In this document: positions 1 through 64,000 of the stretch, one piece after another | Position numbering within the stretch: position 1 is the first letter of the stretch | Layout of the letters: each line of letters opens with the position of its first letter | Virus record (IMG/VR): IMGVR_UViG_2700989413_000006 | Span: 1-64,000 of that record | Direction: 5' to 3' (one strand) | Source of the DNA: a virus | Lineage: Duplodnaviria; Heunggongvirae; Uroviricota; Caudoviricetes | Length of the DNA: 64,000 nt | Made by a program: the position numbers and the translations under genes | The notes under the pieces: generated by a model | Seen by the model: the letters and a program-made list of their open reading frames with translations, nothing else | Databases searched by the model: none | Told to the model about the DNA's origin: nothing

Positions 1-188
1 CCCTTCCCCCCCATAGCCTAAAAAGACATTTACATGAGAAGGAAGGGAGAAGGCATCTACTTCATCCGCGCCACATCGGAATGCGAACATTCCGTAGTTG
101 GTAAACGCCGACCCTAAGCAAAACGCACCCCTATCGAAAAGCAAGATGGGTCCACTGCCAGCAGTGAAAACTATCTTGGGTGCAATTG

Positions 189-206
189 TAGTCAGTGCTT
201 ACTGAT
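189..206. promoter_or_regulatory. Degenerate copy of the genome-wide dyad motif (AGTCAGTGCTTACTGATT) in the leading non-coding region
   Basis: Matches the AGTCAGT..ACTGAT arms of the repeated palindrome, with 2 central mismatches. Confidence 0.35.
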
Positions 207-1380
207 TTTTCAAGTGTAAGAAGTTTGGCTGAAACAATTTTTTAACAACAGAATCCACCGCTCCCTTCGGTCGCTCCATGCACATTGCACAACTCCTCTC
301 TCTATGTGTTATTACTCTATAACCGCCTATACACATACTTCCTATTGTTCTTACTCTCCGTGTATGATGAATTGTCCTTCTAGCTATACTTAGTGAAATC
401 CTTATTGTGTATAGTGTTCAGTATGTACTTATCATTATCCGTGTAGTTGTTAGAGTTTTTGTCTGTATTGATTGATTGTTTTTAAGATCGTTTGCAATTG
501 TTCTATTGTTTATCAGTTTGATTATTTAGATAGCATTATGAAAATATGCTGTTTGAGTTAAATTTGCTGTTCTATGGCTTAGTTGTAGATTAGTTGGATT
601 GTTTGTCAGTAAGTTATCTATTCTTTAGTACGTTTTGGAATTTAGTTGTCTGGTGTTTGAATAGTAAGTCCGTATTATCATATTACCGTGTGTATGTATG
701 GTCGTATGGTAATACGGTAATATGATATTTCAGCCTAGAGATAAATTGCCTCATTCTGTGCCTGATAATTTGTTATAGCGTTCAGGTAAAAAATACAGCC
801 TTAAAGTAAATTTGCTATTTGCGCATAGAATCGTTTTAGAGAGCGTTTTGCTTGTGTTTAGTATGATTCATCATCTTAGTGATAAAAGCGTCTCTAACGC
901 GCGTTTATAAGCGATTATAAGCGGTTTAAGTGAGAGTGTTTGCTTATCTGGTTTTAGCATGGTTCGGCGGGTAAGTAATGAATTAGTTACAAGTCAGTTT
1001 ATTTGTATAAAAATACTTATAAATCAATGATGTATAATAATATCTCTATAACTGTCTGTTTTTGCTTATTTTAGATAAAAAAGAGCCAGCTCTAAAGAGG
1101 GGCGTAGAGCTGGCAAAAAGGTGACTTGTGAGACTTTTTTCTCTATCAATACACTCGAATATTCTATCTAAAGAGCTTCGTTGTCTTGATGTGAGTATTG
1201 TATAAATACCGAGTAGGATTGAGAAGGGGAGGCGTTTATATCGCCTGTCGTGTTTCCTATTAAACTCATTATAATGATTGCATGTAACGTGAATTGAGTA
1301 CGGCGTATGTTGACCGCATTAATTGTTCTTGGAGCGATAGGGCTCATTTATTTGATGCTCAAAGCCATGAAGTGATTAGA

Positions 1381-1422
1381 CAAAAAGCCCTGAGCATTCA
1401 GGGCTATTATTTAGTTATTTTC
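1381..1422. terminator. Bidirectional rho-independent terminator downstream of the ArdA-like gene
   Basis: AGCCCTGA-GCAT-TCAGGGCT hairpin at 1386-1405, flanked by an A-run at 1382-1386 and a T-rich run at 1406-1422. Confidence 0.6.
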
Positions 1423-1494
1423 TAATTGCGCAAATATCTGCTCAAAAATGATCGATTTCATAAAAAAAGTGCAAATATTTGCTCAATATTGGTC

Positions 1495-2037
1495 TTAATA
1501 GTTTCGGTAAACCTTTCCTTCAGCTACAAGATAATCACTAATTAAAGCGTCGCGCCCGTAACGTTCATAGTCGAAATAACCTTGAATGTCCTCTGGTATT
1601 TCCAAAGCAGAACATTCATCAATTAAATAGCGTCCAAAATCATCGTCATTTTCGTAGTCACACACGTAACGATCTTCGTGCCACTCTTTAACGTTTGACC
1701 AATCAGCATAGTTGCCTTCAACTAATGCAGCGTATGTGCCAACTTCTTTAACTTCATCAAGATCAAGGCTTACTAAAAACTCAATTAAAGTTTCAAGCAT
1801 TTTGAATGATGAGACTTTTATCTCTTCGTTGGCCCAAGTGTCTTCTAGCTGCCAAAACTCTATCTCTACATCGCCTAACTCATCTATGAAGTCGTCGTAT
1901 TCATCAAAGTAAAGGTTAAAACCGTGTTGATGCGTAAAGCTGAAGCCTTCTAAGCGAAAACGTTTCTTGTTATCAGGGTTAGAAAACTTCGCTAAAAACT
2001 GCTCTATAGTCACTTGATCGTTAGTTTCGTAAGTCAT
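1495..2037 (-). CDS. ArdA-like antirestriction protein (highly acidic DNA mimic)
   Basis: 180 aa, ATG at 2035-2037. Very acidic composition with an IDYE(R/A)YGRD-type C-terminal segment as in the ArdA family. Sits at the edge of the gene block next to a large non-coding region. Confidence 0.45.
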   Translation of the reverse strand: MTYETNDQVTIEQFLAKFSNPDNKKRFRLEGFSFTHQHGFNLYFDEYDDFIDELGDVEIEFWQLEDTWANEEIKVSSFKMLETLIEFLVSLDLDEVKEVGTYAALVEGNYADWSNVKEWHEDRYVCDYENDDDFGRYLIDECSALEIPEDIQGYFDYERYGRDALISDYLVAEGKVYRNY

Positions 2038-2172
2038 TTTAAAAATCTCTTTGCTTGTTTCGATGAAGTAATTCTCTCAATCGGTTTTTGGACAAACAAT
2101 TTGTGGCTTAGGCGTTGTTATCTATAAAGAAAAACCGCTCACGATGGAGCGGTTAAATTAGTGGACTTTAAT

Positions 2173-2619
2173 TTAAAGACCATGATCTGTGGTCGTAAAA
2201 TCACTGTAATAAAGAGCGTTAGTGGCGGTGTCTAAATGTATTTTGGAAGTCATTTCAAAATATTCTTCACTCTCTTCGCAAACTAATTGATTATATTCGG
2301 AGTAACCGTCGGCAATAAGAGCAACCGCCTTTATTACAGCATCTATGAACTCTTGCTTGTATTCATCTAGGCGCATAGTGGTTTGTAGCTTTAAACCCGT
2401 TTCTGCACTTGTGTAGGTGTTCATGTGCTTATCTGGTTCGCCAATGTATATCTCAGCGAGATAAGGTTGATCTGCGGATATTATTGCGGTCTGAGCCTTA
2501 TTAGAGAAAAGCTCGTTTACTGCGCGGTATATGGTGACGATTGGTTGCATTATGTTTAACTCTATTTGTTTCGATAGAGTAATTTTCACAATTGAAAATA
2601 GGGGAGACAAAGGCAACAT
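2173..2619 (-). CDS. Hypothetical protein
   Basis: 148-aa ORF in the same orientation as its neighbours. AAGG lies 6 nt upstream of the ATG at 2619. Confidence 0.4.
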   Translation of the reverse strand: MLPLSPLFSIVKITLSKQIELNIMQPIVTIYRAVNELFSNKAQTAIISADQPYLAEIYIGEPDKHMNTYTSAETGLKLQTTMRLDEYKQEFIDAVIKAVALIADGYSEYNQLVCEESEEYFEMTSKIHLDTATNALYYSDFTTTDHGL

Positions 2620-2744
2620 ACGTTGCCTTGTGTGTTAGCCATACTGCATGCATTGCATGCAAACGCTGATATTTACATTGGTGCTGATTGAGTTTGCTGT
2701 GCATCCAAGTAATGCAACGCACGCCAAGATTATTACTAATGGCT

Positions 2745-2963
2745 TCATGCCTTCTTGCCTCTTCCCACAAACCAATCAACCGCCTTACAGAGCATTTCGT
2801 CTTTGTGCCAATCTTCAATCACACGAGTTTCATCTCGGTCATGTGAGAAGAGCGGGCCACAGTAGTTGTTCCATGTCATGTATACATATCGCCCATCAAG
2901 TAAGCGCAATCTAAAAGTTGGAACCAGGCACACGAAACCGCCGGGCATTCTTCTGCAAGTCAT
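2745..2963 (-). CDS. Hypothetical small protein
   Basis: 72-aa ORF whose stop overlaps the start of the downstream gene (translational coupling). Confidence 0.3.
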   Translation of the reverse strand: MTCRRMPGGFVCLVPTFRLRLLDGRYVYMTWNNYCGPLFSHDRDETRVIEDWHKDEMLCKAVDWFVGRGKKA

Positions 2964-3301
2964 GCTGCTTTCTGCTCCGCTTTTTGAATCAATGTGCGGA
3001 GGCGCCAGATATACGTTTGCGAATAGCCATTGTCCGTCTTGATCGGTATTGTTTTGAATCCGCGTGCCTCAGCTTGCGCAACTAGCTTTTTAGCTCTCTC
3101 TAAGCTGCCAATATGCTCTAACGCTGTCTTTGGCTGTGGTAACTTGCCACTCTTGCGTAGCCTTGCAATGTTTGAGTTGATCGTTCCTACAGTTCTGTTC
3201 AGCTCCTTTGCTATTTCAGCAATTGGAGTGTTATTAGAATGTAAGGTGATTAGCTTATTAATTTCACCTGTTGTCCAATAGCGAACCTTTGCAATGCTCA
3301 T
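2960..3301 (-). CDS. GcrA-like DNA-binding regulator
   Basis: N-terminal W-T-x-E...L...IAxxLxRTxxxIxxxIxRLR pattern typical of the GcrA N-terminal domain. 113 aa. Confidence 0.5.
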   Translation of the reverse strand: MSIAKVRYWTTGEINKLITLHSNNTPIAEIAKELNRTVGTINSNIARLRKSGKLPQPKTALEHIGSLERAKKLVAQAEARGFKTIPIKTDNGYSQTYIWRLRTLIQKAEQKAA

Positions 3302-3331
3302 GGCTTGCCCTCCAATGCATCAAAGCGAACT

Positions 3332-3967
3332 CTAATCTTCATTAATGACCTCCTGAGATTTGCCAGCCGTTTTAACCACAATGGAATACACAGGCTCAAA
3401 ATACTCTCGCGTTCCCTCTTCATCTCCCCATTTGTACCCACCGTAATGCAAAGCTTCCACTGTTGATTGCGGCATTTTCTTAGGAATTGCGACATACCCA
3501 TCTGGAATTTGTTTTGCATTATTAATCTGTGCATACAAATCTTGTCTTTCATCAAGCAATTCAGTGATTCGATCTTGAAGTTGTCCAACTTTAAAATCTT
3601 TTGATCTGTTTAATCTTTTTTCTTCAGCCAGTTCATCTAACAAGGAATCAATTTGTCGATAAAGGTTTTTCCAGTATTTATTAGGGTTTTCGTCATGATC
3701 TTTAAGAACCTCCCTAATTAATTGTTCTATATCTTCATCTGACATAAACTCCTTGTCACCGTTCGCTTTTTGCTCTGTAAGCTGTCTGTTAATCTCAGCG
3801 TCCAGCAAATCACGGGTTGATGGGTGGCCAACCTTCTCACCTACCAGATACCGCAAGCGTTCATTTTCAGCCTGCAACTCAATCAACTCGCACGGCGTAC
3901 CATGTCGACCGTCATGAAAGCCTGCTTTGTACGCTGCCTCTTTTATTTCTATTTGTTCATTCATCAC
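3332..3967 (-). CDS. Hypothetical protein (charged, coiled-coil-like)
   Basis: 211-aa ORF. Confidence 0.4.
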   Translation of the reverse strand: MMNEQIEIKEAAYKAGFHDGRHGTPCELIELQAENERLRYLVGEKVGHPSTRDLLDAEINRQLTEQKANGDKEFMSDEDIEQLIREVLKDHDENPNKYWKNLYRQIDSLLDELAEEKRLNRSKDFKVGQLQDRITELLDERQDLYAQINNAKQIPDGYVAIPKKMPQSTVEALHYGGYKWGDEEGTREYFEPVYSIVVKTAGKSQEVINED

Positions 3968-4404
3968 ATTAAGCCTTCTACAAAATCTCTAACTTCTTCA
4001 AAAACGTCAGTTCTAATGGAGTGTTCTATGCTTACGTTTTCTTCATACAGCCTTTGCTCTTCATTGAAGCCGTCTCTGCAAAACTTGAGAACCTTCTCTA
4101 GTGCCGACATCGCTGAACTAGGAATGGGTTGAGCGTCTATACTTTCCACGTCAACAACAATGATGTTTTGCACGTCGTAATCTCTTAGTACTTCATCCAG
4201 AAGCGATACAGTCAAATCACTTGAACCTGCAAGTATGCTAGAAAAAATCTCTATACGATCTTCATTGGATAGCGTGTTAAGCTTCTCTTCATCGCGAAAG
4301 AACGCCATGAAGTCATCACGATTAAATGTGTCAGTCTGCATTTGTTTAACTCTTGAAAACTTTCTTAAATTAATGATATTGAAAGTTTTTTGGATATTGC
4401 GCAT
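3964..4404 (-). CDS. Hypothetical protein
   Basis: 146-aa ORF, overlaps the upstream stop by 4 nt. Confidence 0.4.
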   Translation of the reverse strand: MRNIQKTFNIINLRKFSRVKQMQTDTFNRDDFMAFFRDEEKLNTLSNEDRIEIFSSILAGSSDLTVSLLDEVLRDYDVQNIIVVDVESIDAQPIPSSAMSALEKVLKFCRDGFNEEQRLYEENVSIEHSIRTDVFEEVRDFVEGLM

Positions 4405-4440
4405 TGGGGGTTAAGTTGCCAATGCGCAAAGCTTTATGCC

Positions 4441-5067
4441 TTAACCTGTGTACGGCTCAAGTTGCACATCGAAAACTTTCATTTCGAAATCCAACTCATC
4501 TGGAGTAAAGAAGTGTTCACTGTAAAGCCGGGCAGCTTCCGCCTGTGTTTCAGCCTTAATTTGAACTATCGCTGACGCTTTAAATTGCCACGTTGGTATT
4601 TTTGGCTCTTCAAGCGTAACGGGTCTGTTTGCAAACAATTTCATGTCATGCGATGCGTTCGAGTCATCCAAAAACTTAACTACAGTTCGGTCTTCGCTGA
4701 GTTCGACAGTTTGGAATTGATCTACTATTGCCCAGTTATGCCCATCGCCATCAATGAGTTGAATAAGCCTAATTTCAGTTTCAGGACTAGGGCCTAGCAA
4801 ATTTTTACTCCACTTGATCGTCTCTGAGCCAACGGTGCCATAATCTGCCTGTTTTAATGCCTGCCAAAGTTTCATTATTGGTCCAACCTTTGTAATGCTC
4901 ACTTCATCGTATATGCCTGAGTAAAAACCTTCCTCAAGAACAATCTTAATCGGTCCTTCCGCGTAGGTTTCATCTTCCAAATACTCACGCGCCTGTTGAA
5001 GCGTGTCGACGGTCTTTTCGCCACAACGTTGTGTGTCTTTTTCAATCCATTTAACTAAATATGGCAT
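4441..5067 (-). CDS. Hypothetical protein
   Basis: 208-aa ORF. Confidence 0.4.
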   Translation of the reverse strand: MPYLVKWIEKDTQRCGEKTVDTLQQAREYLEDETYAEGPIKIVLEEGFYSGIYDEVSITKVGPIMKLWQALKQADYGTVGSETIKWSKNLLGPSPETEIRLIQLIDGDGHNWAIVDQFQTVELSEDRTVVKFLDDSNASHDMKLFANRPVTLEEPKIPTWQFKASAIVQIKAETQAEAARLYSEHFFTPDELDFEMKVFDVQLEPYTG

Positions 5068-5143
5068 TTATCCTTCCACCTCTATCGCTTCAGGATCTAT
5101 CGTCCCGTCTAAATTTGTGTTGCTTGTTTCTGTGCCTAAATCA

Positions 5144-5662
5144 TTAATCTGCTTCATTGCTCATTACCTTTTCTGCAATGCTTTTCTTCAATACCTTGCG
5201 GGCTTGTCTCATTGCGTATTTAGCTCTACTGTCACAATGATGGTTCGCTAAATAGCGGTTATCGGTTAATTTCGTATGACCTTTAACGTGTCGACATCTG
5301 AGCTTTAGTTCATACATTTTGGCGGTGTCTAATATGTGATTTAGAACAACTGCAATGTCAGGACGAACCTTGCACTTACCGCTAAGGCAGAAGAGAACAC
5401 CCTCGTTGTCTACTTGAATTAAAACCTCATCACCTTTTGAGATAAGCCCGGCATTGATAGACGCCTGCAAAGAGTTAGCTACGCCTTTAAATTCCGCCTC
5501 GTAGCTGTCTTTAACAACGCCTTTAATAATGTTCCCACCCGCACGTTTGCCTCTGTCTGACGCGCACCAGTATCCAAACCCAGCGGCGCCAGTTTTGTGA
5601 CAAAGCGAGGCATCAGTCATTAATGTCACTAGCATAAGAGTGGTCCAACTCTTCAAAAACAA
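5144..5662 (-). CDS. RNase H (RNase HI-like)
   Basis: Catalytic pattern TDAS...E...D(N)EG...VKGH...N...D aligns with E. coli RNase HI residues D10/E48/D70/H124/D134. True start is probably an internal Met. Confidence 0.65.
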   Translation of the reverse strand: MFLKSWTTLMLVTLMTDASLCHKTGAAGFGYWCASDRGKRAGGNIIKGVVKDSYEAEFKGVANSLQASINAGLISKGDEVLIQVDNEGVLFCLSGKCKVRPDIAVVLNHILDTAKMYELKLRCRHVKGHTKLTDNRYLANHHCDSRAKYAMRQARKVLKKSIAEKVMSNEAD

Positions 5663-6149
5663 GGTCGTCTAACTGCTCTTCTTTGAATCCAAAGTTATTA
5701 ACAAGGCATTGACGAGCGGTTGCTTCATTTTTGAATATGCAAATTTGCTTTGAATCATCCAAAATGTATTCAAGACCGTTAATTGATACGCCTTCAATAT
5801 GTCGACCAACACGAACAGGTGGCGCAACTTTAAATAATGGATCTGCGCCAATGAATACTTCATCAGGAATGTTGTTCCAGTTACGACGAAGAATGTCGAA
5901 CTCACCTTCGTTCCAATAGTTCAAAAATTCCATTGCGTCATCGGTGCCATCCACATTGTCACTTAATATGTATTGGATAACAGCAAGAGCCGGGTCGTTA
6001 GTGCGCTCTTTTATTTCGACGATTAGATTTTCTTTGGCGGACTTAAACTCTTCCTCAATGATTGCGTGATCTTCGAGTGGTTGACTGCCAATGTTTTCAT
6101 GTGCGCGAGTGGCTGATTCAAACGCATATACAAGGTCAATTAGGCTCAT
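5613..6149 (-). CDS. Hypothetical protein
   Basis: 178-aa ORF. Confidence 0.4.
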   Translation of the reverse strand: MSLIDLVYAFESATRAHENIGSQPLEDHAIIEEEFKSAKENLIVEIKERTNDPALAVIQYILSDNVDGTDDAMEFLNYWNEGEFDILRRNWNNIPDEVFIGADPLFKVAPPVRVGRHIEGVSINGLEYILDDSKQICIFKNEATARQCLVNNFGFKEEQLDDLVFEELDHSYASDIND

Positions 6150-6742
6150 ACCGCTTCCTCCTCGCGTTTTTCAGCTATGCATTCTTCTAAGTGTTGAATT
6201 GCACTTACTTTTGAATCAAAAGGCCCTTGCCAACAATCATTGAAATGAATGTCCCATTCGACCACGCCATGTTCTACAAATCTTTGAAGCTGAACCCGAC
6301 CGTAAAATGGCACATCATGCGCCCACCAAATTTCGTTATCGTCGGTGCCAAATTCGATCTTAGAGTTTTGCGCCACTGCTTCAGCTTTATAGACGCCTTC
6401 AGCGTGTTTAATTAGATTTATTACAGGAGTTCCTTTTGGAAACCACGTTTGCCCAATCATGCAATCGTTTTCCAGCGTTAAAGCCTCCACGATTGGAACT
6501 GGGCCAGCTTTCAATCGCATTATTACGTCAATAACATTTTGCGAATCTTCGTCAAACTCAATCCACCCTTTGTCGTAAACTCCAAAATGGTATTGTTCGT
6601 TTTTTAAATCATTTGCCACTTGCGAATTAACAACTTCAAATCCTGTTTTTGATTTGACAAACTCTAAAAAACTTACTGTCGTGTCGTTATGTAATTTTTT
6701 TAGAGATGAAAGCACGCTATATAGCTGATAAGAATGTGACAT
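6146..6742 (-). CDS. Hypothetical protein
   Basis: 198-aa ORF, 4-nt overlap with the upstream gene. Confidence 0.4.
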   Translation of the reverse strand: MSHSYQLYSVLSSLKKLHNDTTVSFLEFVKSKTGFEVVNSQVANDLKNEQYHFGVYDKGWIEFDEDSQNVIDVIMRLKAGPVPIVEALTLENDCMIGQTWFPKGTPVINLIKHAEGVYKAEAVAQNSKIEFGTDDNEIWWAHDVPFYGRVQLQRFVEHGVVEWDIHFNDCWQGPFDSKVSAIQHLEECIAEKREEEAV

Positions 6743-6812
6743 TTTTCGTTATCCAGTAGTTAAGTTAGGAGACGGGCTGTACATAAGCACAGCCTGTATG
6801 TTTCGATATGGA

Positions 6813-8015
6813 TTAGAAATTAACTACACGTTCGTCTTTGTTAAGGTGGCTGAAGGTCGGACTTGCCTGAACGGTCACAACCACGTCATGCTCCTTGTCA
6901 GTCAAGGTAAAGACACGCGTTTTAGGGTCAAACTCACACTTGACGTCATTTGGTTTAACAATGCGGTGATATGGCTCAAGCTCAATAAATTTATCTTCAG
7001 CCATAAAGCCGATGCACTGTTTAGCATCGCCGTTTTCGTCTTCCCAAAGTTTGCCATCGTCGGTTTTTCGGAAACCATTAGGTCGAATCATTAAACGGAA
7101 CTCAAATGTATCGTCTGTCATCATTCGTTCGATGCAGTCCGCATCAAAGTAAGTGAAGTCAAATGAATCCGAAACGTCATAACCTTTGTAGGTTGCTTCT
7201 TTTTGAAGGCGAATATCATCATAAGAAATGGTAGGTTTAATATTTAAAAACTTGCCTAGATCGCGGACTGAAATGTTTTGACCTTCTGATTTATTAATTT
7301 CCTTAATTAAGATGGTCAACATATCCATGTTGAACATTGAGAAACGCCCTACGTATTCAAGAATTTCGTCGATGCGATCTTTGTTTATTAGTACGTCGTT
7401 TGCATATTCGCGAATGGTTGACTCGCTGATGCTGCCAAAGTGTATGTTGTAATAAACACGACCCGGACGGTTATGGAAGTACTCATAGCGCGAGCTGCGA
7501 GAATCCGCATTCATAGTGAGAATGAAAAGTGTGTGCATTGGGTACATGCCATCAAGAAGTGTTAGCATGTCATTAACTTGTTCTGGCCTGGTGTAAACCT
7601 TGTCGAACTCATCAATGAAAACAATTTTTTGTTGGTTAATTTTTTGAAGGAAGCCTTTGTAGTCATCACCGACATAGGCTTCACTTTGTAAAATGCAAAT
7701 ACCGCCACTTTTCACAAAATCAACGCATAGCTTTTTAGCTAATAGAGTTTTACCTGTACCCTTAAAACCTTCAAGCATGATAGTTGTGGGTATTTCTGTG
7801 CGCTCATTGAAGGTTTCCATGATGCGGTCTTGATGTTGGTAGGCGTTACCATACGCTTTCGGAATTAATGTAAGCGGGTTGGTGATTTGAAGGTAGAAAC
7901 CGAGCTTGTCATGAAAACATAAGCGGTAAAAACCAGCAGGCAAGCTATCAATAGCGACGCCACTTACATCTGGAGCTAAGTGATAAGTGTCGTTTTGGCG
8001 AAGATATTGTGTCAT
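6813..8015 (-). CDS. AAA+ ATPase with a DnaC/IstB-like Walker A; function unknown, possibly a loader or remodeller
   Basis: Walker A GFKGTGKTLLAKKL and Walker B IVFIDEFDK. 400 aa, ATG at 8013-8015. Confidence 0.5.
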   Translation of the reverse strand: MTQYLRQNDTYHLAPDVSGVAIDSLPAGFYRLCFHDKLGFYLQITNPLTLIPKAYGNAYQHQDRIMETFNERTEIPTTIMLEGFKGTGKTLLAKKLCVDFVKSGGICILQSEAYVGDDYKGFLQKINQQKIVFIDEFDKVYTRPEQVNDMLTLLDGMYPMHTLFILTMNADSRSSRYEYFHNRPGRVYYNIHFGSISESTIREYANDVLINKDRIDEILEYVGRFSMFNMDMLTILIKEINKSEGQNISVRDLGKFLNIKPTISYDDIRLQKEATYKGYDVSDSFDFTYFDADCIERMMTDDTFEFRLMIRPNGFRKTDDGKLWEDENGDAKQCIGFMAEDKFIELEPYHRIVKPNDVKCEFDPKTRVFTLTDKEHDVVVTVQASPTFSHLNKDERVVNF

Positions 8016-8081
8016 GGTTGCGACTCTCTGTTAAGTTAAATGTATGATAGATAAATAATTTTGGGGTTAAATGCTGGCGTC

Positions 8082-8489
8082 TCACTTTGCCAGCTTTAAT
8101 TCCTCGACCACATGTTTGATTTGCTCGCATGCATATTCGCTTTGACCTTCAACCGCATGACGTAGGTGAGTGAATGCTTCCATTACTTCAGCCATTCGTT
8201 TGCGGTTTTCTCCGCGCAAGTGTCCTTGCAGTGCAAAAAGCTCTTCTGAAAGACGTTTCAAATCGCTCGAATCGATTAAATTTCCTTTGATTTCGCCTAA
8301 GTAGCCTTCAATCGCGTCTTTATCGATTACTTCGTCTTCTAAGTCTTCAACCCGCTCAATAAGCTTTTGTTGAGTTGCGAGGCATAAGCATCCGTTAAGA
8401 CGAAACTCTTCACGCGGAGTCATTGCAGAATAAATAATATGAGAGTCATTAAAATCACTAAATAGTGACTGATCTATACATATGTTCAT
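8082..8489 (-). CDS. Hypothetical protein
   Basis: 135-aa ORF. Confidence 0.4.
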   Translation of the reverse strand: MNICIDQSLFSDFNDSHIIYSAMTPREEFRLNGCLCLATQQKLIERVEDLEDEVIDKDAIEGYLGEIKGNLIDSSDLKRLSEELFALQGHLRGENRKRMAEVMEAFTHLRHAVEGQSEYACEQIKHVVEELKLAK

Positions 8490-8546
8490 GCGCTTATCTC
8501 TTAATACGGTGAGATAAATATATAAAATACATCGCGGATTATAAAC

Positions 8547-8560
8547 AGTCAGTACTGACT
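8547..8560. promoter_or_regulatory. Dyad motif AGTCAGTACTGACT (perfect core)
   Basis: Intergenic, 65 bp upstream of the ATG of 8082..8489. Confidence 0.6.
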
Positions 8561-8700
8561 GATCAATTGGAATTGTGATTATTTATAAAAAAATGCGTTT
8601 TAAGCGCTTTTAGATAAAAAGGGTGTAATTTATTAACCGTGACGAACAAACGCGATATACGAGAAAATACGCGCATTAAAAAGGGCAATTTAATTGCCCT

Positions 8701-9090
8701 TTACCATGCATTCTTTGTGTTTGTGACCATTTTCTTTGGCGCTTCGACTTTAGAGGTTGTTATAGGGTTCTTTCTTTGAACGCCCTCTACATTTAAAAAG
8801 TCAAAACTTACGCGCCACTCAAGACCCGGATTGGCACTATCGCTCGTTTCAACTACCGTTGCTGTTTTGGTGTTTATTTTGGTGATGCGAACTCGTCGAT
8901 TGACGCCCTTTCGGGAATCAACAAAAGTTGCATATCGCCCAACTTCAATACTGTAATCTATACGAGATTCTATTTCTTGCTTTACCCCTTCTTGAAGTTG
9001 GAAAAGGGCCTCTGTAGATAATTTCTTCAAAACACTTAAATTCATAATTGGCACCCGAATTTGAGGAAGGCGAACCCTCCTAATCATCAC
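8701..9090 (-). CDS. Hypothetical protein
   Basis: 129-aa ORF. Confidence 0.4.
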   Translation of the reverse strand: MMIRRVRLPQIRVPIMNLSVLKKLSTEALFQLQEGVKQEIESRIDYSIEVGRYATFVDSRKGVNRRVRITKINTKTATVVETSDSANPGLEWRVSFDFLNVEGVQRKNPITTSKVEAPKKMVTNTKNAW

Positions 9091-9093
9091 TGA

Positions 9094-10047
9094 TTAAAGC
9101 TCTGGAAATAATTCGCTTTTGATCTTCATCAAAAGAAGAGAGTTTGGATTAGGCACTAAGCGACCCTGTTCATCTTTCAAGGCAATTTTGAGCATCGGTA
9201 ACATTTGCATCATCTGACCGCTCTGTGCGCTTGCAGTACCAGGAGAGTAAGGCTTTGCAAGAAGATTTGAATACAAGTTACCCGTTTTCTTTGTTGTGAT
9301 ATAACCGTCTTTCAACAAAACGCCAAAAGTACGATGCATAACAACATTTAATTCACCGCCATTCTTCAACCATGTGAAGAGTTGAACGATTTTTTCAGCA
9401 ACCTTCTTTTGAGTCGTAATAGACGAACCTGAACCCGGACGCGCATTAAGAATGTTTAACAATTCTTGCTGTCTAGCTTTTAAAGCTTCTGGATCTTTTT
9501 CAAGTAATTCAGCATCTTCAACTTCAAGTAGAAGGTGGTCATAAGCATCGTCGCCTAATCGAGACAACAAAACAGCCGATACTTTGCTATTTTGATATGT
9601 TGTTCGATAAGTAGACGGTGAAGCTTCGCGCTGATTCTCTTGATTTTTAGCGGCTTCAGTCTCTTTTTTAGTCTTTTTAGACTTCTTTTCGACCTTCTTC
9701 TCTTCAGTGGAAACTTCTGTAACCGCTAAAGATAAGTCGAGTGCGGATGCATCAAAATCAGTATCTTCAATCAGACCTTCGAGAGTATCTTGTGGTTCAG
9801 TCGCTACTTGTTCAGTTTTAACTTCTGTTTGTGTGGCAACCTCTTCAACTAAAGATGCATCTAATTGAAGATCTTCAATGGATAAAGCAGCGTCGTCTAT
9901 GCTTGCTTCGGTCGCTTGAGCTGTAGAACCTTGACCATCAAGAACATTGATTAAATCAGTTAAATCAGTTGTTTCATCAAAAAGCTGTTCAAGAAAAACT
10001 TCATCTTGTTGAATGTTTGCTTGAGCTGTCATGTTTACCTCATTCAT
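9094..10047 (-). CDS. Hypothetical protein with an acidic, low-complexity N-terminal half
   Basis: 317-aa ORF with a D/E/T-rich N-terminus and a globular C-terminus. Confidence 0.4.
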   Translation of the reverse strand: MNEVNMTAQANIQQDEVFLEQLFDETTDLTDLINVLDGQGSTAQATEASIDDAALSIEDLQLDASLVEEVATQTEVKTEQVATEPQDTLEGLIEDTDFDASALDLSLAVTEVSTEEKKVEKKSKKTKKETEAAKNQENQREASPSTYRTTYQNSKVSAVLLSRLGDDAYDHLLLEVEDAELLEKDPEALKARQQELLNILNARPGSGSSITTQKKVAEKIVQLFTWLKNGGELNVVMHRTFGVLLKDGYITTKKTGNLYSNLLAKPYSPGTASAQSGQMMQMLPMLKIALKDEQGRLVPNPNSLLLMKIKSELFPEL

Positions 10048-10150
10048 TGCGTTGTTTCGATGAATGAATTATGACTAACCGCCGTTGGACAAAAAATAGA
10101 TTTTGATGGCGAGCTGCAAAGGTCGCCTTGAGCAAGATTTGGTCAACTTA

Positions 10151-10861
10151 CTAAGCGCAATTCAACTCTTCGTTTTTAAGTGGAGCATCATATGAAACGG
10201 GCTTAAACGTATTACAGCATTCGTAAATGCTTGTTGAGCCTACTGGATCTGAGATCACTAGCGTTCCATCTTGACGTTGCATGAAATTACCCGTGTGGAG
10301 GTCGGGAAATGCATCGGAATTTTGCTTCAAAAATTTAGCCATTGTTAAAAAACTCATGCTAAGCGATGGGTGATCTTTTAAATGGTCATCAAACGCCAAA
10401 TCCATTAAGCAAGTGATATTTCGCTCATGGCGGTCATCAATAAAGCTACAACCATTTAGAATGCGTAATTTTTTACAAATACGATTCACCAATGAGCGAT
10501 TAGGCCCCTTAACAGGTAGCTTATGAAGTCGTTCAACCTCATACAAGTACATCGGTACAGGCATGGTTTTGGGTTGAGTAATAGCAGTCTTGCTAATGTT
10601 TTTGCCAACAATAAATTCACCCACTTTGCCAAAGTCCCGGATAGGCCGAGTGAAATGATTACTCTCGCGAGATAGAGAGTAGGGGCCAAACAATGACTCA
10701 TAACCCATAGCGTCAATACTTAGTTTTAAAACCGTATCTGAATTACCGCTTTCGTAGACACCTGAGAACTGTCCACGCGCAATCAATTTTTTCCCTTTGA
10801 GTGCGCTATGAGTGTTTCTAACCGTCTTCACGCTTTGATCGTTTAAAATAAAAATGTTCAT
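10151..10861 (-). CDS. Protein-kinase-like fold phosphotransferase (putative)
   Basis: Gly-rich loop GQFSGVY, then VLKL (the lysine). Catalytic-loop-like DLHTGNF and a DFG-like ISDPVG. ATG at 10859-10861. Confidence 0.4.
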   Translation of the reverse strand: MNIFILNDQSVKTVRNTHSALKGKKLIARGQFSGVYESGNSDTVLKLSIDAMGYESLFGPYSLSRESNHFTRPIRDFGKVGEFIVGKNISKTAITQPKTMPVPMYLYEVERLHKLPVKGPNRSLVNRICKKLRILNGCSFIDDRHERNITCLMDLAFDDHLKDHPSLSMSFLTMAKFLKQNSDAFPDLHTGNFMQRQDGTLVISDPVGSTSIYECCNTFKPVSYDAPLKNEELNCA

Positions 10862-10949
10862 ATTCTCTTAGACTTAACAAATTCAATCTATTAGATACTT
10901 TTTTAGTTGGAGACTAAACGCGAGGGGGTTATTTGCCAGTCTGGAAATT

Positions 10950-11207
10950 TCAAAATTGATGATCTAAATAATCTGCATATGCAACTGATTTTCTACTCTT
11001 TTCCATTAATAGCAGAATTATTTTACTACGCAAACTTATTGGAATAGGGCGTTCTTCCGCCATCCATTGTCTTACTCTGCTTGAGTCCACATCAATCGCG
11101 CGAGCCAATTCTGTTTGCCATTGAGTGCCGTAAAGTATCTCACCTGCCTGTTTTAACTCTTCGGGCGACATGCGAGAGGCTTCAGAATCAAGGTTATCCA
11201 TGTTCAA
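10950..11207 (-). CDS. Small Cro/YdaS-like HTH DNA-binding protein (putative)
   Basis: 85 aa; ELARAIDVDSSRVRQWM is a helix-turn-helix-like segment. Confidence 0.4.
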   Translation of the reverse strand: MNMDNLDSEASRMSPEELKQAGEILYGTQWQTELARAIDVDSSRVRQWMAEERPIPISLRSKIILLLMEKSRKSVAYADYLDHQF

Positions 11208-11389
11208 TCCTATGATTTGTCAGCCGATAAAGAAAAAGCAATTAGATTTTTCCAATTGCCTTTCCCCCAACTTAACTAAGTTATCTCATCGTTTTCCTAT
11301 CTTTCGATAGGCTCGAAACAAACAAACAAGATAAAGAGAGTTTTACAACTCATTGGATAAATATAACCGCATGAATCGCTAGGGTCAAG

Positions 11390-11665
11390 TTACAATTGGT
11401 CAATCAAATATTTGTATCGTTCAAAATTCTCAGTAGAACTTTCAAGGTCTTCGGTTAGGAAAAACCAAACTTCGTTAAATATATCCAGCTTCTTTTGAAC
11501 TTCAGCCTTTATCATATGAGTAGCCATGCCGATTACAAGCAAAACCACCGCGCCTATCCAGAAAGGCGGGAAAAACAAACAAAGAAACCCAATAATCAAA
11601 CATCCGTATGAAATGCGCTTAGTGTTTCTAAAGCTCTTTGTTTCGATTGATATGTTTTCTTGCAC
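11390..11665 (-). CDS. Small membrane protein
   Basis: 91 aa with two hydrophobic helices (LIIGFLCLFFPPFWIGAVVLLVIGMA). Confidence 0.4.
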   Translation of the reverse strand: MQENISIETKSFRNTKRISYGCLIIGFLCLFFPPFWIGAVVLLVIGMATHMIKAEVQKKLDIFNEVWFFLTEDLESSTENFERYKYLIDQL

Positions 11666-11739
11666 TTCTGATAAGAGGCTTTTAAATTCTTCTTCGCCTA
11701 CAAGGTGTTTAAATATAATCTTTAAGCGTCATAATCACA

Positions 11740-11800
11740 GGTTAAATTTCAAGGACTTGGACATATATTACAATGATTCCTTCGTGACTTGAAATTTAAC
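11740..11800. promoter_or_regulatory. Long inverted repeat, roughly CACAGGTTAAATTTCAAG ... CTTGAAATTTAACTTGTG, with a spacer of about 30 bp
   Basis: Seen directly in the gap between the dnaQ-like stop and the next gene. Confidence 0.35.
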
Positions 11801-11819
11801 TTGTGGCTATTGGGCCAGA

Positions 11820-12353
11820 TCACACAATCTTATAAAAACCGCGATCTAAGCCTGCAAAGAAACACTGCATCATTACATCGACGTCATAGTCGGCTGCGTG
11901 AGCTGCATTGGGGTCATAATCAATATTGAGCGCAAAACAAAGTTCGCCCAATTTCGGTGATTTTCCATCAAAAGTAGCCCATCGACCATTTTCCATCGTA
12001 CAGAACTGACGAACAGGCGGTAATAAGGATCCAACGCGTCTAAGCTCTGCTTGCGTAAAGGGCATATCAAAGTCAATGTTATGAGCAATTACTACGTCAG
12101 CTGTGCTTAAAAGGTGATGCACAGTTGGCGCAACTTGTTCCCATTTAGGGCAACCTAAAAGCTGGCTATAATCAATTCCGTGAACAGCCTGAGCTTTGGG
12201 GTCGATCGGTCGTTCTGGATCGATGCGTTGTACGTATTTATCAACGAGCTGTCTTGTGTCTGAGTCATAAGACAAAATTGCAACTTCAATAATGCGATGA
12301 CCGTCGGCTTGCTCTAAACCTGTAGTCTCGGTATCAAAACCACGTAAAATCAT
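11820..12353 (-). CDS. dnaQ: DnaQ-like 3'-5' proofreading exonuclease (DEDDh family)
   Basis: Exo I FDTETTG, Exo II HNIDFD and Exo III H-AAD-YD motifs. ATG at 12351-12353. Confidence 0.85.
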   Translation of the reverse strand: MILRGFDTETTGLEQADGHRIIEVAILSYDSDTRQLVDKYVQRIDPERPIDPKAQAVHGIDYSQLLGCPKWEQVAPTVHHLLSTADVVIAHNIDFDMPFTQAELRRVGSLLPPVRQFCTMENGRWATFDGKSPKLGELCFALNIDYDPNAAHAADYDVDVMMQCFFAGLDRGFYKIV

Positions 12354-12625
12354 TCTGAAACGCCTTCCTCAGTAATCGTATTTTTAGTTGAATAAGGGAA
12401 AGTAAACTGCAAAGTGTTGATAACTGCCTTGATAGTGTTTTGAGCTATTCGAATTTCATCTGGATTATCAAGCAAAATCTTCTCTTTGCCGGTGTTGAGA
12501 ATAATATGCTTTGGCTCTTGACCTTCTTCGCTTTGAACAATGCCAGTTAAGCGATTTAAAGTGTCTTCAAACCAAACTTCGGTTTCCTGAAGCATTTCTA
12601 AGTGACTTCTTGCTATATTTTTCAT
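12350..12625 (-). CDS. Hypothetical protein
   Basis: 91 aa, 4-nt overlap with the dnaQ start. Confidence 0.4.
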   Translation of the reverse strand: MKNIARSHLEMLQETEVWFEDTLNRLTGIVQSEEGQEPKHIILNTGKEKILLDNPDEIRIAQNTIKAVINTLQFTFPYSTKNTITEEGVSE

Positions 12626-12660
12626 TGCATAACCGCCTATTGCTTAATGGTTTATTGATT

Positions 12661-12679
12661 CAGTCAGTGATGACTGATC
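12661..12679. promoter_or_regulatory. Dyad motif variant CAGTCAGTGATGACTGATC
   Basis: Intergenic; differs from the consensus at the central dinucleotide. Confidence 0.5.
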
Positions 12680-12720
12680 TCTGACTGAATTGTAAAACAT
12701 CAATACTGGCTTATCAGCTA

Positions 12721-13542
12721 TTACTTAACGTTTACGAGTGGAGTTGCGCTATTTGAAGGGAGTAAAACAGTGTGAGTGCCTTGTTGAGCAAAGGCTTGTT
12801 GTGCTTCAATTTCCATCTTTTTGATTAGCATTGGCGTGAGTGACGCACCAACAATACGGTTGGCTTCAGCTTCAGCACGAGCTTTGGTTAAAGTAACTTG
12901 GGCTTGAGCATCTGCAAGGTGTTGCTCTTCTTTTTTACGTGATATATCAAATTCAATTTGAGCGGCACGAGTAATTGCTTGTTCCAATTTTTCGTCAGTA
13001 ACAAGAGCGCGGACAGAAGCACCAGCAATGGTAAATGTATTGGGCATTTCTTTATCTAAAGACTTCTGTAATGAAGCTACAACATCAGCCGCGATTTCAT
13101 CACGCTTTAGATGAATTTCGCTGGAATCATATTTTGCCGTTGCTTTGAAAACCGCTTCAAGTGCATGGCGTTTAACAAAGCGTTCGCCCACCACTGTGTC
13201 GCCGTCTTTATTTGCCCCCAAGTCACCAGCTAGTTTAGAAAGTGTGTCAGCGACTTTATTTGGCTGAATCATGTAACGAATGTCCATATCGACTTCTTGC
13301 ATCGATACATTATCTTTCGTCTTCGGGTGAATGTTTTCAAGTGGAACGGTAGTTTCACGGACGCTAATTACCTTTAGGTCACGAGTGATGGTTTGATACA
13401 CACCCGGAGCCAATTCGTCCATTTTCATTTTGCCGAAAACCGATTCAACACCTACGTGACCAGTTTCAACCTTTGAACAACCAGTAAAAGCCATTGTCAT
13501 GCCGACAGTGAGAGCTATAAGGATTGAGCTTTTTAACTTCAT
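12721..13542 (-). CDS. SPFH/band-7 (HflC/K / prohibitin-like) lipoprotein
   Basis: Signal peptide plus lipobox (AFTGCS). SPFH-like core and a coiled-coil A/E/Q-rich C-terminal segment. 273 aa. Confidence 0.6.
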   Translation of the reverse strand: MKLKSSILIALTVGMTMAFTGCSKVETGHVGVESVFGKMKMDELAPGVYQTITRDLKVISVRETTVPLENIHPKTKDNVSMQEVDMDIRYMIQPNKVADTLSKLAGDLGANKDGDTVVGERFVKRHALEAVFKATAKYDSSEIHLKRDEIAADVVASLQKSLDKEMPNTFTIAGASVRALVTDEKLEQAITRAAQIEFDISRKKEEQHLADAQAQVTLTKARAEAEANRIVGASLTPMLIKKMEIEAQQAFAQQGTHTVLLPSNSATPLVNVK

Positions 13543-13543
13543 G

Positions 13544-13726
13544 TTAAGTTCCTATAGTCGCATAAACGTAAATAGCCAAAAGTACAGTGATAACGACTAA
13601 GATTTGCCATCTGTACTTGTTCAAGTGACTAAACGCCAATTTGCGAATTTTTGTGTTAAATGCCGCTGTCACAAACGCAACAACGACAAGGATGATTAAA
13701 AGTGTTTTGAAGAGAATTGAGATCAT
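13544..13726 (-). CDS. Small two-helix membrane protein, possibly the NfeD-like partner of the SPFH protein
   Basis: 60 aa, two transmembrane segments, immediately upstream of the SPFH gene. Confidence 0.35.
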   Translation of the reverse strand: MISILFKTLLIILVVVAFVTAAFNTKIRKLAFSHLNKYRWQILVVITVLLAIYVYATIGT

Positions 13727-13956
13727 TTCTTCTTAGGCTGAGCTTTGCGTTTAACTTTGGATTTGAGGATGATCTTTTCGATTTCATTCTTGTTAGCAAG
13801 AATGAACGATTTAACATCCACATCATCAATGAAAGCAGGCAATTCAGACTCGACATACGCATGGTTAATACGGAGAGCTTCTTCATGCTTTACATATTCA
13901 TCGTAAGTGCGGTGAAGTGTGCCGTCAGATGCTTGATGTACCGTAATACGTGGCAT
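13723..13956 (-). CDS. Hypothetical small basic protein
   Basis: 77 aa, lysine-rich C-terminus. Confidence 0.35.
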   Translation of the reverse strand: MPRITVHQASDGTLHRTYDEYVKHEEALRINHAYVESELPAFIDDVDVKSFILANKNEIEKIILKSKVKRKAQPKKK

Positions 13957-13958
13957 TT

Positions 13959-14675
13959 TTAAGCTCCTGCCTTCAGATCAGTGCCGAAACCACGTTCTTT
14001 AAGAAAGTTGGTCACTTCATCACGAAGGGTTTGGGTGCCCATGTCTTCAAAAGTTTGAGTGATTTGCTTAACAACATCTTCCAAAGCAACACCGCGTTCC
14101 TGAAGGGCCATGAAATTCAGAGCGGTCAACTTAATTAACTCTTTGATATATTCAGCTTCCGAGTATTTGTTTTCGTCGCCGTTGTTTAAAGCTACGCTTA
14201 AACCGCTCAAAACGCCCACGCTTTGTTGCGTGCGAAGTAATAACTCATCAAGATTTGGCACTACAAAGCGATGCATTTTTTCGCTCGCTGTATATGCTTG
14301 ATCTAACGTATTGATGTTTACCGCTTGGATTTTGTTACCACCTGAAGCCACAAAATTTGCATGTTTTGGAAGTGCTTGATTTGCTCCCGCTGTACTAATT
14401 TTGCCTTCAGCTTTTGTTGCTTTGCCTAGAAGACCTAAACTTGAAATTACCCCACTATCTGTAATTTGCACTCCAGCTCCACCCACAGGGCCAGCAGCGA
14501 GGTTAGCATTCGAAACAAAAAATTGATTTGCAGCTGCTTTAGTTTCAGTTGTCGCGGCTTTATCAGTAGAAGGATTGAGTTCAGCTGGTCGTAAACCATC
14601 TTTGGTCATTTCTAAAACTACCACTTGGCCCATTCCAGATTTTTCAATTTCCTTTGCAAAACAGTGAAGGCACAT
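13959..14675 (-). CDS. Hypothetical protein
   Basis: 238-aa ORF. Confidence 0.4.
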   Translation of the reverse strand: MCLHCFAKEIEKSGMGQVVVLEMTKDGLRPAELNPSTDKAATTETKAAANQFFVSNANLAAGPVGGAGVQITDSGVISSLGLLGKATKAEGKISTAGANQALPKHANFVASGGNKIQAVNINTLDQAYTASEKMHRFVVPNLDELLLRTQQSVGVLSGLSVALNNGDENKYSEAEYIKELIKLTALNFMALQERGVALEDVVKQITQTFEDMGTQTLRDEVTNFLKERGFGTDLKAGA

Positions 14676-14763
14676 CTTTTGTATTCCTAAAATTAATTTT
14701 GAACTTCATAAAAGCACCGCTAAACGGTTGTAGCGTTCCCTTGTGTGCTTTTATGGCGAAAAG

Positions 14764-14783
14764 TATAGTCAGTACTGACTGAT
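14764..14783. promoter_or_regulatory. Dyad motif TATAGTCAGTACTGACTGAT (perfect)
   Basis: Intergenic. Confidence 0.6.
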
Positions 14784-14827
14784 TTAATGGCAAATATTTT
14801 TCACAAAAACAATTAACCAAACATTAT

Positions 14828-15166
14828 TTAATCAGTTGCGATCGTAATCATCCGCAGAGCAATGCGCTCAACCTCTCTAAGAGGAAGTGCTTCGGGATTC
14901 TCGTGTATGACATTGGTGTTTGACGAAAGGAAAACCCAATCGCCGTCCGTCAAACACTTTGTTTTACCCGCAAACTCAAGCATCCAAAGATCATTTTGAG
15001 CATCGTAATAGAACCCATCGCGAAATTCGCGAAAGTAAAACTTAGCATCATCACTGTTAAAGCTATGTTCTGTTAAATATTTAATCGCTTGAGACGCAAC
15101 TAAACGACTAATTTTTTCTTTTGGTTGGGTCCAATACCAATCAAGCTTCATTGCGGTAGTGTGCAT
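14828..15166 (-). CDS. Hypothetical protein
   Basis: 112 aa. Confidence 0.4.
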   Translation of the reverse strand: MHTTAMKLDWYWTQPKEKISRLVASQAIKYLTEHSFNSDDAKFYFREFRDGFYYDAQNDLWMLEFAGKTKCLTDGDWVFLSSNTNVIHENPEALPLREVERIALRMITIATD

Positions 15167-15171
15167 ATTAT

Positions 15172-15654
15172 CTACCAGCTGCTATCCGAAGATGATGAAC
15201 TGCTACTGTCATACGATGAGCCGCCGTCTGAGCTGTACGATGAAGAACTCCAACTGTCGCTAGACGACGAAGAGGAAGAACCACCACTATAATCATGGCT
15301 ACTATGGCTATGAGAGTGCGTATATGACGGCTCTATGCGGGTAGGGGTGTCTTCACATTGATTACGGCGAATATGACTGTCATCGCTTGATTTGCACTCT
15401 TTCGAGCTGTCAGAGCTTTCTAGGGCCATGAGTGTTTGATTTAACTGCATAGCGTTTTGCTGTGCATACAAGGCTTCAGGAGACAGGCCGTTGCTTGTAT
15501 GGCGTGTTGATGACGCAGGAGCAGTATGCAGACGTTGCGAACGTTTACTTCCGTCACAGTTTGAACAAGTCATGTTGCGTTTGAAAAAGAAGGTTTTTGA
15601 GCAACCAGCATTAGGGCACTTATGCAGCATTGTCCTCTCCTTCAATAAGAACAA
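15172..15654 (-). CDS. Zinc-finger-like protein with a poly-Ser low-complexity tail
   Basis: N-terminal C-x5-C...C-x2-C cluster; C-terminal roughly 60 aa are about 70% Ser. Confidence 0.35.
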   Translation of the reverse strand: MFLLKERTMLHKCPNAGCSKTFFFKRNMTCSNCDGSKRSQRLHTAPASSTRHTSNGLSPEALYAQQNAMQLNQTLMALESSDSSKECKSSDDSHIRRNQCEDTPTRIEPSYTHSHSHSSHDYSGGSSSSSSSDSWSSSSYSSDGGSSYDSSSSSSSDSSW

Positions 15655-16111
15655 GTTTACCTGTTGCTTCGTCCATTTTTGCTAAACGGGCAGTGTGCAT
15701 CCATTCAGACTCTTCGTCATCTAAATCAACATCCCAGCAAACCCACTGTCCATTAAGCTCGATTGCACGCGTTGTTACATCAAGTTCAGGCGATGTATTT
15801 ACCGTCGGTATGTAATCGTGTAAATCGCCACATGTACGAATAATTTCGCGAGCAGTTTCAGCCCGCTCTATTGCGTCTTCATCCTCTCCGCCTTCAATCT
15901 CTGCGTAAATGGTGTCATAGATTGAATCTACGTTTGAGGAATTTATTAATGCCAAAATTTCATCTGGCTCAGCATCTTCTGGCAAGGGAGTGTCTGTGGC
16001 GTTTGCTTCATTCAGAAGACGGATTGAAGCTTCGTGAAATTCGTCATAGAGCTGAATCGCTTCTTCTAAAATTAAAAACTTCACTATTTGTTGTGCTGTA
16101 TATGCAGTCAT
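15620..16111 (-). CDS. Hypothetical acidic protein
   Basis: 163 aa. Confidence 0.4.
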   Translation of the reverse strand: MTAYTAQQIVKFLILEEAIQLYDEFHEASIRLLNEANATDTPLPEDAEPDEILALINSSNVDSIYDTIYAEIEGGEDEDAIERAETAREIIRTCGDLHDYIPTVNTSPELDVTTRAIELNGQWVCWDVDLDDEESEWMHTARLAKMDEATGKLVLIEGEDNAA

Positions 16112-16147
16112 ATTTATTCCTTAAATAATCAGTCACTACCGATAAAA

Positions 16148-16167
16148 TAAGTCAGTAGTGACTGATT
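16148..16167. promoter_or_regulatory. Dyad motif variant TAAGTCAGTAGTGACTGATT, with a degenerate second copy at 16127-16143
   Basis: Intergenic. Confidence 0.5.
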
Positions 16168-16193
16168 ATAAGCATAAATTAAAAATTATGAAA

Positions 16194-17060
16194 TTAAATT
16201 TGAGAAGACCCCAATAATGATTCCAACTCTTCTAATGAGTATTCGTCCACATCTTTTTCAAAACATGTGCCATTACCCACCGCACGAACTAAGCGTTTGC
16301 CGGTATCGTCATTATCACCAATAGCGTATAGCTCAAAAGGCAATGAACGGAGCCAATTCAGCATGTCTATTGAAGGAGAGCCAGTTAAAAGGGCCACCGC
16401 ATTATGTCCAAGCATGTGAAGGGCAGAGGCTTTAAAAATACCTTCAACTATGTATAAACGCTTTCGGCTGTAGTCCAATGTTTCCAAGCCCCAAACCGCA
16501 ATATTACCAGGAGTCTTGTAAGTGAAGTAACGAGCCAATTTTGGGTTATTGGTTCGCTTATCATTGCAGTCTGGGCGGTATTGTTGATAGCCAACTAATT
16601 TACCGTTTAAGCAATGCAAATACACCGTCAGGACGATTTCTTCGTGATTTAAAACGATGTTCTCGTATAAATCAGGGTCAAAGTTACGCTCAAGCAAATG
16701 AAGGTTAAGTTTTCTAACCAGTCTAAATGGCTCAGGTGTGTATTGAATAGATTTTGAAGACACCTTGTTATAGAGCGCATAAGCTACTGCAATTTTATTA
16801 AGCAAAAACTTGGTGCGTCTTGTTAAATCCTCAAAAGTGTCACTATTGCCCGCCACGTAAGAGAAGTACAAAAATGTCATATCAGTTGGGTTAATGCCAT
16901 CCACAAAGAAGGCGTGTTGCTTAATGTCGCCTACTTCTTCTTGCCAAATTACATTGACCTGTCTGACGTTTGGCATGAACGCTACAATTACCGCTCTTCG
17001 CAAAAGCTTCAGGCGATCTTTAATTGATAGTCGTAGTTTTTTCACCACTTCTTTCCTCAA
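16194..17060 (-). CDS. Toprim-domain protein (second primase-like or nuclease-like protein)
   Basis: IVEGIFKA...LLTGSPS...IGDNDDTGKRL matches the Toprim E / DxD arrangement. Confidence 0.4.
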   Translation of the reverse strand: MRKEVVKKLRLSIKDRLKLLRRAVIVAFMPNVRQVNVIWQEEVGDIKQHAFFVDGINPTDMTFLYFSYVAGNSDTFEDLTRRTKFLLNKIAVAYALYNKVSSKSIQYTPEPFRLVRKLNLHLLERNFDPDLYENIVLNHEEIVLTVYLHCLNGKLVGYQQYRPDCNDKRTNNPKLARYFTYKTPGNIAVWGLETLDYSRKRLYIVEGIFKASALHMLGHNAVALLTGSPSIDMLNWLRSLPFELYAIGDNDDTGKRLVRAVGNGTCFEKDVDEYSLEELESLLGSSQI

Positions 17061-17385
17061 ACCATTTATTTAACTCTAAAGCGTCAGAATAGGAGAGTTT
17101 AGCGTTGGCAAATTTCTTCCTAACTTCGCCAATGAAGTGCTGCTGTCGTACATGCTCTTCGTAATCAGCCTTGCTTTTCCATACGATGTAATAAAGTCCC
17201 GTATAGTCTTTTTCAGTACAAAGAGTGCCATCTGTCAAAATTATTTTGTGATGGTTATGAGAAGTGTAGGCGTACTTTCTAGCAATCTTTGTCACTTCAA
17301 CTTCGATGGGGGTTAAACTTCTGCCAATATAAAAACTTGGCACCAAACATACCGTTTGTCCGACTTTTAATTCAGATTTGAGCAT
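17020..17385 (-). CDS. Hypothetical protein
   Basis: 121 aa. Confidence 0.35.
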   Translation of the reverse strand: MLKSELKVGQTVCLVPSFYIGRSLTPIEVEVTKIARKYAYTSHNHHKIILTDGTLCTEKDYTGLYYIVWKSKADYEEHVRQQHFIGEVRKKFANAKLSYSDALELNKWFEERSGEKTTTIN

Positions 17386-17394
17386 TTATTTGTC

Positions 17395-17670
17395 CTAAAA
17401 TTTGCATGGGTACTCTGATTTTTCGCCAGTGTCGTTGTACCAACCCACTAACTTTTCAACCTTCGCCTGAGCTTCCTGATAATCAAGCTCGGTTTCTGAA
17501 ACTATGTTTGCCTCGCGCCACACTAGCCCCTGTCTATAACGCATCACGTAACAGTGTTGCGAAGGGTTGAAATCTTGGGTTTGTGGCACTATAGACTCGT
17601 TGAACGCCGTGTTAGAAACCTCACAAGCGCTTAACTGAACAGCCAGAAAAAGTATTAATGCGTTTCTCAT
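17395..17670 (-). CDS. Small lipoprotein (putative)
   Basis: Signal peptide with lipobox LSAC. Confidence 0.45.
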   Translation of the reverse strand: MRNALILFLAVQLSACEVSNTAFNESIVPQTQDFNPSQHCYVMRYRQGLVWREANIVSETELDYQEAQAKVEKLVGWYNDTGEKSEYPCKF

Positions 17671-17761
17671 TTATTAAAAAAATCCCACATCAATGCCGTT
17701 CAATTTAAGAGTCGTAATGCATATGACTACAACTATCATAAAGATCCAAAACCAGCCGTCG

Positions 17762-18208
17762 TTATGTATCATTGCGTTTCTCTCCTCTCAAAATTGCAAT
17801 AACGTCATCAAACTGCTTAAAAAACATGGATTGACCAATACAAGTCATGTCAGCCCTTGCAAGCGCCGAATTAATACGATTTTGAAGTTCGTCCACTTTT
17901 AATTGTTGTTCCTGCCAAGCCTCCCATTGCAAACCAATTGCTAAAGGAACTGATCTTCCTTGTCGGCTTGGTATATACAATTTTCCATTATGAAAAAATG
18001 CCGTTGTTCTATGCTTCTGAATATGGCGAATAAAACGCAATTCATGATCTTGAGTTGCGCCATAATCTTTCAGTTTTTCATAATAAATACGTTCGCCATC
18101 CACAACATACGAGGCGCACGACAAGCATTGATCAGTCTGCTCTCGGCAAACGGGGCATGATTGGAAATTTTTAAACTCACTCATGGCTGGCTCCTTTAAA
18201 TGCCCCAA
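17762..18208 (-). CDS. Hypothetical Cys-rich protein
   Basis: 148 aa, CPVC...C..C cluster. Confidence 0.4.
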   Translation of the reverse strand: MGHLKEPAMSEFKNFQSCPVCREQTDQCLSCASYVVDGERIYYEKLKDYGATQDHELRFIRHIQKHRTTAFFHNGKLYIPSRQGRSVPLAIGLQWEAWQEQQLKVDELQNRINSALARADMTCIGQSMFFKQFDDVIAILRGEKRNDT

Positions 18209-18380
18209 TCATCGCCTTGTACATCTCTCTGCGCTTTCTATTTGTTTCAGGATGCACATCACTTCCTTTAACTGGGTTCATGTAGCAGTGAGCAGCATTA
18301 AGCATTTTTTGTGTAGGCTCTTTAGGCACTAGAACATAGTCACCGCTTTCAAGCATTTTGATTTGCTCATCAACAAGCAT
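18177..18380 (-). CDS. Hypothetical small protein
   Basis: 67 aa. Confidence 0.3.
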   Translation of the reverse strand: MLVDEQIKMLESGDYVLVPKEPTQKMLNAAHCYMNPVKGSDVHPETNRKRREMYKAMIGAFKGASHE

Positions 18381-18606
18381 GGTCTTTATCCTCCAAAATG
18401 CCTTTGAGGACCCTGTAGAAGCCTAATAGCTCATCATCAGAATATTCACGTAGATCACCACACGCATAGATGGCTTCACTAAGCTTTAAGAGCTTTAGTT
18501 CATTTGCATCAATCTCAGCCTGTCGACTTTGTTTTCCCGCTTCAAATGCATCTACACCTGTGTAATTCAAATTCTTTTTTGCCCAATTCAAAAATTCTTG
18601 ATTCAT
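18370..18606 (-). CDS. Hypothetical small protein
   Basis: 78 aa. Confidence 0.3.
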   Translation of the reverse strand: MNQEFLNWAKKNLNYTGVDAFEAGKQSRQAEIDANELKLLKLSEAIYACGDLREYSDDELLGFYRVLKGILEDKDHAC

Positions 18607-18911
18607 TCCCCGCCTCCGTATATTGATTCGTGGACAGCCACGTCTTGCTGCAATTCCTTGATCTCGTCTTTGCTTACTCCAGCAAACTCAGAACCGAACG
18701 AAATCAAATAAGCCAAGTGATCTTTTGCTTTCGACAATCCGCCAAGCTGCGCTATACGATCCAAAGACTCCACTAGACGCTTGAGGTCTTTCAAATTAAT
18801 GAGTCCGTCCGCTTGCTTATAGATGACATGAGTAGAACCATCTATTGCGGCTTCAATAACCTCTCTCGCCTTCTTAAGTCCAAAATCCTGAATAAATTTA
18901 ACAGCATTCAT
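18603..18911 (-). CDS. Hypothetical protein
   Basis: 102 aa. Confidence 0.35.
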   Translation of the reverse strand: MNAVKFIQDFGLKKAREVIEAAIDGSTHVIYKQADGLINLKDLKRLVESLDRIAQLGGLSKAKDHLAYLISFGSEFAGVSKDEIKELQQDVAVHESIYGGGE

Positions 18912-19105
18912 CTTTCACGCTCCTTGCCGGTGCCTTCACAGCTACCGCATGGGATTGAGTCACCATTAGGTCGGCACGAGTCATACCAACCTGAACCATT
19001 GCAGGCTGTACAAGGTACTAATTTGTTTCGATACACATGCTTGAAGTAATGCTCAGTACGAGCGGCTTTTCTGGTTTTAAAATCATGCTTTGCCATTTTC
19101 GTCAC
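18908..19105 (-). CDS. Small zinc-ribbon protein with DnaJ-type CxxCxGxG repeats
   Basis: CTACNGSGW ... CGSCEGTG. Confidence 0.4.
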   Translation of the reverse strand: MTKMAKHDFKTRKAARTEHYFKHVYRNKLVPCTACNGSGWYDSCRPNGDSIPCGSCEGTGKERER

Positions 19106-19478
19106 CCTTTATGATGACCAATCCTTTAATGGTCTGTTTGAGGGTTTGATTTTCAGCCTCAATCTCGCGAGTTTTTGCGTACTGCTTGTCAAATGCATCT
19201 TTCCAATACTGCAAGTCGTCTCTAACGTTTTTAAGCCCTTCGGCTTTTCCGCGTGCGTAACCTTTATTACGCTCACGACGAACCAATTTGTGCCAGCTGA
19301 GATCTTCATTAACCCACATGCGAAGGAAGTCAAATAAACGACCTTCTTTTGTATGAATGACCTCTACAAAAGGAATGCGTATTAAAAGAAGGTCTTGCGG
19401 CTTTTTTCTATCACCCAAAGTCCAGCCTTTCTTTATCCCCAAAGGCGATTGGTGATTTGTAAATCTAATAACGATCAT
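19083..19478 (-). CDS. Hypothetical protein
   Basis: 131 aa. Confidence 0.35.
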   Translation of the reverse strand: MIVIRFTNHQSPLGIKKGWTLGDRKKPQDLLLIRIPFVEVIHTKEGRLFDFLRMWVNEDLSWHKLVRRERNKGYARGKAEGLKNVRDDLQYWKDAFDKQYAKTREIEAENQTLKQTIKGLVIIKGDENGKA

Positions 19479-19714
19479 TTCTTTTCCTCTTCAAGTTTCT
19501 CGACCGCGATGCACTTAAACACCTTCTTACCTACAAAGAACCCGCCTAGACGTTCACATTCAGAGGCGATCATTGAGTGTGTGTAGTTGTGACACATGAA
19601 CCACGCAACAATGAATCCCAATAAAAACCAAGCCATCTTGCTCATCCAAAAACTCGAATCAAAATTGCGATGCACATAATCACCGCGCCAATAACAGCTA
19701 AACCGACCAACCAC
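19475..19714 (-). CDS. Small membrane protein
   Basis: 79 aa, one hydrophobic helix. Confidence 0.3.
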   Translation of the reverse strand: MVGRFSCYWRGDYVHRNFDSSFWMSKMAWFLLGFIVAWFMCHNYTHSMIASECERLGGFFVGKKVFKCIAVEKLEEEKK

Positions 19715-19761
19715 AAAGAGGGGAGGGTATTGATATTCATAGAAACCCCGTTATATAAATT

Positions 19762-19790
19762 GATAAAAATGGCAGCTTACGCTGCCACTT
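19762..19790 (-). terminator. Rho-independent terminator (minus strand)
   Basis: GGCAGC-TTAC-GCTGCC hairpin at 19771-19786, followed on the minus strand by a U-rich run (complement of the A-run at 19762-19770). Confidence 0.5.
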
Positions 19791-19812
19791 CCTTGTTAAT
19801 TACTTACGCTTG

Positions 19813-20019
19813 TTAGCCACCAAGACGCGTTACACGATTCGATAAGCTATAAACCGAGGTGCTTAAAGAACTAATAGCGGACGCATTCGCGTCAGCACTT
19901 TGTTTAAGCTGCTTGATTTCTTCACCCTGCGCCGTAACAGTGTTTGTGAGCGCTGTCACTTTTGCAGTAAGGTCGGTTACTTGCGCTTGTAATTGTTGGA
20001 CCGCTGCGTCACTCATCAT
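19813..20019 (-). CDS. Small coiled-coil protein
   Basis: 68 aa, heptad-like Ala/Thr/Gln-rich sequence. GGAG lies 7 nt upstream of the ATG. Confidence 0.4.
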   Translation of the reverse strand: MMSDAAVQQLQAQVTDLTAKVTALTNTVTAQGEEIKQLKQSADANASAISSLSTSVYSLSNRVTRLGG

Positions 20020-20108
20020 TAACTCCTTTTGATTCTGAGTGTTTGCGCTTCAACTTCTTTATTGAAGCTCTGTTAAATTGGGGTCTCAATGACCTCAGAT
20101 TGATTCGC

Positions 20109-20792
20109 CTACTGGCGTGTTTCAGTGGCAAACTCAATCCCATTCATGGAATCAGGCTTGCTTGAAACTGTTTCCTTTGCATCCAATTTGGCAATTAGCG
20201 AAATCCGTGCTTTGTGCCAGCATGAATGACAAAGAGAAATACGTTTATTAAGATCAAGGACGTCGCGTTTGAGATACCAATGCGGCACTCGTAAACGACC
20301 ATCCATAAACAGGCCCAAAACAATCGTGTTTAGCTTTTCAATGAAAGCTTTACAGCACTTGGCTGAGCCTTCTTTTTTGACCAAAGGAATACCCGGCTGA
20401 ACAAGCATTACCCCCGTGAAATATTTGTTTTGGACTTCAAAGCATTTGTTCAAATACGCTTCCAAGCGCTGAGACTGTTCATCGCTTAAACCGTCTGTCA
20501 CGGCAGCGAGGGTGTACATCATCAGGTCAATAGGCGTGCGATCTGTAATGACTGGTTCGAGTTTGCTCTCGCCCATGAAGTGTTCAACGTATAAATCCTC
20601 AAGGCGGGCAATCATATGCTCTTGGATCTTCATTCGATCATCGAATGAGTAGGTCTGATTCGATGAATCAAACCCAATCTCACGTTGCCATCCTGTGATG
20701 TCACTTTTCAGAAAAATAGCACCGTGCTTTTCCGCGTATGCTTGAGCAAGCGCTGTCTTACCAGTACGGTGACTTCCACAAAGACCAAACAT
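20109..20792 (-). CDS. P-loop (deoxy)nucleoside/nucleotide kinase-like protein
   Basis: Walker A GSHRTGKT and a dNK-like DRTPIDLMMY segment. Sits in the dut/thyX nucleotide-metabolism cluster. Confidence 0.4.
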   Translation of the reverse strand: MFGLCGSHRTGKTALAQAYAEKHGAIFLKSDITGWQREIGFDSSNQTYSFDDRMKIQEHMIARLEDLYVEHFMGESKLEPVITDRTPIDLMMYTLAAVTDGLSDEQSQRLEAYLNKCFEVQNKYFTGVMLVQPGIPLVKKEGSAKCCKAFIEKLNTIVLGLFMDGRLRVPHWYLKRDVLDLNKRISLCHSCWHKARISLIAKLDAKETVSSKPDSMNGIEFATETRQ

Positions 20793-21250
20793 TATTCTGT
20801 ACCTGTGCTTCCGAAGCCGCCTTCACCGCGTTCAGTTGATGAATCAAATTCATCTACAACAGTCATCGCTAGTTGGAATGTTGGCAAAACAACATATTGA
20901 GCAATGCGTTCACCCGGCTTTAATACAAATGGCTTGTCGCCGTTGTTGCGGAGACACGCTTTAATTTCACCTTGATAGTCGCTATCAATAACGCCAGTGC
21001 CATTCGCTAAAACAATTCCATGTTTAACGCCTAGCCCTGAACGTGGGTACAGCATGCCCACCAAGTTTTTGTTTTTTAGGTGAATGGCGATGCCAGTTGA
21101 TACGAGTAATTGTTCTCCCGGATTCAACGTTACTTCAGCGTCAAGGCATGCACGTAGATCCAAACCCGCAGAGCCTTGAGTGGCATATACAGGCGCACCA
21201 AACTCACTTAATAAGCGGTCATCTAAAATTTTTACTTCCACTGGAACCAT
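20792..21250 (-). CDS. dut: dUTPase
   Basis: Dut motifs (GSAGLDLRA, PRSGLG, the VIDSDYQGE family). 152 aa. Confidence 0.85.
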   Translation of the reverse strand: MVPVEVKILDDRLLSEFGAPVYATQGSAGLDLRACLDAEVTLNPGEQLLVSTGIAIHLKNKNLVGMLYPRSGLGVKHGIVLANGTGVIDSDYQGEIKACLRNNGDKPFVLKPGERIAQYVVLPTFQLAMTVVDEFDSSTERGEGGFGSTGTE

Positions 21251-21543
21251 CAGTTAATTTCCTTCTTTACATCTTCAATGGTTAAATTTTGAGGCGCTGT
21301 GATTAGCTTGCTTAAAGCTGCGCCAACAGTACGAGCGCGAGCAGCTTCGGCATTTGCTTCATCTTGTTTGAATAAGATTTTTGCTGCTTCTTCGCCGTGA
21401 TTGTTTGCTTCGCGAAGTTTTTGTTCTTCCAAAGCGCTTAGTTCTTCAACTTGCTTGGTGATATTTCCAATAATCAAGTCGACCGATTTCTGTGGCTGTG
21501 GGCTTGACTCATTTGAGCCGAATAACCATTTCCAAAAGCTCAT
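21250..21543 (-). CDS. Hypothetical protein
   Basis: 97 aa. Confidence 0.35.
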   Translation of the reverse strand: MSFWKWLFGSNESSPQPQKSVDLIIGNITKQVEELSALEEQKLREANNHGEEAAKILFKQDEANAEAARARTVGAALSKLITAPQNLTIEDVKKEIN

Positions 21544-22400
21544 GCTGCTTCCTTAAATTGAAGTTCGATTAATTTTCGATGCTGTACAAAGCCATCGAAA
21601 TTCCCATGTAGATGTTTGTTTTGCCATTCGCCTTTGAACAACTTCACTAACCACGGATTGCGAATATCTGGTGTGGCTTGGTGTTCAAATGGAGAGGCAT
21701 GTAGCGGCTCAGAACCCACTAGCTTTTCGCAAAGGCGAATATCCTTTTGGATGTCTGGCGCTTTACCGTCATGCCGCAAGTAGGACACACGACAACAACG
21801 AGCCGCCGACACTTGCAACAAAATGTCGGTTGGATACTTTTCGCGTTCTTCATCCAGAATGTACGGAAGGTGCCACTCATTAGGGGCCAATAAGACAGGT
21901 ATTGATTTTTCTAGCGCAGCCTTCATTAATGCAGTTAAGGCAAAAATGGTTGGGTCCGCATCTTCGTGATGGCGTAGCTCAAAAAAGTTATCGAAGCTTG
22001 TCGCTGTTAAAACCACTTCAATAAATTGGAAAGGTTCTAAAATGCGATTAACAACTTGTTTGTGCAGACCAAGATCGTCAGCCATGAAACGTGCGGTATT
22101 TACTGCATTTTTAGCAGCTTCCAACCATGCTTCACGCGCAAGCTCCTTTTTGTACTCATTCACCTCTTCCCAAGCTTGCATACCAGCTTGGTTTTTACCC
22201 CAATGAACAGGCATTGCCGGATTTGCTTCAACTTGGTTAATCAACTTGATAACAGGGATGGCACGCGAGCTTGAAGCATTGCGACTAAATACGCGGTGGG
22301 TCATCACTTCACTGTGAATAAAGCGCGGATAACGCAGCTGAAAGGTAGTAATTCGCTTACCTTCATGGCTGCAAGAATCCGCAATAATTTTGACTTGCAT
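21540..22400 (-). CDS. thyX: FAD-dependent thymidylate synthase ThyX
   Basis: ThyX signature RHRxxxxxS (THRVFSRNASSSR). 286 aa. Confidence 0.85.
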   Translation of the reverse strand: MQVKIIADSCSHEGKRITTFQLRYPRFIHSEVMTHRVFSRNASSSRAIPVIKLINQVEANPAMPVHWGKNQAGMQAWEEVNEYKKELAREAWLEAAKNAVNTARFMADDLGLHKQVVNRILEPFQFIEVVLTATSFDNFFELRHHEDADPTIFALTALMKAALEKSIPVLLAPNEWHLPYILDEEREKYPTDILLQVSAARCCRVSYLRHDGKAPDIQKDIRLCEKLVGSEPLHASPFEHQATPDIRNPWLVKLFKGEWQNKHLHGNFDGFVQHRKLIELQFKEAA

Positions 22401-22467
22401 TGTTGGGTAACACTCACTTTTTAAAAAGAGGTGACTAATGCCACCCCTCGTTCTCTGAGCGTTAAAG

Positions 22468-22488
22468 TATAGTCAGTACTGACTGATC
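22468..22488. promoter_or_regulatory. Dyad motif TATAGTCAGTACTGACTGATC (perfect)
   Basis: In the divergent gap between thyX and the toxin-antitoxin operon. Confidence 0.6.
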
Positions 22489-22570
22489 TTTTGGAGTTTA
22501 TTTTCAGCAAAATAGGCTTATTTTTAGCCAGTTGTTTTATGTTTACGAATAAACAGTTAAAATGAACCAT

Positions 22571-22614
22571 GACATTCGATCGACGCAATGAATTGACATT
22601 GGATCGACGTTTGT
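22571..22614 (+). promoter_or_regulatory. Two 16-bp direct repeats, (A/T)TGACATT(C/G)GATCGACG; candidate operator/promoter of the toxin-antitoxin operon
   Basis: Repeats at 22571-22586 and 22599-22614, immediately upstream of the antitoxin ATG. The second contains TTGACA. Confidence 0.4.
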
Positions 22615-22630
22615 TAAAGAGGTTAATTAC

Positions 22631-22993
22631 ATGAAAAGATTTAGCGAGTTTTTAGCTGAGCGTAAAAACAAATCTAAAAGCGAAAGAATTTTAGAGCTTC
22701 AAAGAGTTTTTAAATCAACTCCTGAAGTTAGCGAAGAAGAGAAGGAACGCTTAGTTAAAAGATATTTGTCACAACACGCCAGCATTAAAGAGGCGGTTGA
22801 AGTTATGACGTCTTTAAAGCTTTCTCAGGAGTATGCGAAGGTTATGGATGAAATTCATAACGATGTGTTGGCTCGCGCGGCTGTAGCAATGGAGTTAAAT
22901 GCATCTCCTGCTTCTGAGCGTTTGGTGCGCGGAGTTGCTCGCAGTGTTATTCGTGATCATCACGAGGAACTCGAACGTCTGGCTTATAAGTAA
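22631..22993 (+). CDS. Antitoxin partner of the Doc toxin (all-helical, not obviously Phd-like)
   Basis: 120 aa. AAGAGG SD. Its stop overlaps the doc start (TAATG). Confidence 0.55.
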   Translation: MKRFSEFLAERKNKSKSERILELQRVFKSTPEVSEEEKERLVKRYLSQHASIKEAVEVMTSLKLSQEYAKVMDEIHNDVLARAAVAMELNASPASERLVRGVARSVIRDHHEELERLAYK

Positions 22994-23412
22994 TGTATGA
23001 TCCAGCGCCATTAATTAACGCAACGCTTGTTGAAGCGATTCATAGCGAGATTTTAGACAGCGTAGAAGGAGGCATGAGAGGTCCAACTAATTATGGTCTT
23101 CTCGAAAGTGCTTTAAATAGAGTTCAGCAGTATGTTTATTATGACGGTTTGAATGACATTTATGAGATTGCGGCATGGTATGGGATTTCTATTTCCACTC
23201 AACATGCATTCTCAGACGGCAATAAGCGAACTGGATTAACCGTAATGTTGACTTACCTTCGTATGCAAGGCGTCTATATCGAGCCTAATCAAGATCTTGA
23301 TGACATGATGGTTGATATTGTGCAAAGCGCACAATCAACAGAAGATGGAAATCATAAAGAGATTGCTGAGGCTTTAGCTGAGTATCTCTATCAGTATGTT
23401 CATCAGTTATAG
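22993..23412 (+). CDS. doc: Doc/Fic-family toxin (death-on-curing)
   Basis: Fic/Doc motif HAFSDGNKRTGL (HxFx(D/N)GNKR). The N-terminal region matches the P1 Doc pattern. Confidence 0.8.
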   Translation: MYDPAPLINATLVEAIHSEILDSVEGGMRGPTNYGLLESALNRVQQYVYYDGLNDIYEIAAWYGISISTQHAFSDGNKRTGLTVMLTYLRMQGVYIEPNQDLDDMMVDIVQSAQSTEDGNHKEIAEALAEYLYQYVHQL

Positions 23413-23413
23413 A

Positions 23414-23438
23414 AAAGGCGCATTAAGCGCCTTTTCTT
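23414..23438. terminator. Bidirectional terminator between the convergent doc and nrdB genes
   Basis: AAAAGGCGC-ATTAA-GCGCCTTTTCTTTT. Confidence 0.6.
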
Positions 23439-24431
23439 TTACCATGCTAACGCACCGCCAGTTTTGTAGTCTGTTACGCGTGTTTCAAAGAAATTCTTTT
23501 CGGCTGTATTAGGCTTAGAGAACTCTTCTACCCACGGAAACGGATTTACCACACCAGGATAAGGCACAAATGGCGCTCGAATTTGAGCGGCGCGTTTATT
23601 AGCTAAATATTTAATATACAGTTCAATCGCTTCTGGATTGGTAACGCCTTGATGAATATATTGACCCCAACTAATTTCCATTTTGGTAGATTCATCAATG
23701 ATTTTAGCCGCATCTTCCCAAAATGAAGAAGTAAACACTTCAGGATTTTCAATACGCAATGTTTCAATCATGTTCAAGAACAGATCAAGATGCGTTCCTT
23801 CTTCATCACGTTGAATATAGCGAATCATATCCGCAGAACCCAACATCTTACCTTTGAAAGCAAGTAGATAAAATCCTAAGAATCCTGAGAAGAAATACTC
23901 GCCCTCAAGCATGACGTTAGAAATGCAAGCAAGGGCAAAACCACGCGCTGAGAACTGATCTCCCAAGATGCGTGATTGACGCAAAATAAACTCGTTTTTC
24001 TTCGCCAAAATACCATCGCGTTCAAATGTCATATAGACACTCATTGGGTCCGCTGAGACCGTTTCGATGAGTTTGGCATAAGACTCTACATGGTTGGCTT
24101 CCTCCCAAGCTTGACGGGACAAACATATGGCAACTTCCGGTGAGGTCACATGTTTTGCAATATTTTGGTTGATATTGTGAAATTGAATGCCGTCAAGGTT
24201 CGATAAAAACGCAAGGCTCTTGTCATACAATCGACGTTCCGCTTCGGTAAGCTTGTCTCGATAGCAAATGCCTTCATTACTCAAGTCGACCACTTCGGGG
24301 AACCAATTGTTATCCTTCATGCGTTGATGAATGTCTCTGGCCCATGTGTGTTTCATCGGGCTGATCGCCATAAGGTCATCCTTTGGCCCTAAAATTAAGC
24401 GTCGATCATTAATTCGGTTTGCGTATGTCAT
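23439..24431 (-). CDS. nrdB: Ribonucleotide reductase class Ia beta subunit
   Basis: Di-iron ligand pattern (E..H) and FFSGFL/EG segments. 330 aa. Confidence 0.8.
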   Translation of the reverse strand: MTYANRINDRRLILGPKDDLMAISPMKHTWARDIHQRMKDNNWFPEVVDLSNEGICYRDKLTEAERRLYDKSLAFLSNLDGIQFHNINQNIAKHVTSPEVAICLSRQAWEEANHVESYAKLIETVSADPMSVYMTFERDGILAKKNEFILRQSRILGDQFSARGFALACISNVMLEGEYFFSGFLGFYLLAFKGKMLGSADMIRYIQRDEEGTHLDLFLNMIETLRIENPEVFTSSFWEDAAKIIDESTKMEISWGQYIHQGVTNPEAIELYIKYLANKRAAQIRAPFVPYPGVVNPFPWVEEFSKPNTAEKNFFETRVTDYKTGGALAW

Positions 24432-24476
24432 TTCTTTATTCCATGAAAGAGGGGCGTTAAAAACACCCCTGCATAA

Positions 24477-24496
24477 TAAGTCAGTAGTGACTGACT
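24477..24496. promoter_or_regulatory. Dyad motif variant TAAGTCAGTAGTGACTGACT
   Basis: Between nrdA and nrdB. Confidence 0.5.
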
Positions 24497-24510
24497 ATAT
24501 TAACCTAAAA

Positions 24511-26901
24511 TTATTGGCAACTTTCGCAATCAGGCTCGAAAATCGAACACAATTTGGCTTGTTGGTGAGCTTCTGCATCACTCAATGTCGCCCCTTGAGC
24601 CACTGCTGATTTCAATGCTTCAATGACGTCATCTTTTGCCGATGCTGAATCTTTGGTAGCTGATTGGCCACGTAGGTAGTAAGTGGTCTTCAAACCCTTG
24701 CGGTGAGCTTCGGTGTAAATGAGGTCTAAGTCTCTACCAGTTGTTCCTTGCTTAGCGAACAAGTTAGTTGATTGAGACTGACAGATCCATTTTTGTCGAA
24801 CAGCTGCGGCTTTAATAATCCATAGCTGATCAACATAGAACGCCTCTTTAAGTAAGTGATAGTTTGTTCCAACATGACGCACCGATGGGTCAATCACTTT
24901 GTACACGCCACCTAAGTTCGTTTTATAGAACTGAAGCAGGAATGGCACTTCTGTGCATTGGGTTGTACCGGCAATGTTTGAGATCGTTGCCGTTGGTGCA
25001 ATTGCCATGATGTTTGAGTTGCGCATGCCTTTCTTGACTTTCTCGCGCAAGGCTTCCCAATCGAAACGACGTGGGCGATCAAAGAAAGGCTTGCCATCTT
25101 CCATCTTCTTAGCAGTGTCAATTGGCAAGATGCCTTGTGACCACTTAGAACCTTCAAATGAAGGATATGACCCAAGCTCTTGCGCTAGATCTGCTGAGGC
25201 TTCAATTGCAAAGTAAGAAATTGCCTCAAACAATGCGTCTGCTTGTTCAAGATGTTGATCACTTTCAAAATCTACACCTTGTTTTACTAGCCACTCGTAA
25301 TAACCCATTACACCTAAACCAATTGGGCGGTGACGAAGGTTAGAGAGTTTGGCGCGTTCTGATGGGTAGTAGTTTACGTCAATCACCGAGTCGAGATTTC
25401 GGATGGCCAAACGAACTGCTGTACGCAATTTTTCTAATGGATTATCGCCCGACATTACAACGGCTAGGTTGATTGAGCCAAGATTACAAACAGCTGTTTC
25501 TTCTTTAGATGTATTTAGCGTGATTTCGGTACACAAGTTACTGTGGTGAATTACCCCCACATGCGACTGAGGGTTACGGCGGTTACTCTCGTCTTTGAAT
25601 GTAATCCACGGGTGGCCCGTTTCAAACAAGTTAGAAAGAATATGACGCCACACTTTAATTGCAGGCAATTGGAACTCAAATTCACCAAGCGCTTCAAGCT
25701 CTTCATAACGGGCTTCAAATTCTTCGCCATACAACTCATGAAGCTCAGGGAATTTATGCGGAGAGAAGAACGACCACATTGCTTCCGGGTCTTCTTTGCG
25801 TTTCATTAACAAATCAGGAACCCAAGCGGCAGGGAATACATCATGCGCACGAAGTCGGTCATCACCAGCTTCCTTCTTGAGTTCACAGAAGGACATGAAA
25901 TCAGGATGCCAAGATTCAAGATAAGGCGCCACAGAACCTTTACGTTTACCGCCTTGATTTACCGCGACAGCTGTATTGTTTTGAACTTTGATGTAAGGCA
26001 CAACACCGCTAGAGATACCATTTGTACCAATGATGATTTCATTTTCACCACGCACAGGTGTCCAATCTGTGCCGATACCACCAGCAAACTTAGACAATAA
26101 AGCTGTTTCTTCAATGGCTCCAAAGATTGAAGCATAACGACTGTCACCAAGTTCGGCTGTGATCGTGTCTGATACTTGGTTTAAGTAACAGCTAGACAAC
26201 TGAGGGCGTAATGTACCGGCATTGAAAAGCGTTGGTGTTGAAGAGATATAGTTCAAAGTTGAATACATTTCATAGTATTCAAGAGCGCGCGCCGTGCGGT
26301 TTTCAGGCTTTTCTTTAATTGCGACACCCATTGCTACACGCATCCAGAAATGTTGCGGCAATTCGATAATTTCACCTGAAGTTTTACCAGTCGCTTTTTC
26401 GTACTTAACATCGCGATTTTTGCGAATAAAGTAACGGTCTTTTAGAGTATCTAGTCCTAAATAACCAAACAGCAAATCACGCTCTGGCTTGATTGCGGCA
26501 TTAATTCTATCTAGGTCGTAGCTTTGCAATAAAGCAGGGTCGAGAAGGTTGCAAGAAACACCCCCCTGAATGTAATCCTTAATGTGAGGATATTTAAAAC
26601 CACCACCATCGACCTTTCCTTGCTCGCCGCATACAAGTTTGTATAAATCTAAGAGCAATAAGCGAGCCGCTACAAATGAAGCATCTGTCATGGTTGCAGA
26701 AGTTAGTTTAGATGCTGCGCTAATTAAAGCTTCTTGAATGTCGCTTGTTTTAATACCGTCATAGATAAGCATAATTGCATTATCAATAACTAATTGAGGT
26801 GGCACGTTTGTGTTTTTTGTGGCCCAAATTACCGCTTTCTCAATTTTTTCTTGAGAAAAAGGCTCCGTAGAGCCGTTGCGTTTGGTTACACGGTTGGTCA
26901 T
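24511..26901 (-). CDS. nrdA: Ribonucleotide reductase class Ia alpha subunit with an N-terminal ATP cone
   Basis: 796 aa. N-terminal ATP-cone-like VTKRNGS..EPF..EKI, catalytic Cys/Asn/Glu region, C-terminal CxxC tail (CESCQ). Confidence 0.85.
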   Translation of the reverse strand: MTNRVTKRNGSTEPFSQEKIEKAVIWATKNTNVPPQLVIDNAIMLIYDGIKTSDIQEALISAASKLTSATMTDASFVAARLLLLDLYKLVCGEQGKVDGGGFKYPHIKDYIQGGVSCNLLDPALLQSYDLDRINAAIKPERDLLFGYLGLDTLKDRYFIRKNRDVKYEKATGKTSGEIIELPQHFWMRVAMGVAIKEKPENRTARALEYYEMYSTLNYISSTPTLFNAGTLRPQLSSCYLNQVSDTITAELGDSRYASIFGAIEETALLSKFAGGIGTDWTPVRGENEIIIGTNGISSGVVPYIKVQNNTAVAVNQGGKRKGSVAPYLESWHPDFMSFCELKKEAGDDRLRAHDVFPAAWVPDLLMKRKEDPEAMWSFFSPHKFPELHELYGEEFEARYEELEALGEFEFQLPAIKVWRHILSNLFETGHPWITFKDESNRRNPQSHVGVIHHSNLCTEITLNTSKEETAVCNLGSINLAVVMSGDNPLEKLRTAVRLAIRNLDSVIDVNYYPSERAKLSNLRHRPIGLGVMGYYEWLVKQGVDFESDQHLEQADALFEAISYFAIEASADLAQELGSYPSFEGSKWSQGILPIDTAKKMEDGKPFFDRPRRFDWEALREKVKKGMRNSNIMAIAPTATISNIAGTTQCTEVPFLLQFYKTNLGGVYKVIDPSVRHVGTNYHLLKEAFYVDQLWIIKAAAVRQKWICQSQSTNLFAKQGTTGRDLDLIYTEAHRKGLKTTYYLRGQSATKDSASAKDDVIEALKSAVAQGATLSDAEAHQQAKLCSIFEPDCESCQ

Positions 26902-26946
26902 TTTGTTTCCTTGTTGCGTTACGTTGTGTGGCTTTCGCCACGAGAA

Positions 26947-27267
26947 TTACCAAACAAATGCTTTTGTTCGGGGTTTATCTGAAGCAAGCGGAGCAGCCTT
27001 TTCAGGTTCGATTTCGTCGACGCCGATCACCACTGCTGCTTTTCCGTCTTTGACAATGTTTGAGAACAGTGATTTCGCCCAAGCATTCGCCATAGGGTCT
27101 ATAGAGTCCCATTCATCCATGTAAATCGCCTTTGATGACGGCTTGGCGGGTGTAGAGGTCACCCATACGTCTTTACCTTGTCTTGCTAAGTCCTTTGTGA
27201 GCTGATCTATAAGCTTTTGATTGAAGGCAAACCTTCCCATGCTGCGAGGTCTGTGAAGAATCACCAT
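26947..27267 (-). CDS. Hypothetical protein
   Basis: 106 aa, start overlaps the upstream stop (ATGGTGA). Confidence 0.35.
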   Translation of the reverse strand: MVILHRPRSMGRFAFNQKLIDQLTKDLARQGKDVWVTSTPAKPSSKAIYMDEWDSIDPMANAWAKSLFSNIVKDGKAAVVIGVDEIEPEKAAPLASDKPRTKAFVW

Positions 27268-27863
27268 GCCACCCCACCAGTTCGAGGGGTATCTTTTGTG
27301 ATGCCCACTGATTCATCTGAGGCTTCTTCAAGCTCTTTTTCTAGCTCTTCAGGTGTTTTCTTTGGCGTTATGGGTGGAACGATAATTGAGTCACGTTCAA
27401 AATAGCCATCCCATGATTCAGCTTTTTTATTCCGCAACGAGTCATAATCAACTCGACTTACCAACGAAGAAATTGCACTTGCGCTTGCTTTGACTGAAAG
27501 GTCTGCCGCACTTACTCTCGATGTGAGATTTGATAAGCTGTTTGTTAGCTCGTTTGCGCCTAATGGAGCAGGGCAGATAACTGGTCGAAAAATCGTTTGC
27601 GAATCACATCTTATCGTTACTCTTAGCTCATCCTCCCAGCTCTTGCGAGTGCGAACAACTTCGCTTTGAACCTTAAAGCAATGACAATTCAGGCATTGAG
27701 AGGAAATGAAGCCTTCGTTTACCGCTATTTTCATAGCCTTACTTTTGGAGTAACTAAGTGCGGCTTCAATATCTCTTTCGAGGGGGTCTAACCGAACGGT
27801 AACACGAGCGGTAACACGAGCGGGATTTCCTTCTGCAAAGAGTTTTAGTTTGTCATTGCTCAT
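27261..27863 (-). CDS. Hypothetical protein
   Basis: The ORF track starts at a TTG (27878); an in-frame ATG lies at 27861-27863. Confidence 0.35.
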   Translation of the reverse strand: MSNDKLKLFAEGNPARVTARVTVRLDPLERDIEAALSYSKSKAMKIAVNEGFISSQCLNCHCFKVQSEVVRTRKSWEDELRVTIRCDSQTIFRPVICPAPLGANELTNSLSNLTSRVSAADLSVKASASAISSLVSRVDYDSLRNKKAESWDGYFERDSIIVPPITPKKTPEELEKELEEASDESVGITKDTPRTGGVAW

Positions 27864-27924
27864 CTGTTGGTGATCCAAAAACCTAATAAATAAAATATTA
27901 AGGCGACAAATCGCCGCCTTAATA

Positions 27925-27945
27925 GTATAGTCAGTACTGACTGAT
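27925..27945. promoter_or_regulatory. Dyad motif TATAGTCAGTACTGACTGATC (perfect)
   Basis: Intergenic; adjacent to a GGCGACAAATCGCC hairpin. Confidence 0.6.
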
Positions 27946-27960
27946 CTAGTGCCTAATTTT

Positions 27961-28554
27961 TTAATTTAGTTGGGCATTTTTTAACTGCTTGAGCATCTGA
28001 ATTGCAGATTTAAACTCGTCGGTGTCCAAACCTGCCTTAATCGCGAAAGTAGCATCTGCCAAATGTTCGTTACTACTTAATGGCTCTAGTACGCCTTTGA
28101 TTTTTCGCATTGGCCATTTAGCTTCAGGATGAGCATTCATTGCAGCTTCGATCATTTCGCCCTTTGTTGCGGTTTTAATGCCGGTTCCAGCTAATTTTAC
28201 TTCGGTCGGTGTGACTTGAATTAAAGGAAGCGGACAACTAGACAAAACCCCAATGCAAATACCGTAAGAAACCATTGCTCGCGCTGACTGAGAGCCAACA
28301 GGAACTTCGCAAATAGCAAATGAAGCACCCTTACAAGCTTCTTTTAAACCATCATGAAGCGATTTTGCCCGGCGTAAGTCATCACTGTTTTTGCGAACAA
28401 CTTTTTTAGTTGCCTTGTTCTCTTCAGATTTAATTAAGTTCATGCTCACAACAGAGAATGAAAGATCTGGATCATCCAAATTCACATCGGCAACTACGAT
28501 TCCGAAATTCTTTAATGATGGGTCAATCCCGATTACGCGTACTGTATTACTCAT
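27961..28554 (-). CDS. RuvC-like Holliday-junction resolvase (putative)
   Basis: N-terminal VIGIDPS..FGIVVAD and C-terminal NEHLADA(T)FAI pattern, as in RuvC. Confidence 0.5.
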   Translation of the reverse strand: MSNTVRVIGIDPSLKNFGIVVADVNLDDPDLSFSVVSMNLIKSEENKATKKVVRKNSDDLRRAKSLHDGLKEACKGASFAICEVPVGSQSARAMVSYGICIGVLSSCPLPLIQVTPTEVKLAGTGIKTATKGEMIEAAMNAHPEAKWPMRKIKGVLEPLSSNEHLADATFAIKAGLDTDEFKSAIQMLKQLKNAQLN

Positions 28555-28557
28555 TTT

Positions 28558-29190
28558 TTACCACACTGCCACATTGTTTTTTAAACTTTGAATCTTTTGC
28601 TCGCGCACACAGCGGAGCTTCTTGATTTCCGCTTTTGCCTCTTGGATTGATTTGATCGCTGGTCTAAATGACAAGCTGTCGAAAACTTCCGTCAGCGTTT
28701 CATGCAATCCGTTAAAAAGCTGACGGCCACGATTTATATCAACCATGATTTCTGCAAAATCGGCAGCAAAAGCGGGTCTGAAGCGGAGGTGAATTAAATC
28801 AAGGATGTCCTCTTGAACTTTCCAAAAGTCCATTTGCTCAATGAGGCTTTCATTTATGCCAGCCTTAAACAAAAGGAATGATTCTCCACCCAAAAACTCT
28901 CGCTGCGTCCAAGAGTCCGTACCGCTTTTATAGATTTTTCGAACCTGAATATTCCCACCCTGAGCCAACATAAACTCGTTAGCAAATGACAGAGGGGAAA
29001 ATTCAGAGTCGTTAGCATTCATATCAAGTTCAGCATTCATTTGATGCACAACGCCAGAAAGGATTTCCTTCACTTTTGAAGCGAGTTTTGCATCCTCATT
29101 TGCGCACAAATTCAAATGCTGCTGAATTAAACTGTCCTCCTTTTCTAGCTGAGCGAGGACTTCATCCTCAATAGCTTCATAGATGTTCAC
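28558..29190 (-). CDS. Hypothetical protein
   Basis: 210 aa. Confidence 0.4.
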   Translation of the reverse strand: MNIYEAIEDEVLAQLEKEDSLIQQHLNLCANEDAKLASKVKEILSGVVHQMNAELDMNANDSEFSPLSFANEFMLAQGGNIQVRKIYKSGTDSWTQREFLGGESFLLFKAGINESLIEQMDFWKVQEDILDLIHLRFRPAFAADFAEIMVDINRGRQLFNGLHETLTEVFDSLSFRPAIKSIQEAKAEIKKLRCVREQKIQSLKNNVAVW

Positions 29191-29235
29191 AAATGCTCTC
29201 CTTGCAATTAATGTGTGAATTTGTATGCCCTTAAC

Positions 29236-29281
29236 GAAAAACGCGCTAATACGCGCAATCTGTGCGTATTAGCGGTATGTT
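29236..29281 (-). terminator. Rho-independent terminator after sbcC (minus strand)
   Basis: CGCTAATACGC-9 nt-GCGTATTAGCG stem, followed on the minus strand by CGTTTTTCG. Confidence 0.55.
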
Positions 29282-29290
29282 TAGACGGGA

Positions 29291-31243
29291 TTAAACGAGA
29301 TTTGCACCGCTCACAGTTGAGTAACCATTTTCCTTAGTGACTACCACAACATCGTCAATCCAATCTCGCAGCTCTGAATGCGACACAACGATCACGGTGC
29401 CTCGTTCTCGTGCTTTTCGCTCAAGCACACCCATAAGACGTTCAAGACCTGATTTATCCAATGCATCATCAATTTCGTCACCGATGAACAAACTAATCGG
29501 CTTGGTTGCGCGACTAGCAACCAGATCTTGCAGTGCTAAAGCGGTAGCTAAACGAACCTTACGTTTTTCACCGCCGCTCAAACCTTTAAATGACTCTCCG
29601 CCCGTATTGTCACGGACATCGATTGTGAATTTTTCTTTAAGCTCTTTTTTGCTGTTAAGCGTCAAGGTCGACCAAACCGCATGAGTGTTGCCGTCAGTAA
29701 GTGCGCCGAGATAGTCTTCGGTTCGCTCATTCAAGAACGGCGTAACTGTATCGAGAATATGAGCGCGCACACCTGATGGGCCATAAATCAAAACCGCATG
29801 TTCATGTAATTCAACTAACGCTTGCAATTCCTGCACTTCCTGATCAATTGCAGAGTTCTTTGCGATGTAATCCGCAATTTTTGCTTGTTGGTCAGCTTCC
29901 ATTGCTGAGAATGGATTCGCCTCATTCATTACATCTTTTGCGCGCTTTTTGATTCTTTCAATGTCCTTGAGATTGCGGTCAATCTCAGAGCTTGACGAAG
30001 TAAATGCAGCAATTGCGCCTTCAACAGCAGCCTTGTCAGCATAGAGCTTGCGAACGTCCAGCGAATTGTTTTGAAGGAAGTCATTGAGGTTCTTCTCAGC
30101 CGCTTCAAATTCAGCTTTCACCTGTTCCATTTCGGCTTTGGCTTTCAGCGCATCTTGTTTTGCAACTTGGGCTTGATTCATTTGAACCGACCGCGCTTGC
30201 TGTAAATCACTAGCGCAATATTCTTTACCGCACTGTGTGCAAGGCGTACCAACTAAACCGTCAATGCCTCGAATTTTGGTCGCTAAATTATTTAAATTAG
30301 TTTTAAGAGAAGAATAATTATTATTAGTGATGCGGTACTTGATACCCAAGTCATCACGGATCTGAGTTAATTTCTTTGCCTCATTAACTAAATCTTCCGC
30401 TTTACTAATCGCGGTTTCAATACTTTGTTTCTCGGCATTGAGAGCGTTAATGTCGGTATTGCCCATTTGGACTTTGATGTCTTCAATAGCCTTCTTCAGC
30501 GGTAACGCTTCGCTCAACACAGCTCTAGCGCGTGACTCTTTTGTGTCGTCAAACTGCTTTAATTTCGCTTGTGTCTCAGCCAGTTGACTCTGCATGGTCG
30601 CAAGTACCGTCGCAAAATTATCGCGTATTGTGAGCTTATTTGAGAGCTTCGCTTTAACTTCGGCTAACTTACGTTTTGCAATGGTGTGCGCTTGCTCTAA
30701 AACCTGAATGCCAGCCGCCTCTTCAATTAAGACTTTCAGGTTTTTATCCGTAAGGGCGGGGAGGTTTGGCATCATTTCCTGACCCGCATATACGGATGAC
30801 ATAAAGACATCTAGCGTAGAACCAACAATATCAACTACAAGCTCCTGAGTTTCTTTATCAGTGCCTTTCGTGATGTTGCCATTAGGTAACTCATTGCCGT
30901 AAATATCGGTTTTTAAGACAATCAGCGCGTTTTTGTGTGTCGCATGTTTGCGGTGACGAGCGATTTTGTAACACTGTCCATTGTCATGAATCGTGAGTTC
31001 GACCGCACAATCCTTTTTGGCCGTCTTATTAATGACTAAATCTCCTGTAACGTCTCTTGCGGTAGTTCCGTAGAGGCACCAACATAAAGCGTCAACAATG
31101 GATGACTTACCTGAACCATTTGAGTCTGCGGATGAGTTGTCTTTGTTTTCACCTTGCACCAACAATAATCCACGATTAGCTAAATCAAGACGGGCTTCGC
31201 CAATCGTTAAGAAGTTATTAATCTTGAGTGTTAAAAATTCCAT
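29291..31243 (-). CDS. sbcC: SbcC/Rad50-like SMC ATPase (gp46-like)
   Basis: Walker A GSGKSS, zinc-hook CTQCGK, signature LSGGEKRKVRLA and Walker B LFIGDEID. Confidence 0.8.
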   Translation of the reverse strand: MEFLTLKINNFLTIGEARLDLANRGLLLVQGENKDNSSADSNGSGKSSIVDALCWCLYGTTARDVTGDLVINKTAKKDCAVELTIHDNGQCYKIARHRKHATHKNALIVLKTDIYGNELPNGNITKGTDKETQELVVDIVGSTLDVFMSSVYAGQEMMPNLPALTDKNLKVLIEEAAGIQVLEQAHTIAKRKLAEVKAKLSNKLTIRDNFATVLATMQSQLAETQAKLKQFDDTKESRARAVLSEALPLKKAIEDIKVQMGNTDINALNAEKQSIETAISKAEDLVNEAKKLTQIRDDLGIKYRITNNNYSSLKTNLNNLATKIRGIDGLVGTPCTQCGKEYCASDLQQARSVQMNQAQVAKQDALKAKAEMEQVKAEFEAAEKNLNDFLQNNSLDVRKLYADKAAVEGAIAAFTSSSSEIDRNLKDIERIKKRAKDVMNEANPFSAMEADQQAKIADYIAKNSAIDQEVQELQALVELHEHAVLIYGPSGVRAHILDTVTPFLNERTEDYLGALTDGNTHAVWSTLTLNSKKELKEKFTIDVRDNTGGESFKGLSGGEKRKVRLATALALQDLVASRATKPISLFIGDEIDDALDKSGLERLMGVLERKARERGTVIVVSHSELRDWIDDVVVVTKENGYSTVSGANLV

Positions 31244-32337
31244 TACTCAGCAACCTCCATGCGCGCTTCTGTCAAAATTGATTGGCACAGCGCATCAAGT
31301 TGAGGGCTGTTTAACGGCGAGTTAGTAATAAATTGAGTTACGGACGACTCAATTGACGCGCCAGCTTTTACCGCTGCGTTTGCACGTTGAACGTCTGCAA
31401 CTGGTTTGGACGCAATGATCGTCACACCTTGAGCGCCAATATCTGTAAGGTATTTGCGGAACTGCTCAATTTCGATTTGTTTAACGATCTTGATTTTTGC
31501 GCGGACATAGTTACCAGGCACAACAGCTTGAATGTCTAATTCATCCATTGAGCCATCAATTTCAACAAAGGCAGGTAAATGGGATTTGTACCAACGCACA
31601 TCGGTGTTATTTACAACTAAGAATCCTGCTTTATGGCCAACGTCAGACCATGTGTAGTGAGCCAATGCACCTACCGAATAAACAGTTTCGCTAAGTTGTT
31701 TGTGATGATGGTAGTGACCGCTAAATACGAGCTTAAATCCATATTGCTCAAGATCACTTGCGGTAAGTCCATGCTCAGGTAATCCCGCAATAACGCCGTC
31801 TACAGGCGCATGAATCATTAACGTCCAATCACTTATGCTTTCCATAGAGCGCAAAGGCGGAGGGGATGGCATTGATTCGATGTGCTTTTTAGCCTTTTCT
31901 ATCTCGTCTTTAAGCCCTTTTACGCTTTCAATCCACGGTATCATCACAACACGATCATCATTGAAGAAAGTAGGCTTATTAACGATTTGACAACCGATAC
32001 CTTCTAATGCTGTTACTGCAGAGCCGGTGCGTGTGACATGACGATCTTCAAGATCATGGTTGCCAGCTAATATACGAATGATAAAACCTTCTTCAATCAA
32101 TTGGCGGTAAACATCAAGCGTAGGGTTTAGTACTGAGGGCGCAATCTGCCCGCGCACATGAAATAAATCACCTGTGTGATAAATAGTGTTGCCGCCTGCG
32201 CTTTTAACTTCTGCTGCAAGACGGCGAACTTCGTTTAAACACCCTTCTAAACGGTTATTGATACCGTTAGCAGTAGTGTGTGAAAACGCACTCCAATTAT
32301 GGTGATGCGAATCTGACTGAATGCCATAAGGTTTCAT
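31243..32337 (-). CDS. sbcD: SbcD/Mre11-like nuclease (gp47-like)
   Basis: Calcineurin-like phosphoesterase motifs (DLFH, GNHD, GHYHH). The ORF-track start is a GTG at 32352; an in-frame ATG lies at 32335-32337. Confidence 0.75.
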   Translation of the reverse strand: MKPYGIQSDSHHHNWSAFSHTTANGINNRLEGCLNEVRRLAAEVKSAGGNTIYHTGDLFHVRGQIAPSVLNPTLDVYRQLIEEGFIIRILAGNHDLEDRHVTRTGSAVTALEGIGCQIVNKPTFFNDDRVVMIPWIESVKGLKDEIEKAKKHIESMPSPPPLRSMESISDWTLMIHAPVDGVIAGLPEHGLTASDLEQYGFKLVFSGHYHHHKQLSETVYSVGALAHYTWSDVGHKAGFLVVNNTDVRWYKSHLPAFVEIDGSMDELDIQAVVPGNYVRAKIKIVKQIEIEQFRKYLTDIGAQGVTIIASKPVADVQRANAAVKAGASIESSVTQFITNSPLNSPQLDALCQSILTEARMEVAE

Positions 32338-32382
32338 AGATATAGTTTCCACAAAATTGTGTGATAATTATAGACATAAATA

Positions 32383-32396
32383 AGTCAGTACTGACT
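32383..32396. promoter_or_regulatory. Dyad motif AGTCAGTACTGACT (perfect core)
   Basis: Directly abuts the stop codon of the upstream gene; 46 nt upstream of the sbcD ATG. Confidence 0.6.
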
Positions 32397-32398
32397 GA

Positions 32399-32797
32399 TT
32401 ATTTTGCCATATAAAAATGATGGTTGCCTATTTGACCAACATATTTGAGTTGTTTTTCCCAGCCTCGCTTACGATGTGAGAAAAAATGAGTAACACCGCT
32501 GTACCGTACTGGAACTGAAAATCGACCATTTAAGGCTTGTTCTGCAATTCGTTTTGAATCTTCCCAAGCTTCTTTTTCTTTTGGCTTTCCGCTGCTGTTG
32601 AGCGTTCTACCGCTTACCTTACTTGCAGTCCATGAGAATTGATGTTTTCTAAGGACTTCCTGACAAATTTTACTATTGTCGCCTTCAGCGCGGTTAAGGG
32701 TGGTAATTGCAACTAACTCTTTGCCTAGCTTTGGTTCACCTCGTGCTTCGTGGTAAATGTTCAAAGCTAGGCATGTCAGCGCGGATGTCAAAATCAT
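32399..32797 (-). CDS. SleB/CwlJ-like cell-wall hydrolase (Hydrolase_2) with an N-terminal hydrophobic segment
   Basis: NIYHEARGE...LNR motif region typical of the SleB family. In-frame ATG at 32795-32797 (the track starts at a TTG at 32842). Confidence 0.55.
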   Translation of the reverse strand: MILTSALTCLALNIYHEARGEPKLGKELVAITTLNRAEGDNSKICQEVLRKHQFSWTASKVSGRTLNSSGKPKEKEAWEDSKRIAEQALNGRFSVPVRYSGVTHFFSHRKRGWEKQLKYVGQIGNHHFYMAK

Positions 32798-33045
32798 TAT
32801 GGTCGAACTCCTTGTCGTATTTTCTTCACAGCTGAAAGCCAATTTTTCTCGGCTCTATGGCAAGAAGGAGAAACAGGAGCGGGGAGAGAAAAGCCCGTTT
32901 TTGGGTCTTTCAAGACAACGTGACCGCCTTTACTTTGGCGATATGTCCAACCTTCCTTAATTAAGGCTTTAGCTGCTCGGTCAATCGTGCGATTGTTAGA
33001 AATGTTCATATCTTTAAACTCTTTGTTTGTTTCAGATATGAACAT
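32797..33045 (-). CDS. Hypothetical small protein (weak HicA/YcfA-like resemblance)
   Basis: 82 aa, G...GGH..L...G...P pattern; translationally coupled (TAATG) to the hydrolase gene. Confidence 0.25.
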   Translation of the reverse strand: MFISETNKEFKDMNISNNRTIDRAAKALIKEGWTYRQSKGGHVVLKDPKTGFSLPAPVSPSCHRAEKNWLSAVKKIRQGVRP

Positions 33046-33079
33046 TTTAAAAGTAAGTCATTGGTGACTGAATAATAGG

Positions 33080-33445
33080 CTACTTAATTTTGAGTGATTT
33101 TTCAAGATTGCCGTGAAAACGCTCTGAATTGATCATGAATTTGTTCATGTTTAAACGTTTGTACAAGCCTTTTGATGTGCTGTGTGGTTCGCAGTTCTCG
33201 AGAAAGTGGCTTAAAGGGGTGAGGTAGTAAGTGCATTTCTTGTTTACGCGGTGAACTACCCCAATTGCATCAATTGAGTTGTTAATACAATGACTGATGA
33301 TAATAGGTTCAAAAAGCCATGAGTTGGTCTTTAAATCAATATTGCGATTCTTAGCTCCTGATCTCATGGCCAAGTAGATAGATTTGCCGCCTTGCGTGTA
33401 AACCATGCCGACTTGTTTGCCGTTGATTGAGTGTGGTTTTCTCAT
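33080..33445 (-). CDS. Hypothetical protein
   Basis: ATG for MRKPHS at 33443-33445; ATGA overlap with the upstream gene. Confidence 0.35.
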   Translation of the reverse strand: MRKPHSINGKQVGMVYTQGGKSIYLAMRSGAKNRNIDLKTNSWLFEPIIISHCINNSIDAIGVVHRVNKKCTYYLTPLSHFLENCEPHSTSKGLYKRLNMNKFMINSERFHGNLEKSLKIK

Positions 33446-33960
33446 GAAAATAACCCCCAATTAGGATTTGTTCTTTTTGAATAATTAGGATTTGTTCTTT
33501 TTGGATTTGGAACTTCGGGTTGATCTACACTTTCTTTGGTGAGCGCAAAATACGCCCCAAGAAAGCACAGCACTTCTCTGGCTTTTGAGCCACCAACAGC
33601 CCCTTCTATCTTTCCAATCAGCTCTCCCGCTCTAAACGAGTTATTAAAAAATACAGTGTACTCCTCGCGTTCACATTTATGATGAGTGGCATCATTGTGT
33701 TCGCGCATGTAGGTGTGAATTTCATCAAGGGCATAGCTGTACAGCTCCCCAACATTGAAATGCTCTTCATCATTGGATAATTTCACTTCGGGTCGCTGAG
33801 AGCCTAATTCTGGTACGTCTCGACGCGTGTGACCTTTGACATAAGCCATCTTAGTTCTGTCTAACGTGGAGATAATCATTAGACGGCTGTTTTCATACTC
33901 GTTTCTAAATCGGTATTCTAAGACGCTTAGCTCAGCATTTAGATTCGGGATGTATTTCAT
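33442..33960 (-). CDS. Hypothetical protein, paralog 1 of a tandem pair
   Basis: Homologous to the next ORF (shared L.V.E..F...Y.RLM..S...KMA..KG core); C-terminal NPNWG. Confidence 0.4.
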   Translation of the reverse strand: MKYIPNLNAELSVLEYRFRNEYENSRLMIISTLDRTKMAYVKGHTRRDVPELGSQRPEVKLSNDEEHFNVGELYSYALDEIHTYMREHNDATHHKCEREEYTVFFNNSFRAGELIGKIEGAVGGSKAREVLCFLGAYFALTKESVDQPEVPNPKRTNPNYSKRTNPNWGLFS

Positions 33961-34394
33961 GACCAAGCTCCCCAATTTGGATTGTTGCGTTTCGGAACGG
34001 GTGGATCTCGAAAGAACTTCAAAACCGCATTTTTATAATAAAAACCAACTGTTCTAGTTAGTTTCGTCTCTAACATACACATTTGACTGTCATCGTTAAA
34101 ATAAAGAGGCGATGCCCACCAAATATATTCGGCCTTTCCAGCTACATCTCTTTTGACTTCCTCAATGAAAGTCTTTCCATTGGCGAACAGCTCTTCTTTA
34201 TCTGTGTTTTCAGATGTTAAAAGGATTGTTTCCATTGGAGGCGCATGTGGTTCTCGCCAATTATAGAGACCCTTCAAAAAAGCCATTTTGGTTTCATTTG
34301 CATTGCTTAAAAACATTAAACGGTAAACATAATTGCCTTGTTGAAAAAGATGCTCAACAACGTTTAGATCTGGCTCTAACTGTTCTTCTAACAT
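33957..34394 (-). CDS. Hypothetical protein, paralog 2
   Basis: See paralog 1. ATGA overlap. Confidence 0.4.
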   Translation of the reverse strand: MLEEQLEPDLNVVEHLFQQGNYVYRLMFLSNANETKMAFLKGLYNWREPHAPPMETILLTSENTDKEELFANGKTFIEEVKRDVAGKAEYIWWASPLYFNDDSQMCMLETKLTRTVGFYYKNAVLKFFRDPPVPKRNNPNWGAWS

Positions 34395-34792
34395 TATGCC
34401 CAGCTCCCCCATTTGCCTTTGTAGCGTTCCGCTCGCTCGCGATCTGCGCGAGCTTTCATTTCTTTTCTAATCGCTTCCTGTTTTGCGGCTTCTTGAGCTT
34501 CTTTATGATATTTGTCGAAAATTTCTTTGGCTTCTAGCTTTGTGTAGACGGTAACTGGATATCTTTTCTTTAACTCCGGCACTTCAAAAACAATTAAGTC
34601 GATAATTGCGTTGACGGTTTCGTCAAATGTACTTGCCAAACCACCAAACTTACCCGCTCGAAATTTTCTCAACCACAATAAGTAATCAACACCTTCAAAA
34701 TCGGAGTCATTCTGAAGCATGAGAATAAGTTCAGCCGGTGTTCGCCCTTTGTATTTCCCTTCAGGAAACTTCTCATCAAATTTTATAGTCAC
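34394..34792 (-). CDS. DUF3820-like protein (FPxGKYKGRTxxEL ... YLxWL N-terminal motif)
   Basis: GTG start overlapping the upstream stop (GTGA). Confidence 0.35.
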   Translation of the reverse strand: MTIKFDEKFPEGKYKGRTPAELILMLQNDSDFEGVDYLLWLRKFRAGKFGGLASTFDETVNAIIDLIVFEVPELKKRYPVTVYTKLEAKEIFDKYHKEAQEAAKQEAIRKEMKARADRERAERYKGKWGSWA

Positions 34793-35175
34793 TCTATTCG
34801 CCTTAAATAAATAACTGTTGATTTCTTCATTGCGCTTGCGATGTGTGGCCCGTAAAGCTTTAAGGTTAATTTATATAAGCGCTCTGCGCTTCTGCATTTG
34901 TCTTCGCTGTCAATTTCGGTGTGATTATCAGCACCGTAATAAGCGCATAGCTCGCCAAGCTTCCCGACAATTACACGATCAACAATCGCTAAACCTTCGA
35001 TCATTTTAGTTTTTGAATTTTGGAGATACACTCGATCACCAGCGGCAAGTTTCTTTGACCATGTAACCCCCAAACGAATTGTATTGAAGTGATCATCCAT
35101 GCCTTGTAGTGGTGGTACAAAATCCAAAACATAATGTTTCATAAGCAAAACCGCCCTAATAAAAATGTTATTCAC
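34789..35175 (-). CDS. Hypothetical protein
   Basis: 128 aa. Confidence 0.35.
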   Translation of the reverse strand: MNNIFIRAVLLMKHYVLDFVPPLQGMDDHFNTIRLGVTWSKKLAAGDRVYLQNSKTKMIEGLAIVDRVIVGKLGELCAYYGADNHTEIDSEDKCRSAERLYKLTLKLYGPHIASAMKKSTVIYLRRIE

Positions 35176-35214
35176 ACTTTTAGTTTAGGGCGGTCTAACT
35201 ATTACTCCTGAGAA

Positions 35215-36711
35215 TTATTTATCGGACTTGGGTAAGAAAGCTTTTAACTGCTCCATGCCATTAGGTTCTGCGTTTAACTTGGCTACAAGCTCTTTGACAA
35301 AGTACTTCTTGCCATCTGTCCATGTAACACGAGGCTTGTTGTATTCAATCCAACCGCGCTTAATTAAATGATCAAGCATAGCGGCGATATGATCGAAGTA
35401 AGCCACATCAAATTCGTTGTACATCATGCGTAAATTGCACTCTTGGAACGGTCGAGTGAATTTTGTTTTGACGCATTGAACGGTAATGTTTTGGCCCACA
35501 AATTCCTTTTCACCAACTTCGTCTTTGTCCATGATTTTTTGACGACCTAAAGCCAAGCGTGCAGAAGCGTAAAACTCCATTGCTTTTCCGCCTGGTGTGC
35601 AGTTGTGAACAATGAAGCCATTGTCTTTGTTGCCCGCAAGGAAGTTGTGATTGCCCTCAATGGTAATGTCATACATGCGGGTGTCTAACTTCTTACCGCC
35701 TTCGCGAACCTCTGTGACGACAGCATAGGCGGTTTTGTGCTTATGAGTAACAAGGTGATAGCCAACCTTCACATCCTCTGCGTTAATCCAGCCACACTCG
35801 CGAGTAAGAATTTTGTGATCGTTTGTTGCTGTAACCGCAGATACGCCATTCTTCGTTTCAGGTGTAGTTGCTCGAATGTGAATCCAACGCTTGTCGGTAT
35901 CAGCGATAGAGCCATTGTCATGCCAATCAACGATAAATTTAGGCTCAATTTCACCTGTTGTTTCGTTGTATGACCACACTTCCTTGTTGATCTTGTTCTT
36001 AACGATTTCCTTGATTGTTGCAGTTGTGCCATCAACAAAGGGAATTTGAACGTCACCACGTAAACAGCGAGGATCACCAAACATAACACCCGGCTTTAAG
36101 CGCATTTGGTTGAGATATACGAATGTCGCGCTAAACTCTTCAGCTCGGTGACTCATGGTTTTTAACGTAGAAGACGTTACACGAGCCAGCGCCGTAGTGT
36201 CATTCATGGTGTATTCATCAATTTCTTTGCCAGCTTGCGATTTAGGTAATGCAGCAGCAATAGAGTCAAATACAACTAAAATTGGCGCATCATCAGGAAT
36301 AGCTTTAGATGCACGAATTAACTGGCACGCTTTAGCGGCAAGTGTGTTTCCTTCCTCCCATGTTGCAGGCTTCGCGTAAATCCAATATGGACGCTGTGTG
36401 TTAAGACCGAACCCTTCAGCCAAACGAACATCGAAAGAGCGTTCCCAGTCAATGAAGATTGCACAGCCACCCATTTTCTGAGCGCGAACCATCCATTCAG
36501 TAGCGTCAGCAGTTTTACCAGTAGATGATTCGCCAAATACTTCAACCATTCGACCAAATGGCAAACCGCCTTCGTAGCTTCCTGAAATAATGCGGTTTAA
36601 TTCAGGGTTGCCCGTATCAATCCAACGAGTGACCGCTTGTTCTGCATGGTTATCACCGATTGCTTTGAATAATGCGTCATTTAGTGCGTCGATTTGTGCT
36701 TGTGCTGTCAT
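35215..36711 (-). CDS. recA: RecA-family recombinase interrupted by a mini-intein in the L2 DNA-binding loop
   Basis: GGLPFGRMVEVFGESSTGKT, AIFIDWE, LNQMRLKPGVMFGDPR | intein | CTPGGKAMEFYASARL align colinearly with E. coli RecA ([32 protein letters not shown]). Probable start at the ATG at 36709-36711. Confidence 0.85.
   Translation of the reverse strand: MTAQAQIDALNDALFKAIGDNHAEQAVTRWIDTGNPELNRIISGSYEGGLPFGRMVEVFGESSTGKTADATEWMVRAQKMGGCAIFIDWERSFDVRLAEGFGLNTQRPYWIYAKPATWEEGNTLAAKACQLIRASKAIPDDAPILVVFDSIAAALPKSQAGKEIDEYTMNDTTALARVTSSTLKTMSHRAEEFSATFVYLNQMRLKPGVMFGDPRCLRGDVQIPFVDGTTATIKEIVKNKINKEVWSYNETTGEIEPKFIVDWHDNGSIADTDKRWIHIRATTPETKNGVSAVTATNDHKILTRECGWINAEDVKVGYHLVTHKHKTAYAVVTEVREGGKKLDTRMYDITIEGNHNFLAGNKDNGFIVHNCTPGGKAMEFYASARLALGRQKIMDKDEVGEKEFVGQNITVQCVKTKFTRPFQECNLRMMYNEFDVAYFDHIAAMLDHLIKRGWIEYNKPRVTWTDGKKYFVKELVAKLNAEPNGMEQLKAFLPKSDK
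35602..36066 (-). mobile_element. 155-aa mini-intein (no homing-endonuclease domain) within recA
   Basis: Starts with Cys (CLRGD, block A), has a TxxH block B (TATNDH) and ends ...FIVHN followed by the +1 Cys. Boundary codons checked at 36064-36066 (TGT) and 35602-35604 (AAC). Confidence 0.8.
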
Positions 36712-36721
36712 GTCTTTAATC

Positions 36722-37786
36722 TCAATTAGTTTGTGTCGGTAATGCTTGTTTGAACGGTTGAACAAAGTTATCAATTACGTTCAAAATGGATGCGAAGTTC
36801 AGCTCCGCGCATATGTCAATGAACTTGTCTAAGTCAAAGTTGCCTTTGTCTATTTCAAGGTGTTGCTTCTCTAAAGGATGTGGGTTGATCAGCTGCATGA
36901 TTTTCATATTTCGAATGAAGATCGAACGACCTTGACCGATATATGCGTCCATGTGTTTTTTCAGCTGTTTCTTGTGTTCCTTCTCGTTCTCTTCGTCACT
37001 TAGAGAGTCGTCACGTTGATAATGGAATAAGTTTTTCCATTGCTCTTTCGTGTAGGGAGAAGTGCCTTTCCACAATGAGCGTTGAGCTTTATTGGCTGGT
37101 TTAATTTCGCCACTTTCGCAACGTTGAATGAATTTACCAACCGAACCATGTTCAGCTAGAAATAACGGCGCTGTTGCTTCACCAATACCGCCAACTCCCG
37201 GTATGCAGTCAGAAGAATCGCCTTGAAGAGCTTTGCCCTCCAAAAACGCTAGTGGAGTTTTATAGCCAGTCTTTTCAACAAAATTTTCAAAGGTAATAAC
37301 CTTCTCATTTCGTTTGTCACGCAAATCTTGCCAACGCACACCACGACGTATGAGTTGCACCCAATCTACGTCGCCTGACGCAAGTAAGATTTCTTGATCT
37401 GGATTTTTCATGATTTGCTTTACTAAGATTCCAGCTAAGTCATCAGCTTCATGAATGTATGAAAGAATCTGCGTAATGCCTAAAGCAGATAGAGCCGCTT
37501 TGATAAACGGTAACTGCGCTTTGTAAGCTTCTTTATCAGCGACCTTTTCAGGTGTATCAGCAACGCGCTTAATTTTGTATTCAGGGCACATATCAAAGCG
37601 AAATTGAGCTTTTCCATCCCATAGCACATAGATTGTTGCTAACGGGTTGCGGATGCGTAATTCGCGCACTGTACGAAGAAAACCGTACACTGCCTGAGTT
37701 TGCATAACACCCGAATGCAGTTTTGTAGCGTGATGAGCTGCGTAACCAATAGAGTTCGCATCAATTAAAATCGTTAAATGTGGCAT
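36722..37786 (-). CDS. 5'-3' exonuclease / flap endonuclease (Pol I 5'-exo / T4 RNase H family)
   Basis: LIDANSIGYAAHHA N-terminal acidic cluster and H3TH-like region. GAGGG SD upstream of the ATG at 37786. Confidence 0.8.
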   Translation of the reverse strand: MPHLTILIDANSIGYAAHHATKLHSGVMQTQAVYGFLRTVRELRIRNPLATIYVLWDGKAQFRFDMCPEYKIKRVADTPEKVADKEAYKAQLPFIKAALSALGITQILSYIHEADDLAGILVKQIMKNPDQEILLASGDVDWVQLIRRGVRWQDLRDKRNEKVITFENFVEKTGYKTPLAFLEGKALQGDSSDCIPGVGGIGEATAPLFLAEHGSVGKFIQRCESGEIKPANKAQRSLWKGTSPYTKEQWKNLFHYQRDDSLSDEENEKEHKKQLKKHMDAYIGQGRSIFIRNMKIMQLINPHPLEKQHLEIDKGNFDLDKFIDICAELNFASILNVIDNFVQPFKQALPTQTN

Positions 37787-37842
37787 ATTTGATACCCTCT
37801 GACGAAGAAGCCACCTTGCGGCGGCTTCTTGTTGATTAACCG

Positions 37843-38730
37843 TTAAACTGGAATATCGAGGTCTAATAACGCTTCTAAATCAGTGTTAAGGTTGATCGGG
37901 GCATGCTCAACCGTTTGAGGTTGTGCAGGCTGAGTAACTTCGGTATACGAAATTTCCTCTGCGGTCTGTTGATATGCAGGTTGCGCAGCGCCGCCAGCAG
38001 CTAAGCCAATTGCAGCAGGTGCAGTACGAGGCGTATCGTTGCTTTGAGCGGGCGGTAACAAACCTACAACTTGTTGAACGTGTCCTAACGAGCGTTGTAA
38101 ACGTTCGTCATTTTCTTGAGAAACATATTCATCAAGATTGTTAAGTTTTTCGTAAACTTGTGGAGGAACTGGTTTGGTTTCGGCATCTGGTAAAACAGTG
38201 TATTTGGTGTTCATACCTGAGCCGTTTCGGTTAATCACAATGACTTGTGAACCGTTAGGATCAAATAAACGCGCACCCCATTTAGCCAATACATCAAAGA
38301 TTGCGCTAAATACTGTTTTAGGCACTTCTAAGATTTGCGGATCGTTTGGACGGTCAGAATCTAAAGCCAAAACGTTCATTAAATAAGTTTGGCGTGAACC
38401 ACACTCTTTTAATGCTTCGACTTGAGCTTCTGTTGTAGCTATGTTAGCAGCTTGTTTTAAAGCGCCACAGATCGGGCAATCCTTGCCAAATGTCTTATCT
38501 AAACAAACATAAGTAGACTGTAGATCACCGTTTGCATCTTTAATAAAGTGCATACCGAAATCGTGGAACCACACGTCTTGCTTACCTTGCTTCCAACCCC
38601 ACCCCGGAAGTAATACATAACGATTCGACCCATCTTTAGGTTTGAGAGTTTTCTCACGCGAGCGAATAGCGTTTTGCTTATTTGCTGCGGTTTCCATTAA
38701 TTTAGCTGGGTCTAAAACGAATTGAGTCAT
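37843..38730 (-). CDS. gp32-like single-strand DNA-binding protein with an acidic C-terminal tail
   Basis: LLPGWGW...FHDFGMHF...CPICG zinc-binding pattern and a C-terminal DLEALLDLDIPV tail. AAGGAA SD. Confidence 0.65.
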   Translation of the reverse strand: MTQFVLDPAKLMETAANKQNAIRSREKTLKPKDGSNRYVLLPGWGWKQGKQDVWFHDFGMHFIKDANGDLQSTYVCLDKTFGKDCPICGALKQAANIATTEAQVEALKECGSRQTYLMNVLALDSDRPNDPQILEVPKTVFSAIFDVLAKWGARLFDPNGSQVIVINRNGSGMNTKYTVLPDAETKPVPPQVYEKLNNLDEYVSQENDERLQRSLGHVQQVVGLLPPAQSNDTPRTAPAAIGLAAGGAAQPAYQQTAEEISYTEVTQPAQPQTVEHAPINLNTDLEALLDLDIPV

Positions 38731-38846
38731 GTTACAATTTCCTTGAGTAGCTTTGCGTTGATTGCTTTGTTGCTTTGAGACTTGTTAAAACTTGCGAATC
38801 GCTTCATTTCGACGTGCTGCGATTCGCTTGTTTTAACGGTTGATAG

Positions 38847-38867
38847 TATAGTCAGTACTGACTGATC
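38847..38867. promoter_or_regulatory. Dyad motif TATAGTCAGTACTGACTGATC (perfect)
   Basis: Intergenic. Confidence 0.6.
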
Positions 38868-38880
38868 TTTTCAATAAGAA

Positions 38881-39987
38881 TTATTGGGTATATGTACGAT
38901 TTAATGAGCGAGCAGCGTTTTCAACCGCGGCCATCGAATCGTCATTATGATTATCTTGATTTAATATCCGCATCTGACCTTGTAGCTCGGCGCGCAAACT
39001 AGATCCGCGTTGAATTAACATGTCACGACGATGTACAAGCGCAAACACATTTCCCTTATGGATGTTGGCGTATTGCGTTGCCGTAGCATGTACGTCATAA
39101 GCCAGTTCCCATGTTGGGTCTCTGCGAATATAAGCGTCAATGAGACGTTCAGTAGGCTTTTCACCTGCTTTAATAAGTGATTTACGGTACACCTGAAACA
39201 ACGTAGCTTCTACATGTTCGAGCTGTCGCTTCGCCAGTGCTTGCTGATGATCTGCGAGAGCTTGTTGAGCTGACCAGTAAGCCATTAATGAAGGTTGAGC
39301 TGTCATACATTGGTCAATTGTGACATCGGAAATCGCTGTTTCTATCTGAAATGCGTGTACATCCGGCTTGTATTTCAGGTTTTCTAATGTGATACCTAAT
39401 TTTCCGACATATCCCGTTGCTCGCTTTTGTTGAGCCATTGCTGATGTTTGTTGCGCAGGGCTTGGAGCAGCTTGCTCAGCAATAGGTTGAGGATTTTTAG
39501 GAGCAGTTGCGATAGGTGGTACGACGCTAGTATTAGCAGGAGCGGCGGATGGAGTAGAAGCGGTCGTAGCAAATATTTGATCAACAACTTTTTGATCTGC
39601 ATCATTGTCCACCCTTTCTGGAACTGGCGGTTGTAACGTGGTCTGCTGTTGTGGTGGGGGTGTTTGAGTCTCTGGTTCTAATTCAACTTTTCCTTCAGCG
39701 TGTTTAAGCATTCCACCAACATTAAAATTGGCGAACATAGCTTGAGGTGTTGATGCAACAGGGGTTGGCTCAGGAGTAATAACTTGCTGCACTGGCGGCT
39801 CAGGTACCGCTTGAGGCTGTGGAGAAGGTGCGGTCACTGTTTGTTGAACTACTTGAGGCTGTGGTTCTGCTGCTGGTGCAGAAGGTTGCTCAGCTGGCGT
39901 AGAATGCATTTCGCCAAGCATGTCTAATTCTTCAAATAGTTTGTCTAAGTCCTGTTCTGTTGCGAAATCTTGTGTTTGAGTTGTCAT
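38881..39987 (-). CDS. Hypothetical protein with a P/Q-rich low-complexity N-terminal half and a globular C-terminus (replisome accessory?)
   Basis: 368 aa, located between the DnaE and SSB genes. Confidence 0.4.
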   Translation of the reverse strand: MTTQTQDFATEQDLDKLFEELDMLGEMHSTPAEQPSAPAAEPQPQVVQQTVTAPSPQPQAVPEPPVQQVITPEPTPVASTPQAMFANFNVGGMLKHAEGKVELEPETQTPPPQQQTTLQPPVPERVDNDADQKVVDQIFATTASTPSAAPANTSVVPPIATAPKNPQPIAEQAAPSPAQQTSAMAQQKRATGYVGKLGITLENLKYKPDVHAFQIETAISDVTIDQCMTAQPSLMAYWSAQQALADHQQALAKRQLEHVEATLFQVYRKSLIKAGEKPTERLIDAYIRRDPTWELAYDVHATATQYANIHKGNVFALVHRRDMLIQRGSSLRAELQGQMRILNQDNHNDDSMAAVENAARSLNRTYTQ

Positions 39988-40037
39988 AAATACCTCTGCG
40001 TTAAAAATAAGGTGTCACTATAAAATTATTAAACGAA

Positions 40038-40066
40038 AAGTCAATCAGTAGTGACTGACTTTTCAG
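40038..40066. promoter_or_regulatory. Dyad motif variant (AGTCAATCAGTAGTGACTGACT)
   Basis: Intergenic between dnaE and the downstream gene. Confidence 0.45.
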
Positions 40067-40071
40067 ATAAA

Positions 40072-43000
40072 TCAACTTAATACTTCAGCCACTTTTTCAA
40101 AGGCTAAAGTAAGGTCTGGTAATTTTGAAGGGTCAAACGGTAATTGAGCTGGACTAATCCCGCATACGATTGTTGCATCAAGCGTTGGGTCATAAACCGC
40201 TGTAGCATTCAGTTCTGATATTCCACCTTTAACCGACGGTAAGAACTTTTTGGCCACCGAAGATCCTAGCGCAACAATAATGCTCGGTTTTACGAGTTTT
40301 ATCTCTTCTTCCAAGTACTTACTACAGTTGTTAATCTGCGAGTTAGTAAGAAACTTATCTGATTTACGCGCTTTCACCATAGTTGTGTAATAACCATCAC
40401 TAGGATTTAAGCCAGCGTCTTTAATTGCCTGTTTAAGATAAGTTGAGACATCACCGACCATAAGTTTGTCTTGTTTGTCCTCATCGACGTTAGGACAATC
40501 TGTGACAACCATAAACTTAACTTTGTTACCACAGCGCATAGTAGGGTGCTTTTTACCTTTCAAATCACAAGCGTCACACTGTTTGTATTCTTGAGCCACC
40601 ATAATGATGCGACTCTTTAAATGCTGCTCGGTTAGATCAGCAACACGGTCAGCTTTTACAGTATCAATGATAATGCCGGGCAATAAGTCCATTTGAGCCT
40701 TGCGACGGTCGACGTGTCGTGCAGGTAATTGAGTAGGCTCAACACTCGCTAAAGCGCCAATTGCATTAAGCGATTCAACCACTTTGCTGTTTACCTTTGT
40801 TTTAGGCTGTGCTGCTGCTTCTTGGAACTCAAAGAGACTATCAAAACGTTTTTTAATTGGCGCATCGTCGTCATAGCCCCAAACGGGTGTTTTGTCGCGT
40901 TTATACTTAACAATCTTCAAGTCACGATGCTTTTCGCGTAATTTCACAATAGCGCGCGCCGTTGTCTCTGACACACCCTTTACAGCGTTAAAAGGTGCAA
41001 GAATGTTGTGATTGTCTAAAATGGTGTAACGATCAGAAGATAAGTTAATATCGGGCGGCAATACTTCGATACCGCATTCGCGCGCATCCTTTACCAACCC
41101 CTTCAATTTGTCTACGATTGATAAAGAGGCTGCGAAATACTCAGCAGGGTAGTGGACACGAACGTATGCACACCATACCGAGATAATCGAATAAGCCGTT
41201 GCGTGACTTTTGTTGAAACCATAGCCAGCAAAGGCTTCGATCTTGTCAAAGATGCGACCGGCTTCTCCTGGTTCTACTCCTGATTTAGCAACGGCGCCAT
41301 CAATGAACTTTTGACGCATTTTAGCCATTTCATCTACATTCTTTTTACCCATTGCTTTACGGAGTTTATCCGCTTCAGCATTTGTAAAACCTGCAAAATC
41401 CACAGAGACTTTCATTACCTGTTCTTGATAGATTATGACGCCTAGCGTGTCTTTGAGTGCTTCAACCATATTAGGATGATCGTAACTTACTGAACGCATA
41501 CCCTGACGCGTAGCAACATAATCATCTAAAAGTCCTGAATCCATCGGACCCGGACGATACAACGCGGTTGCAGCTGAAATATCATCAAAGGTCATTGAAC
41601 CGCCTTTCGCAATATCTTTAAGCAGCTGCTTCATGCCTCCTGATTCAAACTGGAACACGCCCGTAGTATTACCGTTTGCGAAAGCTTGCAATGTTTTTGG
41701 GTCATCTAATGGAATTTCTAAGTAATTTAGATAAATACCATGACGTTCTTTAATATAATCACGGGCGATATTCAGCGTATCTAAAGTGGACAAACCGAGT
41801 AAGTCCATTTTGACCAAACCGCAATCTTCTACAACGCGTTTATCCCAATTGACCACAGTGTCTTCAGATCTTCGCTCTAATACAGCGCGATTCACAATCG
41901 GCTCACCTGCAACAACAATACCGGCAGCGTGTTGGCCAAATGACTTCATTGTGCCTGCAAGTTTGACCGCGTGCTTCCAGATCTCAGGATGTGCTTTTTT
42001 AAATTTCTCTAATTCAGGAACCGCTTTAGCTGACTCTTCCAAAGACATTGTTTGGCCATGATCTTTGAGTACGAATTTTGAAGCTGTGAGTTCAAGAGGT
42101 GTTAAACCACTTAGACGACCAACATCACGTAGCGCTGACGCAGAGGCTAAGGTCGAATAGTTGGAAATACCCGCTACGTAGTCTTTACCGTATTTATCAA
42201 TCAAATACTCAACGACCTTATGACGACGTGAAGAGGCAAAGTCCAAGTCAGCATCGGGTAAGTCTAAACGTTCAGGGTTAATAAAACGCTCAAAGATCAA
42301 ACCGAATCGAATTGGATCGACGTCGGCAATACCGATTAGATACGCAACAAGTGAACCATTAACCGAACCACGTCCCGGACCTACAATCACACCATTGTTT
42401 TTCGCCCATGTAACAAGGTCTTCAACCATAAGGAAGTAAGATTCAAAACCCATGTTTTTAAGCGTTTTTAACTCATAGCCTAAGCGTTCTTTGTAAACGG
42501 TATCGAGTAAATTTTTAGGTGGCAAATAGCCTAAGACGGGCTTGCTAAAACGTTTTTTCCAACCCTCAACGCATAACTCGCACAACTTCTTAAACTCATC
42601 ATTAGCGAGTTTAGGCAATGAAACTGGTTGTTTTTCAAACTTGTACTGGCACTTTTGCACTACTTCTTCGCAGTTCTTAATGCCATTTGTCCAAATTGCA
42701 GTTACCGATTTAGGGTCAAGTACAGTGCGATTAAACTTAATTCCGCGTGCAATAGCAGCTTTAGTGCGGTCTATGATTGCGCTAGGCTCTACAAATGCAA
42801 ATTCCTTAACATACTGACGACTGCGAAAAGGTGCATCTAACTGCGTGTTACTCGCAATGGCACTCATCACATCCATCGTACTAGCGTCTGCATTATCTAA
42901 GTAGCGGAAAGGGTAGGTGACAAGTGGCTTGCAGCCCAATGAGCCAACCAGCTCGATTGCGCGCTTATTCATTTTGTCGAAAAGGGGAGTGTTTATAGGG

Positions 43001-43521
43001 CAAAGTTCCGCATAGAAATCTTCACCAAAACGCGCTTTGAGTTGACGAGCTATATTTTCATAGTCTGGATGACTACACATACCGAACATATCGCCTGTAG
43101 ATATGATGACGTCTTCTAACTCAAGCAAGTCTTTTAAACACGAGCGTGGATTGTAATAAAAGCGCTCTGGAGTATTTGCTTCGGTCAATAGCCTAAGCAG
43201 CCCTTTGAATCCAACCTCAGTCTTCGCGTAAACCTTACAGATAAACGACAGATTTTCTTTAGGAATCTCTTGAGATTGTTTTGTAGGTCGACGGTAGGTA
43301 GGGTCGTCATAAACACGTACACGCACGCCAGCAATTGGTTTTATGCCTTCTTTCTCAGCTTTGTAAGTGAACTGAATTAACGCATGCACGCTCATATCAT
43401 CCACTAAAGCCACCGATTGATAACCCAACTCCTTCGCTTTCTCAATGATATGATCAACTTGAAGCATTGACTGACCAATCGAGAAGTCCGACTGTACGGA
43501 AAGGGCATGATTAATATTCAT
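40072..43521 (-). CDS. dnaE: DNA polymerase III alpha subunit (DnaE-type, PHP + polymerase core + OB)
   Basis: 1149 aa; N-terminal PHP domain, palm/fingers GxxxxDLLG region, and a normal overall length, so no intein. AAGGA SD. Confidence 0.9.
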   Translation of the reverse strand: MNINHALSVQSDFSIGQSMLQVDHIIEKAKELGYQSVALVDDMSVHALIQFTYKAEKEGIKPIAGVRVRVYDDPTYRRPTKQSQEIPKENLSFICKVYAKTEVGFKGLLRLLTEANTPERFYYNPRSCLKDLLELEDVIISTGDMFGMCSHPDYENIARQLKARFGEDFYAELCPINTPLFDKMNKRAIELVGSLGCKPLVTYPFRYLDNADASTMDVMSAIASNTQLDAPFRSRQYVKEFAFVEPSAIIDRTKAAIARGIKFNRTVLDPKSVTAIWTNGIKNCEEVVQKCQYKFEKQPVSLPKLANDEFKKLCELCVEGWKKRFSKPVLGYLPPKNLLDTVYKERLGYELKTLKNMGFESYFLMVEDLVTWAKNNGVIVGPGRGSVNGSLVAYLIGIADVDPIRFGLIFERFINPERLDLPDADLDFASSRRHKVVEYLIDKYGKDYVAGISNYSTLASASALRDVGRLSGLTPLELTASKFVLKDHGQTMSLEESAKAVPELEKFKKAHPEIWKHAVKLAGTMKSFGQHAAGIVVAGEPIVNRAVLERRSEDTVVNWDKRVVEDCGLVKMDLLGLSTLDTLNIARDYIKERHGIYLNYLEIPLDDPKTLQAFANGNTTGVFQFESGGMKQLLKDIAKGGSMTFDDISAATALYRPGPMDSGLLDDYVATRQGMRSVSYDHPNMVEALKDTLGVIIYQEQVMKVSVDFAGFTNAEADKLRKAMGKKNVDEMAKMRQKFIDGAVAKSGVEPGEAGRIFDKIEAFAGYGFNKSHATAYSIISVWCAYVRVHYPAEYFAASLSIVDKLKGLVKDARECGIEVLPPDINLSSDRYTILDNHNILAPFNAVKGVSETTARAIVKLREKHRDLKIVKYKRDKTPVWGYDDDAPIKKRFDSLFEFQEAAAQPKTKVNSKVVESLNAIGALASVEPTQLPARHVDRRKAQMDLLPGIIIDTVKADRVADLTEQHLKSRIIMVAQEYKQCDACDLKGKKHPTMRCGNKVKFMVVTDCPNVDEDKQDKLMVGDVSTYLKQAIKDAGLNPSDGYYTTMVKARKSDKFLTNSQINNCSKYLEEEIKLVKPSIIVALGSSVAKKFLPSVKGGISELNATAVYDPTLDATIVCGISPAQLPFDPSKLPDLTLAFEKVAEVLS

Positions 43522-43552
43522 TACATTCCTTTAGCAATTTAATAAGTAAAAA

Positions 43553-44242
43553 TTAATTAGATTCAAATAACTTAGGATTAGCTATGAGTTTTGACTCAGA
43601 CTCAACGGCGATTTCAAATGCCTGAAAAATCTTGAAAGCTAATGATGTGTGACTGCCAGCTGTACCATCTGACCACTCAAGACGGCTCATATACTCGCTC
43701 TTCAATTGTGCGCGTGTTACACCGCCCTTAATTAACATTTCAATAAGGATTGCAAGCCACTTTGGGCCAGTCTTTTCAAGTGGATTAACACCAGCTGTAA
43801 GGTCTTTCTTGATACGGTCGACTAAACCAGTCTTACAAAGCTGTACCGCAAACGACTGTGCTTTCACTGGAAGCTCTGCGATTAGAGTGTTTTGATCGTC
43901 TGTTAATTTAAATTCGACCTTCTCAACCTTAGTTTTGCGCGGCACTTTCATTTCAGGCATAGGCATTTCTTTGCGTTCAGCTGCTTTTTCAGCCATTTCT
44001 TGCTTCATACGCTCTTCAATGCGCGCTCTCGCTTCTTTCTTGGCCTTTTCGTGTTTTTTCAAATAGTCCTCAACGTTAATTACGCCCTTAATGCGATTTA
44101 ACGTCTCTGTTACCGCTGGAATACATTGTTCAAATGCTGGACACTCTTTGCATACCGCACTTTCATGAGAAAAACATGAGACGGCACCAAAACAAGCGGG
44201 CGCATTCAATGCAGCTTTTTTATGTTCATTTTCGTGTGTCAT
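43553..44242 (-). CDS. Hypothetical protein with an N-terminal four-Cys cluster
   Basis: 229 aa. Confidence 0.4.
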   Translation of the reverse strand: MTHENEHKKAALNAPACFGAVSCFSHESAVCKECPAFEQCIPAVTETLNRIKGVINVEDYLKKHEKAKKEARARIEERMKQEMAEKAAERKEMPMPEMKVPRKTKVEKVEFKLTDDQNTLIAELPVKAQSFAVQLCKTGLVDRIKKDLTAGVNPLEKTGPKWLAILIEMLIKGGVTRAQLKSEYMSRLEWSDGTAGSHTSLAFKIFQAFEIAVESESKLIANPKLFESN

Positions 44243-44317
44243 TAATTCGCTCTCTTTTGCGCATACAGCGCTTTAAACCGTTTAACTGATGTTTGTTAGC
44301 TGACTAACTTAAAAGCG

Positions 44318-45016
44318 TCACATAAGCTCATTGCTAAGCAATTTGCGGATCTCTTTTGCTGCTTCGTCGATTAGCACCAACTCCTTATTGTTTCTTGCTG
44401 TGCGTTTAACACAGCGCACAATAAATGCGAGATTGAGAGGCTTTACCATCGCTTTGTAGTGGGAGCTGTGAAATTGAAGCGCAAACTCTCTTTTGGCATA
44501 TTGAGCCTCATACTCGCGCTCAAATTCTTGGTCTGGATGAATAACCTGTTTAAGCAGCGCTACGGCCAAAGGACTTAATTGCTTTTGCACGTAGCTAAGA
44601 AGGTTGGATAGATCCACTTGTTCTAATGAGTTTTCCTGCTCTACGTCCAAAAAGACTTCGGCATCTACCGGCTCGCTTTCGTGATGATTCGCAAGGTCAA
44701 AGAAAGAGACTGTATTAATCGAACGGTCGCCAACAGCATTTTCGATAATGCGATTAATACGGTTATATGCCGACTTTACGAAGTAGGTCGAGAAACGAAA
44801 ATTTTGTTTCTCATCAAAGCCTTTGATCGTTTTCACGAAAACTTCAAAAAGTAGGTTGTGAATGTCTTCGCCGTCTTGAAGTTCGATCGGAACCTGCATC
44901 CCTGCGCTTTGCATATTGGCAACACGTTTTAAAATGTTGCTTGTTACTTTGTTGATTAAGCCAACATGCTCTTTGTAGAGTTCGTTTACTGATTTATTCA
45001 TGCCGCTATCTCCCAA
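44318..45016 (-). CDS. Divergent sigma-70-family sigma factor (putative)
   Basis: Region-2-like DGEDIHNLLFEVFVK..KGFDEKQNFRFSTYFVKSAYNRINRII (compare D.IQEG.IGL.KA..KFD...G.KFSTYA.WWIR.AI). Confidence 0.45.
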   Translation of the reverse strand: MGDSGMNKSVNELYKEHVGLINKVTSNILKRVANMQSAGMQVPIELQDGEDIHNLLFEVFVKTIKGFDEKQNFRFSTYFVKSAYNRINRIIENAVGDRSINTVSFFDLANHHESEPVDAEVFLDVEQENSLEQVDLSNLLSYVQKQLSPLAVALLKQVIHPDQEFEREYEAQYAKREFALQFHSSHYKAMVKPLNLAFIVRCVKRTARNNKELVLIDEAAKEIRKLLSNELM

Positions 45017-45030
45017 AGAAGTGTTCGGAA

Positions 45031-46230
45031 TTACCCGAACACTCGCTGCGCAATTCCCTTCACAATTTCGTAATCGCGGGAAGATTGTTTGTTGGCATAA
45101 GCTAAAGAGATACCCGTATTCATAGAGCCGCGCATCACACCTAATTTCGCCGCATAGATTAGAGAGCGCAAAGAAATCGTATCGCTAATTTCTTTATTGC
45201 TATAAGCAGCGCGCACCTTAGTTGCAAACTCAACTAGATTTTTCGCATCTATTGGGTCAATTTGTGTGTGACGTACAATGGCTTTTGCTTCATCTTCTTT
45301 AGACATGTAATGCTTTTCCATCACCATGCCAAAGCGGTCATAGTTCGCCGTGTTTTGAATGGTTGTTCCTGAATACAAACCTGTTTCATCACCCGTACCA
45401 TTGGTGTTACCCGTCGCACAGAAGCGGAAATTTGGATGAGGTTTGATAATGCGATTTTCAGGGTCAGCTTCTTTAATGTTGAGCGGCTTACCTTCCATAA
45501 CAGCTTGATAAACAGACAATACACTTGGCTGCGCAAAGTCATATTCGTCAGCAAGATATAACCAGCCATGCTTCATCGCTAACGCCAACGGCCCAAGTTG
45601 GAAAGTCATGTTTCCATCAACTACAGTCCACATGCCGACGATATGTGCTTCTTCTGTATTGGCGGTGTGCTGAATACGAACGACTGGTCGACCAGTTCTT
45701 GCAGCCACCTGATCAATAAGTTCTGTTTTACCAGTACCTTTGTGGCCCCAAACATAAAAAGGAATATTCAGTTCAAGCGCGATAAGGGTATTTTTCAACA
45801 CATCAATTTCAAAAACGTATGTGTTGTTAATTTCAGGCACCATGTCTGGTGATGATGAGTTCTCAATACAAGATACTGGGATTGGATCACCCTGTGCGTT
45901 TTTACCTTCTGGGCCAGAGATTTCAAAAATTTCATGTAAATTACGCGCAACTAAGGTGTCTTTAGCGACGAACGAACCCGGCTTTTGAATTACCGAACTT
46001 GGTTGAGCTGGCTGAGCTGCCGCTTGTTCTTGAGCCTTTTTCTTCTGCTCTTCCGCTTTCATTCTGATGCGCTCGATTAAAGCTGGCGATTGGGTCGGTG
46101 CATTAGGATAAGAAGATTTATAATTCTTAAAAGTCACCTTTGGGTGATCAGTATTAAGGTGATGAGGTATAGAATGCACTTGAGCTTTACAAATTTCGCA
46201 TGCGATTGTTTCATTTTGATTTACAGTCAT
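45031..46230 (-). CDS. CobS-like / MoxR-like AAA+ ATPase
   Basis: Walker A GHKGTGKTE and Walker B WLYLADEYD; the overall pattern matches phage CobS-like ATPases. Confidence 0.65.
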   Translation of the reverse strand: MTVNQNETIACEICKAQVHSIPHHLNTDHPKVTFKNYKSSYPNAPTQSPALIERIRMKAEEQKKKAQEQAAAQPAQPSSVIQKPGSFVAKDTLVARNLHEIFEISGPEGKNAQGDPIPVSCIENSSSPDMVPEINNTYVFEIDVLKNTLIALELNIPFYVWGHKGTGKTELIDQVAARTGRPVVRIQHTANTEEAHIVGMWTVVDGNMTFQLGPLALAMKHGWLYLADEYDFAQPSVLSVYQAVMEGKPLNIKEADPENRIIKPHPNFRFCATGNTNGTGDETGLYSGTTIQNTANYDRFGMVMEKHYMSKEDEAKAIVRHTQIDPIDAKNLVEFATKVRAAYSNKEISDTISLRSLIYAAKLGVMRGSMNTGISLAYANKQSSRDYEIVKGIAQRVFG

Positions 46231-46312
46231 TTTTTAAATCTCACAAAGATAGATTTTGACAAAACTTTGTCTTTTGAATATGCGTGAATGATACTAATAT
46301 CTTCTAGGAAAA

Positions 46313-46333
46313 GATAGTCAGTACTGACTGATT
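46313..46333. promoter_or_regulatory. Dyad motif GATAGTCAGTACTGACTGATT (perfect core)
   Basis: Intergenic between the CobT-like and CobS-like genes. Confidence 0.6.
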
Positions 46334-46369
46334 ATTTAAATAACCCCAACTGACTATCTTGCTCACGAA

Positions 46370-48427
46370 TTACTTGAGAAGTAATGAGCGAAGCTCGCCA
46401 ATAACCGTGTTAGGTAAGTCGGCAACAGATCTCAAAACGACATTTTTTGGATAGAACTCTTTTACGCTTTGCGTATTGATTCCAATTCCAATAACTTCAA
46501 ATCCTGAGCGAGAAATTTCCTGAACGGTTGTTTTGAGGTGTTTGTTTAGCGTTGGGGTCGGGCCGCTACCATTTGGATTACCATCACTTAACACCATAAT
46601 GATTTTCCGTGCTTCTTTTTGAGCGCTTAGCCGCTGTGCCGCAATTTGAAGACACTCCCCATCAACATTCGTGTTTAAGAACCTAACATGAGGCAACCAT
46701 GCAAAACGATGGCGGTTTTCGAGCGTTAAGCGCTCATTAAACCCTTTAATGACTGGCATATATAAACCTTCCGTTCTTGTGTATCGAATCGTTTTGCCAT
46801 TATGCGTAAAGCTTTCTTTTGCGTGTGGATCACCGTTTTTAGTTGTGAATCCAATAACTTCATGATTAATGTTGAGACGGTCAAGAACAGATGACATTGC
46901 ATATGACGCTTGAGAGGCTGTGTTAATGCGTTCGCCCTTCATTGAACCTGAACAGTCAATTAAGAGGGTTACAGCGACATCTTTGGAACGATTCTCTTGT
47001 TTGCGACGGAATATACGGTCGTCTCTAACAGCTAAACGAGAAAGTGACGCCTGGTTAATTTTTCCTTGCCGTAAACCGTTCTCCCATGTTCTTGCTGATC
47101 GAGCAACCATAAGACGTTCCAAATCTTTTTGAATTGTTCCCGTAATTTTATTGGTTGCTCTATCTAAATCATCCATAAAGGACGATTTGTAATCTCTGCC
47201 AATTTTTAATGTTTCGATAACGTCATATCTGTTTGTATAAACGAGATATGGCGCAGTGCAAGCAAAGTCTTTTGCTTCATTGCTTAACTGAACGGCAAAC
47301 GAGGCGTCAAAATCATTCGCTGACTCCTTGTCGATCTCTTGCAAAATCGCCTTAGCGTCTAAATTAAGCTTTCTTAATTCCTTTTTCTTTTCTGACGTCT
47401 GATTCTCAGAGTCGCTAGACTCGTTGCCTTCATTGCTGTCGCCCTTACCATTCGATTTGTCAGACTTATTTTGGTGGCGCTCACTTTTACCATCTGATTC
47501 GTTCCCACCATCCTCATCTTCGGATTGACCGCCTTTACCTCCATCACCTTGTTCGTCTTGCTCATCAGCATCGCCTGAAGACTCACCGGCACCATCTTCT
47601 TCAGAATCGCCATCATCTCCCTCACCAGCGCCTTGCTGACCGTCTGCATCTGAACCTTCATCTTCGTCAGAATTTCCGCCACCTGAGCCGCCTGGTTGCT
47701 CATCTTCATCTTCGTTAGATTGACCATTTCCTTGTTGATCACATTCTTCTTCCTGTTGTTGATCTTGCGGGGGTTGTTTCTCGTCTTCGGGACTTTTTAG
47801 AGCTTTGTAAATTTCTTTAGCTAAGCGAACGGCATCCTGAGACGACTGCATTGATTGAAGTTGTGGCGCAAGGTGTTTGATGGCAGCATGAATATTTGGC
47901 AACAAATGAATCTTGTCGCGCATATAAATTTCAAAAGTTGATTGACCCGAAAGGCTGCGGAGATATGGAGTGGCCAAGATACCCATAATCTTTGTTTCAT
48001 CAACATCGGGATGCGCCATAACTTCTTTAAATTTCGGAGTAATCATCTCTTCTAAAAAGAAGTGTGCGGTGTGATCTAAGTTAGAACCAGAACCTCTAAA
48101 TTTTTCAGCCATGCATTTTTCGATGCGGGCGTCTTCTAAAATATTTGCGAGACTTTTTAAAAGGTAATCGCCAACGCTATTTAGGGCTTTAAAATCAGAG
48201 AAAAGAACATGTGCAACCTCATGATCTAAGAATCCCTGTATTGCTCTTATAAGTTCTTCTGATGCATTGTCCGAAAGGTACGGTAAATTGATAGAAATCG
48301 GATTTCCATTAATGTCAGACTTGACGTATGCTTCCATACCTATTTGAGTTACTTCAATTTTTTTCTCAATGAGAGCATTTGTGATTGCAACGATAGCGTT
48401 GCGTAAATTAGCAATGCGATTGTTCAT
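46370..48427 (-). CDS. CobT-like VWA-domain protein with a roughly 150-aa acidic low-complexity insertion
   Basis: C-terminal VWA MIDAS motif DCSGSMKGERI; central D/E/G/S/Q-rich region. Confidence 0.6.
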   Translation of the reverse strand: MNNRIANLRNAIVAITNALIEKKIEVTQIGMEAYVKSDINGNPISINLPYLSDNASEELIRAIQGFLDHEVAHVLFSDFKALNSVGDYLLKSLANILEDARIEKCMAEKFRGSGSNLDHTAHFFLEEMITPKFKEVMAHPDVDETKIMGILATPYLRSLSGQSTFEIYMRDKIHLLPNIHAAIKHLAPQLQSMQSSQDAVRLAKEIYKALKSPEDEKQPPQDQQQEEECDQQGNGQSNEDEDEQPGGSGGGNSDEDEGSDADGQQGAGEGDDGDSEEDGAGESSGDADEQDEQGDGGKGGQSEDEDGGNESDGKSERHQNKSDKSNGKGDSNEGNESSDSENQTSEKKKELRKLNLDAKAILQEIDKESANDFDASFAVQLSNEAKDFACTAPYLVYTNRYDVIETLKIGRDYKSSFMDDLDRATNKITGTIQKDLERLMVARSARTWENGLRQGKINQASLSRLAVRDDRIFRRKQENRSKDVAVTLLIDCSGSMKGERINTASQASYAMSSVLDRLNINHEVIGFTTKNGDPHAKESFTHNGKTIRYTRTEGLYMPVIKGFNERLTLENRHRFAWLPHVRFLNTNVDGECLQIAAQRLSAQKEARKIIMVLSDGNPNGSGPTPTLNKHLKTTVQEISRSGFEVIGIGINTQSVKEFYPKNVVLRSVADLPNTVIGELRSLLLK

Positions 48428-48443
48428 AATAGATCCTTAGCGA

Positions 48444-48467
48444 TTCAGTCAGTGATGACTGATTATT
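48444..48467. promoter_or_regulatory. Dyad motif variant ATTCAGTCAGTGATGACTGATTAT
   Basis: Just upstream of the CobT-like ATG. Confidence 0.5.
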
Positions 48468-48586
48468 TATGATCATATTATGACGATTTAGAGTTGGGGT
48501 GTATAGAGTTTTGTTTGGCTTCAGCAAGAGGGCGACAAATCACCGCCTCAATCTTGCTAACTTCACTAATGATATTCTTATAAAAA

Positions 48587-48787
48587 TTATGGATTTATCA
48601 CTCTAACTATACTTTTTGGAGCGCAGGTATTAATTACCTCAATGTCCCCTAAATTCAGATGCTTATAGCGCTTTATAGTGTAAAACCCGTCATTTAGCAG
48701 TGTTTCTACACCTTCTGTTTTTTCTAAAATTTCAGCAAGTTCATCCAAGTCTACAGTTTGGAATTGATCATTCAATGTCACAGTCAT
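48587..48787 (-). CDS. Hypothetical small protein
   Basis: 66 aa, GGTGA SD. Confidence 0.35.
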   Translation of the reverse strand: MTVTLNDQFQTVDLDELAEILEKTEGVETLLNDGFYTIKRYKHLNLGDIEVINTCAPKSIVRVINP

Positions 48788-48897
48788 TTAAATCACCATT
48801 CTGATTTATCAAGATTTTGAAGAGGCTATTAATATACGTCTCATCATTTCAGCCCCGTATATTATAGTTTGGGTTCGCTCAAAAGCTTTTAATAAAA

Positions 48898-49301
48898 TCA
48901 GTCAGAAGTGACTGTTTGAACATTTAAAAGCCAGTTGTTGATCGTATTCATAAATTCTCCTTATGTGATAATTAACAAAACTTAATACAGTGTGAAGTTT
49001 TGTAAGTTGATGGGGTTTATATAAACTGTTAATTTTTAGACAATTTATATAAACGGTTAATTTTAAATAGTTAATTTTGGACTTTCTACATTGCCATATT
49101 GTAATTTTTTCCTTTTTTGACTAAAAAAAATAACAAAAAATCTGGAAAAAATTAGTCCATTCAATCGAATACACTTTGCATTCGCTGCATCTAGTTTGTA
49201 AACTTGGGCGTATATAATTCACGAGTGACTGATTTTTTCTATAAAATTAGTCCCCCCACCACCTATAATAGTGCTGTAATTCAAAATCAGTCAGTTCTGA
49301 G
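48898..49301. promoter_or_regulatory. AT-rich divergent control region with three degenerate copies or half-sites of the dyad motif (48898-48914, 49224-49234, 49286-49301)
   Basis: About 600 bp non-coding, between the minus-strand block and the plus-strand HTH regulator gene. Confidence 0.45.
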
Positions 49302-49388
49302 TATATATTTGGTCTCATGTTCTGGATTATTACAAAGTGAATTACGACTCATCATAGGAAAAATTTAACTCTGTATTTGGAGAGGCAA

Positions 49389-49853
49389 ATGGCTAAAAAT
49401 CGCAACAATATGAACGTGGCAGAATATCTCGCAGACTTAATCGAGAATTCTCCTAAAAGCCAGCGTGAGATTGCTGAGGAAATAGGTTTTAAACGCCCTA
49501 ACGTTTTATCGATGATTAAGAGTGGTGAAACTCGCTTACCGATCGATAAAATCAAGCCTACCGCTTTAGCATTAGGCGAAAACCCTACTCGCCTTCTTAT
49601 ACGCGTTCTAAAAGAATATGCACCGGACTTAATTGATGTTGTCGAGTCAATCACTGGGCAAACTCCATTAACCCCTAACGAAATTAATATCGTCAAAACT
49701 ATTCGCAGTGTAACTATGGAAGACCCTTCTTTTTATGGAGACACTCGTGACAAGTTTGTTGACGTAATTAAGGAAATGGAAAGCGAGACAATTAAGCACC
49801 GCGCTGAGCTTCAAAAAAATAAGGAGGAATCGGCATTCAGATCTCAGAAATGA
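49389..49853 (+). CDS. XRE-family HTH transcriptional regulator (repressor-like)
   Basis: HTH SQREIAEEIGFKRPNVLSMIKSGE; GGAGAGG SD; the track start (49377) is a TTG. Confidence 0.65.
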   Translation: MAKNRNNMNVAEYLADLIENSPKSQREIAEEIGFKRPNVLSMIKSGETRLPIDKIKPTALALGENPTRLLIRVLKEYAPDLIDVVESITGQTPLTPNEINIVKTIRSVTMEDPSFYGDTRDKFVDVIKEMESETIKHRAELQKNKEESAFRSQK

Positions 49854-49877
49854 AACAAGTGTAAATACCTCATTTGC

Positions 49878-49918
49878 CTTCCCTAAAAATGCCCGAATCA
49901 GATCGGGCATTATTTTAT
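49878..49918 (+). terminator. Rho-independent terminator
   Basis: ATGCCCGA-ATCAGA-TCGGGCAT, then TATTTTATGTTTTTT. Confidence 0.65.
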
Positions 49919-50107
49919 GTTTTTTAAATACTTGGCTAACTTTTCGCATATTCACTTCCTCTTACTTTTTCCCAAACTTGAAAACGTTACAAATTCAAAT
50001 TTAGCACAGCTTATCCATTAAAATCCATCATTAAAATAGCTGCATATTCAGAAAAGTCTGTATACGTCGAATGATGACGCACTTTCGTTGTTTCGTCCAT
50101 AAAAAAT

Positions 50108-50150
50108 ATAATAAAAGGCTTCTTTTATTACATTTTTTATTTTTCGACAT
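50108..50150. terminator. Second hairpin plus T-run (AATAAAAG-GCTT-CTTTTATT, then TACATTTTTTATTTTT); a terminator or regulatory hairpin upstream of the recombinase gene
   Basis: Seen in sequence; function uncertain. Confidence 0.35.
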
Positions 50151-50217
50151 GTGGTAGACTGTTTTTATATCCTTTCCGTTTTTGGAAAAATGTAATAAAA
50201 AATTATTTGGTCGATTT

Positions 50218-50802
50218 ATGGCAAGAACAACAACTGGAAAAGCCCCATATGTGTCAGAAGATGATCTTGAGATTACTTTAGCCACTCAAACGGGCGTAAA
50301 TGCATTACGGAACAAATGTGTTTTGTATTTCTCACACTTCCTTGGGCTTCGCGCTAAAGAATTATCAATGTTAAAGGTCGGCGATGTTTACGATGTGAAG
50401 AAGGGTAAGCTGAAGGATATTATTCGATTGCTCGGTAATATTACTAAAGGCAACCGCTACCGAGAGGTATTCCTGGTCAATCCAATCGCTAGATCACTGG
50501 TAGAAGAATACATAACAAAAGAAAGACCAAAGGATCCAGACGCACCTTTATTTTTATCGCAGAAGGGCGGTCCATTCTCACCAAATAGCATGGTGACCAT
50601 GATTAATAACTGTTATAAGAAGGCTGGTATTCAAGCAACCAGCCATTCCGGTCGACGTTCCTTTGCCACAAGGCTAATAAGAAAGGGCGGTGATATTTAT
50701 TCAATTCAACAATTGATGGGGCATAGCTCAATCCTGACCACGCAAAAATATTTTGCATCGGATCCGGAATTGCTCCGCCAAGTTGCTGAAAAGTTAAATT
50801 AA
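50218..50802 (+). CDS. Short tyrosine recombinase (catalytic domain only; Xer-like resolvase or small integrase)
   Basis: Catalytic residues LRAKEL (R), HSGRRSFATRL (H-x-x-R), LMGHSSILTTQKYF (H...Y). The track start at 50182 is a TTG; the ATG lies at 50218. Confidence 0.65.
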   Translation: MARTTTGKAPYVSEDDLEITLATQTGVNALRNKCVLYFSHFLGLRAKELSMLKVGDVYDVKKGKLKDIIRLLGNITKGNRYREVFLVNPIARSLVEEYITKERPKDPDAPLFLSQKGGPFSPNSMVTMINNCYKKAGIQATSHSGRRSFATRLIRKGGDIYSIQQLMGHSSILTTQKYFASDPELLRQVAEKLN

Positions 50803-50806
50803 AATT

Positions 50807-51214
50807 TCAAAAATCTAGTTTTGTGCAGCAGGCTTTGGATTTCAAAGTCTGCATATAGATAGTTGCAGTCTCACCATTATCTAGGTAATCATCCATTCGC
50901 TGCTCAAAATCTTTTTGGTTGTAGAATTTTAATTCATTAATATCAAAGCGGTTTTTATCAAATTCAACGGCAACGGCTTCGTTTTCATTCATGAGCTCCA
51001 GAACCTTATTTGCACCTTGAATGCCGCCAAGCATATCAATTTCGCTCTTGGCTAATTTAAATTCCTGATCATCCAACTCATCAGCAATCTTGTTTGCTTC
51101 TTCTAAAGTTTTCGCACTCGTAGCATCAAAGAACACAACTTCACCATTTGCATTCTGAATCCAAGTACCTATTTCAAAAGTTCCATCTTCTAATTGTCTG
51201 ATTTGATTCTGCAT
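50807..51214 (-). CDS. Hypothetical acidic protein
   Basis: 135 aa. Confidence 0.35.
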   Translation of the reverse strand: MQNQIRQLEDGTFEIGTWIQNANGEVVFFDATSAKTLEEANKIADELDDQEFKLAKSEIDMLGGIQGANKVLELMNENEAVAVEFDKNRFDINELKFYNQKDFEQRMDDYLDNGETATIYMQTLKSKACCTKLDF

Positions 51215-51298
51215 TTTAAGCCTATGAATTTATATGTAAGCAATTAGAACTAATAAACATTTTGTTTTGGTTAAATACAATCTGATTTTTAAATTAAT

Positions 51299-51334
51299 AA
51301 TCTATATAGATTTCTATATAGATTTCTACATATC
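51299..51334. repeat. Tandem 12-bp direct repeats (CTATATAGATTT x2 plus a partial copy) containing the palindrome AATCTATATAGATT; candidate partition site or par operator
   Basis: Immediately upstream of parA. Confidence 0.45.
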
Positions 51335-51416
51335 AATGAATACAAGTTTATACATTGTTATCTAGCGCATTTACTATTACACTACGATTTTCGCCAACGT
51401 TTATGTTGAGGATTTA

Positions 51417-52094
51417 ATGAAATTATTGATCGCCAATTCAAAAGGTGGCGTCGGCAAAACAACTACGGCTACCAATTTGGCTGCATGGATTGCCAATAAT
51501 GAAAAACAAGATGTAGCTCTTGTCGACCTTGACGCCAATAAAAATTCGGTTAAATGGGGGATTTATCGTCAAGCCCAAACTTTCTTAGAAAAGACCGGCT
51601 CAATCAAAACTTATCATTTGTTTGGTCAACCTGAAATTGACAAAGTCATTCCAAAAATTGAAAGTGAAACACCCAACGTAATTCTCGATTGCGGTGGTTA
51701 TGACTCTTCTGGCTTCCGTGAAGCGCTGCTTTGCTCCGATGCCATTCTTATTCCAACTCGCCCTAACCAAGCTGACGTAGAATCAACTGGGGAAATTTTG
51801 GAATTAATTGAAGAAGCAAATAATATCCGTGTAAATGAAAGGGACCTCGATCCACTTCATGTCTACATCTATATCACTCAAGTCCCGACAAATGCACGTA
51901 TCACAGCTTTAGACGATGCGCGTAATGCGTTTAAAGAAGTTGAAGATTTTGCAAAAGTTCTCGATTCAGTAAATTACGACCGTATTGCATATTCAAGAGC
52001 TTATGGCATGGGTCTTGGTGTTATTGAGTTAAATATTGGTGCCTCTAAGGCAGCAGAAGAAGTAAATGCATTGGCTGAGGAGTTGTTCAAATGA
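51417..52094 (+). CDS. parA: ParA/Soj-family partition ATPase
   Basis: Deviant Walker A KGGVGKTT; GAGGA SD. Confidence 0.85.
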   Translation: MKLLIANSKGGVGKTTTATNLAAWIANNEKQDVALVDLDANKNSVKWGIYRQAQTFLEKTGSIKTYHLFGQPEIDKVIPKIESETPNVILDCGGYDSSGFREALLCSDAILIPTRPNQADVESTGEILELIEEANNIRVNERDLDPLHVYIYITQVPTNARITALDDARNAFKEVEDFAKVLDSVNYDRIAYSRAYGMGLGVIELNIGASKAAEEVNALAEELFK

Positions 52095-52519
52095 GTGGAC
52101 GTGGTGGATTATCATTAGGCAAAGCTGCAAAAGTACAAGCTGAAAATTCAAATGCTTCTGATTTTACCAAGAGTGCTCCAGTACAAACTGCAACAGCAAC
52201 GCCAGAAGCTAATGAAAAACCTGTAGATTTTGAAAAGCTTGATGAGCTATCAGGATTAAGCAAACCTAAAGAGAAAAAGGACCGTGAAGCGCCTTGGCGT
52301 CAGGGCATTAATATTGCTCCTGAAGACTTGAAATTAATTCAACGTCCTTTTAACAACAATATTAGCCAAGAAATGTACCTTCGTTTGAACTGGCTTAAAT
52401 CTATCAGCTCCATTGGCATGGGTTCTAACAAGACCACTTTTACAACCATGCTCAATGAAGCTTTAGAAGAATATACGGCTCGTCGAATCAAAAAACTCGG
52501 CGACAATTACGACGTCTGA
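52091..52519 (+). CDS. Small partition partner / centromere-binding protein (ParG/ParB-like, putative)
   Basis: ATGA-coupled to parA. 142 aa; C-terminal NKTTFTTMLNEALEEY. Confidence 0.4.
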   Translation: MSGRGGLSLGKAAKVQAENSNASDFTKSAPVQTATATPEANEKPVDFEKLDELSGLSKPKEKKDREAPWRQGINIAPEDLKLIQRPFNNNISQEMYLRLNWLKSISSIGMGSNKTTFTTMLNEALEEYTARRIKKLGDNYDV

Positions 52520-53127
52520 CCAAGAAATTCAAACCATTCGTCGTAAATAATATTCTCGTATTTTAGGGCAAGCAGTTTGAAGTCAAAACCAAAGGCTTCA
52601 AACACAGCTTGCTCTAAATTTTTGAGCTTTTCATGCTCCTTTTCCTCATTTGATTCCCAAAATAAATAGTTTGTTTTGATACTCACAGGGCAATTTTTAA
52701 TAATTTCTCTCGCTAGTTTTGAGTTTCTAGCCGCCACATTGGCTTGTCTAACTTCTAAGTTTGTCACTTCATCAAGGCTTAATCCTGATTCTAATGAGAA
52801 CAACACAGCCTTTCTTTCAACTTCCTTCAGCTTCAATAAACCAGCAATTAGGTTGCTCACCGTAATGGAATGATCTTTTTTTGATTTAAATCGGGCAATT
52901 TTTACCGAGTTGATTTGGCGGTTATAAATAGCGTCATTAATCTGACTAACCGCGTATTCAATTTCCTTATCAATTTGACTTTCTTCATTTTTAAACTTGA
53001 ATTTAGCAATTACGGCGTTTAATTGATAATTTGTAATTCTTTCAATGTGAGTGGTCCATAATTTCGTAGTTGCCAAATCGCTATTTTTAAGTGCAGGCAA
53101 AACACCAGGAACAGATTTTAGTAGCAT
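52507..53127 (-). CDS. Hypothetical protein
   Basis: 206 aa. Confidence 0.35.
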   Translation of the reverse strand: MLLKSVPGVLPALKNSDLATTKLWTTHIERITNYQLNAVIAKFKFKNEESQIDKEIEYAVSQINDAIYNRQINSVKIARFKSKKDHSITVSNLIAGLLKLKEVERKAVLFSLESGLSLDEVTNLEVRQANVAARNSKLAREIIKNCPVSIKTNYLFWESNEEKEHEKLKNLEQAVFEAFGFDFKLLALKYENIIYDEWFEFLGQTS

Positions 53128-53199
53128 AAAAAAACTCCGAAATTATTGAAATTATCGGAGCATTCTATTTTAGGAAATTTTAATTGTTCATCAAAATGC

Positions 53200-53778
53200 T
53201 TAGGCTATTTTATCTAAATGTCCTGCACGGCGCACATGATCTAAAATCGGCTCTAAGGCATCTTCAATTGTTTCATCATTCTGAATCAACATATCGTACT
53301 GGTTGATTTCGTTTATCCAATGAGATTCGACCTGAATCATGACCTCTAAACGTTCCGCAAGTTTCTGATCTGCTCGAACAATTAAACGTTGTAGACGGCT
53401 TTTAATATCAGCGTCGACAAAAACCCCAAGATATTTAATTTCATTTGCTTTCAGATAACGCTTAATCTTCTTATATCCATTTGGGTCGACAATAATTATG
53501 GCATTTCGATCATCTGGCAAGGTTTTGAAATTATCAATCGTTACGCCATATTCATAATTACCATGTTTATTTGTCTCAAGGAACTGATCAGCCTTTTTTA
53601 GTGCATCAAACTCTGTTTGAGTAATAAAGTGGTAGTGCAAACCATCAACCTCACCTTCCCGTTTCGGCCGTGATGTTGTGGTAACAATACGATTAAACCC
53701 ATATTTCTCGGTCAGCGCGTCAGCAATGGCTGTTTTGCCGCTGCACGTTGTTCCAGATAACAATACAAACATCGTCAT
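53200..53778 (-). CDS. gmk: Guanylate kinase-like nucleoside monophosphate kinase
   Basis: P-loop GTTCSGKT and TTTSRPKREGEVDGLHYHF (compare the E. coli Gmk segment S.TTR.PR.GEV.G..Y.F). Confidence 0.75.
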   Translation of the reverse strand: MTMFVLLSGTTCSGKTAIADALTEKYGFNRIVTTTSRPKREGEVDGLHYHFITQTEFDALKKADQFLETNKHGNYEYGVTIDNFKTLPDDRNAIIIVDPNGYKKIKRYLKANEIKYLGVFVDADIKSRLQRLIVRADQKLAERLEVMIQVESHWINEINQYDMLIQNDETIEDALEPILDHVRRAGHLDKIA

Positions 53779-53811
53779 ACCTCATAAGAAGAGGCGGTAG
53801 AACCGCCCCAA

Positions 53812-55515
53812 TTAATCCCGATCAATACACTTCCAACCTTGGAAACTTCCGCTTGAATAAGGGATGCAATCTGTAAATGCATAGTAATCATATTGGAAAC
53901 CAATCTTACGCGATTTCTTCTGTGTAGATGAAGAAGAAACAGGCATCGGTTTAGCAGGCGTTGTAACAGGCTTCACAGAACGAATCGTACTAGGTTTTGT
54001 CACGGTCTTAACTGGACTAGAACGAAAACTTGTAGTGGTCGGAGCGCGTGTGGACGAGCTGCTGTAAGACCGCGCAAAAGATGTCGAAGGACGAGCTGAG
54101 GATACAGACGCTGCTCTCGCTACCACCACCGCTTCACTTTCTGCCAGCTTCTTGGCAGCTTCGATAGCGTTTTTGAATTGCTCTTCAATACGTTTTAAAT
54201 CATCAGCTTCCGTTTTATCGATTCGATAGCAGTCCTCAACCATACGCGGCAAATACAACGAGTAATTCTGGTTACTGTTGGATGGACGCATAATGGCATT
54301 TGAACGCACAGTGATTATTCGACCAATCCAGTCACTAGGGTTTGCATCCACCTCGTCGCGCATTTTTTCATTCTTGATGGCGACATCCACAATGACTTGA
54401 CCACATGCAGATTTACAATGCAAAGCTCCAGCTCTCCCTTGGTTCTTTGAACCCACCTTACCCGGATTAATGCTCACGACCTCCAGCTCACAATCCGCAT
54501 CAAGTTTTAATTTAACTTGGTGTTTACTTGTACCGTCTCTCCAGTGACCTTCTGGATGCTTGATTACCAGCCCCTCTTTGCCCTGCATAAGTACATTAAA
54601 GAAGTGATCGTAAGTCTCGCTCAATGAGTGGACAACATGCGTATCAATCAGCCGCACATACTTAGGCTTAAACTTGGCCAGCATCGATTTAATCAGTGCA
54701 ATACGGCGTTTATATGCTGCTTCAAATTTTCCCTTTGACTTAACAGAGCTAAGCGGAATGAAGTCCCAAATCATATAGATCGGTTTTTCATTTTCAGCAA
54801 ATGAGCCACCCTTTGTGACCGAATTCAAGATGCCATTTCCTACCTTGCGCGGCAGAACTACACCATCACGCTCGACAAGTAGTTCGCCATGATATTGGAC
54901 ATCTTTGATCAGCATATTCATTTCCGCAGTAAGGTCGGAAAAATGCTCCATAGGTAACGGCGTGCCCTGGCGTGAGGACAAGAAGAACTTCTCTTCTAAA
55001 TTGGTCCCGTTGGCAAACATGCCATCAGCTTTTTCTTGCAAATAAATGCCATCTTTCCACGGCCATGCCTTCAGCTTTACTTCACTAGGCAATGAACAGC
55101 GTTGGTATGGAAATACAGGAATCAAATCAGGCACGACTTTGTTGATCGTTGCATCACTAAAACCTGCACGTAAATCTTTTCTTAAAATTCGAATTAAAAG
55201 CTCGCCTGACTTCTCTGATAATTGAGCCAGTTGGCTACGCAGCGCTTCGCGCGCTGCATTGCCTGTTAGTTCACGGTTATTAAGCTTAGATAGGAACTCA
55301 AGGGTATCAACCTCATCAAACATTAACTCCCCTGTTCCTGCATCTTCTGCTTTTGGCAAAATTCCAAAGACAATAAACGGGTCATATGCCAAACGCAGAA
55401 CTTCTCTGAACAACCCCTTTTCTGCTTCAAAATCCATGAGTAAAGCTAGTTTTTCATTTTTTGAGCTTTCAGATGCAATTTGGTTTAAAGCCTCTAGTAA
55501 CTGATCGCTATTCAT
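53812..55515 (-). CDS. ATP-dependent DNA ligase (putative) with an S/T-rich linker and a Cys-containing C-terminal extension
   Basis: Motif I KADG, III HGELLVERDG, IV EGLVIKHPEG, V QVKLK. The C-terminal roughly 110 aa are Ser/Thr/Pro-rich and end in a Cys-containing segment. Confidence 0.55.
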   Translation of the reverse strand: MNSDQLLEALNQIASESSKNEKLALLMDFEAEKGLFREVLRLAYDPFIVFGILPKAEDAGTGELMFDEVDTLEFLSKLNNRELTGNAAREALRSQLAQLSEKSGELLIRILRKDLRAGFSDATINKVVPDLIPVFPYQRCSLPSEVKLKAWPWKDGIYLQEKADGMFANGTNLEEKFFLSSRQGTPLPMEHFSDLTAEMNMLIKDVQYHGELLVERDGVVLPRKVGNGILNSVTKGGSFAENEKPIYMIWDFIPLSSVKSKGKFEAAYKRRIALIKSMLAKFKPKYVRLIDTHVVHSLSETYDHFFNVLMQGKEGLVIKHPEGHWRDGTSKHQVKLKLDADCELEVVSINPGKVGSKNQGRAGALHCKSACGQVIVDVAIKNEKMRDEVDANPSDWIGRIITVRSNAIMRPSNSNQNYSLYLPRMVEDCYRIDKTEADDLKRIEEQFKNAIEAAKKLAESEAVVVARAASVSSARPSTSFARSYSSSSTRAPTTTSFRSSPVKTVTKPSTIRSVKPVTTPAKPMPVSSSSTQKKSRKIGFQYDYYAFTDCIPYSSGSFQGWKCIDRD

Positions 55516-55527
55516 TGCTACACCTTA

Positions 55528-56037
55528 TTACTGCTTTGCAAATGAAGGAATAAATGAATCTTTAAATGGGGAATCGCCTTCTTTGGATTTCAGCATTTCG
55601 CTTTTAGCGTTTTTAATCACTTCTCTAACATGGGCTTGATGAGCTTTAAATACTTCTTCGCCGAAATGCTCTTTTGCAGCTTGCAGAAAGACCGCTAGCC
55701 AATGATTGGTAAAATCACGAAGCATGTGACCTAGATCAAGCAAATATTCATCTTCTGATTTTTGAGCCAATAATTGTGCATATTCCTGAATTGATTCTGT
55801 GCCGGTATTCACGACTAATGCTGCTTGAACCTGTGCAACCACCCCCATAATGGCTCTCATGTAAACTTCAAGCTGTTGTGGACCATTAACGTGAGCTTTT
55901 ACAAACTCTTCGGTTAAATCCTGAATCTTGCGCATGTGATCAGGAAGCAAAGTCATGAAGCGTAATTCCTCAGCATCTACATTTGACTCTTTTAATGCCT
56001 TGATTAAAGCTTCTAATAAATCTTCTGCGTTGCTCAT
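55528..56037 (-). CDS. Hypothetical protein
   Basis: 169 aa. Confidence 0.4.
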   Translation of the reverse strand: MSNAEDLLEALIKALKESNVDAEELRFMTLLPDHMRKIQDLTEEFVKAHVNGPQQLEVYMRAIMGVVAQVQAALVVNTGTESIQEYAQLLAQKSEDEYLLDLGHMLRDFTNHWLAVFLQAAKEHFGEEVFKAHQAHVREVIKNAKSEMLKSKEGDSPFKDSFIPSFAKQ

Positions 56038-56642
56038 AATTTTTCCTGTGTGTTTGCTTTGAAACGGTTAGCAATTTCTAAAAGCGATAATCCGCTCTCG
56101 ATACTTGGTACAGTTAAGCTCTCACTCTCGATATATAAGTTAGCGCTTACTTTATTTTCTTGTTGCGATTCTACATGATCATCTTTGGTATTCAAACTAT
56201 TTTTCTTTAGTTTAGTATTGATTGCATCACTTAATGAATAATTACCCTTTGAATTAACTGGAATTTCTTTATCTAGTTTTTCACCATTAATATTAGTAAG
56301 TTCTAACTTATAATCAAATTTAGAAGAAATAGAAATTCCTTGTTTAGCCAGCCGCTTCCCAACTTGTTTTCGCATTTCTGAACGATCAATGTAATAGAGA
56401 GCCTTACCTGCCTCAATTTCACGTTCACGCATTTCGGCAGCTTCACAGTGATGTCTGTGGATAGCGACTACGCAAACTGCATCCACCTCGCGCTCATTTC
56501 CCTCCTGAACATTATGGATACGCTTTAGGCATGCAGCATAATTAGGACGGTTGCCAGTATGAGGGCAAAAATCGCAGTAATAGGCATTTGTTCCGCTTCT
56601 GGATAATTCCAAATCGAGTACAGGAAGAGTTTTAGTTACCAT
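56034..56642 (-). CDS. Hypothetical Cys/His-rich protein
   Basis: 202 aa. Confidence 0.4.
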   Translation of the reverse strand: MVTKTLPVLDLELSRSGTNAYYCDFCPHTGNRPNYAACLKRIHNVQEGNEREVDAVCVVAIHRHHCEAAEMREREIEAGKALYYIDRSEMRKQVGKRLAKQGISISSKFDYKLELTNINGEKLDKEIPVNSKGNYSLSDAINTKLKKNSLNTKDDHVESQQENKVSANLYIESESLTVPSIESGLSLLEIANRFKANTQEKL

Positions 56643-57133
56643 GATCCTTGAACTCCTTTATAGGCAGCATACTCATCTGTATCAAGAATTAATTCGCTCA
56701 GTTCGCTTCTGATAGGTCCAAAATAATTTTGAAAAATTGACTTGATCTCAGCTTCTCGCCCTTTGTCAAAAATATTGGATGCTTCGCGACCGAAAATTGA
56801 TTGAGCATATTCAATTGGATTAATCGAATCCGAATTGGTAGACAATTCATCAACTAGATTACGTACAGCAGCCTTACTTAAATTCTTTACCCTTTCTGCT
56901 ACTGTTGAGTAAGAAAGTCCTTCGTATTTTTCAAGAATTTCGACCGTTCGGTGATACCCGCCCTTGTTATCATGGTAATCAACAGCCTTGATCGCCAAGC
57001 CTAATACTTCATCTTGAGTATGCTTGTGGACAGCAAAATATTCTGTGAGCTCCAAAACCTTTTCATTCGTTGTGGTTTTTGTCACCATAAACCGACAGTG
57101 TGGAACCCCAATAATTACTCTGTTCATTACCAA
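56636..57133 (-). CDS. Hypothetical protein
   Basis: 165 aa. Confidence 0.4.
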   Translation of the reverse strand: MVMNRVIIGVPHCRFMVTKTTTNEKVLELTEYFAVHKHTQDEVLGLAIKAVDYHDNKGGYHRTVEILEKYEGLSYSTVAERVKNLSKAAVRNLVDELSTNSDSINPIEYAQSIFGREASNIFDKGREAEIKSIFQNYFGPIRSELSELILDTDEYAAYKGVQGSW

Positions 57134-57681
57134 GACCCCAAAACTTCACCATAAAATTCTTGTCGTTGTGCCATGAGCTGAGCTGCCTTACGCTCTTCCT
57201 CTTCTTGTTTTCGTTGCCGTTCTTCCTCTGATTCATAGTTGAATGTAAATTTGTACATGTCATCAACTGGAATCCCGAACGTTTGAGACAAGGTTTCCAA
57301 GTATTTTTCAAAACCCTTTTCGGTAATCGCTGATGCGAAAGGCGCTCTAATGGCATTAATCTGAGAGTCGAGAGTCAAGTAAGTAATAAAATCATGGAAA
57401 TTATCAAATTCGTGCAAGATTTCGCTTTCACGTAAATCGCTATATTCACCTGCTTTACCTTTTACTTTTAGTGTTTTATTAAATTCGGTATCAAGAGTTG
57501 CACCATTACCTTCTTGATGGTGTTTGACTTGAGCGGTTTGATTTACCGCTGAGCCATAAATTTTGAATAATTGCGTGTTGCGTTTAGCTCCGTCCTGTAC
57601 CGATAACAAGAACATCGAATAATATTTTGTCCCACTCGTATGCAATGAGTAGGCACTTCTGACCACAATTTTTAAACTCAT
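57127..57681 (-). CDS. Hypothetical protein
   Basis: 184 aa. Confidence 0.4.
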   Translation of the reverse strand: MSLKIVVRSAYSLHTSGTKYYSMFLLSVQDGAKRNTQLFKIYGSAVNQTAQVKHHQEGNGATLDTEFNKTLKVKGKAGEYSDLRESEILHEFDNFHDFITYLTLDSQINAIRAPFASAITEKGFEKYLETLSQTFGIPVDDMYKFTFNYESEEERQRKQEEEERKAAQLMAQRQEFYGEVLGSW

Positions 57682-57744
57682 AGTAAAAGCACCTTGAAAA
57701 CTTCAACAATATTTTAAAAACAATGATTTGGAATCAAATACGAT

Positions 57745-58854
57745 TCAGACTTTACCCATATACTTAATGCGTAAACTTACTGCGCTAATTGGCGTAATTG
57801 GTATCGCTTTTCGATACGCTGTGCGAACGATTTCAGGGTCGACTTCATTGGGGTCACATCCAGCAGGCAACGTGGCCAACCTTGCTTTTATGCCAAAGCT
57901 ATTTATCTTTAAACATGCGTCGATCGCAGACAGAATTGCGGCAGGCTCTCCATCCCACATAATCGTCACGCACTCCAATCCCTCATCTTTAAGCTTTAGT
58001 AGTTCAGCCATTTGAGATTCATCACCACCTACCGAAAGATGCTTACCAAATGACGCGACAACTCCAACATTGCAAAGGAACTCGTCTTCCTTGAAGGCTT
58101 GATATATCGCCATAGCGTCAAAAGCACCCTCTCCCATGACGATTTCAACGTAACCTAGGGCATTATGGCCGTTATATAGGTAAGTGCCCGTAGACGCGAA
58201 ACCAGGAGGAAATAGATACTTCTTTTCAGCCTTTCCTGTAATGTCCCGACCCTGAAAAGACACAAGCTTGCCTTCAAGGTCCCTGACAGGAATGATGATT
58301 CTCATGCTGTAGTTTTGGTATTGCTTTTCACCCGTTGGGCCTATGTATGCAAACCAACCCTTTTGACAGAATTTCAGTCCAAATTCACGACACGTATCGA
58401 GCGTTATATTTCGCTCTTTAAGGTACTTTAGGTTCTGACCCATGATCGGCAAGTCATAGGCTTTTGGAAGCTTTAGATCGCCAATTTTGGTTTGTGTGGG
58501 TTCACTTTTGCGCTTTGGCTGCCAGCCCTGCTCCTGAGCAATTGCTTTAACATGCTCGACTATCTCTTTATTGCTTAGGCTATTACCGCCTATACCAGCC
58601 TTAATAAACTTCCATTTCGAGAATTTGGTTTCGCAATCACCATGAAAGCAGTTACCCAAACCCGTATCCTGATTCAGATAGACTTTCCAGCTTGAGTTAC
58701 CACATACCGGACATTCCTTAACATTCAACTGGATTCCGTTTTTTCCGCGAGTTACTTTGTATTCAAACCCTTCGCGGTTAAGCCAATACTCCATATCAAT
58801 GCGGTCTAATATCTCCGCTAAACTTTCTTGATCGCTCATATTGCAAAATCGCAT
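57745..58854 (-). CDS. dnaG: DnaG-like DNA primase (zinc-binding domain plus Toprim)
   Basis: Zinc ribbon CPVCGNSSW...CFHGDC and Toprim EIVMGEGAFDAMAI ... IMWDGE. Confidence 0.75.
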   Translation of the reverse strand: MRFCNMSDQESLAEILDRIDMEYWLNREGFEYKVTRGKNGIQLNVKECPVCGNSSWKVYLNQDTGLGNCFHGDCETKFSKWKFIKAGIGGNSLSNKEIVEHVKAIAQEQGWQPKRKSEPTQTKIGDLKLPKAYDLPIMGQNLKYLKERNITLDTCREFGLKFCQKGWFAYIGPTGEKQYQNYSMRIIIPVRDLEGKLVSFQGRDITGKAEKKYLFPPGFASTGTYLYNGHNALGYVEIVMGEGAFDAMAIYQAFKEDEFLCNVGVVASFGKHLSVGGDESQMAELLKLKDEGLECVTIMWDGEPAAILSAIDACLKINSFGIKARLATLPAGCDPNEVDPEIVRTAYRKAIPITPISAVSLRIKYMGKV

Positions 58855-58865
58855 TAGATAAAATT

Positions 58866-58914
58866 AGCGCTTATTTATACTAGCACAAATTTATAAATAA
58901 GCGCTTACTATAAT
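58866..58914. promoter_or_regulatory. 14-bp perfect inverted repeat AGCGCTTATTTATA / TATAAATAAGCGCT (12-nt spacer), overlapping a conserved 18-mer ATAAGCGCTTACTATAAT (58897-58914)
   Basis: Between the helicase stop and the primase start. Confidence 0.5.
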
Positions 58915-58926
58915 ATTGGGTTAAAT

Positions 58927-60330
58927 TTATTCGACGCTAATCACTTCTTCCAAGAACCTCATCATGGACACATTCTGCTTAATCACCACAGTAACCCCCA
59001 TCTCTTGGTTTCGAGAAGCTGCAAAGTACAATCGAGCCTGACCTTTCGCTCTCTCTTCCTCTGTAATGTTGATGGAGATTGCAACGTCAGCGGTCCTGAT
59101 TTTGTTAAAGTCCTCAGCTACGTGCTCTGCCTTGGCTACCGTTGACTTAAAGCCCTCACGGTTGGTCTGAGTAGCTGTCAGTAACGCCACATTCTCTTCA
59201 AAAGCAATCGCGCGTAAATCAACATAGACAACTCTTGAGTTCTCTTTTGGGTCATTTGTACGAATATCTGGACGCATCAAATCTGCATAGTCCACAATGA
59301 TCATATCGAACTTGATTGGCGGTCTTATCGTTCCATCAGGGTTCCGCCCAGGATTCTTATACCTATCAATTAATGCTCTTAGCTGTGACGGAGAAAATGT
59401 ACCGGAACCAAATTCATGAATAATAAATTTGCCCGCCGTCTTGGCTACCGTCTCGACCGCAGTTGCAACACTTGCAGCCTTCGACGCCAATTCTTTCATG
59501 ATCACTTTTGAAATAGAGGCATCTAAACGGTCTGCAATAATGTCTTTACCAACTTCTAGCGTTACATATAGAACGTTGTATTTAGCAAAGCTTGCGATAC
59601 GGCCAAAGTGAATAAGCGCTTGCGTCTTACCTGCTTTTGCACCGCCCATTAATAGAGACAGCTCCTTGCGTCCCCAACCTCTGTGATACAGCAGATCATC
59701 AAGTTCTTTACAGCCAGTAGTAATGCCTGTCGGAGGTACTTTGCCTGTCAGCTTCTCGATACGTGCCAGCTTACGATTCAACGCCTGAGCGAAGAAGTCA
59801 TAACCAACACCCTCTTCATTCAATCCGACCGCAATAGCTTCCTTGATACGCGCTTCAATCTTGGCGTAATTCCCTGCCTCAAGATCAGGAACAGAATTAA
59901 CAATCGCATTGGATACCGCCTGTTTTCGCGCGAACTCAACAACCTTTTCTTCAACGAAAGCCTTGTCAGTGACATAGATGCCAATTAATTTCTTCCTTGC
60001 TTCCACAATTGCCGCTAAAGTTTCTCGCTTATAAACTTTAGAAGCAGCTTTATCCTTGATAATTTGGACAACAGAAGCAGGATCAGGAGAACATCCATAT
60101 TTATTGAAGTGTTGGAGCGCAATATCGACCAGACATGCTTCACCCTGATTTTCGAAAAATTCTGGCTTCAGAATATGGGCGGCTCTTCTAAGAAACTCAT
60201 CGTCACGTAAAGTTAAAGCCGCAATTTTTGATTGAAACTCATCGTCGTAATCAAACTTTTCTTCGGTGAAGCCTTCGAGTTCTTTATCAACGACCTCTTC
60301 TTCATGAATTTCGGCCACAGCAGTAGACAT
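58927..60330 (-). CDS. dnaB: DnaB-family replicative helicase
   Basis: Walker A GGAKAGKTQ, Walker B DMIIVDYADL, H4-like LLTATQTNREG. 467 aa, no intein. Confidence 0.8.
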   Translation of the reverse strand: MSTAVAEIHEEEVVDKELEGFTEEKFDYDDEFQSKIAALTLRDDEFLRRAAHILKPEFFENQGEACLVDIALQHFNKYGCSPDPASVVQIIKDKAASKVYKRETLAAIVEARKKLIGIYVTDKAFVEEKVVEFARKQAVSNAIVNSVPDLEAGNYAKIEARIKEAIAVGLNEEGVGYDFFAQALNRKLARIEKLTGKVPPTGITTGCKELDDLLYHRGWGRKELSLLMGGAKAGKTQALIHFGRIASFAKYNVLYVTLEVGKDIIADRLDASISKVIMKELASKAASVATAVETVAKTAGKFIIHEFGSGTFSPSQLRALIDRYKNPGRNPDGTIRPPIKFDMIIVDYADLMRPDIRTNDPKENSRVVYVDLRAIAFEENVALLTATQTNREGFKSTVAKAEHVAEDFNKIRTADVAISINITEEERAKGQARLYFAASRNQEMGVTVVIKQNVSMMRFLEEVISVE

Positions 60331-60366
60331 ATAAGATAATCCTTATAGAAAATAGATGGCTTACGT

Positions 60367-60798
60367 TTAAGATTTAGATTTCGACTTTCTCTCTAGCTCA
60401 TCAACTAGGTCTTCAATCCCCTTAGTTGGTGAGAACTCGGAAATTTGGTGTTTGAAAAGAACACGCGCACGATAACGACCGTTTTTATCACCATTCAAAT
60501 AACAACGAAGCGAGATCGTTTCTGCATCCGCAGCACGGATGTATCCACGCACAACTTCGCCGTCTGTTTTAATGACTACAATTTCCTGTTCTTGCTCTTG
60601 CAGCTTGCGAACAAACTTCATGTAGCCCATTTCTTCAATTTCGCATTCGTTCGCAGGCAGCCTACGCCCATACGTTTTACGCGGCTGAAATTGAAGTTTT
60701 TGCTTTTCTTCCGTATTTAAGTAAATAGACTCCTTTGAAATTGGAGCGCTATTGCCGAACTTGTTTTGTATCGCAAGTTCTTTCTGCCATTCGCTCAT
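60367..60798 (-). CDS. Hypothetical protein
   Basis: 143 aa; preceded by a promoter-like copy of the 18-mer. Confidence 0.4.
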   Translation of the reverse strand: MSEWQKELAIQNKFGNSAPISKESIYLNTEEKQKLQFQPRKTYGRRLPANECEIEEMGYMKFVRKLQEQEQEIVVIKTDGEVVRGYIRAADAETISLRCYLNGDKNGRYRARVLFKHQISEFSPTKGIEDLVDELERKSKSKS

Positions 60799-60856
60799 TA
60801 AAACCTCGAAACATTAGTAATTACTATAAAAACGATATTATCAAATTATAGTAAGC

Positions 60857-60874
60857 GCTTATTAATATTTTAAG
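60857..60874 (-). promoter_or_regulatory. Second copy of ATAAGCGCTTACTATAAT (minus orientation); candidate operator overlapping the -10 (TATAAT) for the orf143-helicase operon
   Basis: Identical 18-mer to 58897-58914 in inverted orientation, about 58 nt upstream of the ATG at 60798. Confidence 0.45.
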
Positions 60875-60885
60875 AGAAAAAAGCA

Positions 60886-61617
60886 TTAAATACTGGATTT
60901 AATAGCTTGGTTGATGATCGAAATGTCAAAAGACTCTAAAGCTTTTTCAATGCGAAGTGCATCATAGCGATAAATGCATGTCCCTAATGCATAATGCTGC
61001 ACTTGACGCATCCGCACCTGCTTAACAATAAAATCTTCATAATCAACTTGCATTGGACTGTTATGAAAAAGTGTAGCGGTAAAATATGGACTTTTAGCGA
61101 TCTGGAGCGAAGCTTGACAATAAGACTCCCACTCATGGAACACTTCAATTAACAGTTCTTCTTTTTTTAGTTGAGCAGGTCTAGGTGGCAAAGGTCTACC
61201 ATTCGCAATCACCTTAAAGCATTTATCAAATGCGGTTTTTAAATAGAAGTCATAACGCATTCCCAAAGCATCAATTGCCTGTCTGAGTCGCCAAAATGAC
61301 AAGGCCTCACGGCTGAGTAAGAAATCTCGCTCCTTAATGGGTTTAACGAATTCGGCCGCCTTATGATCAATAGCTTTTCTATAAAAGTTTCGATATTCAT
61401 TTTTGAAAAGCCGAAAGAAGTAATAAGTGGCTTGCATGGGATGCATCAGCCTATAGTCAAACCACTTGGTTGTCATTAACTGCGTTTCTAGCTTCCGCTC
61501 TTTCTTGGGAATGTATTGAATGGTGAGAATTTCGTAATGTTCTAAATCAAGGTCATTGCCATAAAAGTGACCCGCCCAATCTAAATACTTGGGTATTTGT
61601 TTTTCAACTTGGGACAT
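60886..61617 (-). CDS. Hypothetical protein
   Basis: 243 aa. Confidence 0.4.
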   Translation of the reverse strand: MSQVEKQIPKYLDWAGHFYGNDLDLEHYEILTIQYIPKKERKLETQLMTTKWFDYRLMHPMQATYYFFRLFKNEYRNFYRKAIDHKAAEFVKPIKERDFLLSREALSFWRLRQAIDALGMRYDFYLKTAFDKCFKVIANGRPLPPRPAQLKKEELLIEVFHEWESYCQASLQIAKSPYFTATLFHNSPMQVDYEDFIVKQVRMRQVQHYALGTCIYRYDALRIEKALESFDISIINQAIKSSI

Positions 61618-61733
61618 CCGATCGTTTCCGAATAATTAATATAAAAACTTAAATATTATAGAAAGTATTATTTAATTATTCGTTAGCACTTCAAAAACCC
61701 AAGTTTTCGGAAAAGACCCAAGTGCCGGAATGT

Positions 61734-62855
61734 TTAAGCCGGTCTTTTAGAGTTATAAAGTTCAATTAATGCGTGTTGTAGAGTTACGCCTTTAATCTGG
61801 GCATATTCGCGGACGTATTCCTTGGTTACGCCTTCATCCAGCTTTAATAGAGCCTCATACAATCGTTTTATGCCATTTAATTCAAATTCATCCTTTTCTT
61901 CTACTGGCTTTTCAATAGCAGACTTATAAACGCCAGATTCAACGATAAATTCTTTTAATGGGTTCTCTTTGTTAAGGTCCTCTTCGCTGAGATCACTACC
62001 CAAAAACTCTTGGGTCGATACTTTTGGAAGCCTAATGTTTTCTAAAGGAGTGCCTGTCTTTTTAGCTGAATCGGAAGAAGGCTTGCTGTCATGGATTTCT
62101 TTCGCTTCGCCTTCAATGAAGTTATCGGTTTTTAAACTTACTTCAAAATAAATGCCCGTGATATTACGTCCTGTCTTGATTTTCTTTTCAGTAATAAACA
62201 GGTCAGTAAAACTATTAATCTGATCAATTGCCGGCTTCAATACACGTTTATTGAAGTTGGTCATATCCGTACTTTCGGGATTTTTCTTGTCTCTATACTC
62301 ATGAGGAAGAAGGCCCATCTTGGCACGGAAGTCCTCGAAGTCATAAACAGGAGTTTTACGTATATCCGAATTTTTCCAACTAGCGACCAACTCATACAGA
62401 CGGATGCCATATTTACTGGTCACATCGCGTAAATTGTCGATGGCATATTTGGTAAAGGTTCCTTCTAGCTTGGTTACTAGAGGAATCACATCAGGAGCTA
62501 GGGTGATCGTTAATAATGCATCATCCTTAACGTATGAAACTCGTGATACCCAACGTGACCGAACCACCTCAATCTTGCCATTTCGCATTGTGGTGTAAGA
62601 AAAACGTCTTTCAAATAAGGTATCTTCGGCTTCCTTCAGTGTTTTATATGCCGCGCTCACTGTTGTATTAAATTTTTGGGCATATAAGGAAGCAGGAATC
62701 TCGATAATCGTTTCGGCAGTCAGATCTGCATTCTTGTTTCTGGAAACTAAAATGGCGAGTAGAATTATTCTTTGCTCAGCAGTGTCCAAAGCGTAGCTTG
62801 CATTAATCAATGCATTCGCTTTATAAACATCTGAATTCCTAATAAGTTCTGCCAT
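61734..62855 (-). CDS. Rep_3-family (RepB/RepA-like) iteron-plasmid replication initiator
   Basis: N-terminal NALINASYALDTAEQRIILLAILVSRNKN...FNTTVSAAYKTLKEAEDTLFERRF matches the Rep_3 initiator pattern. Adjacent iteron array. Confidence 0.8.
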   Translation of the reverse strand: MAELIRNSDVYKANALINASYALDTAEQRIILLAILVSRNKNADLTAETIIEIPASLYAQKFNTTVSAAYKTLKEAEDTLFERRFSYTTMRNGKIEVVRSRWVSRVSYVKDDALLTITLAPDVIPLVTKLEGTFTKYAIDNLRDVTSKYGIRLYELVASWKNSDIRKTPVYDFEDFRAKMGLLPHEYRDKKNPESTDMTNFNKRVLKPAIDQINSFTDLFITEKKIKTGRNITGIYFEVSLKTDNFIEGEAKEIHDSKPSSDSAKKTGTPLENIRLPKVSTQEFLGSDLSEEDLNKENPLKEFIVESGVYKSAIEKPVEEKDEFELNGIKRLYEALLKLDEGVTKEYVREYAQIKGVTLQHALIELYNSKRPA

Positions 62856-62996
62856 ATATTCCGTTCAGAAAGGTTTTATTGGTTTTCGTAAAAGGTACAT
62901 GATTAGATAATGTTTGTAAATCTAGTTATCCAGCAGGAATTGAGCTGATTTATATTTAAGGATTTTGACCAAAACATGACAATGTAATGACATTAC

Positions 62997-63560
62997 CGGA
63001 GTTTTTGTACCTTTATATGCATTCCTTCGGAATTTTTGTACCGTTATAGGGTTTTTAAACGGAGAAAATGTACCGTTATGACTCCCCTATCGGAGTTTTT
63101 GTACCGTTATCTTGATTTTGGCTATTTGCTTAGCGGAGAAAATGTACCTTTATAGGGGTGTGAACGGAGAAAATGTACCGAAATCCTTTTATGTATTCTT
63201 TAAGTTAATGGAAAAATGGCTTTAAAAGGTACTTATTCGGAGTTTTTGTACCTTTATAGGACTTTTAACGGAGAAAATGTACCGTTAAAAGCGATTTAAC
63301 GGAATTTTTGTACCTTTTAAGCTATTGAAATTAAAGGCCAGAATTTTTGTACCGTTAAAAAGGAATATTTGTACCGTAATTAAAACTTTTTGTACCGTTA
63401 AAACGGAGTATTTGTACCGCTGAAACGGAGTTTTTGTACCTTAATAGGCTTTCAAAGCATTTATTAGCAATCGTTTCAGGCCCTCTAAAAGAAAAAAAGA
63501 AAAGATTTTAAATTCAAATAGGTTTTAAGTTATCCACAACGGAATTTTTGTACCGTTATT
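62997..63560. repeat. Iteron array (oriV): about 15 copies of an 18-20-bp repeat CGGAR(TTTTT/AAAAT)GTACCGTTA, with phased spacing (about 30-32 bp, then 20-23 bp)
   Basis: Direct repeats read from the sequence; two alternating subtypes (TTTTTG / AAAATG); located next to the rep gene. Confidence 0.85.
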
Positions 63561-63651
63561 ATCAGAACACTTGTAATTCAAAGCATAGAGCGTTTTTAAA
63601 AAAAAGAGTTCACAGAAAGAAGCGAAACATGTTTAAGTTTTAAATTCAAAT
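63506..63651. repeat. Two copies of the AT-rich 14-mer TTTTAAATTCAAAT (63506-63519 and 63638-63651); candidate DNA-unwinding-element repeats
   Basis: Exact duplicate 14-mers flanking the last iteron and the DnaA box. Confidence 0.45.
63530..63538 (+). promoter_or_regulatory. Perfect DnaA box TTATCCACA
   Basis: Exact consensus 9-mer, inside the iteron region. Confidence 0.6.
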
Positions 63652-64000
63652 TAATGTCTGTTTTGGAAATAAGAGAAAACAAGGATGATGCATGTTGTGA
63701 ATAACATCAGGAATGTAACAAACGAAAGAAAAAAAGAAGCCATTATTAACGACTCATAGGCGCACACTGTAAACAAACAGTGACATGGATATTGTTTTGA
63801 ATAGTAGAAGCTGTACATCCTGAAATCAGGATGCACAGCATGAATAGGGTTAAAAGTTTCATGCTAAAAATAATTTCTTTTCAGCAGAACGGCGATTAAC
63901 CAAACCAGGAATCCGTTTACCGTTGTCAAAAACCCAACGATCAAACTGATTTGCAGCTCCAGTAAAATTGCCTTGGTTGAGTAAAACCAGCATTGTGCTT

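Follow-up and report, generated by a model that had tools for sequence, protein, structure and literature searches.

A 64-kb phage-plasmid sequence in which two lineages are joined at a tyrosine recombinase gene

The 64-kb stretch of DNA analyzed here (the window) carries a phage-type replication and nucleotide-supply toolkit together with a plasmid maintenance block, which raises the questions of what kind of element it belongs to and whether it represents a single element. The first has a nearly certain answer: the window is DNA of the "AB" phage-plasmid group of Acinetobacter baumannii. All 155 PLSDB plasmids that matched the window were from Acinetobacter, and circular A. baumannii plasmids of ~105-128 kb matched it at 99.7-100% identity. 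The matches included NZ_CP131951.1 over positions 1-50006 (99.95%), pAYP-A2 over 49970-64000 (99.7%), and three further contigs over 51734-64000 (100%). These near-identical circular plasmids bear out a sequence-only reading of the window as an extrachromosomal prophage. The AB group, a relative of the SSU5 supergroup, has already been described, so the phage-plasmid reading itself is not new (classification in PMC7969092; group also described in PMC4411360; pABTJ2 published in 2014 and the AB group in Pfeifer 2021).

Gene families were assigned with Pfam, PHROGs, and NCBIfam, and NrdA, NrdB, ThyX, Dut, and guanylate kinase took their names from the PGAP annotation of plasmid DNA that is identical or nearly so (Table 1). 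Nearly every gene named in the sequence-only reading was recovered from these four sources. Among the products were a DnaE with an unexpected C-terminal UDG-superfamily domain (Pfam, residues 1000-1131) and a RecA with a mini-intein (Pfam Intein_splicing/PT-HINT; NCBIfam intein N- and C-terminal regions). The proposed sigma-like factor had sub-threshold matches only (E 4e-5 to 7e-5), and the pABTJ2-type protein at the matching position is named sigma-70 family by PGAP.

Table 1. Positions of features in the window and the basis of each assignment
Feature	Position	Strand	Basis
ArdA antirestriction protein	1495..2037	-	Pfam ArdA E 8.8e-12; PGAP name on identical DNA
RNase H	5144..5620	-	phrog_531 E 2.5e-33; Pfam RNase_H E 1e-3, below cutoff
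AAA ATPase, clamp-loader-like	6813..8015	-	Pfam AAA; phrog_2376 E 8e-112; weak phrog_168 clamp loader
DnaQ-like 3'-5' exonuclease	11820..12353	-	Pfam RNase_T E 1.4e-23
Second primase-like protein, toprim-type	16194..16976	-	phrog_849 DNA primase E 1.4e-86
Dut	20792..21250	-	PGAP name on 100% identical plasmid DNA
ThyX	21540..22400	-	PGAP name on 100% identical plasmid DNA; small ORF between Dut and ThyX
Candidate antitoxin, 120 aa	22631..22993	+	precedes Doc
Doc toxin	22993..23412	+	Pfam Fic/DOC E 2.8e-14; TIGR01550 DOC_P1 66 bits, cutoff 38.65
NrdB	23439..24431	-	PGAP name on identical DNA
NrdA	24511..26901	-	PGAP name on identical DNA
RuvC-like Holliday junction resolvase	27961..28554	-	phrog_159 E 6e-50
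SbcC-like ATPase	29291..31243	-	Pfam SMC_N/AAA_23/SbcC_Walker_B
SbcD-like nuclease	31243..32352	-	Pfam Metallophos
RecA with mini-intein	35215..36711	-	Pfam RecA E 2.9e-38 in 2 stretches
5'-3' (flap) exonuclease	36722..37786	-	Pfam 5_3_exonuc_N E 3e-26 and 5_3_exonuc
gp32-like SSB	37843..38730	-	Pfam gp32 E 1.6e-20
DnaE (Pol III alpha)	40072..43521	-	Pfam PHP, DNA_pol3_alpha, finger, HHH_6
Sigma-factor-like protein	44318..45001	-	phrog_351 E 3.7e-5; TIGR02937 22.5 bits, below cutoff
CobS-like AAA_5 ATPase	45031..46230	-	Pfam AAA_5, CbbQ_C; TIGR01650 CobS partial
CobT-like VWA protein	46370..48427	-	Pfam CobT, CobT_C
66-aa gene in 48587-49853 region	48587..48787	-	PGAP annotation
AT-rich spacer repeats TTTATATAAAC(T/G)GTTAATTTT	49016..49078	.	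repeats in 48587-49853 region
HTH regulator	49389..49853	+	phrog_8 and other regulator families; PGAP annotation
Putative recombinase site	50102..50200	.	15-6-15 palindrome: 50102-50116 / spacer GGCTTC / 50123-50137; third arm 50186-50200
Segment common to both lineages	50121..50778	.	~660 bp, at least 99.7% identity
Tyrosine recombinase, 194 aa, catalytic domain only	50218..50802	+	Pfam Phage_integrase E 4.6e-27
12-bp palindromic repeats TCTATATAGATT x2.7	51301..51332	.	TRF score 57; upstream of parA
ParA ATPase	51417..52094	+	Pfam AAA_31/CbiA/VirC1; NF041546 ParA_partition partial
142-aa ParA partner	52091..52519	+	35% identical to pABUH5-type partner
Guanylate kinase	53200..53778	-	PGAP name; PF00625 on identical gene
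ATP-dependent DNA ligase	53812..55515	-	PGAP name; PF01068 on identical gene
DnaG primase	57745..58854	-	Pfam DNAG_N, Toprim_2
DnaB-like helicase	58927..60330	-	Pfam DnaB_C
Rep_3 initiator RepM (type R3-T3/GR24)	61734..62855	-	Pfam Rep3_N E 4.8e-29, Rep3_C
Origin	62998..63554	+	15 iterons (core GGARWWWWTGTACC), spacing 31 and 22 bp
A-rich tract	63487..63512	.	part of origin
DnaA box	63530..63538	.	one perfect match
Lysozyme gene, 3' end only	63859..64000	-	mapped from pAYP-A2 annotation; PF00959 on same gene; last 142 nt of window

Two lineages meet at the recombinase gene

The window joins two lineages. Positions 1-50778 are of the pABUH5 type (e.g., NZ_CP131951.1, NZ_CP027608.1, and pABUH5-114; rep R3-T9/GR30), matching it gene for gene at 99.95-100% identity; relative to this type, dnaE of the window is shorter by 6 bp, and the window contains an additional 12-bp repeat unit. 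From 50779 onward the window departs from the pABUH5 type: identity between the two falls to 28-32% (protein) or 65-67% (DNA) for ParA, ligase, DnaG, DnaB, and Rep. Positions ~50121-64000 are instead 99.7-100% identical to the pABTJ2/pABUH4/pAYP-A2 type (110,967 bp; rep R3-T3/GR24, typed after PMC9927589), which has in common with the window the recombinase, ParA, Gmk, ligase, DnaG, DnaB, RepM, the iterons, and the start of the lysozyme gene. To the left of 50121, identity between this type and the window drops to 65-72%; the pABTJ2-type dnaE carries an interrupting NUMOD4/HNH gene or an intein, and the pABTJ2-type recA exceeds that of the window in length. The pABUH5 type is probably subgroup AB-g2 of Pfeifer 2021, and the pABTJ2 type is probably AB-g1. 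The pABUH5-type part (1-50.8 kb) holds the "phage toolkit" and the pABTJ2-type part (50.1-64 kb) the iteron, Rep, ParA, DnaB, and DnaG block; in its native form, each lineage carries both toolkits in a version of its own. The sequence-only reading, which treated the window as one element, had missed this join.

The two types are 65-72% identical to each other apart from the ~660-bp common segment, which comprises the gene for the small tyrosine recombinase and the site upstream of it, and the crossover falls somewhere inside that segment. Its two SNPs (50280 and 50394) are both polymorphic in both lineages, and these shared alleles show repeated exchange at the recombinase locus. More distant relatives have no island of identity there (70-76%, like the flanks), so the common segment is a recent transfer. 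A 660-bp repeat of this kind is also the very place at which co-resident plasmids can be wrongly joined during assembly.

The joining of the two types was first reported in 2014 (Wright et al., strain UH9907). The UH9907 pABUH5::pABUH4 contig (AYOH01000009.1; PacBio, 222,013 bp) has the same pABUH5-left/pABTJ2-right junction, orientation, and recombinase segment and is 99.955% identical over window positions 36376-58427. The two sequences differ by four SNPs, two of them inside the common segment, and a 6-bp indel, so the junction was obtained at least twice; the exact DnaE sequence of the window is not on record. AYOH01000009.1 was the one contig with the junction among about 24-29 long contigs per look-up. 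None of the 155 finished PLSDB plasmids had the junction in either orientation, and none had two copies of the common segment.

Origin of the junction

The window, with its single junction in 64 kb, most likely spans one junction of a ~220-kb cointegrate that would have two, a reading that we favor with some reserve. Such a molecule would arise by recombination of co-resident elements at the common segment, as reported for UH9907, through a crossover that may be either homologous or recombinase mediated. Tyrosine recombinases should be hindered in site-specific exchange between the two lineages by differing spacers, and the core-site spacers do differ by lineage (GGCTTC versus TGTATC). Iterons of the pABUH5 type are distinct (AACTACC core), and Rep and ParA of the two lineages are only 28-32% identical, so the two replicons should be compatible. 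The length of the UH9907 contig and its description by Wright et al. as both plasmids joined support a cointegrate. Since the finished plasmids lack either junction, either stable cointegrates are presumably uncommon or finished assemblies resolve or avoid them.

It is rather unlikely that the two plasmids were separate circles in the source strain and that the assembler crossed between them. Both were co-resident in the documented case, the junction sits exactly in the sole long identical stretch, and its absence from finished plasmids and restriction to one long contig would fit an assembly chimera; however, the PacBio reads behind the public contig (median ~3.5 kb) span 660 bp, and its sequence differences from the window indicate that the junction did not appear only once. 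Less probable still is a single recombinant of ~107-111 kb, in which a pABTJ2-type maintenance block was swapped into a pABUH5-type body by two crossovers, only one of which lay in the recombinase gene, with the lysis and tail genes possibly replaced too. Repeated exchange at the recombinase locus is consistent with this, as is the finding that, within the AB group, divergence and exchangeability are greatest in the replication and parA genes (Pfeifer 2021), but the arrangement is absent from all finished plasmids, the sole public junction contig is 222 kb long and was described as the two plasmids joined, and none of the places returned by the look-ups has a pABTJ2-type rep adjoining pABUH5-type tail genes.

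Virion genes and known relatives

No virion genes were found within the window, and the earlier suggestion that the element is much larger proved right: terminase, portal, major capsid, tail, holin, and lysin genes are present on the matched circular plasmids, outside the stretch homologous to the window. Both parent lineages have a complete-looking virion module (terminase, portal, major capsid, tail tube, tape-measure-type tail proteins, holin, and lysin). Lysozyme is the first lysis/virion-side gene at the right end of the window; in addition, a cell-wall hydrolase is encoded at 32399-32797. The AB group is without a known phage (PMC7969092), none of the publications consulted documents virions made by one of its elements, and the original description of pABTJ2 speaks of a plasmid with "phage remnants" and calls it non-inducible (PMC4411360), yet the virion and lysis modules of both parents and the lysozyme gene already entered make it very improbable that the window is a non-viral plasmid or chromosomal island that had only acquired phage replication modules, an alternative raised earlier from the lack of virion genes.

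The combination of modules had been called unusual, a view that does not hold, as it is the standard design of the AB group, and DnaE-UDG is common to ~110-kb phages. The SSU5/pHCM2 supergroup and related ~110-kb phages have the same overall design, with DnaE-UDG at 37-43% identity and about 100% coverage in Klebsiella ST13-OXA48phi12.3 and Escherichia Cyrano (both SSU5-like), Pseudomonas nickie, Rhizobium RHEph10, and Stenotrophomonas phages. Structural and recombination genes of the AB group are related to those of the SSU5 supergroup, and the two are separate groups with a mean wGRR of 0.08 (PMC7969092). For Rep of the window, tblastn gave no match in these phages; the best matches in the phage database were 4- to 8-kb Acinetobacter replicons (~40%) and Burkholderia KS14 (26%). 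The maintenance set is functionally analogous to that of phage P1 (RepA/iterons, ParAB, Cre-lox, and Phd-Doc), with an iteron initiator, ParA partition, a tyrosine recombinase adjoining the maintenance genes, and a Doc toxin in common. A sequence link to P1 is claimed solely for Doc family membership; unlike in P1, the recombinase is a catalytic domain only, and virion type and replisome differ.

Maintenance and replication

The predicted Rep_3 initiator with about 15 iterons was confirmed. RepM scored 266 bits against NF038290 repM_Acin (NCBIfam; cutoff, 250), and the origin contains 14 copies of GGARWWWWTGTACC (13 exact, the other differing at one position), to which inspection by eye added a degenerate 15th at about 63384; one extra exact copy lies away from the origin at 59390. 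With up to two mismatches, 21 matches were found versus 8.5 expected, a count reached in 0 of 100 shuffles. The DnaA box is perfect but alone not significant, at least one occurring in 40 of 100 shuffles. ParA, its small partner, and the upstream repeats were likewise as predicted, and the TCTATATAGATT repeats are a candidate centromere or operator. In the addiction pair, Doc exceeded its family cutoff and the candidate antitoxin had no family match. The predicted small recombinase showed partial Xer and invertase matches (NCBIfam). The motif AAAAATRTAATAAAA occurs three times in 64 kb, all at the putative recombinase site (0 of 100 shuffles reached three), and the arms of the site are kept, with matching changes, in distant relatives. 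Positions 48587-49853 are probably a regulatory, immunity-like region.

AB elements are ~110-kb temperate, siphovirus-like elements maintained as low-copy circular plasmids. The gene families suggest how they work: in the plasmid state, RepM would bind the iterons and open the origin with host DnaA, ParA with its partner and the 12-bp repeats would segregate the copies, the recombinase most likely resolves multimers at the predicted site just upstream of its own gene, and Doc with its antitoxin would eliminate cells from which the plasmid has been lost. Bulk, probably lytic, replication would be served by the replisome and nucleotide-supply genes that the element itself encodes (DnaE-UDG, DnaQ, DnaB, two primases, gp32, FEN, RNase H, ligase, NrdAB, ThyX, Dut, and Gmk).

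Relationship to the AB phage-plasmids of Acinetobacter

A megablast search matched 155 PLSDB plasmid records, all from Acinetobacter and mostly from A. baumannii isolated from patients; these plasmids are circular, have lengths of 105 to 128 kb, and include pABTJ2 itself (NC_020524.1). Across its entire length, the window was 99.7 to 100% identical in nucleotide sequence to pABTJ2-type and pABUH5-type plasmids. Beyond the part that aligns with the window, the relatives carry genes for terminase, portal, major capsid, and HK97 gp10-like proteins; tail assembly, minor tail, and giant tail proteins; a holin and an endolysin; and two ParB-domain proteins. Virion, packaging, and lysis genes are present in both parent lineages. 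The window contains none of the virion genes, as the sequence-only reading had stated, and stops within a lysozyme gene, the 3′ end of which forms its final 142 nt. That reading had interpreted the DNA as a phage-plasmid, which was right, since the window matches circular plasmids bearing virion genes; an origin from a nonviral plasmid or island is very improbable.

This interpretation was already in the literature. In 2014, pABTJ2 was described as a plasmid “carrying many phage-like elements” and was called noninducible (PMC4411360), and plasmids of this kind were later classed as the Acinetobacter-specific “AB” phage-plasmid group (Pfeifer et al. 2021, PMC7969092). The AB group comprises two subgroups of ~110 kb that have 54 persistent genes in common and “highly divergent” replication and parA genes; it is without a known phage, and it was treated as separate from the SSU5 supergroup, of which it is a distant relative (PMC7969092). 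The window agreed with the AB group in sequence relatedness and in its plasmid replication and partition genes.

Membership in the P1, N15, or SSU5 families was dropped, the likeness being functional only or distant at the protein level. In the case of the SSU5/pHCM2 supergroup, 24 kb of the window had no megablast match among 50,697 phage records, Rep had no tblastn match in SSU5-like phages, and the similarity of DnaE to that of Klebsiella and Escherichia members (37 to 39% identity) was a distant protein similarity only. The combination of modules had been considered unusual; this view did not stand, as the fusion of DnaE to a uracil-DNA glycosylase (UDG)-superfamily domain recurs over its full length in related phages of ~110 kb from Rhizobium (RHEph10 group), Pseudomonas (nickie), Stenotrophomonas, Klebsiella, and Escherichia, with 37 to 43% identity and ~100% coverage.

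Gene content and plasmid maintenance set

Genes are densely packed in the window, with the minus strand predominating, and no tRNA was found in the 64 kb. Almost every gene of the earlier replication and recombination inventory was borne out by profile searches, including those for a DnaQ-like exonuclease, a gp32-type SSB, a 5′-3′ flap exonuclease, SbcC/SbcD-like proteins, RecA, a CobS-like protein, CobT, DnaG, DnaB, an ATP-dependent ligase, RNase H, and a RuvC-like resolvase. NrdA/B, ThyX, Dut, and Gmk were identified by PGAP names on identical or near-identical plasmid DNA. For the proposed sigma-like factor, similarity was seen, but only as subthreshold matches. The UDG-superfamily domain of DnaE had not been mentioned.

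Features of the window and stretches matching fetched records
Feature	Position	Strand	Remarks
Match to NZ_CP131951.1 (107 kb)	1-50006		99.95% identity
Match to NZ_CP131951.1	48936-50778		100% identity
Match to pAYP-A2 (110,967 bp, pABTJ2 type)	49970-64000		99.7% identity
Match to three further pABTJ2-type contigs	51734-64000		100% identity
RNase H	5144-5620		PHROGs E value, 2.5e-33
Clamp-loader-like ATPases, two	6813-8015 and 20109-20792		
Toprim protein	16194-16976	-	Phage primase PHROGs match; in pABUH5-type body
12-bp unit TAACACGAGCGG	27789-27823		Inside ORF 27261-27878
RuvC-like resolvase	27961-28554		PHROGs E value, 6e-50
SleB-type hydrolase, then HicA-like protein	32399-33009	-	Hydrolase_2; HicA-like protein of 70 aa
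Adjacent genes of 172 and 145 aa	33442-34394	-	phrog_5427
RecA, 498 aa	35215-36711	-	Mini-intein, residues ~216-371 (Intein_splicing/PT-HINT and NCBIfam intein N-/C-terminal regions)
DnaE	40072-43521	-	C-terminal UDG-superfamily domain, residues ~1000-1131
Sigma-like factor	44318-45001		
66-aa gene			Divergent from HTH regulator; part of probable regulatory region
Spacer between 66-aa gene and HTH regulator	48800-49390		~600 bp
TAAA(C/T)NGTTAATTTT repeats, three	49016-49078		In the spacer
HTH regulator	49389-49853		Part of probable regulatory region
Motifs TTTATATAAAC(T/G)GTTAATTTT			Repeated; part of probable regulatory region
Motif AAAAATRTAATAAAA, palindromic pair	50102-50116 and 50123-50137		15-6-15 arrangement
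Motif AAAAATRTAATAAAA, third copy	50186-50200		Immediately before start codon
Shared segment	50121-50778		~660 bp
Ligase	53812-55515	-	
DnaG	57745-58854	-	Adjoining DnaB; in maintenance block; second primase-like gene of the window
Lone iteron core GGAGAAAATGTACC	59390-59403	+	Within dnaB-like gene
Partial inverted iteron CATATATTCCGTT	62853-62867		Overlaps rep start codon
Iterons, core GGARWWWWTGTACC	62998-63554		15 direct copies, spacing 31 or 22 bp
DnaA box	63530		One perfect copy

Base-by-base comparison showed that 6 bp of dnaE are missing at 41109 relative to NZ_CP131951.1 and AYOH01000009.1. The window's DnaE thus has 1149 aa versus 1151 aa in every other pABUH5-type contig fetched, and the exact 1149-aa protein was absent from an index of 153 billion genes. 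The 12-bp unit is present in three copies in the window versus two in the pABUH5-type sequences compared. In the pABTJ2 lineage (contig L004, 4531-8774; contig L005, 1-3607), dnaE is split by a NUMOD4/HNH homing-endonuclease gene (785 aa, 191 aa, and a UDG-containing 421 aa) or, alternatively, is broken by an intein (Hint/Hom_end_hint matches). The pABTJ2-type recA, at 2199 nt, is much longer than that of the window, suggesting a larger intein with an endonuclease.

The ligase is encoded by a single 567-aa ORF in the window and in pAYP-A2, and in many pABTJ2-type contigs it was called as 471 aa plus a separate ORF of 148 to 153 aa, which suggests a frameshift or indel polymorphism at the 5′ end. 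In a homologue search with the ligase, the pABUH5-type cluster was returned as a 96%-identical representative only; searches with ParA and with the sigma-like protein missed the orthologues of the other lineage, the word index having too little sensitivity at ~30% identity. The adjacent 172-aa and 145-aa genes are a tandem duplication of a function-unassigned gene, because both match phrog_5427 at full length. The pair of a SleB-type cell-wall hydrolase and a HicA-like protein (a weak match below the cutoff) is placed amid recombination genes.

The plasmid maintenance set was equally well supported by profile searches and repeat analysis. The initiator, RepM, matched Pfam Rep3_N (WH1; E value, 4.8e-29) and Rep3_C (WH2; E value, 1.1e-15) and scored 266.4 bits against NF038290 RepM_Acin (cutoff, 250); its gene was 100% identical to rep of pABTJ2-type contigs. 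The iterons next to rep agreed with the earlier count of about 15, and none of 100 shuffles attained the observed number of matches; the original description of pABTJ2 listed just four 22-bp repeats (PMC4411360). By its initiator and adjoining iteron array, the replicon is classified as Acinetobacter Rep_3, type R3-T3/GR24. The DnaA box noted earlier is present, and by itself a single copy is not statistically remarkable. Also confirmed were ParA with a small partner (142 aa) and upstream repeats (12 bp and palindromic), the small tyrosine recombinase (194 aa; Pfam Phage_integrase over residues 21 to 183; E value, 4.6e-27), and the Doc toxin with a small gene preceding it.

Two further iteron-like sequences were observed in this block. 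The lone perfect core, 3.6 kb from the origin array, may be due to chance or may be a handcuffing/regulatory site, and the partial inverted copy at the rep start is a possible autorepression site. The nearest matches of Rep in the phage database were 4- to 8-kb Acinetobacter replicons with ~40% identity. By this similarity, Rep is a member of the Acinetobacter plasmid pool, an affinity in line with published work, in which a conserved phage body is paired with a variable plasmid module adapted to the host. The block also accepts cargo: in a 107,963-bp contig of a more distant Acinetobacter relative (L046, 11661-12986), a Y-family polymerase gene (IMS/IMS_C) has been inserted where the ParA partner meets the Gmk side.

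Two lineages joined at the small recombinase gene

Local BLAST of the window against fetched records divided it between two lineages (see the table), which align beyond the overlap in patches only, at 65 to 72% identity. The Rep of the 107-kb lineage is WP_000095317.1, which has rep type R3-T9 (pABUH5-114, GR30), and pABTJ2 has type R3-T3 (GR24) (Lam et al. 2022, PMC9927589). Rep typing and BLAST therefore indicate that the left 50 kb is of the pABUH5 type and the right 14 kb of the pABTJ2/pABUH4 type. Between the lineages, Rep, ParA, and the ParA partner are 28, 32, and 35% identical, respectively; the two maintenance blocks are homologous but far apart. The pABUH5-type iterons have their own distinct core, AACTACC. 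Since each lineage has its own Rep, ParA, and iterons, each natively possesses both the phage replication and the plasmid maintenance toolkits. Judging from their sequences, the replicons of the two lineages should tolerate each other in one cell.

The lineages meet in the shared segment, which is at least 99.7% identical in both when the window is aligned with both parents; it begins shortly before the recombinase gene and ends 24 bp ahead of the stop codon of that gene. The window is of the pABUH5 type to the left of this segment and of the pABTJ2 type to the right, so that the change from pABUH5-type to pABTJ2/pABUH4-type sequence falls inside the integrase gene, as in the pABUH5::pABUH4 cointegrate (Wright et al. 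2014). At two SNPs in the segment, 50280 and 50394, both alleles are present in both lineages, which indicates repeated exchange; placement of the crossover by these SNPs was dropped for the same reason. In distant Acinetobacter relatives (ParA, 81 to 87% identical), the recombinase region is only 70 to 76% identical and no better conserved than its flanks. Strong purifying selection was therefore dropped as the cause of the 660-bp identity; the two A. baumannii lineages are nearly identical here through recent transfer. A scan of species-representative genomes for the 3′ end of the pABTJ2-type recombinase gene found only an A. geminorum pABTJ2-type contig.

Directly left of the junction is a probable regulatory region. 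Its spacer is AT rich (GC, ~0.35), contains several inverted repeats in addition to the three TAAA(C/T)NGTTAATTTT repeats, and looks like a lysis-lysogeny switch. In the window, a pABUH5-type regulator thus adjoins pABTJ2-type maintenance genes.

The shared segment was present in exactly one copy in each of the 155 PLSDB plasmids. None of these finished plasmids spanned the junction, and no PLSDB record matched a synthetic reciprocal junction (pABTJ2-left/pABUH5-right) over more than 68% of its length. Exact-protein look-ups with the pABUH5-type CobT, the CobS-like protein, and the pABTJ2-type ParA, for each of which the 24 to 29 longest contigs were read, returned the hybrid arrangement in one contig per look-up, AYOH01000009.1, from a PacBio HGAP genome assembly of strain UH9907. 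The length of this contig, 222,013 bp, is close to the sum of both plasmids (~218 kb), and the joining of pABUH5 and pABUH4 within the integrase gene has been published for UH9907 (Wright et al. 2014). A dimer of a hybrid was rejected for the contig, on which only one copy of each marker was reported and which its depositors described as two different plasmids joined. The window differs from AYOH01000009.1 by four SNPs, two of them in the shared segment, and by the dnaE indel; being distinct, it shows that the junction has been recovered at least twice.

We regard it as somewhat probable that the window holds one junction of a cointegrate. An assembly chimera created at the 660-bp repeat in a strain that harbours both plasmids, for which the junction's absence from finished plasmids and its repeated recovery both have to be weighed, is considerably less probable. 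Slightly less probable again is a lone recombinant of ~110 kb that has undergone a second crossover at another place: a look-up with Rep returned no place in which a pABTJ2-type rep was followed by pABUH5-type tail genes, a result consistent with pABTJ2-type sequence continuing past the window. The pABTJ2-type recombinase/ParA/Rep region was also seen inside megabase “chromosome” records. Two of these, CP171394.1 (4.04 Mb) and CP171396.1 (3.86 Mb), represent either chromosomal integration of a phage-plasmid or merged assemblies. In CP095784.1 (4.55 Mb), the same genes lie in a patchwork of short unrelated-gene fragments, and that record looks like a scrambled or contaminated assembly.

Upstream of the recombinase gene, the motif AAAAATRTAATAAAA occurs in three copies and nowhere else in the 64 kb; none of 100 shuffles reached three. 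Distant relatives retain the arms, and there the right and third arms show matching C-to-T and G-to-A changes. A core site for a tyrosine recombinase would be expected to have such a 15-6-15 arrangement, but the putative site may just as well serve as an autoregulatory operator. On the left, the identical segment ends within the core-site spacer, which differs by lineage (GGCTTC versus TGTATC). Such spacer heterology disfavours site-specific exchange by tyrosine recombinases. The crossover is thus at least as likely to have arisen by homologous recombination within the 660 bp; RecA, SbcCD-like, and RuvC-like proteins are among those encoded by the element itself.

Proposed mode of action and significance

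The observed anatomy, with functions inferred from gene families, suggests two states. In the plasmid state, RepM on the 15 iterons, together with host DnaA at the adjoining box and A-rich tract, would start replication; partitioning of the copies would fall to ParA, its partner, and the 12-bp repeats; Doc and its antitoxin would penalise loss of the element; and the small recombinase would resolve multimers at its upstream site. In the lytic state, replication would pass to the replisome and dNTP-supply genes that the element itself encodes. A cointegrate of ~220 kb would have two origins and two partition systems and, at about twice the monomer size, would presumably be too large for intact packaging, so that it would have to resolve via the shared segment beforehand. 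That cointegrates are likely to be impaired in the lytic cycle has been noted as a general point (tyPPing preprint).

Elements of this ~110-kb type abound in clinical A. baumannii, with 1,800 to 5,200 assembly-collection blocks per marker protein looked up, and some members carry resistance genes, e.g., msrE in some PLSDB members. Little is added as biology, because the element, the AB group, and the joining of the two plasmids (2014) have all been published, as has the R3-T3 replicon. The refinements are small: the exact extent of the shared segment, the signature of recent transfer, the three-arm site, and the full iteron count. A switch of lineage is possible at the recombinase gene within one window, which bears on plasmid typing, because one molecule may combine the R3-T3 and R3-T9 rep types, as well as on the judgement of assemblies and on which body holds which incompatibility module.

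A more far-reaching proposal, which we hold only tentatively and consider rather unlikely, is that the recombinase gene and the 15-6-15 site form a dedicated exchange point at which coresident compatible phage-plasmids fuse and separate reversibly. If so, fusion and separation there would homogenise the 660-bp segment, and a phage body could exchange the replication/partition (incompatibility) module that it carries or move as a cointegrate with two replicons. In that case, phage-plasmids would owe their modular evolution to their own resolvase locus and not to random homologous exchange.

Follow-up and report, generated by a model that had tools for sequence, protein, structure and literature searches.

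We found that a 14-base, mirror-symmetric word, AGTCAGTACTGACT, recurs in the intergenic gaps of an A. baumannii phage-plasmid related to SSU5 and is fused to promoter hexamers in two registers; with a probability of roughly 65%, it is the operator of the element's own XRE-family HTH regulator, encoded at 49389–49853 of the window (the whole stretch of 64,000 nucleotides analyzed). This reading, the leading idea after testing, is supported by computation because the arms of the palindrome are conserved, the sites cluster at the XRE gene, and a residue of the regulator covaries with the arms. Since the word is built into viral promoters, one protein could control approximately 30 transcription units.

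Census and shape of the palindrome

Exact copies of AGTCAGTACTGACT numbered seven in the window (0.00 expected), as the original prediction had stated, with coordinates 0–4 nt lower than those in Table 1 because flanks were included. Up to two mismatches gave 15 copies (0.18 expected), and the arms alone, AGTCA-N4-TGACT, had 13 exact copies (0.09 expected). The remaining copies of that prediction were recovered as matches with ≤2 mismatches and as the half-site at 49217–49230, and the copy at 33056–33069 was additionally found. When one arm mismatch was tolerated, 18 matches were obtained, 17 of which were intergenic, in line with the claim that every copy lies between genes; the 18th (36832) is within a gene and looks like a chance match. 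All window copies of this word, hereafter the A-type word, lie at or below 49302, and the predicted lack of copies from 49.3 to 64 kb was thus borne out.

The complete 107-kb plasmid contains approximately 30 copies. Intergenic enrichment also held beyond the window: in the complete relative CP027608, 28 of 30 copies were located outside annotated CDSs, with 87.7% of the plasmid being coding. Although the repeat itself was real, two of its predicted attributes had to be dropped: the perfect palindromic 20-mer, ATCAGTCAGTACTGACTGAT, occurred in 0 copies, with two copies within one mismatch, and the sites, described as marking almost every intergenic gap, occupied 14 of the 35 annotated gaps of ≥40 bp in the equivalent block.

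A logo constructed from 29 sites was dyad-symmetric, with conserved arms and a tolerant center; GAT and ATC extensions were mostly found on separate copies. The perfect symmetry proposed earlier applies to the core, which is palindromic, but not to its use, as every non-palindromic variant is the same way round relative to the genes. The one reversed copy in the full plasmid (68414) precedes the sole reversed helicase gene. The 5' flank is A-rich, the 3' flank is T-rich, and many copies lie 2–18 nt downstream of stop codons. In the lineage of the window, position 6 of the center is variable and position 9 invariant, an asymmetry that is unexplained by a symmetric dimer.

Table 1. Palindromes and associated regulatory genes in the window
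Feature	Coordinates	Strand	Context
Palindrome, hybrid arms	190..203	-	Gene strand AGTAAGCACTGACT, TACAAT next, overlapping register; one arm of sister-lineage type (AGTAA); ORF-poor stretch
Perfect palindrome	8547..8560	-	In 17-bp spacer of predicted TTGATC-N17-TATAAT promoter
AGTCATCACTGACT, GA flank	12662..12675	-	No −10 hexamer nearby
Perfect palindrome, class I	14767..14780	-	Last T begins TATACT
AGTCACTACTGACT	16150..16163	-	TATTTT begins 1 nt further on
Perfect palindrome, class I (TATACT)	22471..22484	-	Divergent gap; points toward minus-strand thymidylate-synthase operon
AGTCACTACTGACT then TATTAT	24479..24492	-	Between RNR alpha and beta genes; hairpin after
Perfect palindrome, class I (TATACT)	27929..27942	-	Terminator-like hairpin starts near expected transcript start
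Perfect palindrome	32383..32396	-	2 nt past stop codon; TATAAT 10 nt downstream
AGTCACCAATGACT then TACTTT	33056..33069	-	Copy overlooked in original prediction
Perfect palindrome	38850..38863	-	In spacer of predicted TTGAAA-18-TATACT promoter; upstream of gp32-like SSB gene
AGTCACTACTGATT	40043..40056	-	Right arm over −35 of predicted TTGACT-16-TATAGT promoter; after dnaE
Perfect palindrome	46316..46329	-	CobT-like/CobS-like junction; overlapped by TATCTT; TATCAT exactly 22 nt downstream (class II register); orthologous across family
AGTCATCACTGACT	48447..48460	-	19 nt upstream of start codon of CobT-like gene
Control-region copy AGTCACTTCTGACT	48900..48913	-	
Control-region copy AGTCACTCGTGAAT	49217..49230	-	One arm mismatch
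Control-region copy	49289..49302		Common to divergent promoters; arm CTGACT is −35 of predicted minus-strand early promoter CTGACT-18-TATTAT; 87 nt upstream of XRE ATG (plus strand)
XRE-family HTH regulator, 154 aa	49389..49853	+	Proposed binding protein; R36 directly before recognition helix 39–45
Sigma-70-family sigma factor, divergent	44318..45016	-	Early operon
Two B-type palindromes	58862..58909	-	AATAAGCGCTAATT and AGTAAGCGCTTATT+TATAAA; between primase and DnaB genes, imported module
B-type palindrome AATAAGCGCTTACT	60850..60863	-	Last T begins TATAAT

Promoter registers

A TAnnnT hexamer began at offset 0 in 35 of 131 distinct sites from the relatives and at offset 23 in 37 of them; the corresponding counts in the mirror direction were 7 and 2. 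In the class I register, the palindrome's last T is the first base of the −10 hexamer; such promoters combine a good −10 with the lack of a −35. In the offset-23 register, the same T opens a −35 hexamer, and a TTG starts there in about half of these sites, giving a 17-bp spacer. The two registers are kept from 40% to 65% GC. In nine of the 17 window sites, a −10 hexamer starts at offset 0 or 1, and fusion to a −10 or −35 hexamer is seen in over half of the copies; several other sites overlap a −35 or spacer, and some copies leave no room for a promoter. At the CobT/CobS junction, the palindrome spans −48 to −35 with its center at −41.5. The original prediction had overlooked this fusion to promoter hexamers, as well as the family-wide conservation and the foreign origin of the plasmid module described below.

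We propose that an XRE dimer would read the two 5-bp arms, AGTCA and TGACT, across a free 4-bp center. At class I sites, the bound protein would cover −25 to −12 and exclude RNA polymerase; elsewhere, it would occupy a palindrome in the spacer or over the −35, and copies without room for a promoter may serve as roadblocks or looping partners. One plasmid-state protein would in this way silence approximately 30 transcription units for early functions, DNA metabolism, structure, and lysis, and it would also regulate its own divergent promoter. Binding by the XRE protein is probable, with a net effect that would be repressive, and the sites centered at −41.5 may activate instead.

Two other promoter assignments were rejected. 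The arm TGACT was considered as a −35 for a −10 located 17 nt downstream, and the offset histogram had no peak at 17–19. The class I consensus slightly resembles CACTATAG, but a promoter for a T7-like single-subunit polymerase was dismissed, as the element encodes none; its large ORFs are CobT-like, DnaE, RNR, SbcC-like, and similar.

Conservation in relatives and the imported module

Across this large phage family, the palindrome that recurred most in more than 20 distant IMG/VR relatives (45–65% GC) was AGTCA-N4-TGACT, with conserved arms and an unconserved center, and the same arms were present in phages of unrelated hosts. The sister lineage pAYP-A2 contained 0 A-type copies and approximately 40 copies of AGTAAGCGCTTACT (B-type), in which both arms are changed symmetrically and TATAAT stands in the same register. 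Two lineages within the same host species carry distinct words and distinct regulators. Lineage L009, at 87% identity, was too close to inform on flank conservation. Repeats found by k-mer search in SSU5, L029, and L027 were discarded as analogues, since they proved to be clustered replication iterons.

The original prediction had also held that the element is absent from the plasmid module of the window. This was true of the A-type word; AGTAAGCGCTTACT-type palindromes, however, occur there at five positions (56138, 56295, 58862, 58896, and 60850). The module is a recombinant import carrying the sister lineage's word, and it lacks the A-type word because the lineage of origin uses a different operator word.

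Megablast with the phage block found nothing in the phage collection, a profile search of genome contigs with the sigma alignment found no related loci, and homologous-protein searches with the sigma and XRE proteins returned near-identical sequences only. A relative of the sigma gene was present in 146 PLSDB plasmid records, and the resistance genes msr(E)/mph(E) were noted in one related record.

A short, palindromic, intergenic, and multicopy element could also be a host REP-like, uptake-signal, or miniature mobile repeat gathered in intergenic DNA. This idea, including the REP-like alternative raised earlier, is hardly credible, because a scan of 185,579 species genomes with the 17-mer ATCAGTCAGTACTGACT gave 21 scattered matches and 0 in Acinetobacter, its arms are found in phages that infect unrelated hosts, and the word differs between two lineages of one host species.

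The position of many copies shortly past stop codons, between A-rich and T-rich flanks, is also what would be expected of an RNA hairpin in polycistronic transcripts, acting as a processing site, 3' stabilizer, weak terminator, or boxB-like antitermination site. Two copies were called terminator-like by a consensus scan, and right-arm C-to-T variants (GATT) would preserve G-U pairing on the sense strand. However, the folding energy of the core is only −3.2 to −4.0 kcal/mol, which does not correspond to the stable GC-rich stem of an intrinsic terminator or REP, and no Rfam family matched in the window. The arms stay AGTCA/TGACT over 45–65% GC and do not drift as compensating pairs, being fixed in sequence and not merely complementary; their single-base coupling to −10/−35 hexamers is a DNA-level property, and class I transcripts would not include the hairpin. 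We therefore regard an RNA element, including the RNase III hairpin suggested in the original prediction, as very improbable.

The XRE-family regulator and covariation with the arms

The XRE protein matched Pfam HTH_19/HTH_3 below threshold and matched PHROG transcriptional regulators; its best PDB sequence match was an "immunity repressor" (E = 0.19), and no peptidase (RecA-cleavable) domain was detected. An AF2 model of moderate confidence (pLDDT 64; N-terminal domain, 70–81) placed helices at 25–32 and 39–45. Foldseek matched the model to the HTH domain of Stl and, with a probability of approximately 1.0, to those of NHTF, HigA, ClgR, DdrO, and C.BclI, and the candidate is accordingly predicted to have an HTH_3-type fold.

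Across 53 distinct related loci, 40 sites were located within 0–800 bp upstream of the XRE start codon, and the control region of the window holds four copies (48447 to 49302), which agrees with the autoregulatory copies predicted beside this gene. The early lytic operon is divergent from the XRE gene.

Covariation with the base pair at arm position 4/11 was seen for the XRE residue that immediately precedes the recognition helix. Where this residue was K or R (31 distinct loci), arm position 4 was C in 191 half-sites and A in 7, whereas N, T, Q, or a deletion (20 loci) was accompanied by 63 C and 61 A half-sites (Fisher p = 5e-23, uncorrected for phylogeny). The XRE column ranked first of 928 alignment columns from XRE, sigma, p229, and CobS (z = 12.2), with a CobS control column reaching z = 10.9. 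Residue and arm switched in at least 4–5 apparently independent places on the CobS tree; L082, L031, and L081 are exceptions, having no K/R yet retaining C-type arms. The covariation is correlative and partly confounded by phylogeny.

The test took in proteins encoded within 10-kb flanks at the related loci, which places the 113-aa HTH protein (2960–3301) and the ParB-like proteins outside it. Binding by one of these, either as KorB- or centromere-like silencing by a ParB-like protein or through the small HTH protein, is a further reading. KorB-type global regulators use dispersed palindromes, and the gene set of the full plasmid includes two ParB-family proteins, a ParA, and several small HTH proteins. 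We nevertheless find this reading improbable, as the best covariation was that of the XRE protein and the sites cluster at the XRE gene rather than at the par genes.

Promoters overlapped at the −10 and without a recognizable −35 might need an activator rather than a repressor. The palindrome would then be a positive promoter element through which a phage activator or phage sigma, or the XRE protein itself acting as an activator, recruits host RNA polymerase to −35-less promoters, like Lpa at P1 late promoters, which combine an inverted repeat with a −10 (PMC10695390). Class I sites have the expected hexamer composition, exact registers are a need of activators and usually not of repressors, and the second register, centered at −41.5, is a class II activator position. 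Nevertheless, a dimer over −25 to −12 would clash with the polymerase, and one word stands ahead of early, middle, late, and lysis genes as well as of the regulator's own gene, which makes this alternative unlikely.

The sigma version of this alternative, raised in the original prediction, starts from a genuine sigma-70-family protein encoded on the element: a profile of 18 sigma family members matched PDB SigA over regions 2–4 (E = 1.4e-12), although the single sequence fell below Pfam and NCBIfam cut-offs. Loci without the sigma gene have 0–1 exact A-type copies, but the sigma-less relatives L041 and L089 still have palindrome-plus-TATAAT sites. Sigma factors are monomers on asymmetric elements, whereas the sister lineage changed both arms together, and covariation with the arm base was lower for the sigma and p229 columns than for the XRE column. 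A role of the phage sigma in reading the motif was therefore rejected; the protein accompanies the system, but the motif does not depend on it.

Comparison with known systems

The XRE operator reading would add a further case beside the P1 C1 operators and the L5 stoperators, and the original idea, in which a dimeric HTH repressor has operators spread over the genome in the manner of P1, fits best with the conserved arms, the clustering at the XRE gene, and the covariation. In P1, likewise a phage-plasmid with one immunity repressor and many transcription units, the C1 operators are scattered over the genome, with several at the c1 gene itself (PMC10695390). They differ in being 17-bp, asymmetric, and ATTGCTCTAATAAATT-like (taken from the record), in contrast to the 14-bp palindrome with its 5-4-5 layout, and the candidate protein here is of the XRE type; phmmer with P1 C1 against all window and full-plasmid ORFs gave no homologue at E ≤ 10.

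In Cluster A mycobacteriophages (L5 gp71, Bxb1), 20–30 stoperators per genome are bound by the repressor in short intergenic gaps, oriented with transcription; their consensus changes together with the repressor from one heteroimmune lineage to another, and extrachromosomal members exist (PMC6550527). Our element is similar in its approximately 30 copies, its oriented flanks and variants, and its distinct words with distinct regulators. Stoperators, however, are 13–14 bp without dyad symmetry, monomer-bound, and mostly off promoters, whereas the present core is dyad-symmetric and nine of 17 window sites have an overlapping −10. By analogy, copies without promoter room could act like stoperators and block elongation.

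As in the lambda CI/Cro circuit (OR, PR, PRM), operators that overlap lytic promoter hexamers are common to a repressor gene and a divergently oriented early operon. Lambda CI activates PRM from a position near −42, and one register here is centered near −42. Lambda differs in having six operators at two loci, compared with approximately 30 genome-wide here, and in its peptidase (RecA-cleavable) domain, which was not detected in the XRE protein.

Controller (C) proteins, the small XRE-family dimers of restriction-modification systems, recognize GACT/AGTC tetranucleotides; they activate when bound to a box abutting or overlapping the −35 and repress from an adjacent box (PMC2175313). C.BclI was among the fold matches of the XRE model. 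The half-sites of C-boxes point the opposite way because these boxes are GACT-N3-AGTC, with another spacing, and C proteins serve a single local circuit, unlike the genome-wide regulon proposed here.

P1 Lpa late promoters share an inverted repeat just upstream of a −10 and the lack of a −35, with 11 copies per genome (PMC10695390). Their repeat is 9 bp (AAGTTACTT) and set apart from the −10, and the motif described here also precedes early genes and the regulator gene. Given these differences in length and spacing, and since phmmer with Lpa against the plasmid ORFs found no homologue at E ≤ 10, a P1-type late promoter was rejected.

Significance

Phage-plasmids of this kind, 105–115 kb in size, are common in clinical A. 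baumannii. Our literature search found nothing on how they stay silent or go lytic, and no paper containing the motif. The analysis yields a testable regulon map, with 17 sites in the window and approximately 30 per element, and names a regulator gene. The proposed single-residue specificity rule could predict mutual immunity of elements, and the two registers constitute a compact natural promoter-operator cassette, a system for comparing one HTH dimer at −18.5 and at −41.5.

As a tentative extension, about which we are rather doubtful, one CI-like XRE protein might form, in this large and previously uncharacterized family of phages and phage-plasmids, a genome-wide two-way switch that represses where it overlaps the −10 and activates from −41.5, with K/R or N/T/Q at the covarying residue setting the operator word and hence the immunity group. 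If this were true, module swaps would bring in replication and partition genes with operators unreadable by the resident regulator, as in the window.

Identity of the element and distribution of the palindrome

Database comparison placed the window in an Acinetobacter baumannii phage-plasmid of ~107–114 kb, with positions 1–49000 showing 99.9–100% identity to 24–27 PLSDB plasmids. The gene content was SSU5- and pHCM2-like, with CobT/CobS-like proteins, DnaE, ribonucleotide reductase, ThyX, a gp32-like SSB, and siphovirus structural genes.

The 14-mer AGTCAGTACTGACT occurred in seven exact copies in the window and in none of 100 shuffles, in line with the seven perfect copies of the original prediction; with up to 2 mismatches, 15 copies were found (0.18 expected). 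When only the arms were scored (AGTCA-N4-TGACT, hereafter A-type), there were 13 exact copies against 0.09 expected, and allowing up to one arm mismatch yielded 18, of which 17 were intergenic and lay at or below 49302. The intragenic copy at 36832 looks like a chance match. Sixteen copies, all intergenic, had been reported from the sequence alone; their intergenic placement held among these 17, which include a previously noted half-site (49217–49230), and the site at 33056–33069 had been overlooked. The perfect 20-mer palindrome also described was absent throughout the window, and the element did not occupy almost every intergenic gap as claimed: the equivalent block has 35 annotated gaps ≥40 bp long, and only 14 of them held a site.

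CP027608, a complete relative of the same (A) lineage, contained 30 copies with up to 3 mismatches, found also among the terminase, portal, capsid, tail, and holin genes. Although this plasmid is 87.7% coding, 28 of the 30 lay outside annotated CDSs. All perfect GTAC-centred copies of CP027608 (loci L001–L003) fell in the replication and nucleotide-metabolism half (sites 768–53609), and CTAC and TTAC centres predominated in the structural and lysis half (sites 65801–104209), a split that could represent two affinity or timing classes. A search of 185,579 species genomes with a flank-containing 17-mer returned only 21 scattered matches and none in Acinetobacter; the palindrome is therefore not a host repeat. 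The word was not found in the literature searched.

The first 1494 nt of the window were ORF-poor, with no ORFs of at least 60 aa, one hybrid-arm site (190), and no match in an Rfam search. A Doc-type toxin gene was also present, and the small gene preceding it may encode its antitoxin; a HicA-family toxin gene is annotated in CP027608 at a place equivalent to part of the window.

Orientation and promoter registers

The sites are oriented, fused to -10 or -35 hexamers, and conserved throughout a large family. On the gene strand, this lineage gave the logo aAAAaaTC-AGTCA[G/C/T]TACTGACT-[G/T/A]A. The left flank TC was present in 27 of 29 sites and its mirror GA in just 14–19, while palindrome position 6 deviated in 16 cases and the mirrored position 9 in 2. 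The lone reversed copy in CP027608 stands before the lone reversed helicase gene. In 9 of the 17 window copies, a TAnnnT hexamer (TATACT, TATTAT, TACAAT, and similar) began at the palindrome's last T or one base further on; other copies lay within promoter spacers or over a -35 (see table).

Terminator-like hairpins were located just downstream of several sites. At sites 27929 and 24479, the stem begins near the expected start of a transcript from the fused -10; read-through RNA would therefore contain the entire hairpin, and locally initiated RNA perhaps not.

The phage block of pAYP-A2, which represents a sister lineage (pABTJ2 type), was only 60–80% identical to that of the window and contained no A-type copies. 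It carried ~40 copies of AGTAAGCGCTTACT (B-type), with a symmetric change in both arms (C4 to A, G11 to T) and TATAAT in the same overlapping register. Among 80 loci around CobT-like genes taken from IMG/VR, with GC contents of 45–65% in those concerned, AGTCA-N4-TGACT was the commonest 5-N-5 palindrome in more than 20; the centre was unconserved, and ATAAT very often followed directly on the 3' side.

Across 131 distinct family sites, TAnnnT start positions peaked sharply at offset 0 (class I, 35 sites, mostly TGAC-TATAAT without a -35) and offset 23 (class II, 37 sites), compared with 7 and 2, respectively, in the mirror direction. Roughly half of the class II sites have TTG starting at the palindrome's last T, which yields a -35 and a TATCAT-type -10 separated by a 17-bp spacer and places the palindrome at -48 to -35 (centre -41.5). 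Approximately 22 of these 37 offset-23 sites represent the orthologous CobT/CobS junction, where the spacing is kept and the spacer sequence has diverged; the window copy at 46316 has the identical 22-nt spacing to TATCAT.

An RNA hairpin as the working form of the palindrome fits these data poorly: the core fold reached only -3.2 to -4.0 kcal/mol, the arms were invariant over very different GC contents, Rfam gave no match, and registration with promoter hexamers to a single base is a property of the DNA. The main rival to an operator is an activator- or sigma-dependent promoter element, as suggested by the class I promoters without a -35 and by -41.5 being an activator position. However, occupancy of -25 to -12 by a dimer should keep polymerase out, and no Lpa homologue was present. 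The sigma-like ORF is a divergent member of the sigma-70 family: an 18-member family profile matched PDB SigA (E = 1.4e-12), but the sequence by itself did not reach the Pfam or NCBIfam thresholds. A conserved gene for a protein of ~229 aa (p229) invariably comes next. Against sigma as the reader, the sigma-less relatives L041 and L089 retain palindrome-plus-TATAAT sites.

In related loci such as L032, L035, and L064, class II palindromes also lay within another inverted repeat of conserved sequence, CAGGAta-[AGTCA-N4-TGACT]-tgcgtATCCTGac, whose 3' arm falls within the -35/-10 spacer and which may bind a second protein or have a structural role; the orthologous window site 46316 did not show it. 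The strongest k-mer repeats of SSU5, L029, and L027 were rejected as counterparts, being iterons that cluster around the plasmid replication gene and have no relation to the dispersed palindrome. Instead, dispersed TAAGT-N4-ACTTA palindromes occur in SSU5 and L051.

Covariation of the arms with the XRE regulator

One residue of the neighbouring XRE regulator (154 aa) covaries with the arm sequence, and the sites cluster at the regulator's gene. The family gene order is conserved as XRE (divergent), CobT, CobS, sigma-like, p229, and DnaE. In the XRE alignment G-F-x-X-P-N-(V/I)-(L/I)-(S/T)-M, X corresponds to R36 of the window protein, directly preceding helix 39–45 of the structure model. Where X was K or R (31 distinct loci), half-sites carried C in 191 cases and A in 7; where X was N, T, Q, or deleted (20 loci), the counts were 63 C and 61 A (Fisher p = 5e-23, uncorrected for phylogeny). 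Switches between the two states fell in at least 4–5 separate places on a CobS neighbour-joining tree (the pABTJ2 lineage, beside L061; L012, beside L059/L071/L072/L088; L016; the clade of L078, L028, and L036-L087; and L086), with three lineages (L082, L031, and L081) as exceptions to the rule.

Of the 928 columns in the XRE, sigma, p229, and CobS alignments, that of residue X ranked first (z = 12.2, MI 0.75 bit), and further recognition-helix columns ranked third, fourth, and sixth. A CobS column reached z = 10.9; phylogeny therefore contributes to these scores, and the test is only partly independent of it. Recognition of the G in a C:G pair by Lys or Arg, with tolerance of A:T by Asn, Gln, or Thr, would make chemical sense.

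In 53 loci, 40 sites lay within the 800 bp preceding the XRE start codon and 39 at the CobT/CobS junction, with almost none on the opposite flank of the XRE gene. The regulator has an XRE-type HTH fold (model of moderate confidence, pLDDT 64), and its best PDB sequence match was an immunity repressor, albeit weak (E = 0.19). Other DNA-binding proteins of the element are alternative candidate readers. P1 C1 was rejected because no homologue of it is encoded here and because it uses asymmetric 17-mer operators.

Recombinant origin of the plasmid module

Window positions 48001–50778 showed 99.96% identity to CP027608, and positions 49970–64000 showed 99.7% identity to pAYP-A2. The window is therefore a natural recombinant, with an A-lineage phage block and regulator and a sister-lineage replication/partition module, the crossover lying within ~0.8 kb common to both lineages (49970–50778), which includes a site-specific integrase gene. 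No PLSDB record spanned the junction in one piece. The plasmid module had been described as free of the element; A-type copies indeed end by 49302, but the imported module carries B-type palindromes. The native A-lineage module has A-type copies (768 and 5968 in CP027608).

Coordinates of features in the window and related records
Feature	Record	Position	Remark
Palindrome	window	8547	within 17-bp spacer of TTGATC-N17-TATAAT
Palindrome	window	38850	within spacer of TTGAAA-18-TATACT
Palindrome	window	40043	over a -35
Palindrome	window	49289	over a -35
B-type palindrome	window	58862	imported module, intergenic
B-type palindrome	window	58896	imported module, intergenic
B-type palindrome	window	60850	imported module, intergenic
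B-type palindrome	window	56138	imported module, inside ORF 56034–56642
B-type palindrome	window	56295	imported module, inside ORF 56034–56642
AGTAAGCGCTTACT-like palindrome	window	59611	imported module
Terminator-like hairpins	window	27880–27928; 24430–24478; 22400–22470 (-)	
Sigma-like ORF	window	44318–45016 (-)	
p229 gene	window	43553–44242	
XRE regulator gene	window	49389–49853 (+)	
Integrase gene	window	50182–50802	
Doc-type toxin gene with preceding small gene	window	22631–23412 (+)	opposite strand inside minus-strand phage block; adjoins divergent site 22471
HicA-family toxin gene	CP027608	29172–29384	annotated; window ~32797–33045
~2.2-kb stretch without annotated genes	CP027608	60675–62907	includes equivalent of window 1–1494
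Nested inverted repeat	L032	11950–12010	class II
Nested inverted repeat	L035	9590–9660	class II
Nested inverted repeat	L064	5580–5650	class II
Iterons	L007 (SSU5)	36000–38300	
Iterons	L029	7540–7870	
Iterons	L027	7380–8680	

Proposed mechanism and significance

All support for the operator reading is computational. We propose that a dimer of the XRE protein binds the palindromes and, in the plasmid state, would block polymerase at class I, spacer, and -35 sites, silencing ~30 units and autoregulating the XRE gene. Copies without room for a promoter, such as those preceding start codons by 15 nt and 4 nt in CP027608, would be roadblocks or looping partners. The XRE protein itself could act positively at some sites. 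Those at -41.5, which include 46316 and a site at the holin promoter of CP027608, may be activated, like PRM, which lambda CI activates, or like C-protein promoters (PMC2175313).

Functionally, the proposed system would fall into one class with P1, whose C1 operators are likewise dispersed (PMC10695390), and with the Cluster A mycobacteriophages and their 20–30 oriented stoperators (PMC6550527). However, both the protein and the site type differ from those of either system, and the phage-plasmid is a member of neither family. The phage-plasmids concerned form an uncharacterised group that is clinically common. Should the single-residue specificity rule be true, the resident regulator of this recombinant should fail to read the imported B-type palindromes.

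Follow-up and report, generated by a model that had tools for sequence, protein, structure and literature searches.

A class 1 mini-intein in loop L2 of a phage-type RecA recombinase encoded by phage-like plasmids of Acinetobacter baumannii

In the 64,000-nucleotide stretch of DNA analysed here (the window), the minus strand carries a complete recA-like coding sequence that is interrupted, in frame, by an intein. The features of the locus are listed below. Intein residues are numbered from its first cysteine, +1 denotes the first residue of the C-extein and slashes in sequences mark junctions.

35215..36711, minus strand: complete recA-like coding sequence for the intein-containing precursor (498 aa, 55.9 kDa), ATG at 36711, stop codon at 35215-35217
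36067..36711, minus strand: N-extein, aa 1-215, C-terminal end ...KPGVMFGDPR, aligned to E. coli RecA up to E207 and colinear with the intein-free protein P0012
36511-36534, minus strand: Walker A motif of the N-extein, G60-ESSTGK-T67
35602..36066, minus strand: mini-intein of 155 aa (precursor aa 216-370, 17.5 kDa, CLRGD...GFIVHN), identified with Pfam, TIGRFAM, an AF2 model, Foldseek and a profile search against PDB
36064..36066, minus strand: block A, Cys1 (TGT), the N-terminal splicing nucleophile, invariant in an alignment of 20 intein sequences (A1)
35815..35826, minus strand: block B, T81-N-D-H84 (ACA AAC GAT CAC), a TxxH motif with T81 and H84 invariant in A1
35731..35736, minus strand: endonuclease-deletion scar between K111 and T112 (AAA/ACC), located by codon alignment with locus L007
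35602..35670, minus strand: blocks F and G, from D133 (in MYDITIE) to H154-N155 (CAC AAC), the C-terminal splicing residues, with D133, H154 and N155 invariant in A1
35602-35604, minus strand: AAC codon of Asn155
35599..35601, minus strand: Cys+1 (TGC), first residue of the C-extein and second nucleophile, placed by codon alignment of the window with loci L005, L007 and L008
35218..35601, minus strand: C-extein, aa 371-498, first residues CTPGGKAMEFYASARL, aligned to E. coli RecA from T208 on and colinear with P0012

The precursor is identical to WP_000126617.1, a 498-aa protein that carries the PGAP name 'recombinase'. It scores 132 bits against Pfam RecA (cut-off 27) and matches the UvsX-like recombinase family PHROG 97 with an E-value of 1e-81; its reading frame is open, and the Walker A motif and the other RecA motifs are present. 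Against NCBIfam TIGR02012, the equivalog model for chromosomal RecA, it stays below the cut-off (134 bits vs 325), which reflects a phage UvsX/RecA-like lineage that it shares with intein-free relatives. We conclude that the gene product is a phage-type RecA-family recombinase and not a chromosomal RecA. Among phages, Pseudomonas phage nickie and the SSU5-type phages have the RecA proteins most similar to it (~40% identity), and a megablast search of the phage collection with the recA-like gene gave no match. A longer open reading frame starting from TTG at 36774 was rejected, since it overlaps the upstream 5'-3' exonuclease gene and both the homologues and the RefSeq protein start at the ATG.

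Class 1 inteins are defined by Cys or Ser as first residue, a TxxH motif in block B, an aspartate in block F, a terminal His-Asn pair and Cys, Ser or Thr at position +1. All of these features are present in the insert and its flank, with cysteine at both the first position and +1. A sequence-only reading of this DNA had proposed a 155-aa class 1 mini-intein in the open reading frame 35215-36711, bounded by TGT at 36064-36066 and AAC at 35602-35604, and this proposal held in each of its parts. Both boundary codons were found on the DNA, the insert is contained in the 498-aa translation, and a colinear intein-free allele lacks exactly these 155 residues. When searched alone, the 155-aa segment scored 41.4 bits against the Pfam model Intein_splicing (PF14890; cut-off 35.8) and 29.6 bits against TIGR01443 intein_Cterm (cut-off 15.6), which matched the C-terminal region of the intein; these scores are far above chance. 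The segment consists of splicing blocks only; the stretch from block B to block F contains no homing endonuclease, and the 200 extra codons of its full-length relatives are missing. Near block B it has an additional cysteine, Cys91, which its closest relatives do not have.

The sequence-only reading had also tied its assignment to a Hint fold, and this similarity was found. A profile built from 20 intein relatives retrieved PI-MtuI, the M. tuberculosis RecA intein, from PDB with an E-value of 6e-13. AF2 modelling of the intein with the 20-sequence alignment gave a pLDDT of 94.4 and a pTM of 0.88; the model rests on this alignment, since prediction from the single sequence was unusable (pLDDT 38). 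Foldseek returned 56 PDB matches for the model at E<=1e-3, of which the best 50 were all intein or Hint domains, and the top matches represent the splicing domain of the Mtu RecA intein (E 4e-10, TM 0.78-0.88), led by 3IGD and 3IFJ (TM 0.79-0.88, rmsd 1.9-2.4 Å). Model and structural matches therefore place the insert in the horseshoe-shaped, beta-rich Hint fold of class 1 inteins.

As the sequence-only reading had stated, the exteins are colinear with E. coli RecA. In a PDB sequence search, query residues 31-217 and 371-452 aligned to adjacent stretches, R215 pairing with E. coli E207 (Mtb residue 208) and C371 with T208. We take loop L2 of RecA to comprise residues 195-209 by established numbering, and since the flanks are contiguous at E207/T208, the insert lies inside this loop. 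The junction in the window reads GVMFGDPR/C...HN/CTPGG. In every sampled protein with an intein at site b, the M. leprae-type site (~90 proteins), it reads GVMFG/C...HN/SPETT instead, which corresponds to G204/N205 of E. coli and to 205/206 of mycobacterial RecA, with Ser at +1. Within RecA filaments, loop L2 makes contact with the DNA, and it is a known intein insertion site, M. leprae recA included (Taylor et al. 2011, PMC3239194). Five insertion points, a to e, have been distinguished for RadA/RecA inteins (Topilina et al. 2015, NAR 43:6631, PMC4513877); Table 1 of this survey assigns the M. leprae intein to b (206-570), that of M. tuberculosis to a (252-691), the RecA inteins of E. coli, Enterobacter and Salmonella to c2 (65-486), and those of A. 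baumannii ABNIH1 (F9IG70) and IS-143 (K1ED71) to d (216-370). The boundaries found here, aa 216-370, coincide with the tabulated point d. By published coordinates, PDB alignment to Mtb RecA and comparison with the sampled site-b proteins, the intein of the window is thus assigned to insertion point d, 3 residues downstream of site b. The sequence-only reading, which had pointed to an M. leprae-type location, was right about the loop, while the exact site is d (E207/T208) and not b (G204/N205).

The A. baumannii site-d intein of the 2015 table agrees with that of the window in species, protein family, residues 216-370 and length of 155 aa, and the intein had therefore already been catalogued; judged by the listed coordinates, the two sequences are very probably identical. 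Its anatomy is that of a textbook class 1 intein. The survey groups it with bacterial RecA inteins, and its passages considered here mention neither a plasmid or phage location nor an endonuclease deletion nor a kinship with site-b inteins. The present analysis adds the location on a phage-plasmid, the derivation through a 600-bp deletion of the endonuclease, the series of alleles and the relationship to the site-b inteins.

The proposal that the window represents a phage or plasmid element proved correct, as the precursor is 100% identical in 27 A. baumannii plasmids of ~105-114 kb in PLSDB, all of them phage-like. In one of these, from strain AR_0056, resistance genes flanked by IS26 are present. 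Acinetobacter plasmids with this intein family number 138 in PLSDB; 111 carry the endonuclease (pABTJ2 type) and 27 the mini form. These counts come from an endonuclease-domain query, which found the 111 plasmids, and an intein query, which matched as one uninterrupted 465-nt stretch in the 27 window-type plasmids. Upstream of recA lie, in this order, genes for a DnaE carrying a UDG domain at its C terminus, a gp32-like SSB and a 5'-3' exonuclease, and the neighbourhood further includes Mre11/Rad50-like proteins, RNR, ThyX, dUTPase, ligase, a DnaB-like helicase, primase, RepB and ParA. Members of the pABTJ2 family are phage-like plasmids whose structural genes resemble those of Salmonella phage SSU5 (PMC4411360), and judged by its genes, the neighbourhood matches this family. 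No tRNA genes were found in the window. When the ORFs of all six frames were scanned with HMMs, the recA-like gene was the sole match, and no second intein was detected. Inteins in DnaE, NrdA, DnaB, ligase or the Rad50-like protein were rejected, as Pfam scans of these proteins showed no Hint domain; the earlier statement that DnaE, NrdA and DnaB hide none is in line with both scans.

Three allelic states occur at one and the same codon boundary, namely intein-free alleles (proteins of 333-360 aa), inteins of 355-363 aa and mini-inteins of 155-165 aa. The states were assigned by a homologue search with the full-length protein followed by pairwise mapping; a word-indexed search with the 155-aa intein alone yielded one fragment only. 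Loci in all three states are syntenic, with L005 and L006 empty, L007 carrying a full-length intein of 355 aa, and L008 (A. brisouii) and the window carrying mini-inteins. The closest intein-free allele, P0012 at locus L005, encodes 343 aa with 88% extein identity and is colinear with the window protein minus exactly the 155 intein residues. Its empty site reads GDPR/TTPGG in the protein and GGTGACCCGCGT / ACTACACCAGGC in the DNA, so that the +1 codon of intein-free alleles specifies Thr (ACT), vs Cys (TGC) in the window. The central 200 residues of the full-length relatives match I-SceI at 8e-8 and Pfam LAGLIDADG_2. Exactly 200 codons of L007 have no counterpart in the window; the gap falls between K111 and T112 and keeps the frame, and the codon alignment reveals a short microhomology, AAAC, at the deletion junction. 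The deletion end points differ among the five mini-inteins of this family, and we therefore count at least three, possibly five, independent endonuclease losses.

Between the window and L007, the splicing part of the intein is 87% identical in nucleotides and 91% in amino acids, with a dN/dS of 0.07, whereas the exteins are 68% and 76% identical, respectively, and their dN/dS is not computable because dS is saturated, as it is in most extein comparisons. Against L008 the dN/dS of the splicing domain is 0.10, and against the empty allele L005 that of the exteins is 0.06. The splicing domain is under strong purifying selection. Selection of this kind would arise with any host gene of importance, and it gives no indication whether splicing is constitutive or regulated. 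That the intein is more conserved than its host gene (87% vs 68% nucleotide identity) suggests past homing, by which the intein would have passed from one recA allele to another when the host genes were already divergent.

In an exhaustive HMMER search, the 155-aa intein matched 842 representative proteins at E <= 1e-3, and in nearly all of the best 150 of these 842 the intein sits in the L2 region of a RecA-like recombinase. The junctions are staggered along the loop, at V201/M202, G204/N205 (site b, the majority), P206/E207, E207/T208 (site d) and T208/T209 in E. coli numbering. A rough NJ tree groups the site-d inteins with Cys+1 into one clade, with three inteins from the V201/M202 site nested inside, and scatters those site-d inteins in which +1 is Thr or Ser among the site-b inteins. 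This suggests that one homologous intein lineage has shifted its insertion point repeatedly within L2, a pattern that we treat as a lead only, as the tree carries no support values. The sampled site-b inteins, which are metagenomic, are homologous to the intein of the window, with 40-49% identity in the splicing blocks and a common CL[RH]xD start and GxxVHN end. The M. leprae intein shares loop L2 with that of the window (PMC3239194), but it is inserted 3 residues upstream, is followed by Ser rather than Cys at +1 and is full length with 365 aa.

PI-MtuI, the best match in both the profile and the structural search of PDB, is likewise a class 1 intein with Cys1 and Cys+1. It is nevertheless only 25-28% identical to the intein of the window and is inserted ~45 residues downstream, at VKVVKNK/C (Mtb residue 252 according to the tabulated coordinates), a junction that also occurs in the proteins P0283 and P0287. 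Its mini forms were made in the laboratory (structures 2IMZ, 3IFJ and 3IGD), whereas the mini-intein of the window arose naturally. The best 120 matches of a homologue search with Mtb RecA were intein-free or site-a (Mtb-type) proteins only. Like the intein of the window, the tabulated c2 inteins of E. coli, Enterobacter and Salmonella (65-486) reside in the RecA-like gene of SSU5-type phage-plasmids, and we found an intein of this type in RecA of the SSU5-like phage Cyrano (779 aa; GPPSAGK/C...SHN/T, from residue 65). The c2 inteins, however, interrupt Walker A instead of L2, and they are different inteins, with a full-length endonuclease and Thr at +1.

We consider it probable, at about 85%, that the window encodes a splicing-competent class 1 mini-intein, derived from a LAGLIDADG intein, in the recA-like gene of an A. 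baumannii phage-like plasmid of the SSU5/pABTJ2 type. This reading draws on the anatomy and fold of the insert, its conserved catalytic residues, the series of empty, full and mini alleles and the purifying selection on the splicing domain. The intein would have arrived as a ~355-aa element with an I-SceI-like LAGLIDADG homing endonuclease, the target of which would have been the empty site, and a 600-bp in-frame deletion would later have taken out the endonuclease. Having lost it, the copy cannot home alone and is passed on with the plasmid. In the proposed pathway, a 55.9-kDa precursor would be translated with the 17.5-kDa Hint domain in L2, between the equivalents of E207 and T208. An N-S acyl shift at Cys1 would be followed by trans-thioesterification to Cys+1, cyclisation of Asn155 assisted by His154, and an S-N acyl shift. 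The predicted products are a 38.5-kDa RecA and the free 17.5-kDa intein. Loop L2 of the mature protein would be intact and read GVMFGDPR-CTPGG, with Cys instead of the Thr of intein-free alleles. As L2 contacts DNA, we infer that the precursor would be inactive until it has spliced. In the literature searched, we found no splicing experiments on this intein, which the 2015 survey, as far as its table goes, only lists. According to a review (PMC5874633), the RecA intein of M. leprae, likewise in L2, undergoes splicing in mycobacteria yet fails to do so in E. coli, and this makes host dependence a real caveat for the intein of the window.

There is an outside chance that the endonuclease-less intein has been kept as a post-translational switch, with the recombinase inactive until splicing responds to redox state, metal or DNA damage. 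Splicing would then be held back by a disulfide between Cys1 and Cys+1 or Cys1 and Cys91, by zinc or by extein contacts until a signal arrives, for example DNA damage, ssDNA or a reducing environment, and the plasmid RecA would be activated post-translationally; we regard this as unlikely. The two nucleophiles are both cysteines, with the lineage-specific Cys91 lying near block B, and an intein that blocks the DNA-contacting loop L2 should render the precursor inactive (PMC3239194). There are also precedents. DnaB inteins are under zinc and oxidation control, and the exteins control the intein of Pyrococcus horikoshii RadA (c1), a natural mini-intein in a RecA-family recombinase that the 2015 survey, in the part concerned with this protein, presents as a model for extein-controlled conditional splicing (PMC4513877). 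The P. horikoshii intein is archaeal and lies in the P-loop, and it is a distant structural match to that of the window (TM 0.6-0.7). In at least three lineages the splicing domain also outlasted the endonuclease and was kept intact, but retention of a splicing-competent domain after such a loss is the default for inteins in needed genes. Moreover, Cys91 is not conserved in the relatives, and nothing in the sequence demonstrates regulation.

Far less probable is a decaying intein that no longer splices, leaving either a recA that is inactive or impaired, or a RecA in which the domain inserted in L2 is permanent and has acquired another role. Loss of the endonuclease is a step on the usual path of degeneration, and the noncommittal PGAP name and the failed NCBIfam equivalog cut-off could be taken in the same sense. 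The latter, however, is explained by the phage lineage of the protein, and decay is at odds with catalytic residues that are all intact and invariant, with dN/dS values of 0.07-0.10 in the splicing domain and 0.06 in the exteins, with an open frame in which the RecA motifs are preserved, and with a deletion that is exactly in frame and removed the endonuclease module alone. We give practically no credence to a BIL or other Hint domain that cleaves without ligation, for which a weak Pfam PT-HINT match (24.4 bits, below the 27.7 cut-off) and BIL domains lower down the Foldseek list could be cited, given that the C-terminal junction is the canonical HN/C with a block G matching TIGR01443, that the insertion site and the protein around it are both conserved and colinear alleles lack the intein, that its closest relatives contain a homing endonuclease and that true inteins are its best structural matches.

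If the intein did act as a switch, splicing would time the recombination-dependent replication or repair of the phage-plasmid. For the mini-intein as we read it, the significance lies in the allele series and in its carriers. The public annotation as 'recombinase' masks both the RecA identity of the protein and its intein, and the carriers are plasmids of clinical A. baumannii. With its predicted splicing activity, the intein offers protein engineering a natural 155-aa mini-intein of the Cys/Cys type. The phage-like plasmids of this one family, ~105-115 kb in size, show at a single codon boundary sites that are empty, inteins that bear the endonuclease and mini-inteins of at least three independent origins, and this clean natural allele series makes the plasmid family convenient for studying the intein homing cycle.

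Among the best 150 of the 842 representative proteins matched by the window intein (P0122-P0268), the junctions are staggered along loop L2 of RecA over at least five positions, which lie 2, 3, 4, 6 and 9 residues ahead of the conserved GG. At site b, the M. leprae-type point, the +1 residue in this set of 150 is Ser; at site d, the position occupied in the window, it is Cys, Thr or Ser. The same 150 best matches also contain numerous independent mini forms, with approximately 17 at site b and approximately 10 at site d.

A LAGLIDADG intein homologous to that of the window was found at another L2 position in seven relatives (P0034, P0041, P0076, P0121, P0122, P0123 and P0124), where the junction reads KPGV|C[LV]R...VHN|[CS]YGDP and corresponds to E. 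coli V201|M202, six residues upstream of site d and three residues upstream of site b. Topilina 2015 (PMC4513877) lists five RecA/RadA insertion points, a-e, and the V201|M202 position is absent from that list. In a neighbour-joining tree, which carries no support values, three of the V201|M202-site inteins fall within the site-d clade.

Shortened inteins of approximately 185-200 aa were also detected in two actinobacterial RecA proteins of the mycobacterial type, P0283 (547 aa) and P0287 (534 aa), at M. tuberculosis site a (VKVVKNK|CLAEGTRIFD...VVVHN|C). The M. tuberculosis RecA intein comprises 440 aa; these two represent natural deletions of part of the PI-MtuI endonuclease region.

The window intein itself contains a second cysteine:

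35794-35796 (-), intein residue Cys91, within TRECGW, seven residues past block B

The nearest inteins have His or Lys at this position (TREHGW, SGKGW), and Cys91 could be relevant to redox behaviour or else be neutral.

Two further genes of the window are of note:

40075-43530 (-), DnaE-type polymerase III alpha subunit, ~1150 aa, with a C-terminal uracil-DNA glycosylase (UDG) superfamily domain
46373-48436 (-), CobT-like VWA protein, 688 aa, adjoining a ~400-aa ORF at 45034-46233 (-)

The UDG superfamily domain (PF03167) spans residues ~1003-1134 of DnaE, and the fusion is also present in the syntenic empty-site (L006) and full-length-intein (L007) loci. At the spot matching the ~400-aa ORF, the related plasmid NZ_CP026705.1 of A. 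baumannii AR_0056 has a gene that RefSeq annotates as an AAA family ATPase. On two stretches of this plasmid, L009 and L010, we also noted the following:

L010 94580-95119, Hfq-like RNA chaperone, the plasmid's own copy, adjoining a DnaB-like helicase
L009 9227-9439 and 25551-25970, HicA and Doc toxins

In AR_0056 (L009 15323-24452), IS26 copies flank aph(3')-Ia and msr(E)-mph(E), directly downstream of the nrdA CDS annotated there; at 2175 nt (~724 aa), this CDS is shorter than the 811-codon NrdA reading frame in the window (24514-26946). One phage-plasmid backbone thus occurs both with a resistance island and lacking one.

A P-loop intein was found in an SSU5-like phage:

L001 (OV696614.1) 2983-5322, Escherichia phage Cyrano RecA, 779 aa

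Its intein of approximately 420 aa interrupts Walker A (GPPSAGK|C...SHN|T) with residue 65 as its first, in agreement with the E. coli RecA inteins given as "c2 (65-486)" in Topilina 2015 (PMC4513877). Because the Cyrano intein is of the c2 type, the "bacterial" c2 RecA inteins of that survey are probably carried by phage-plasmids as well.
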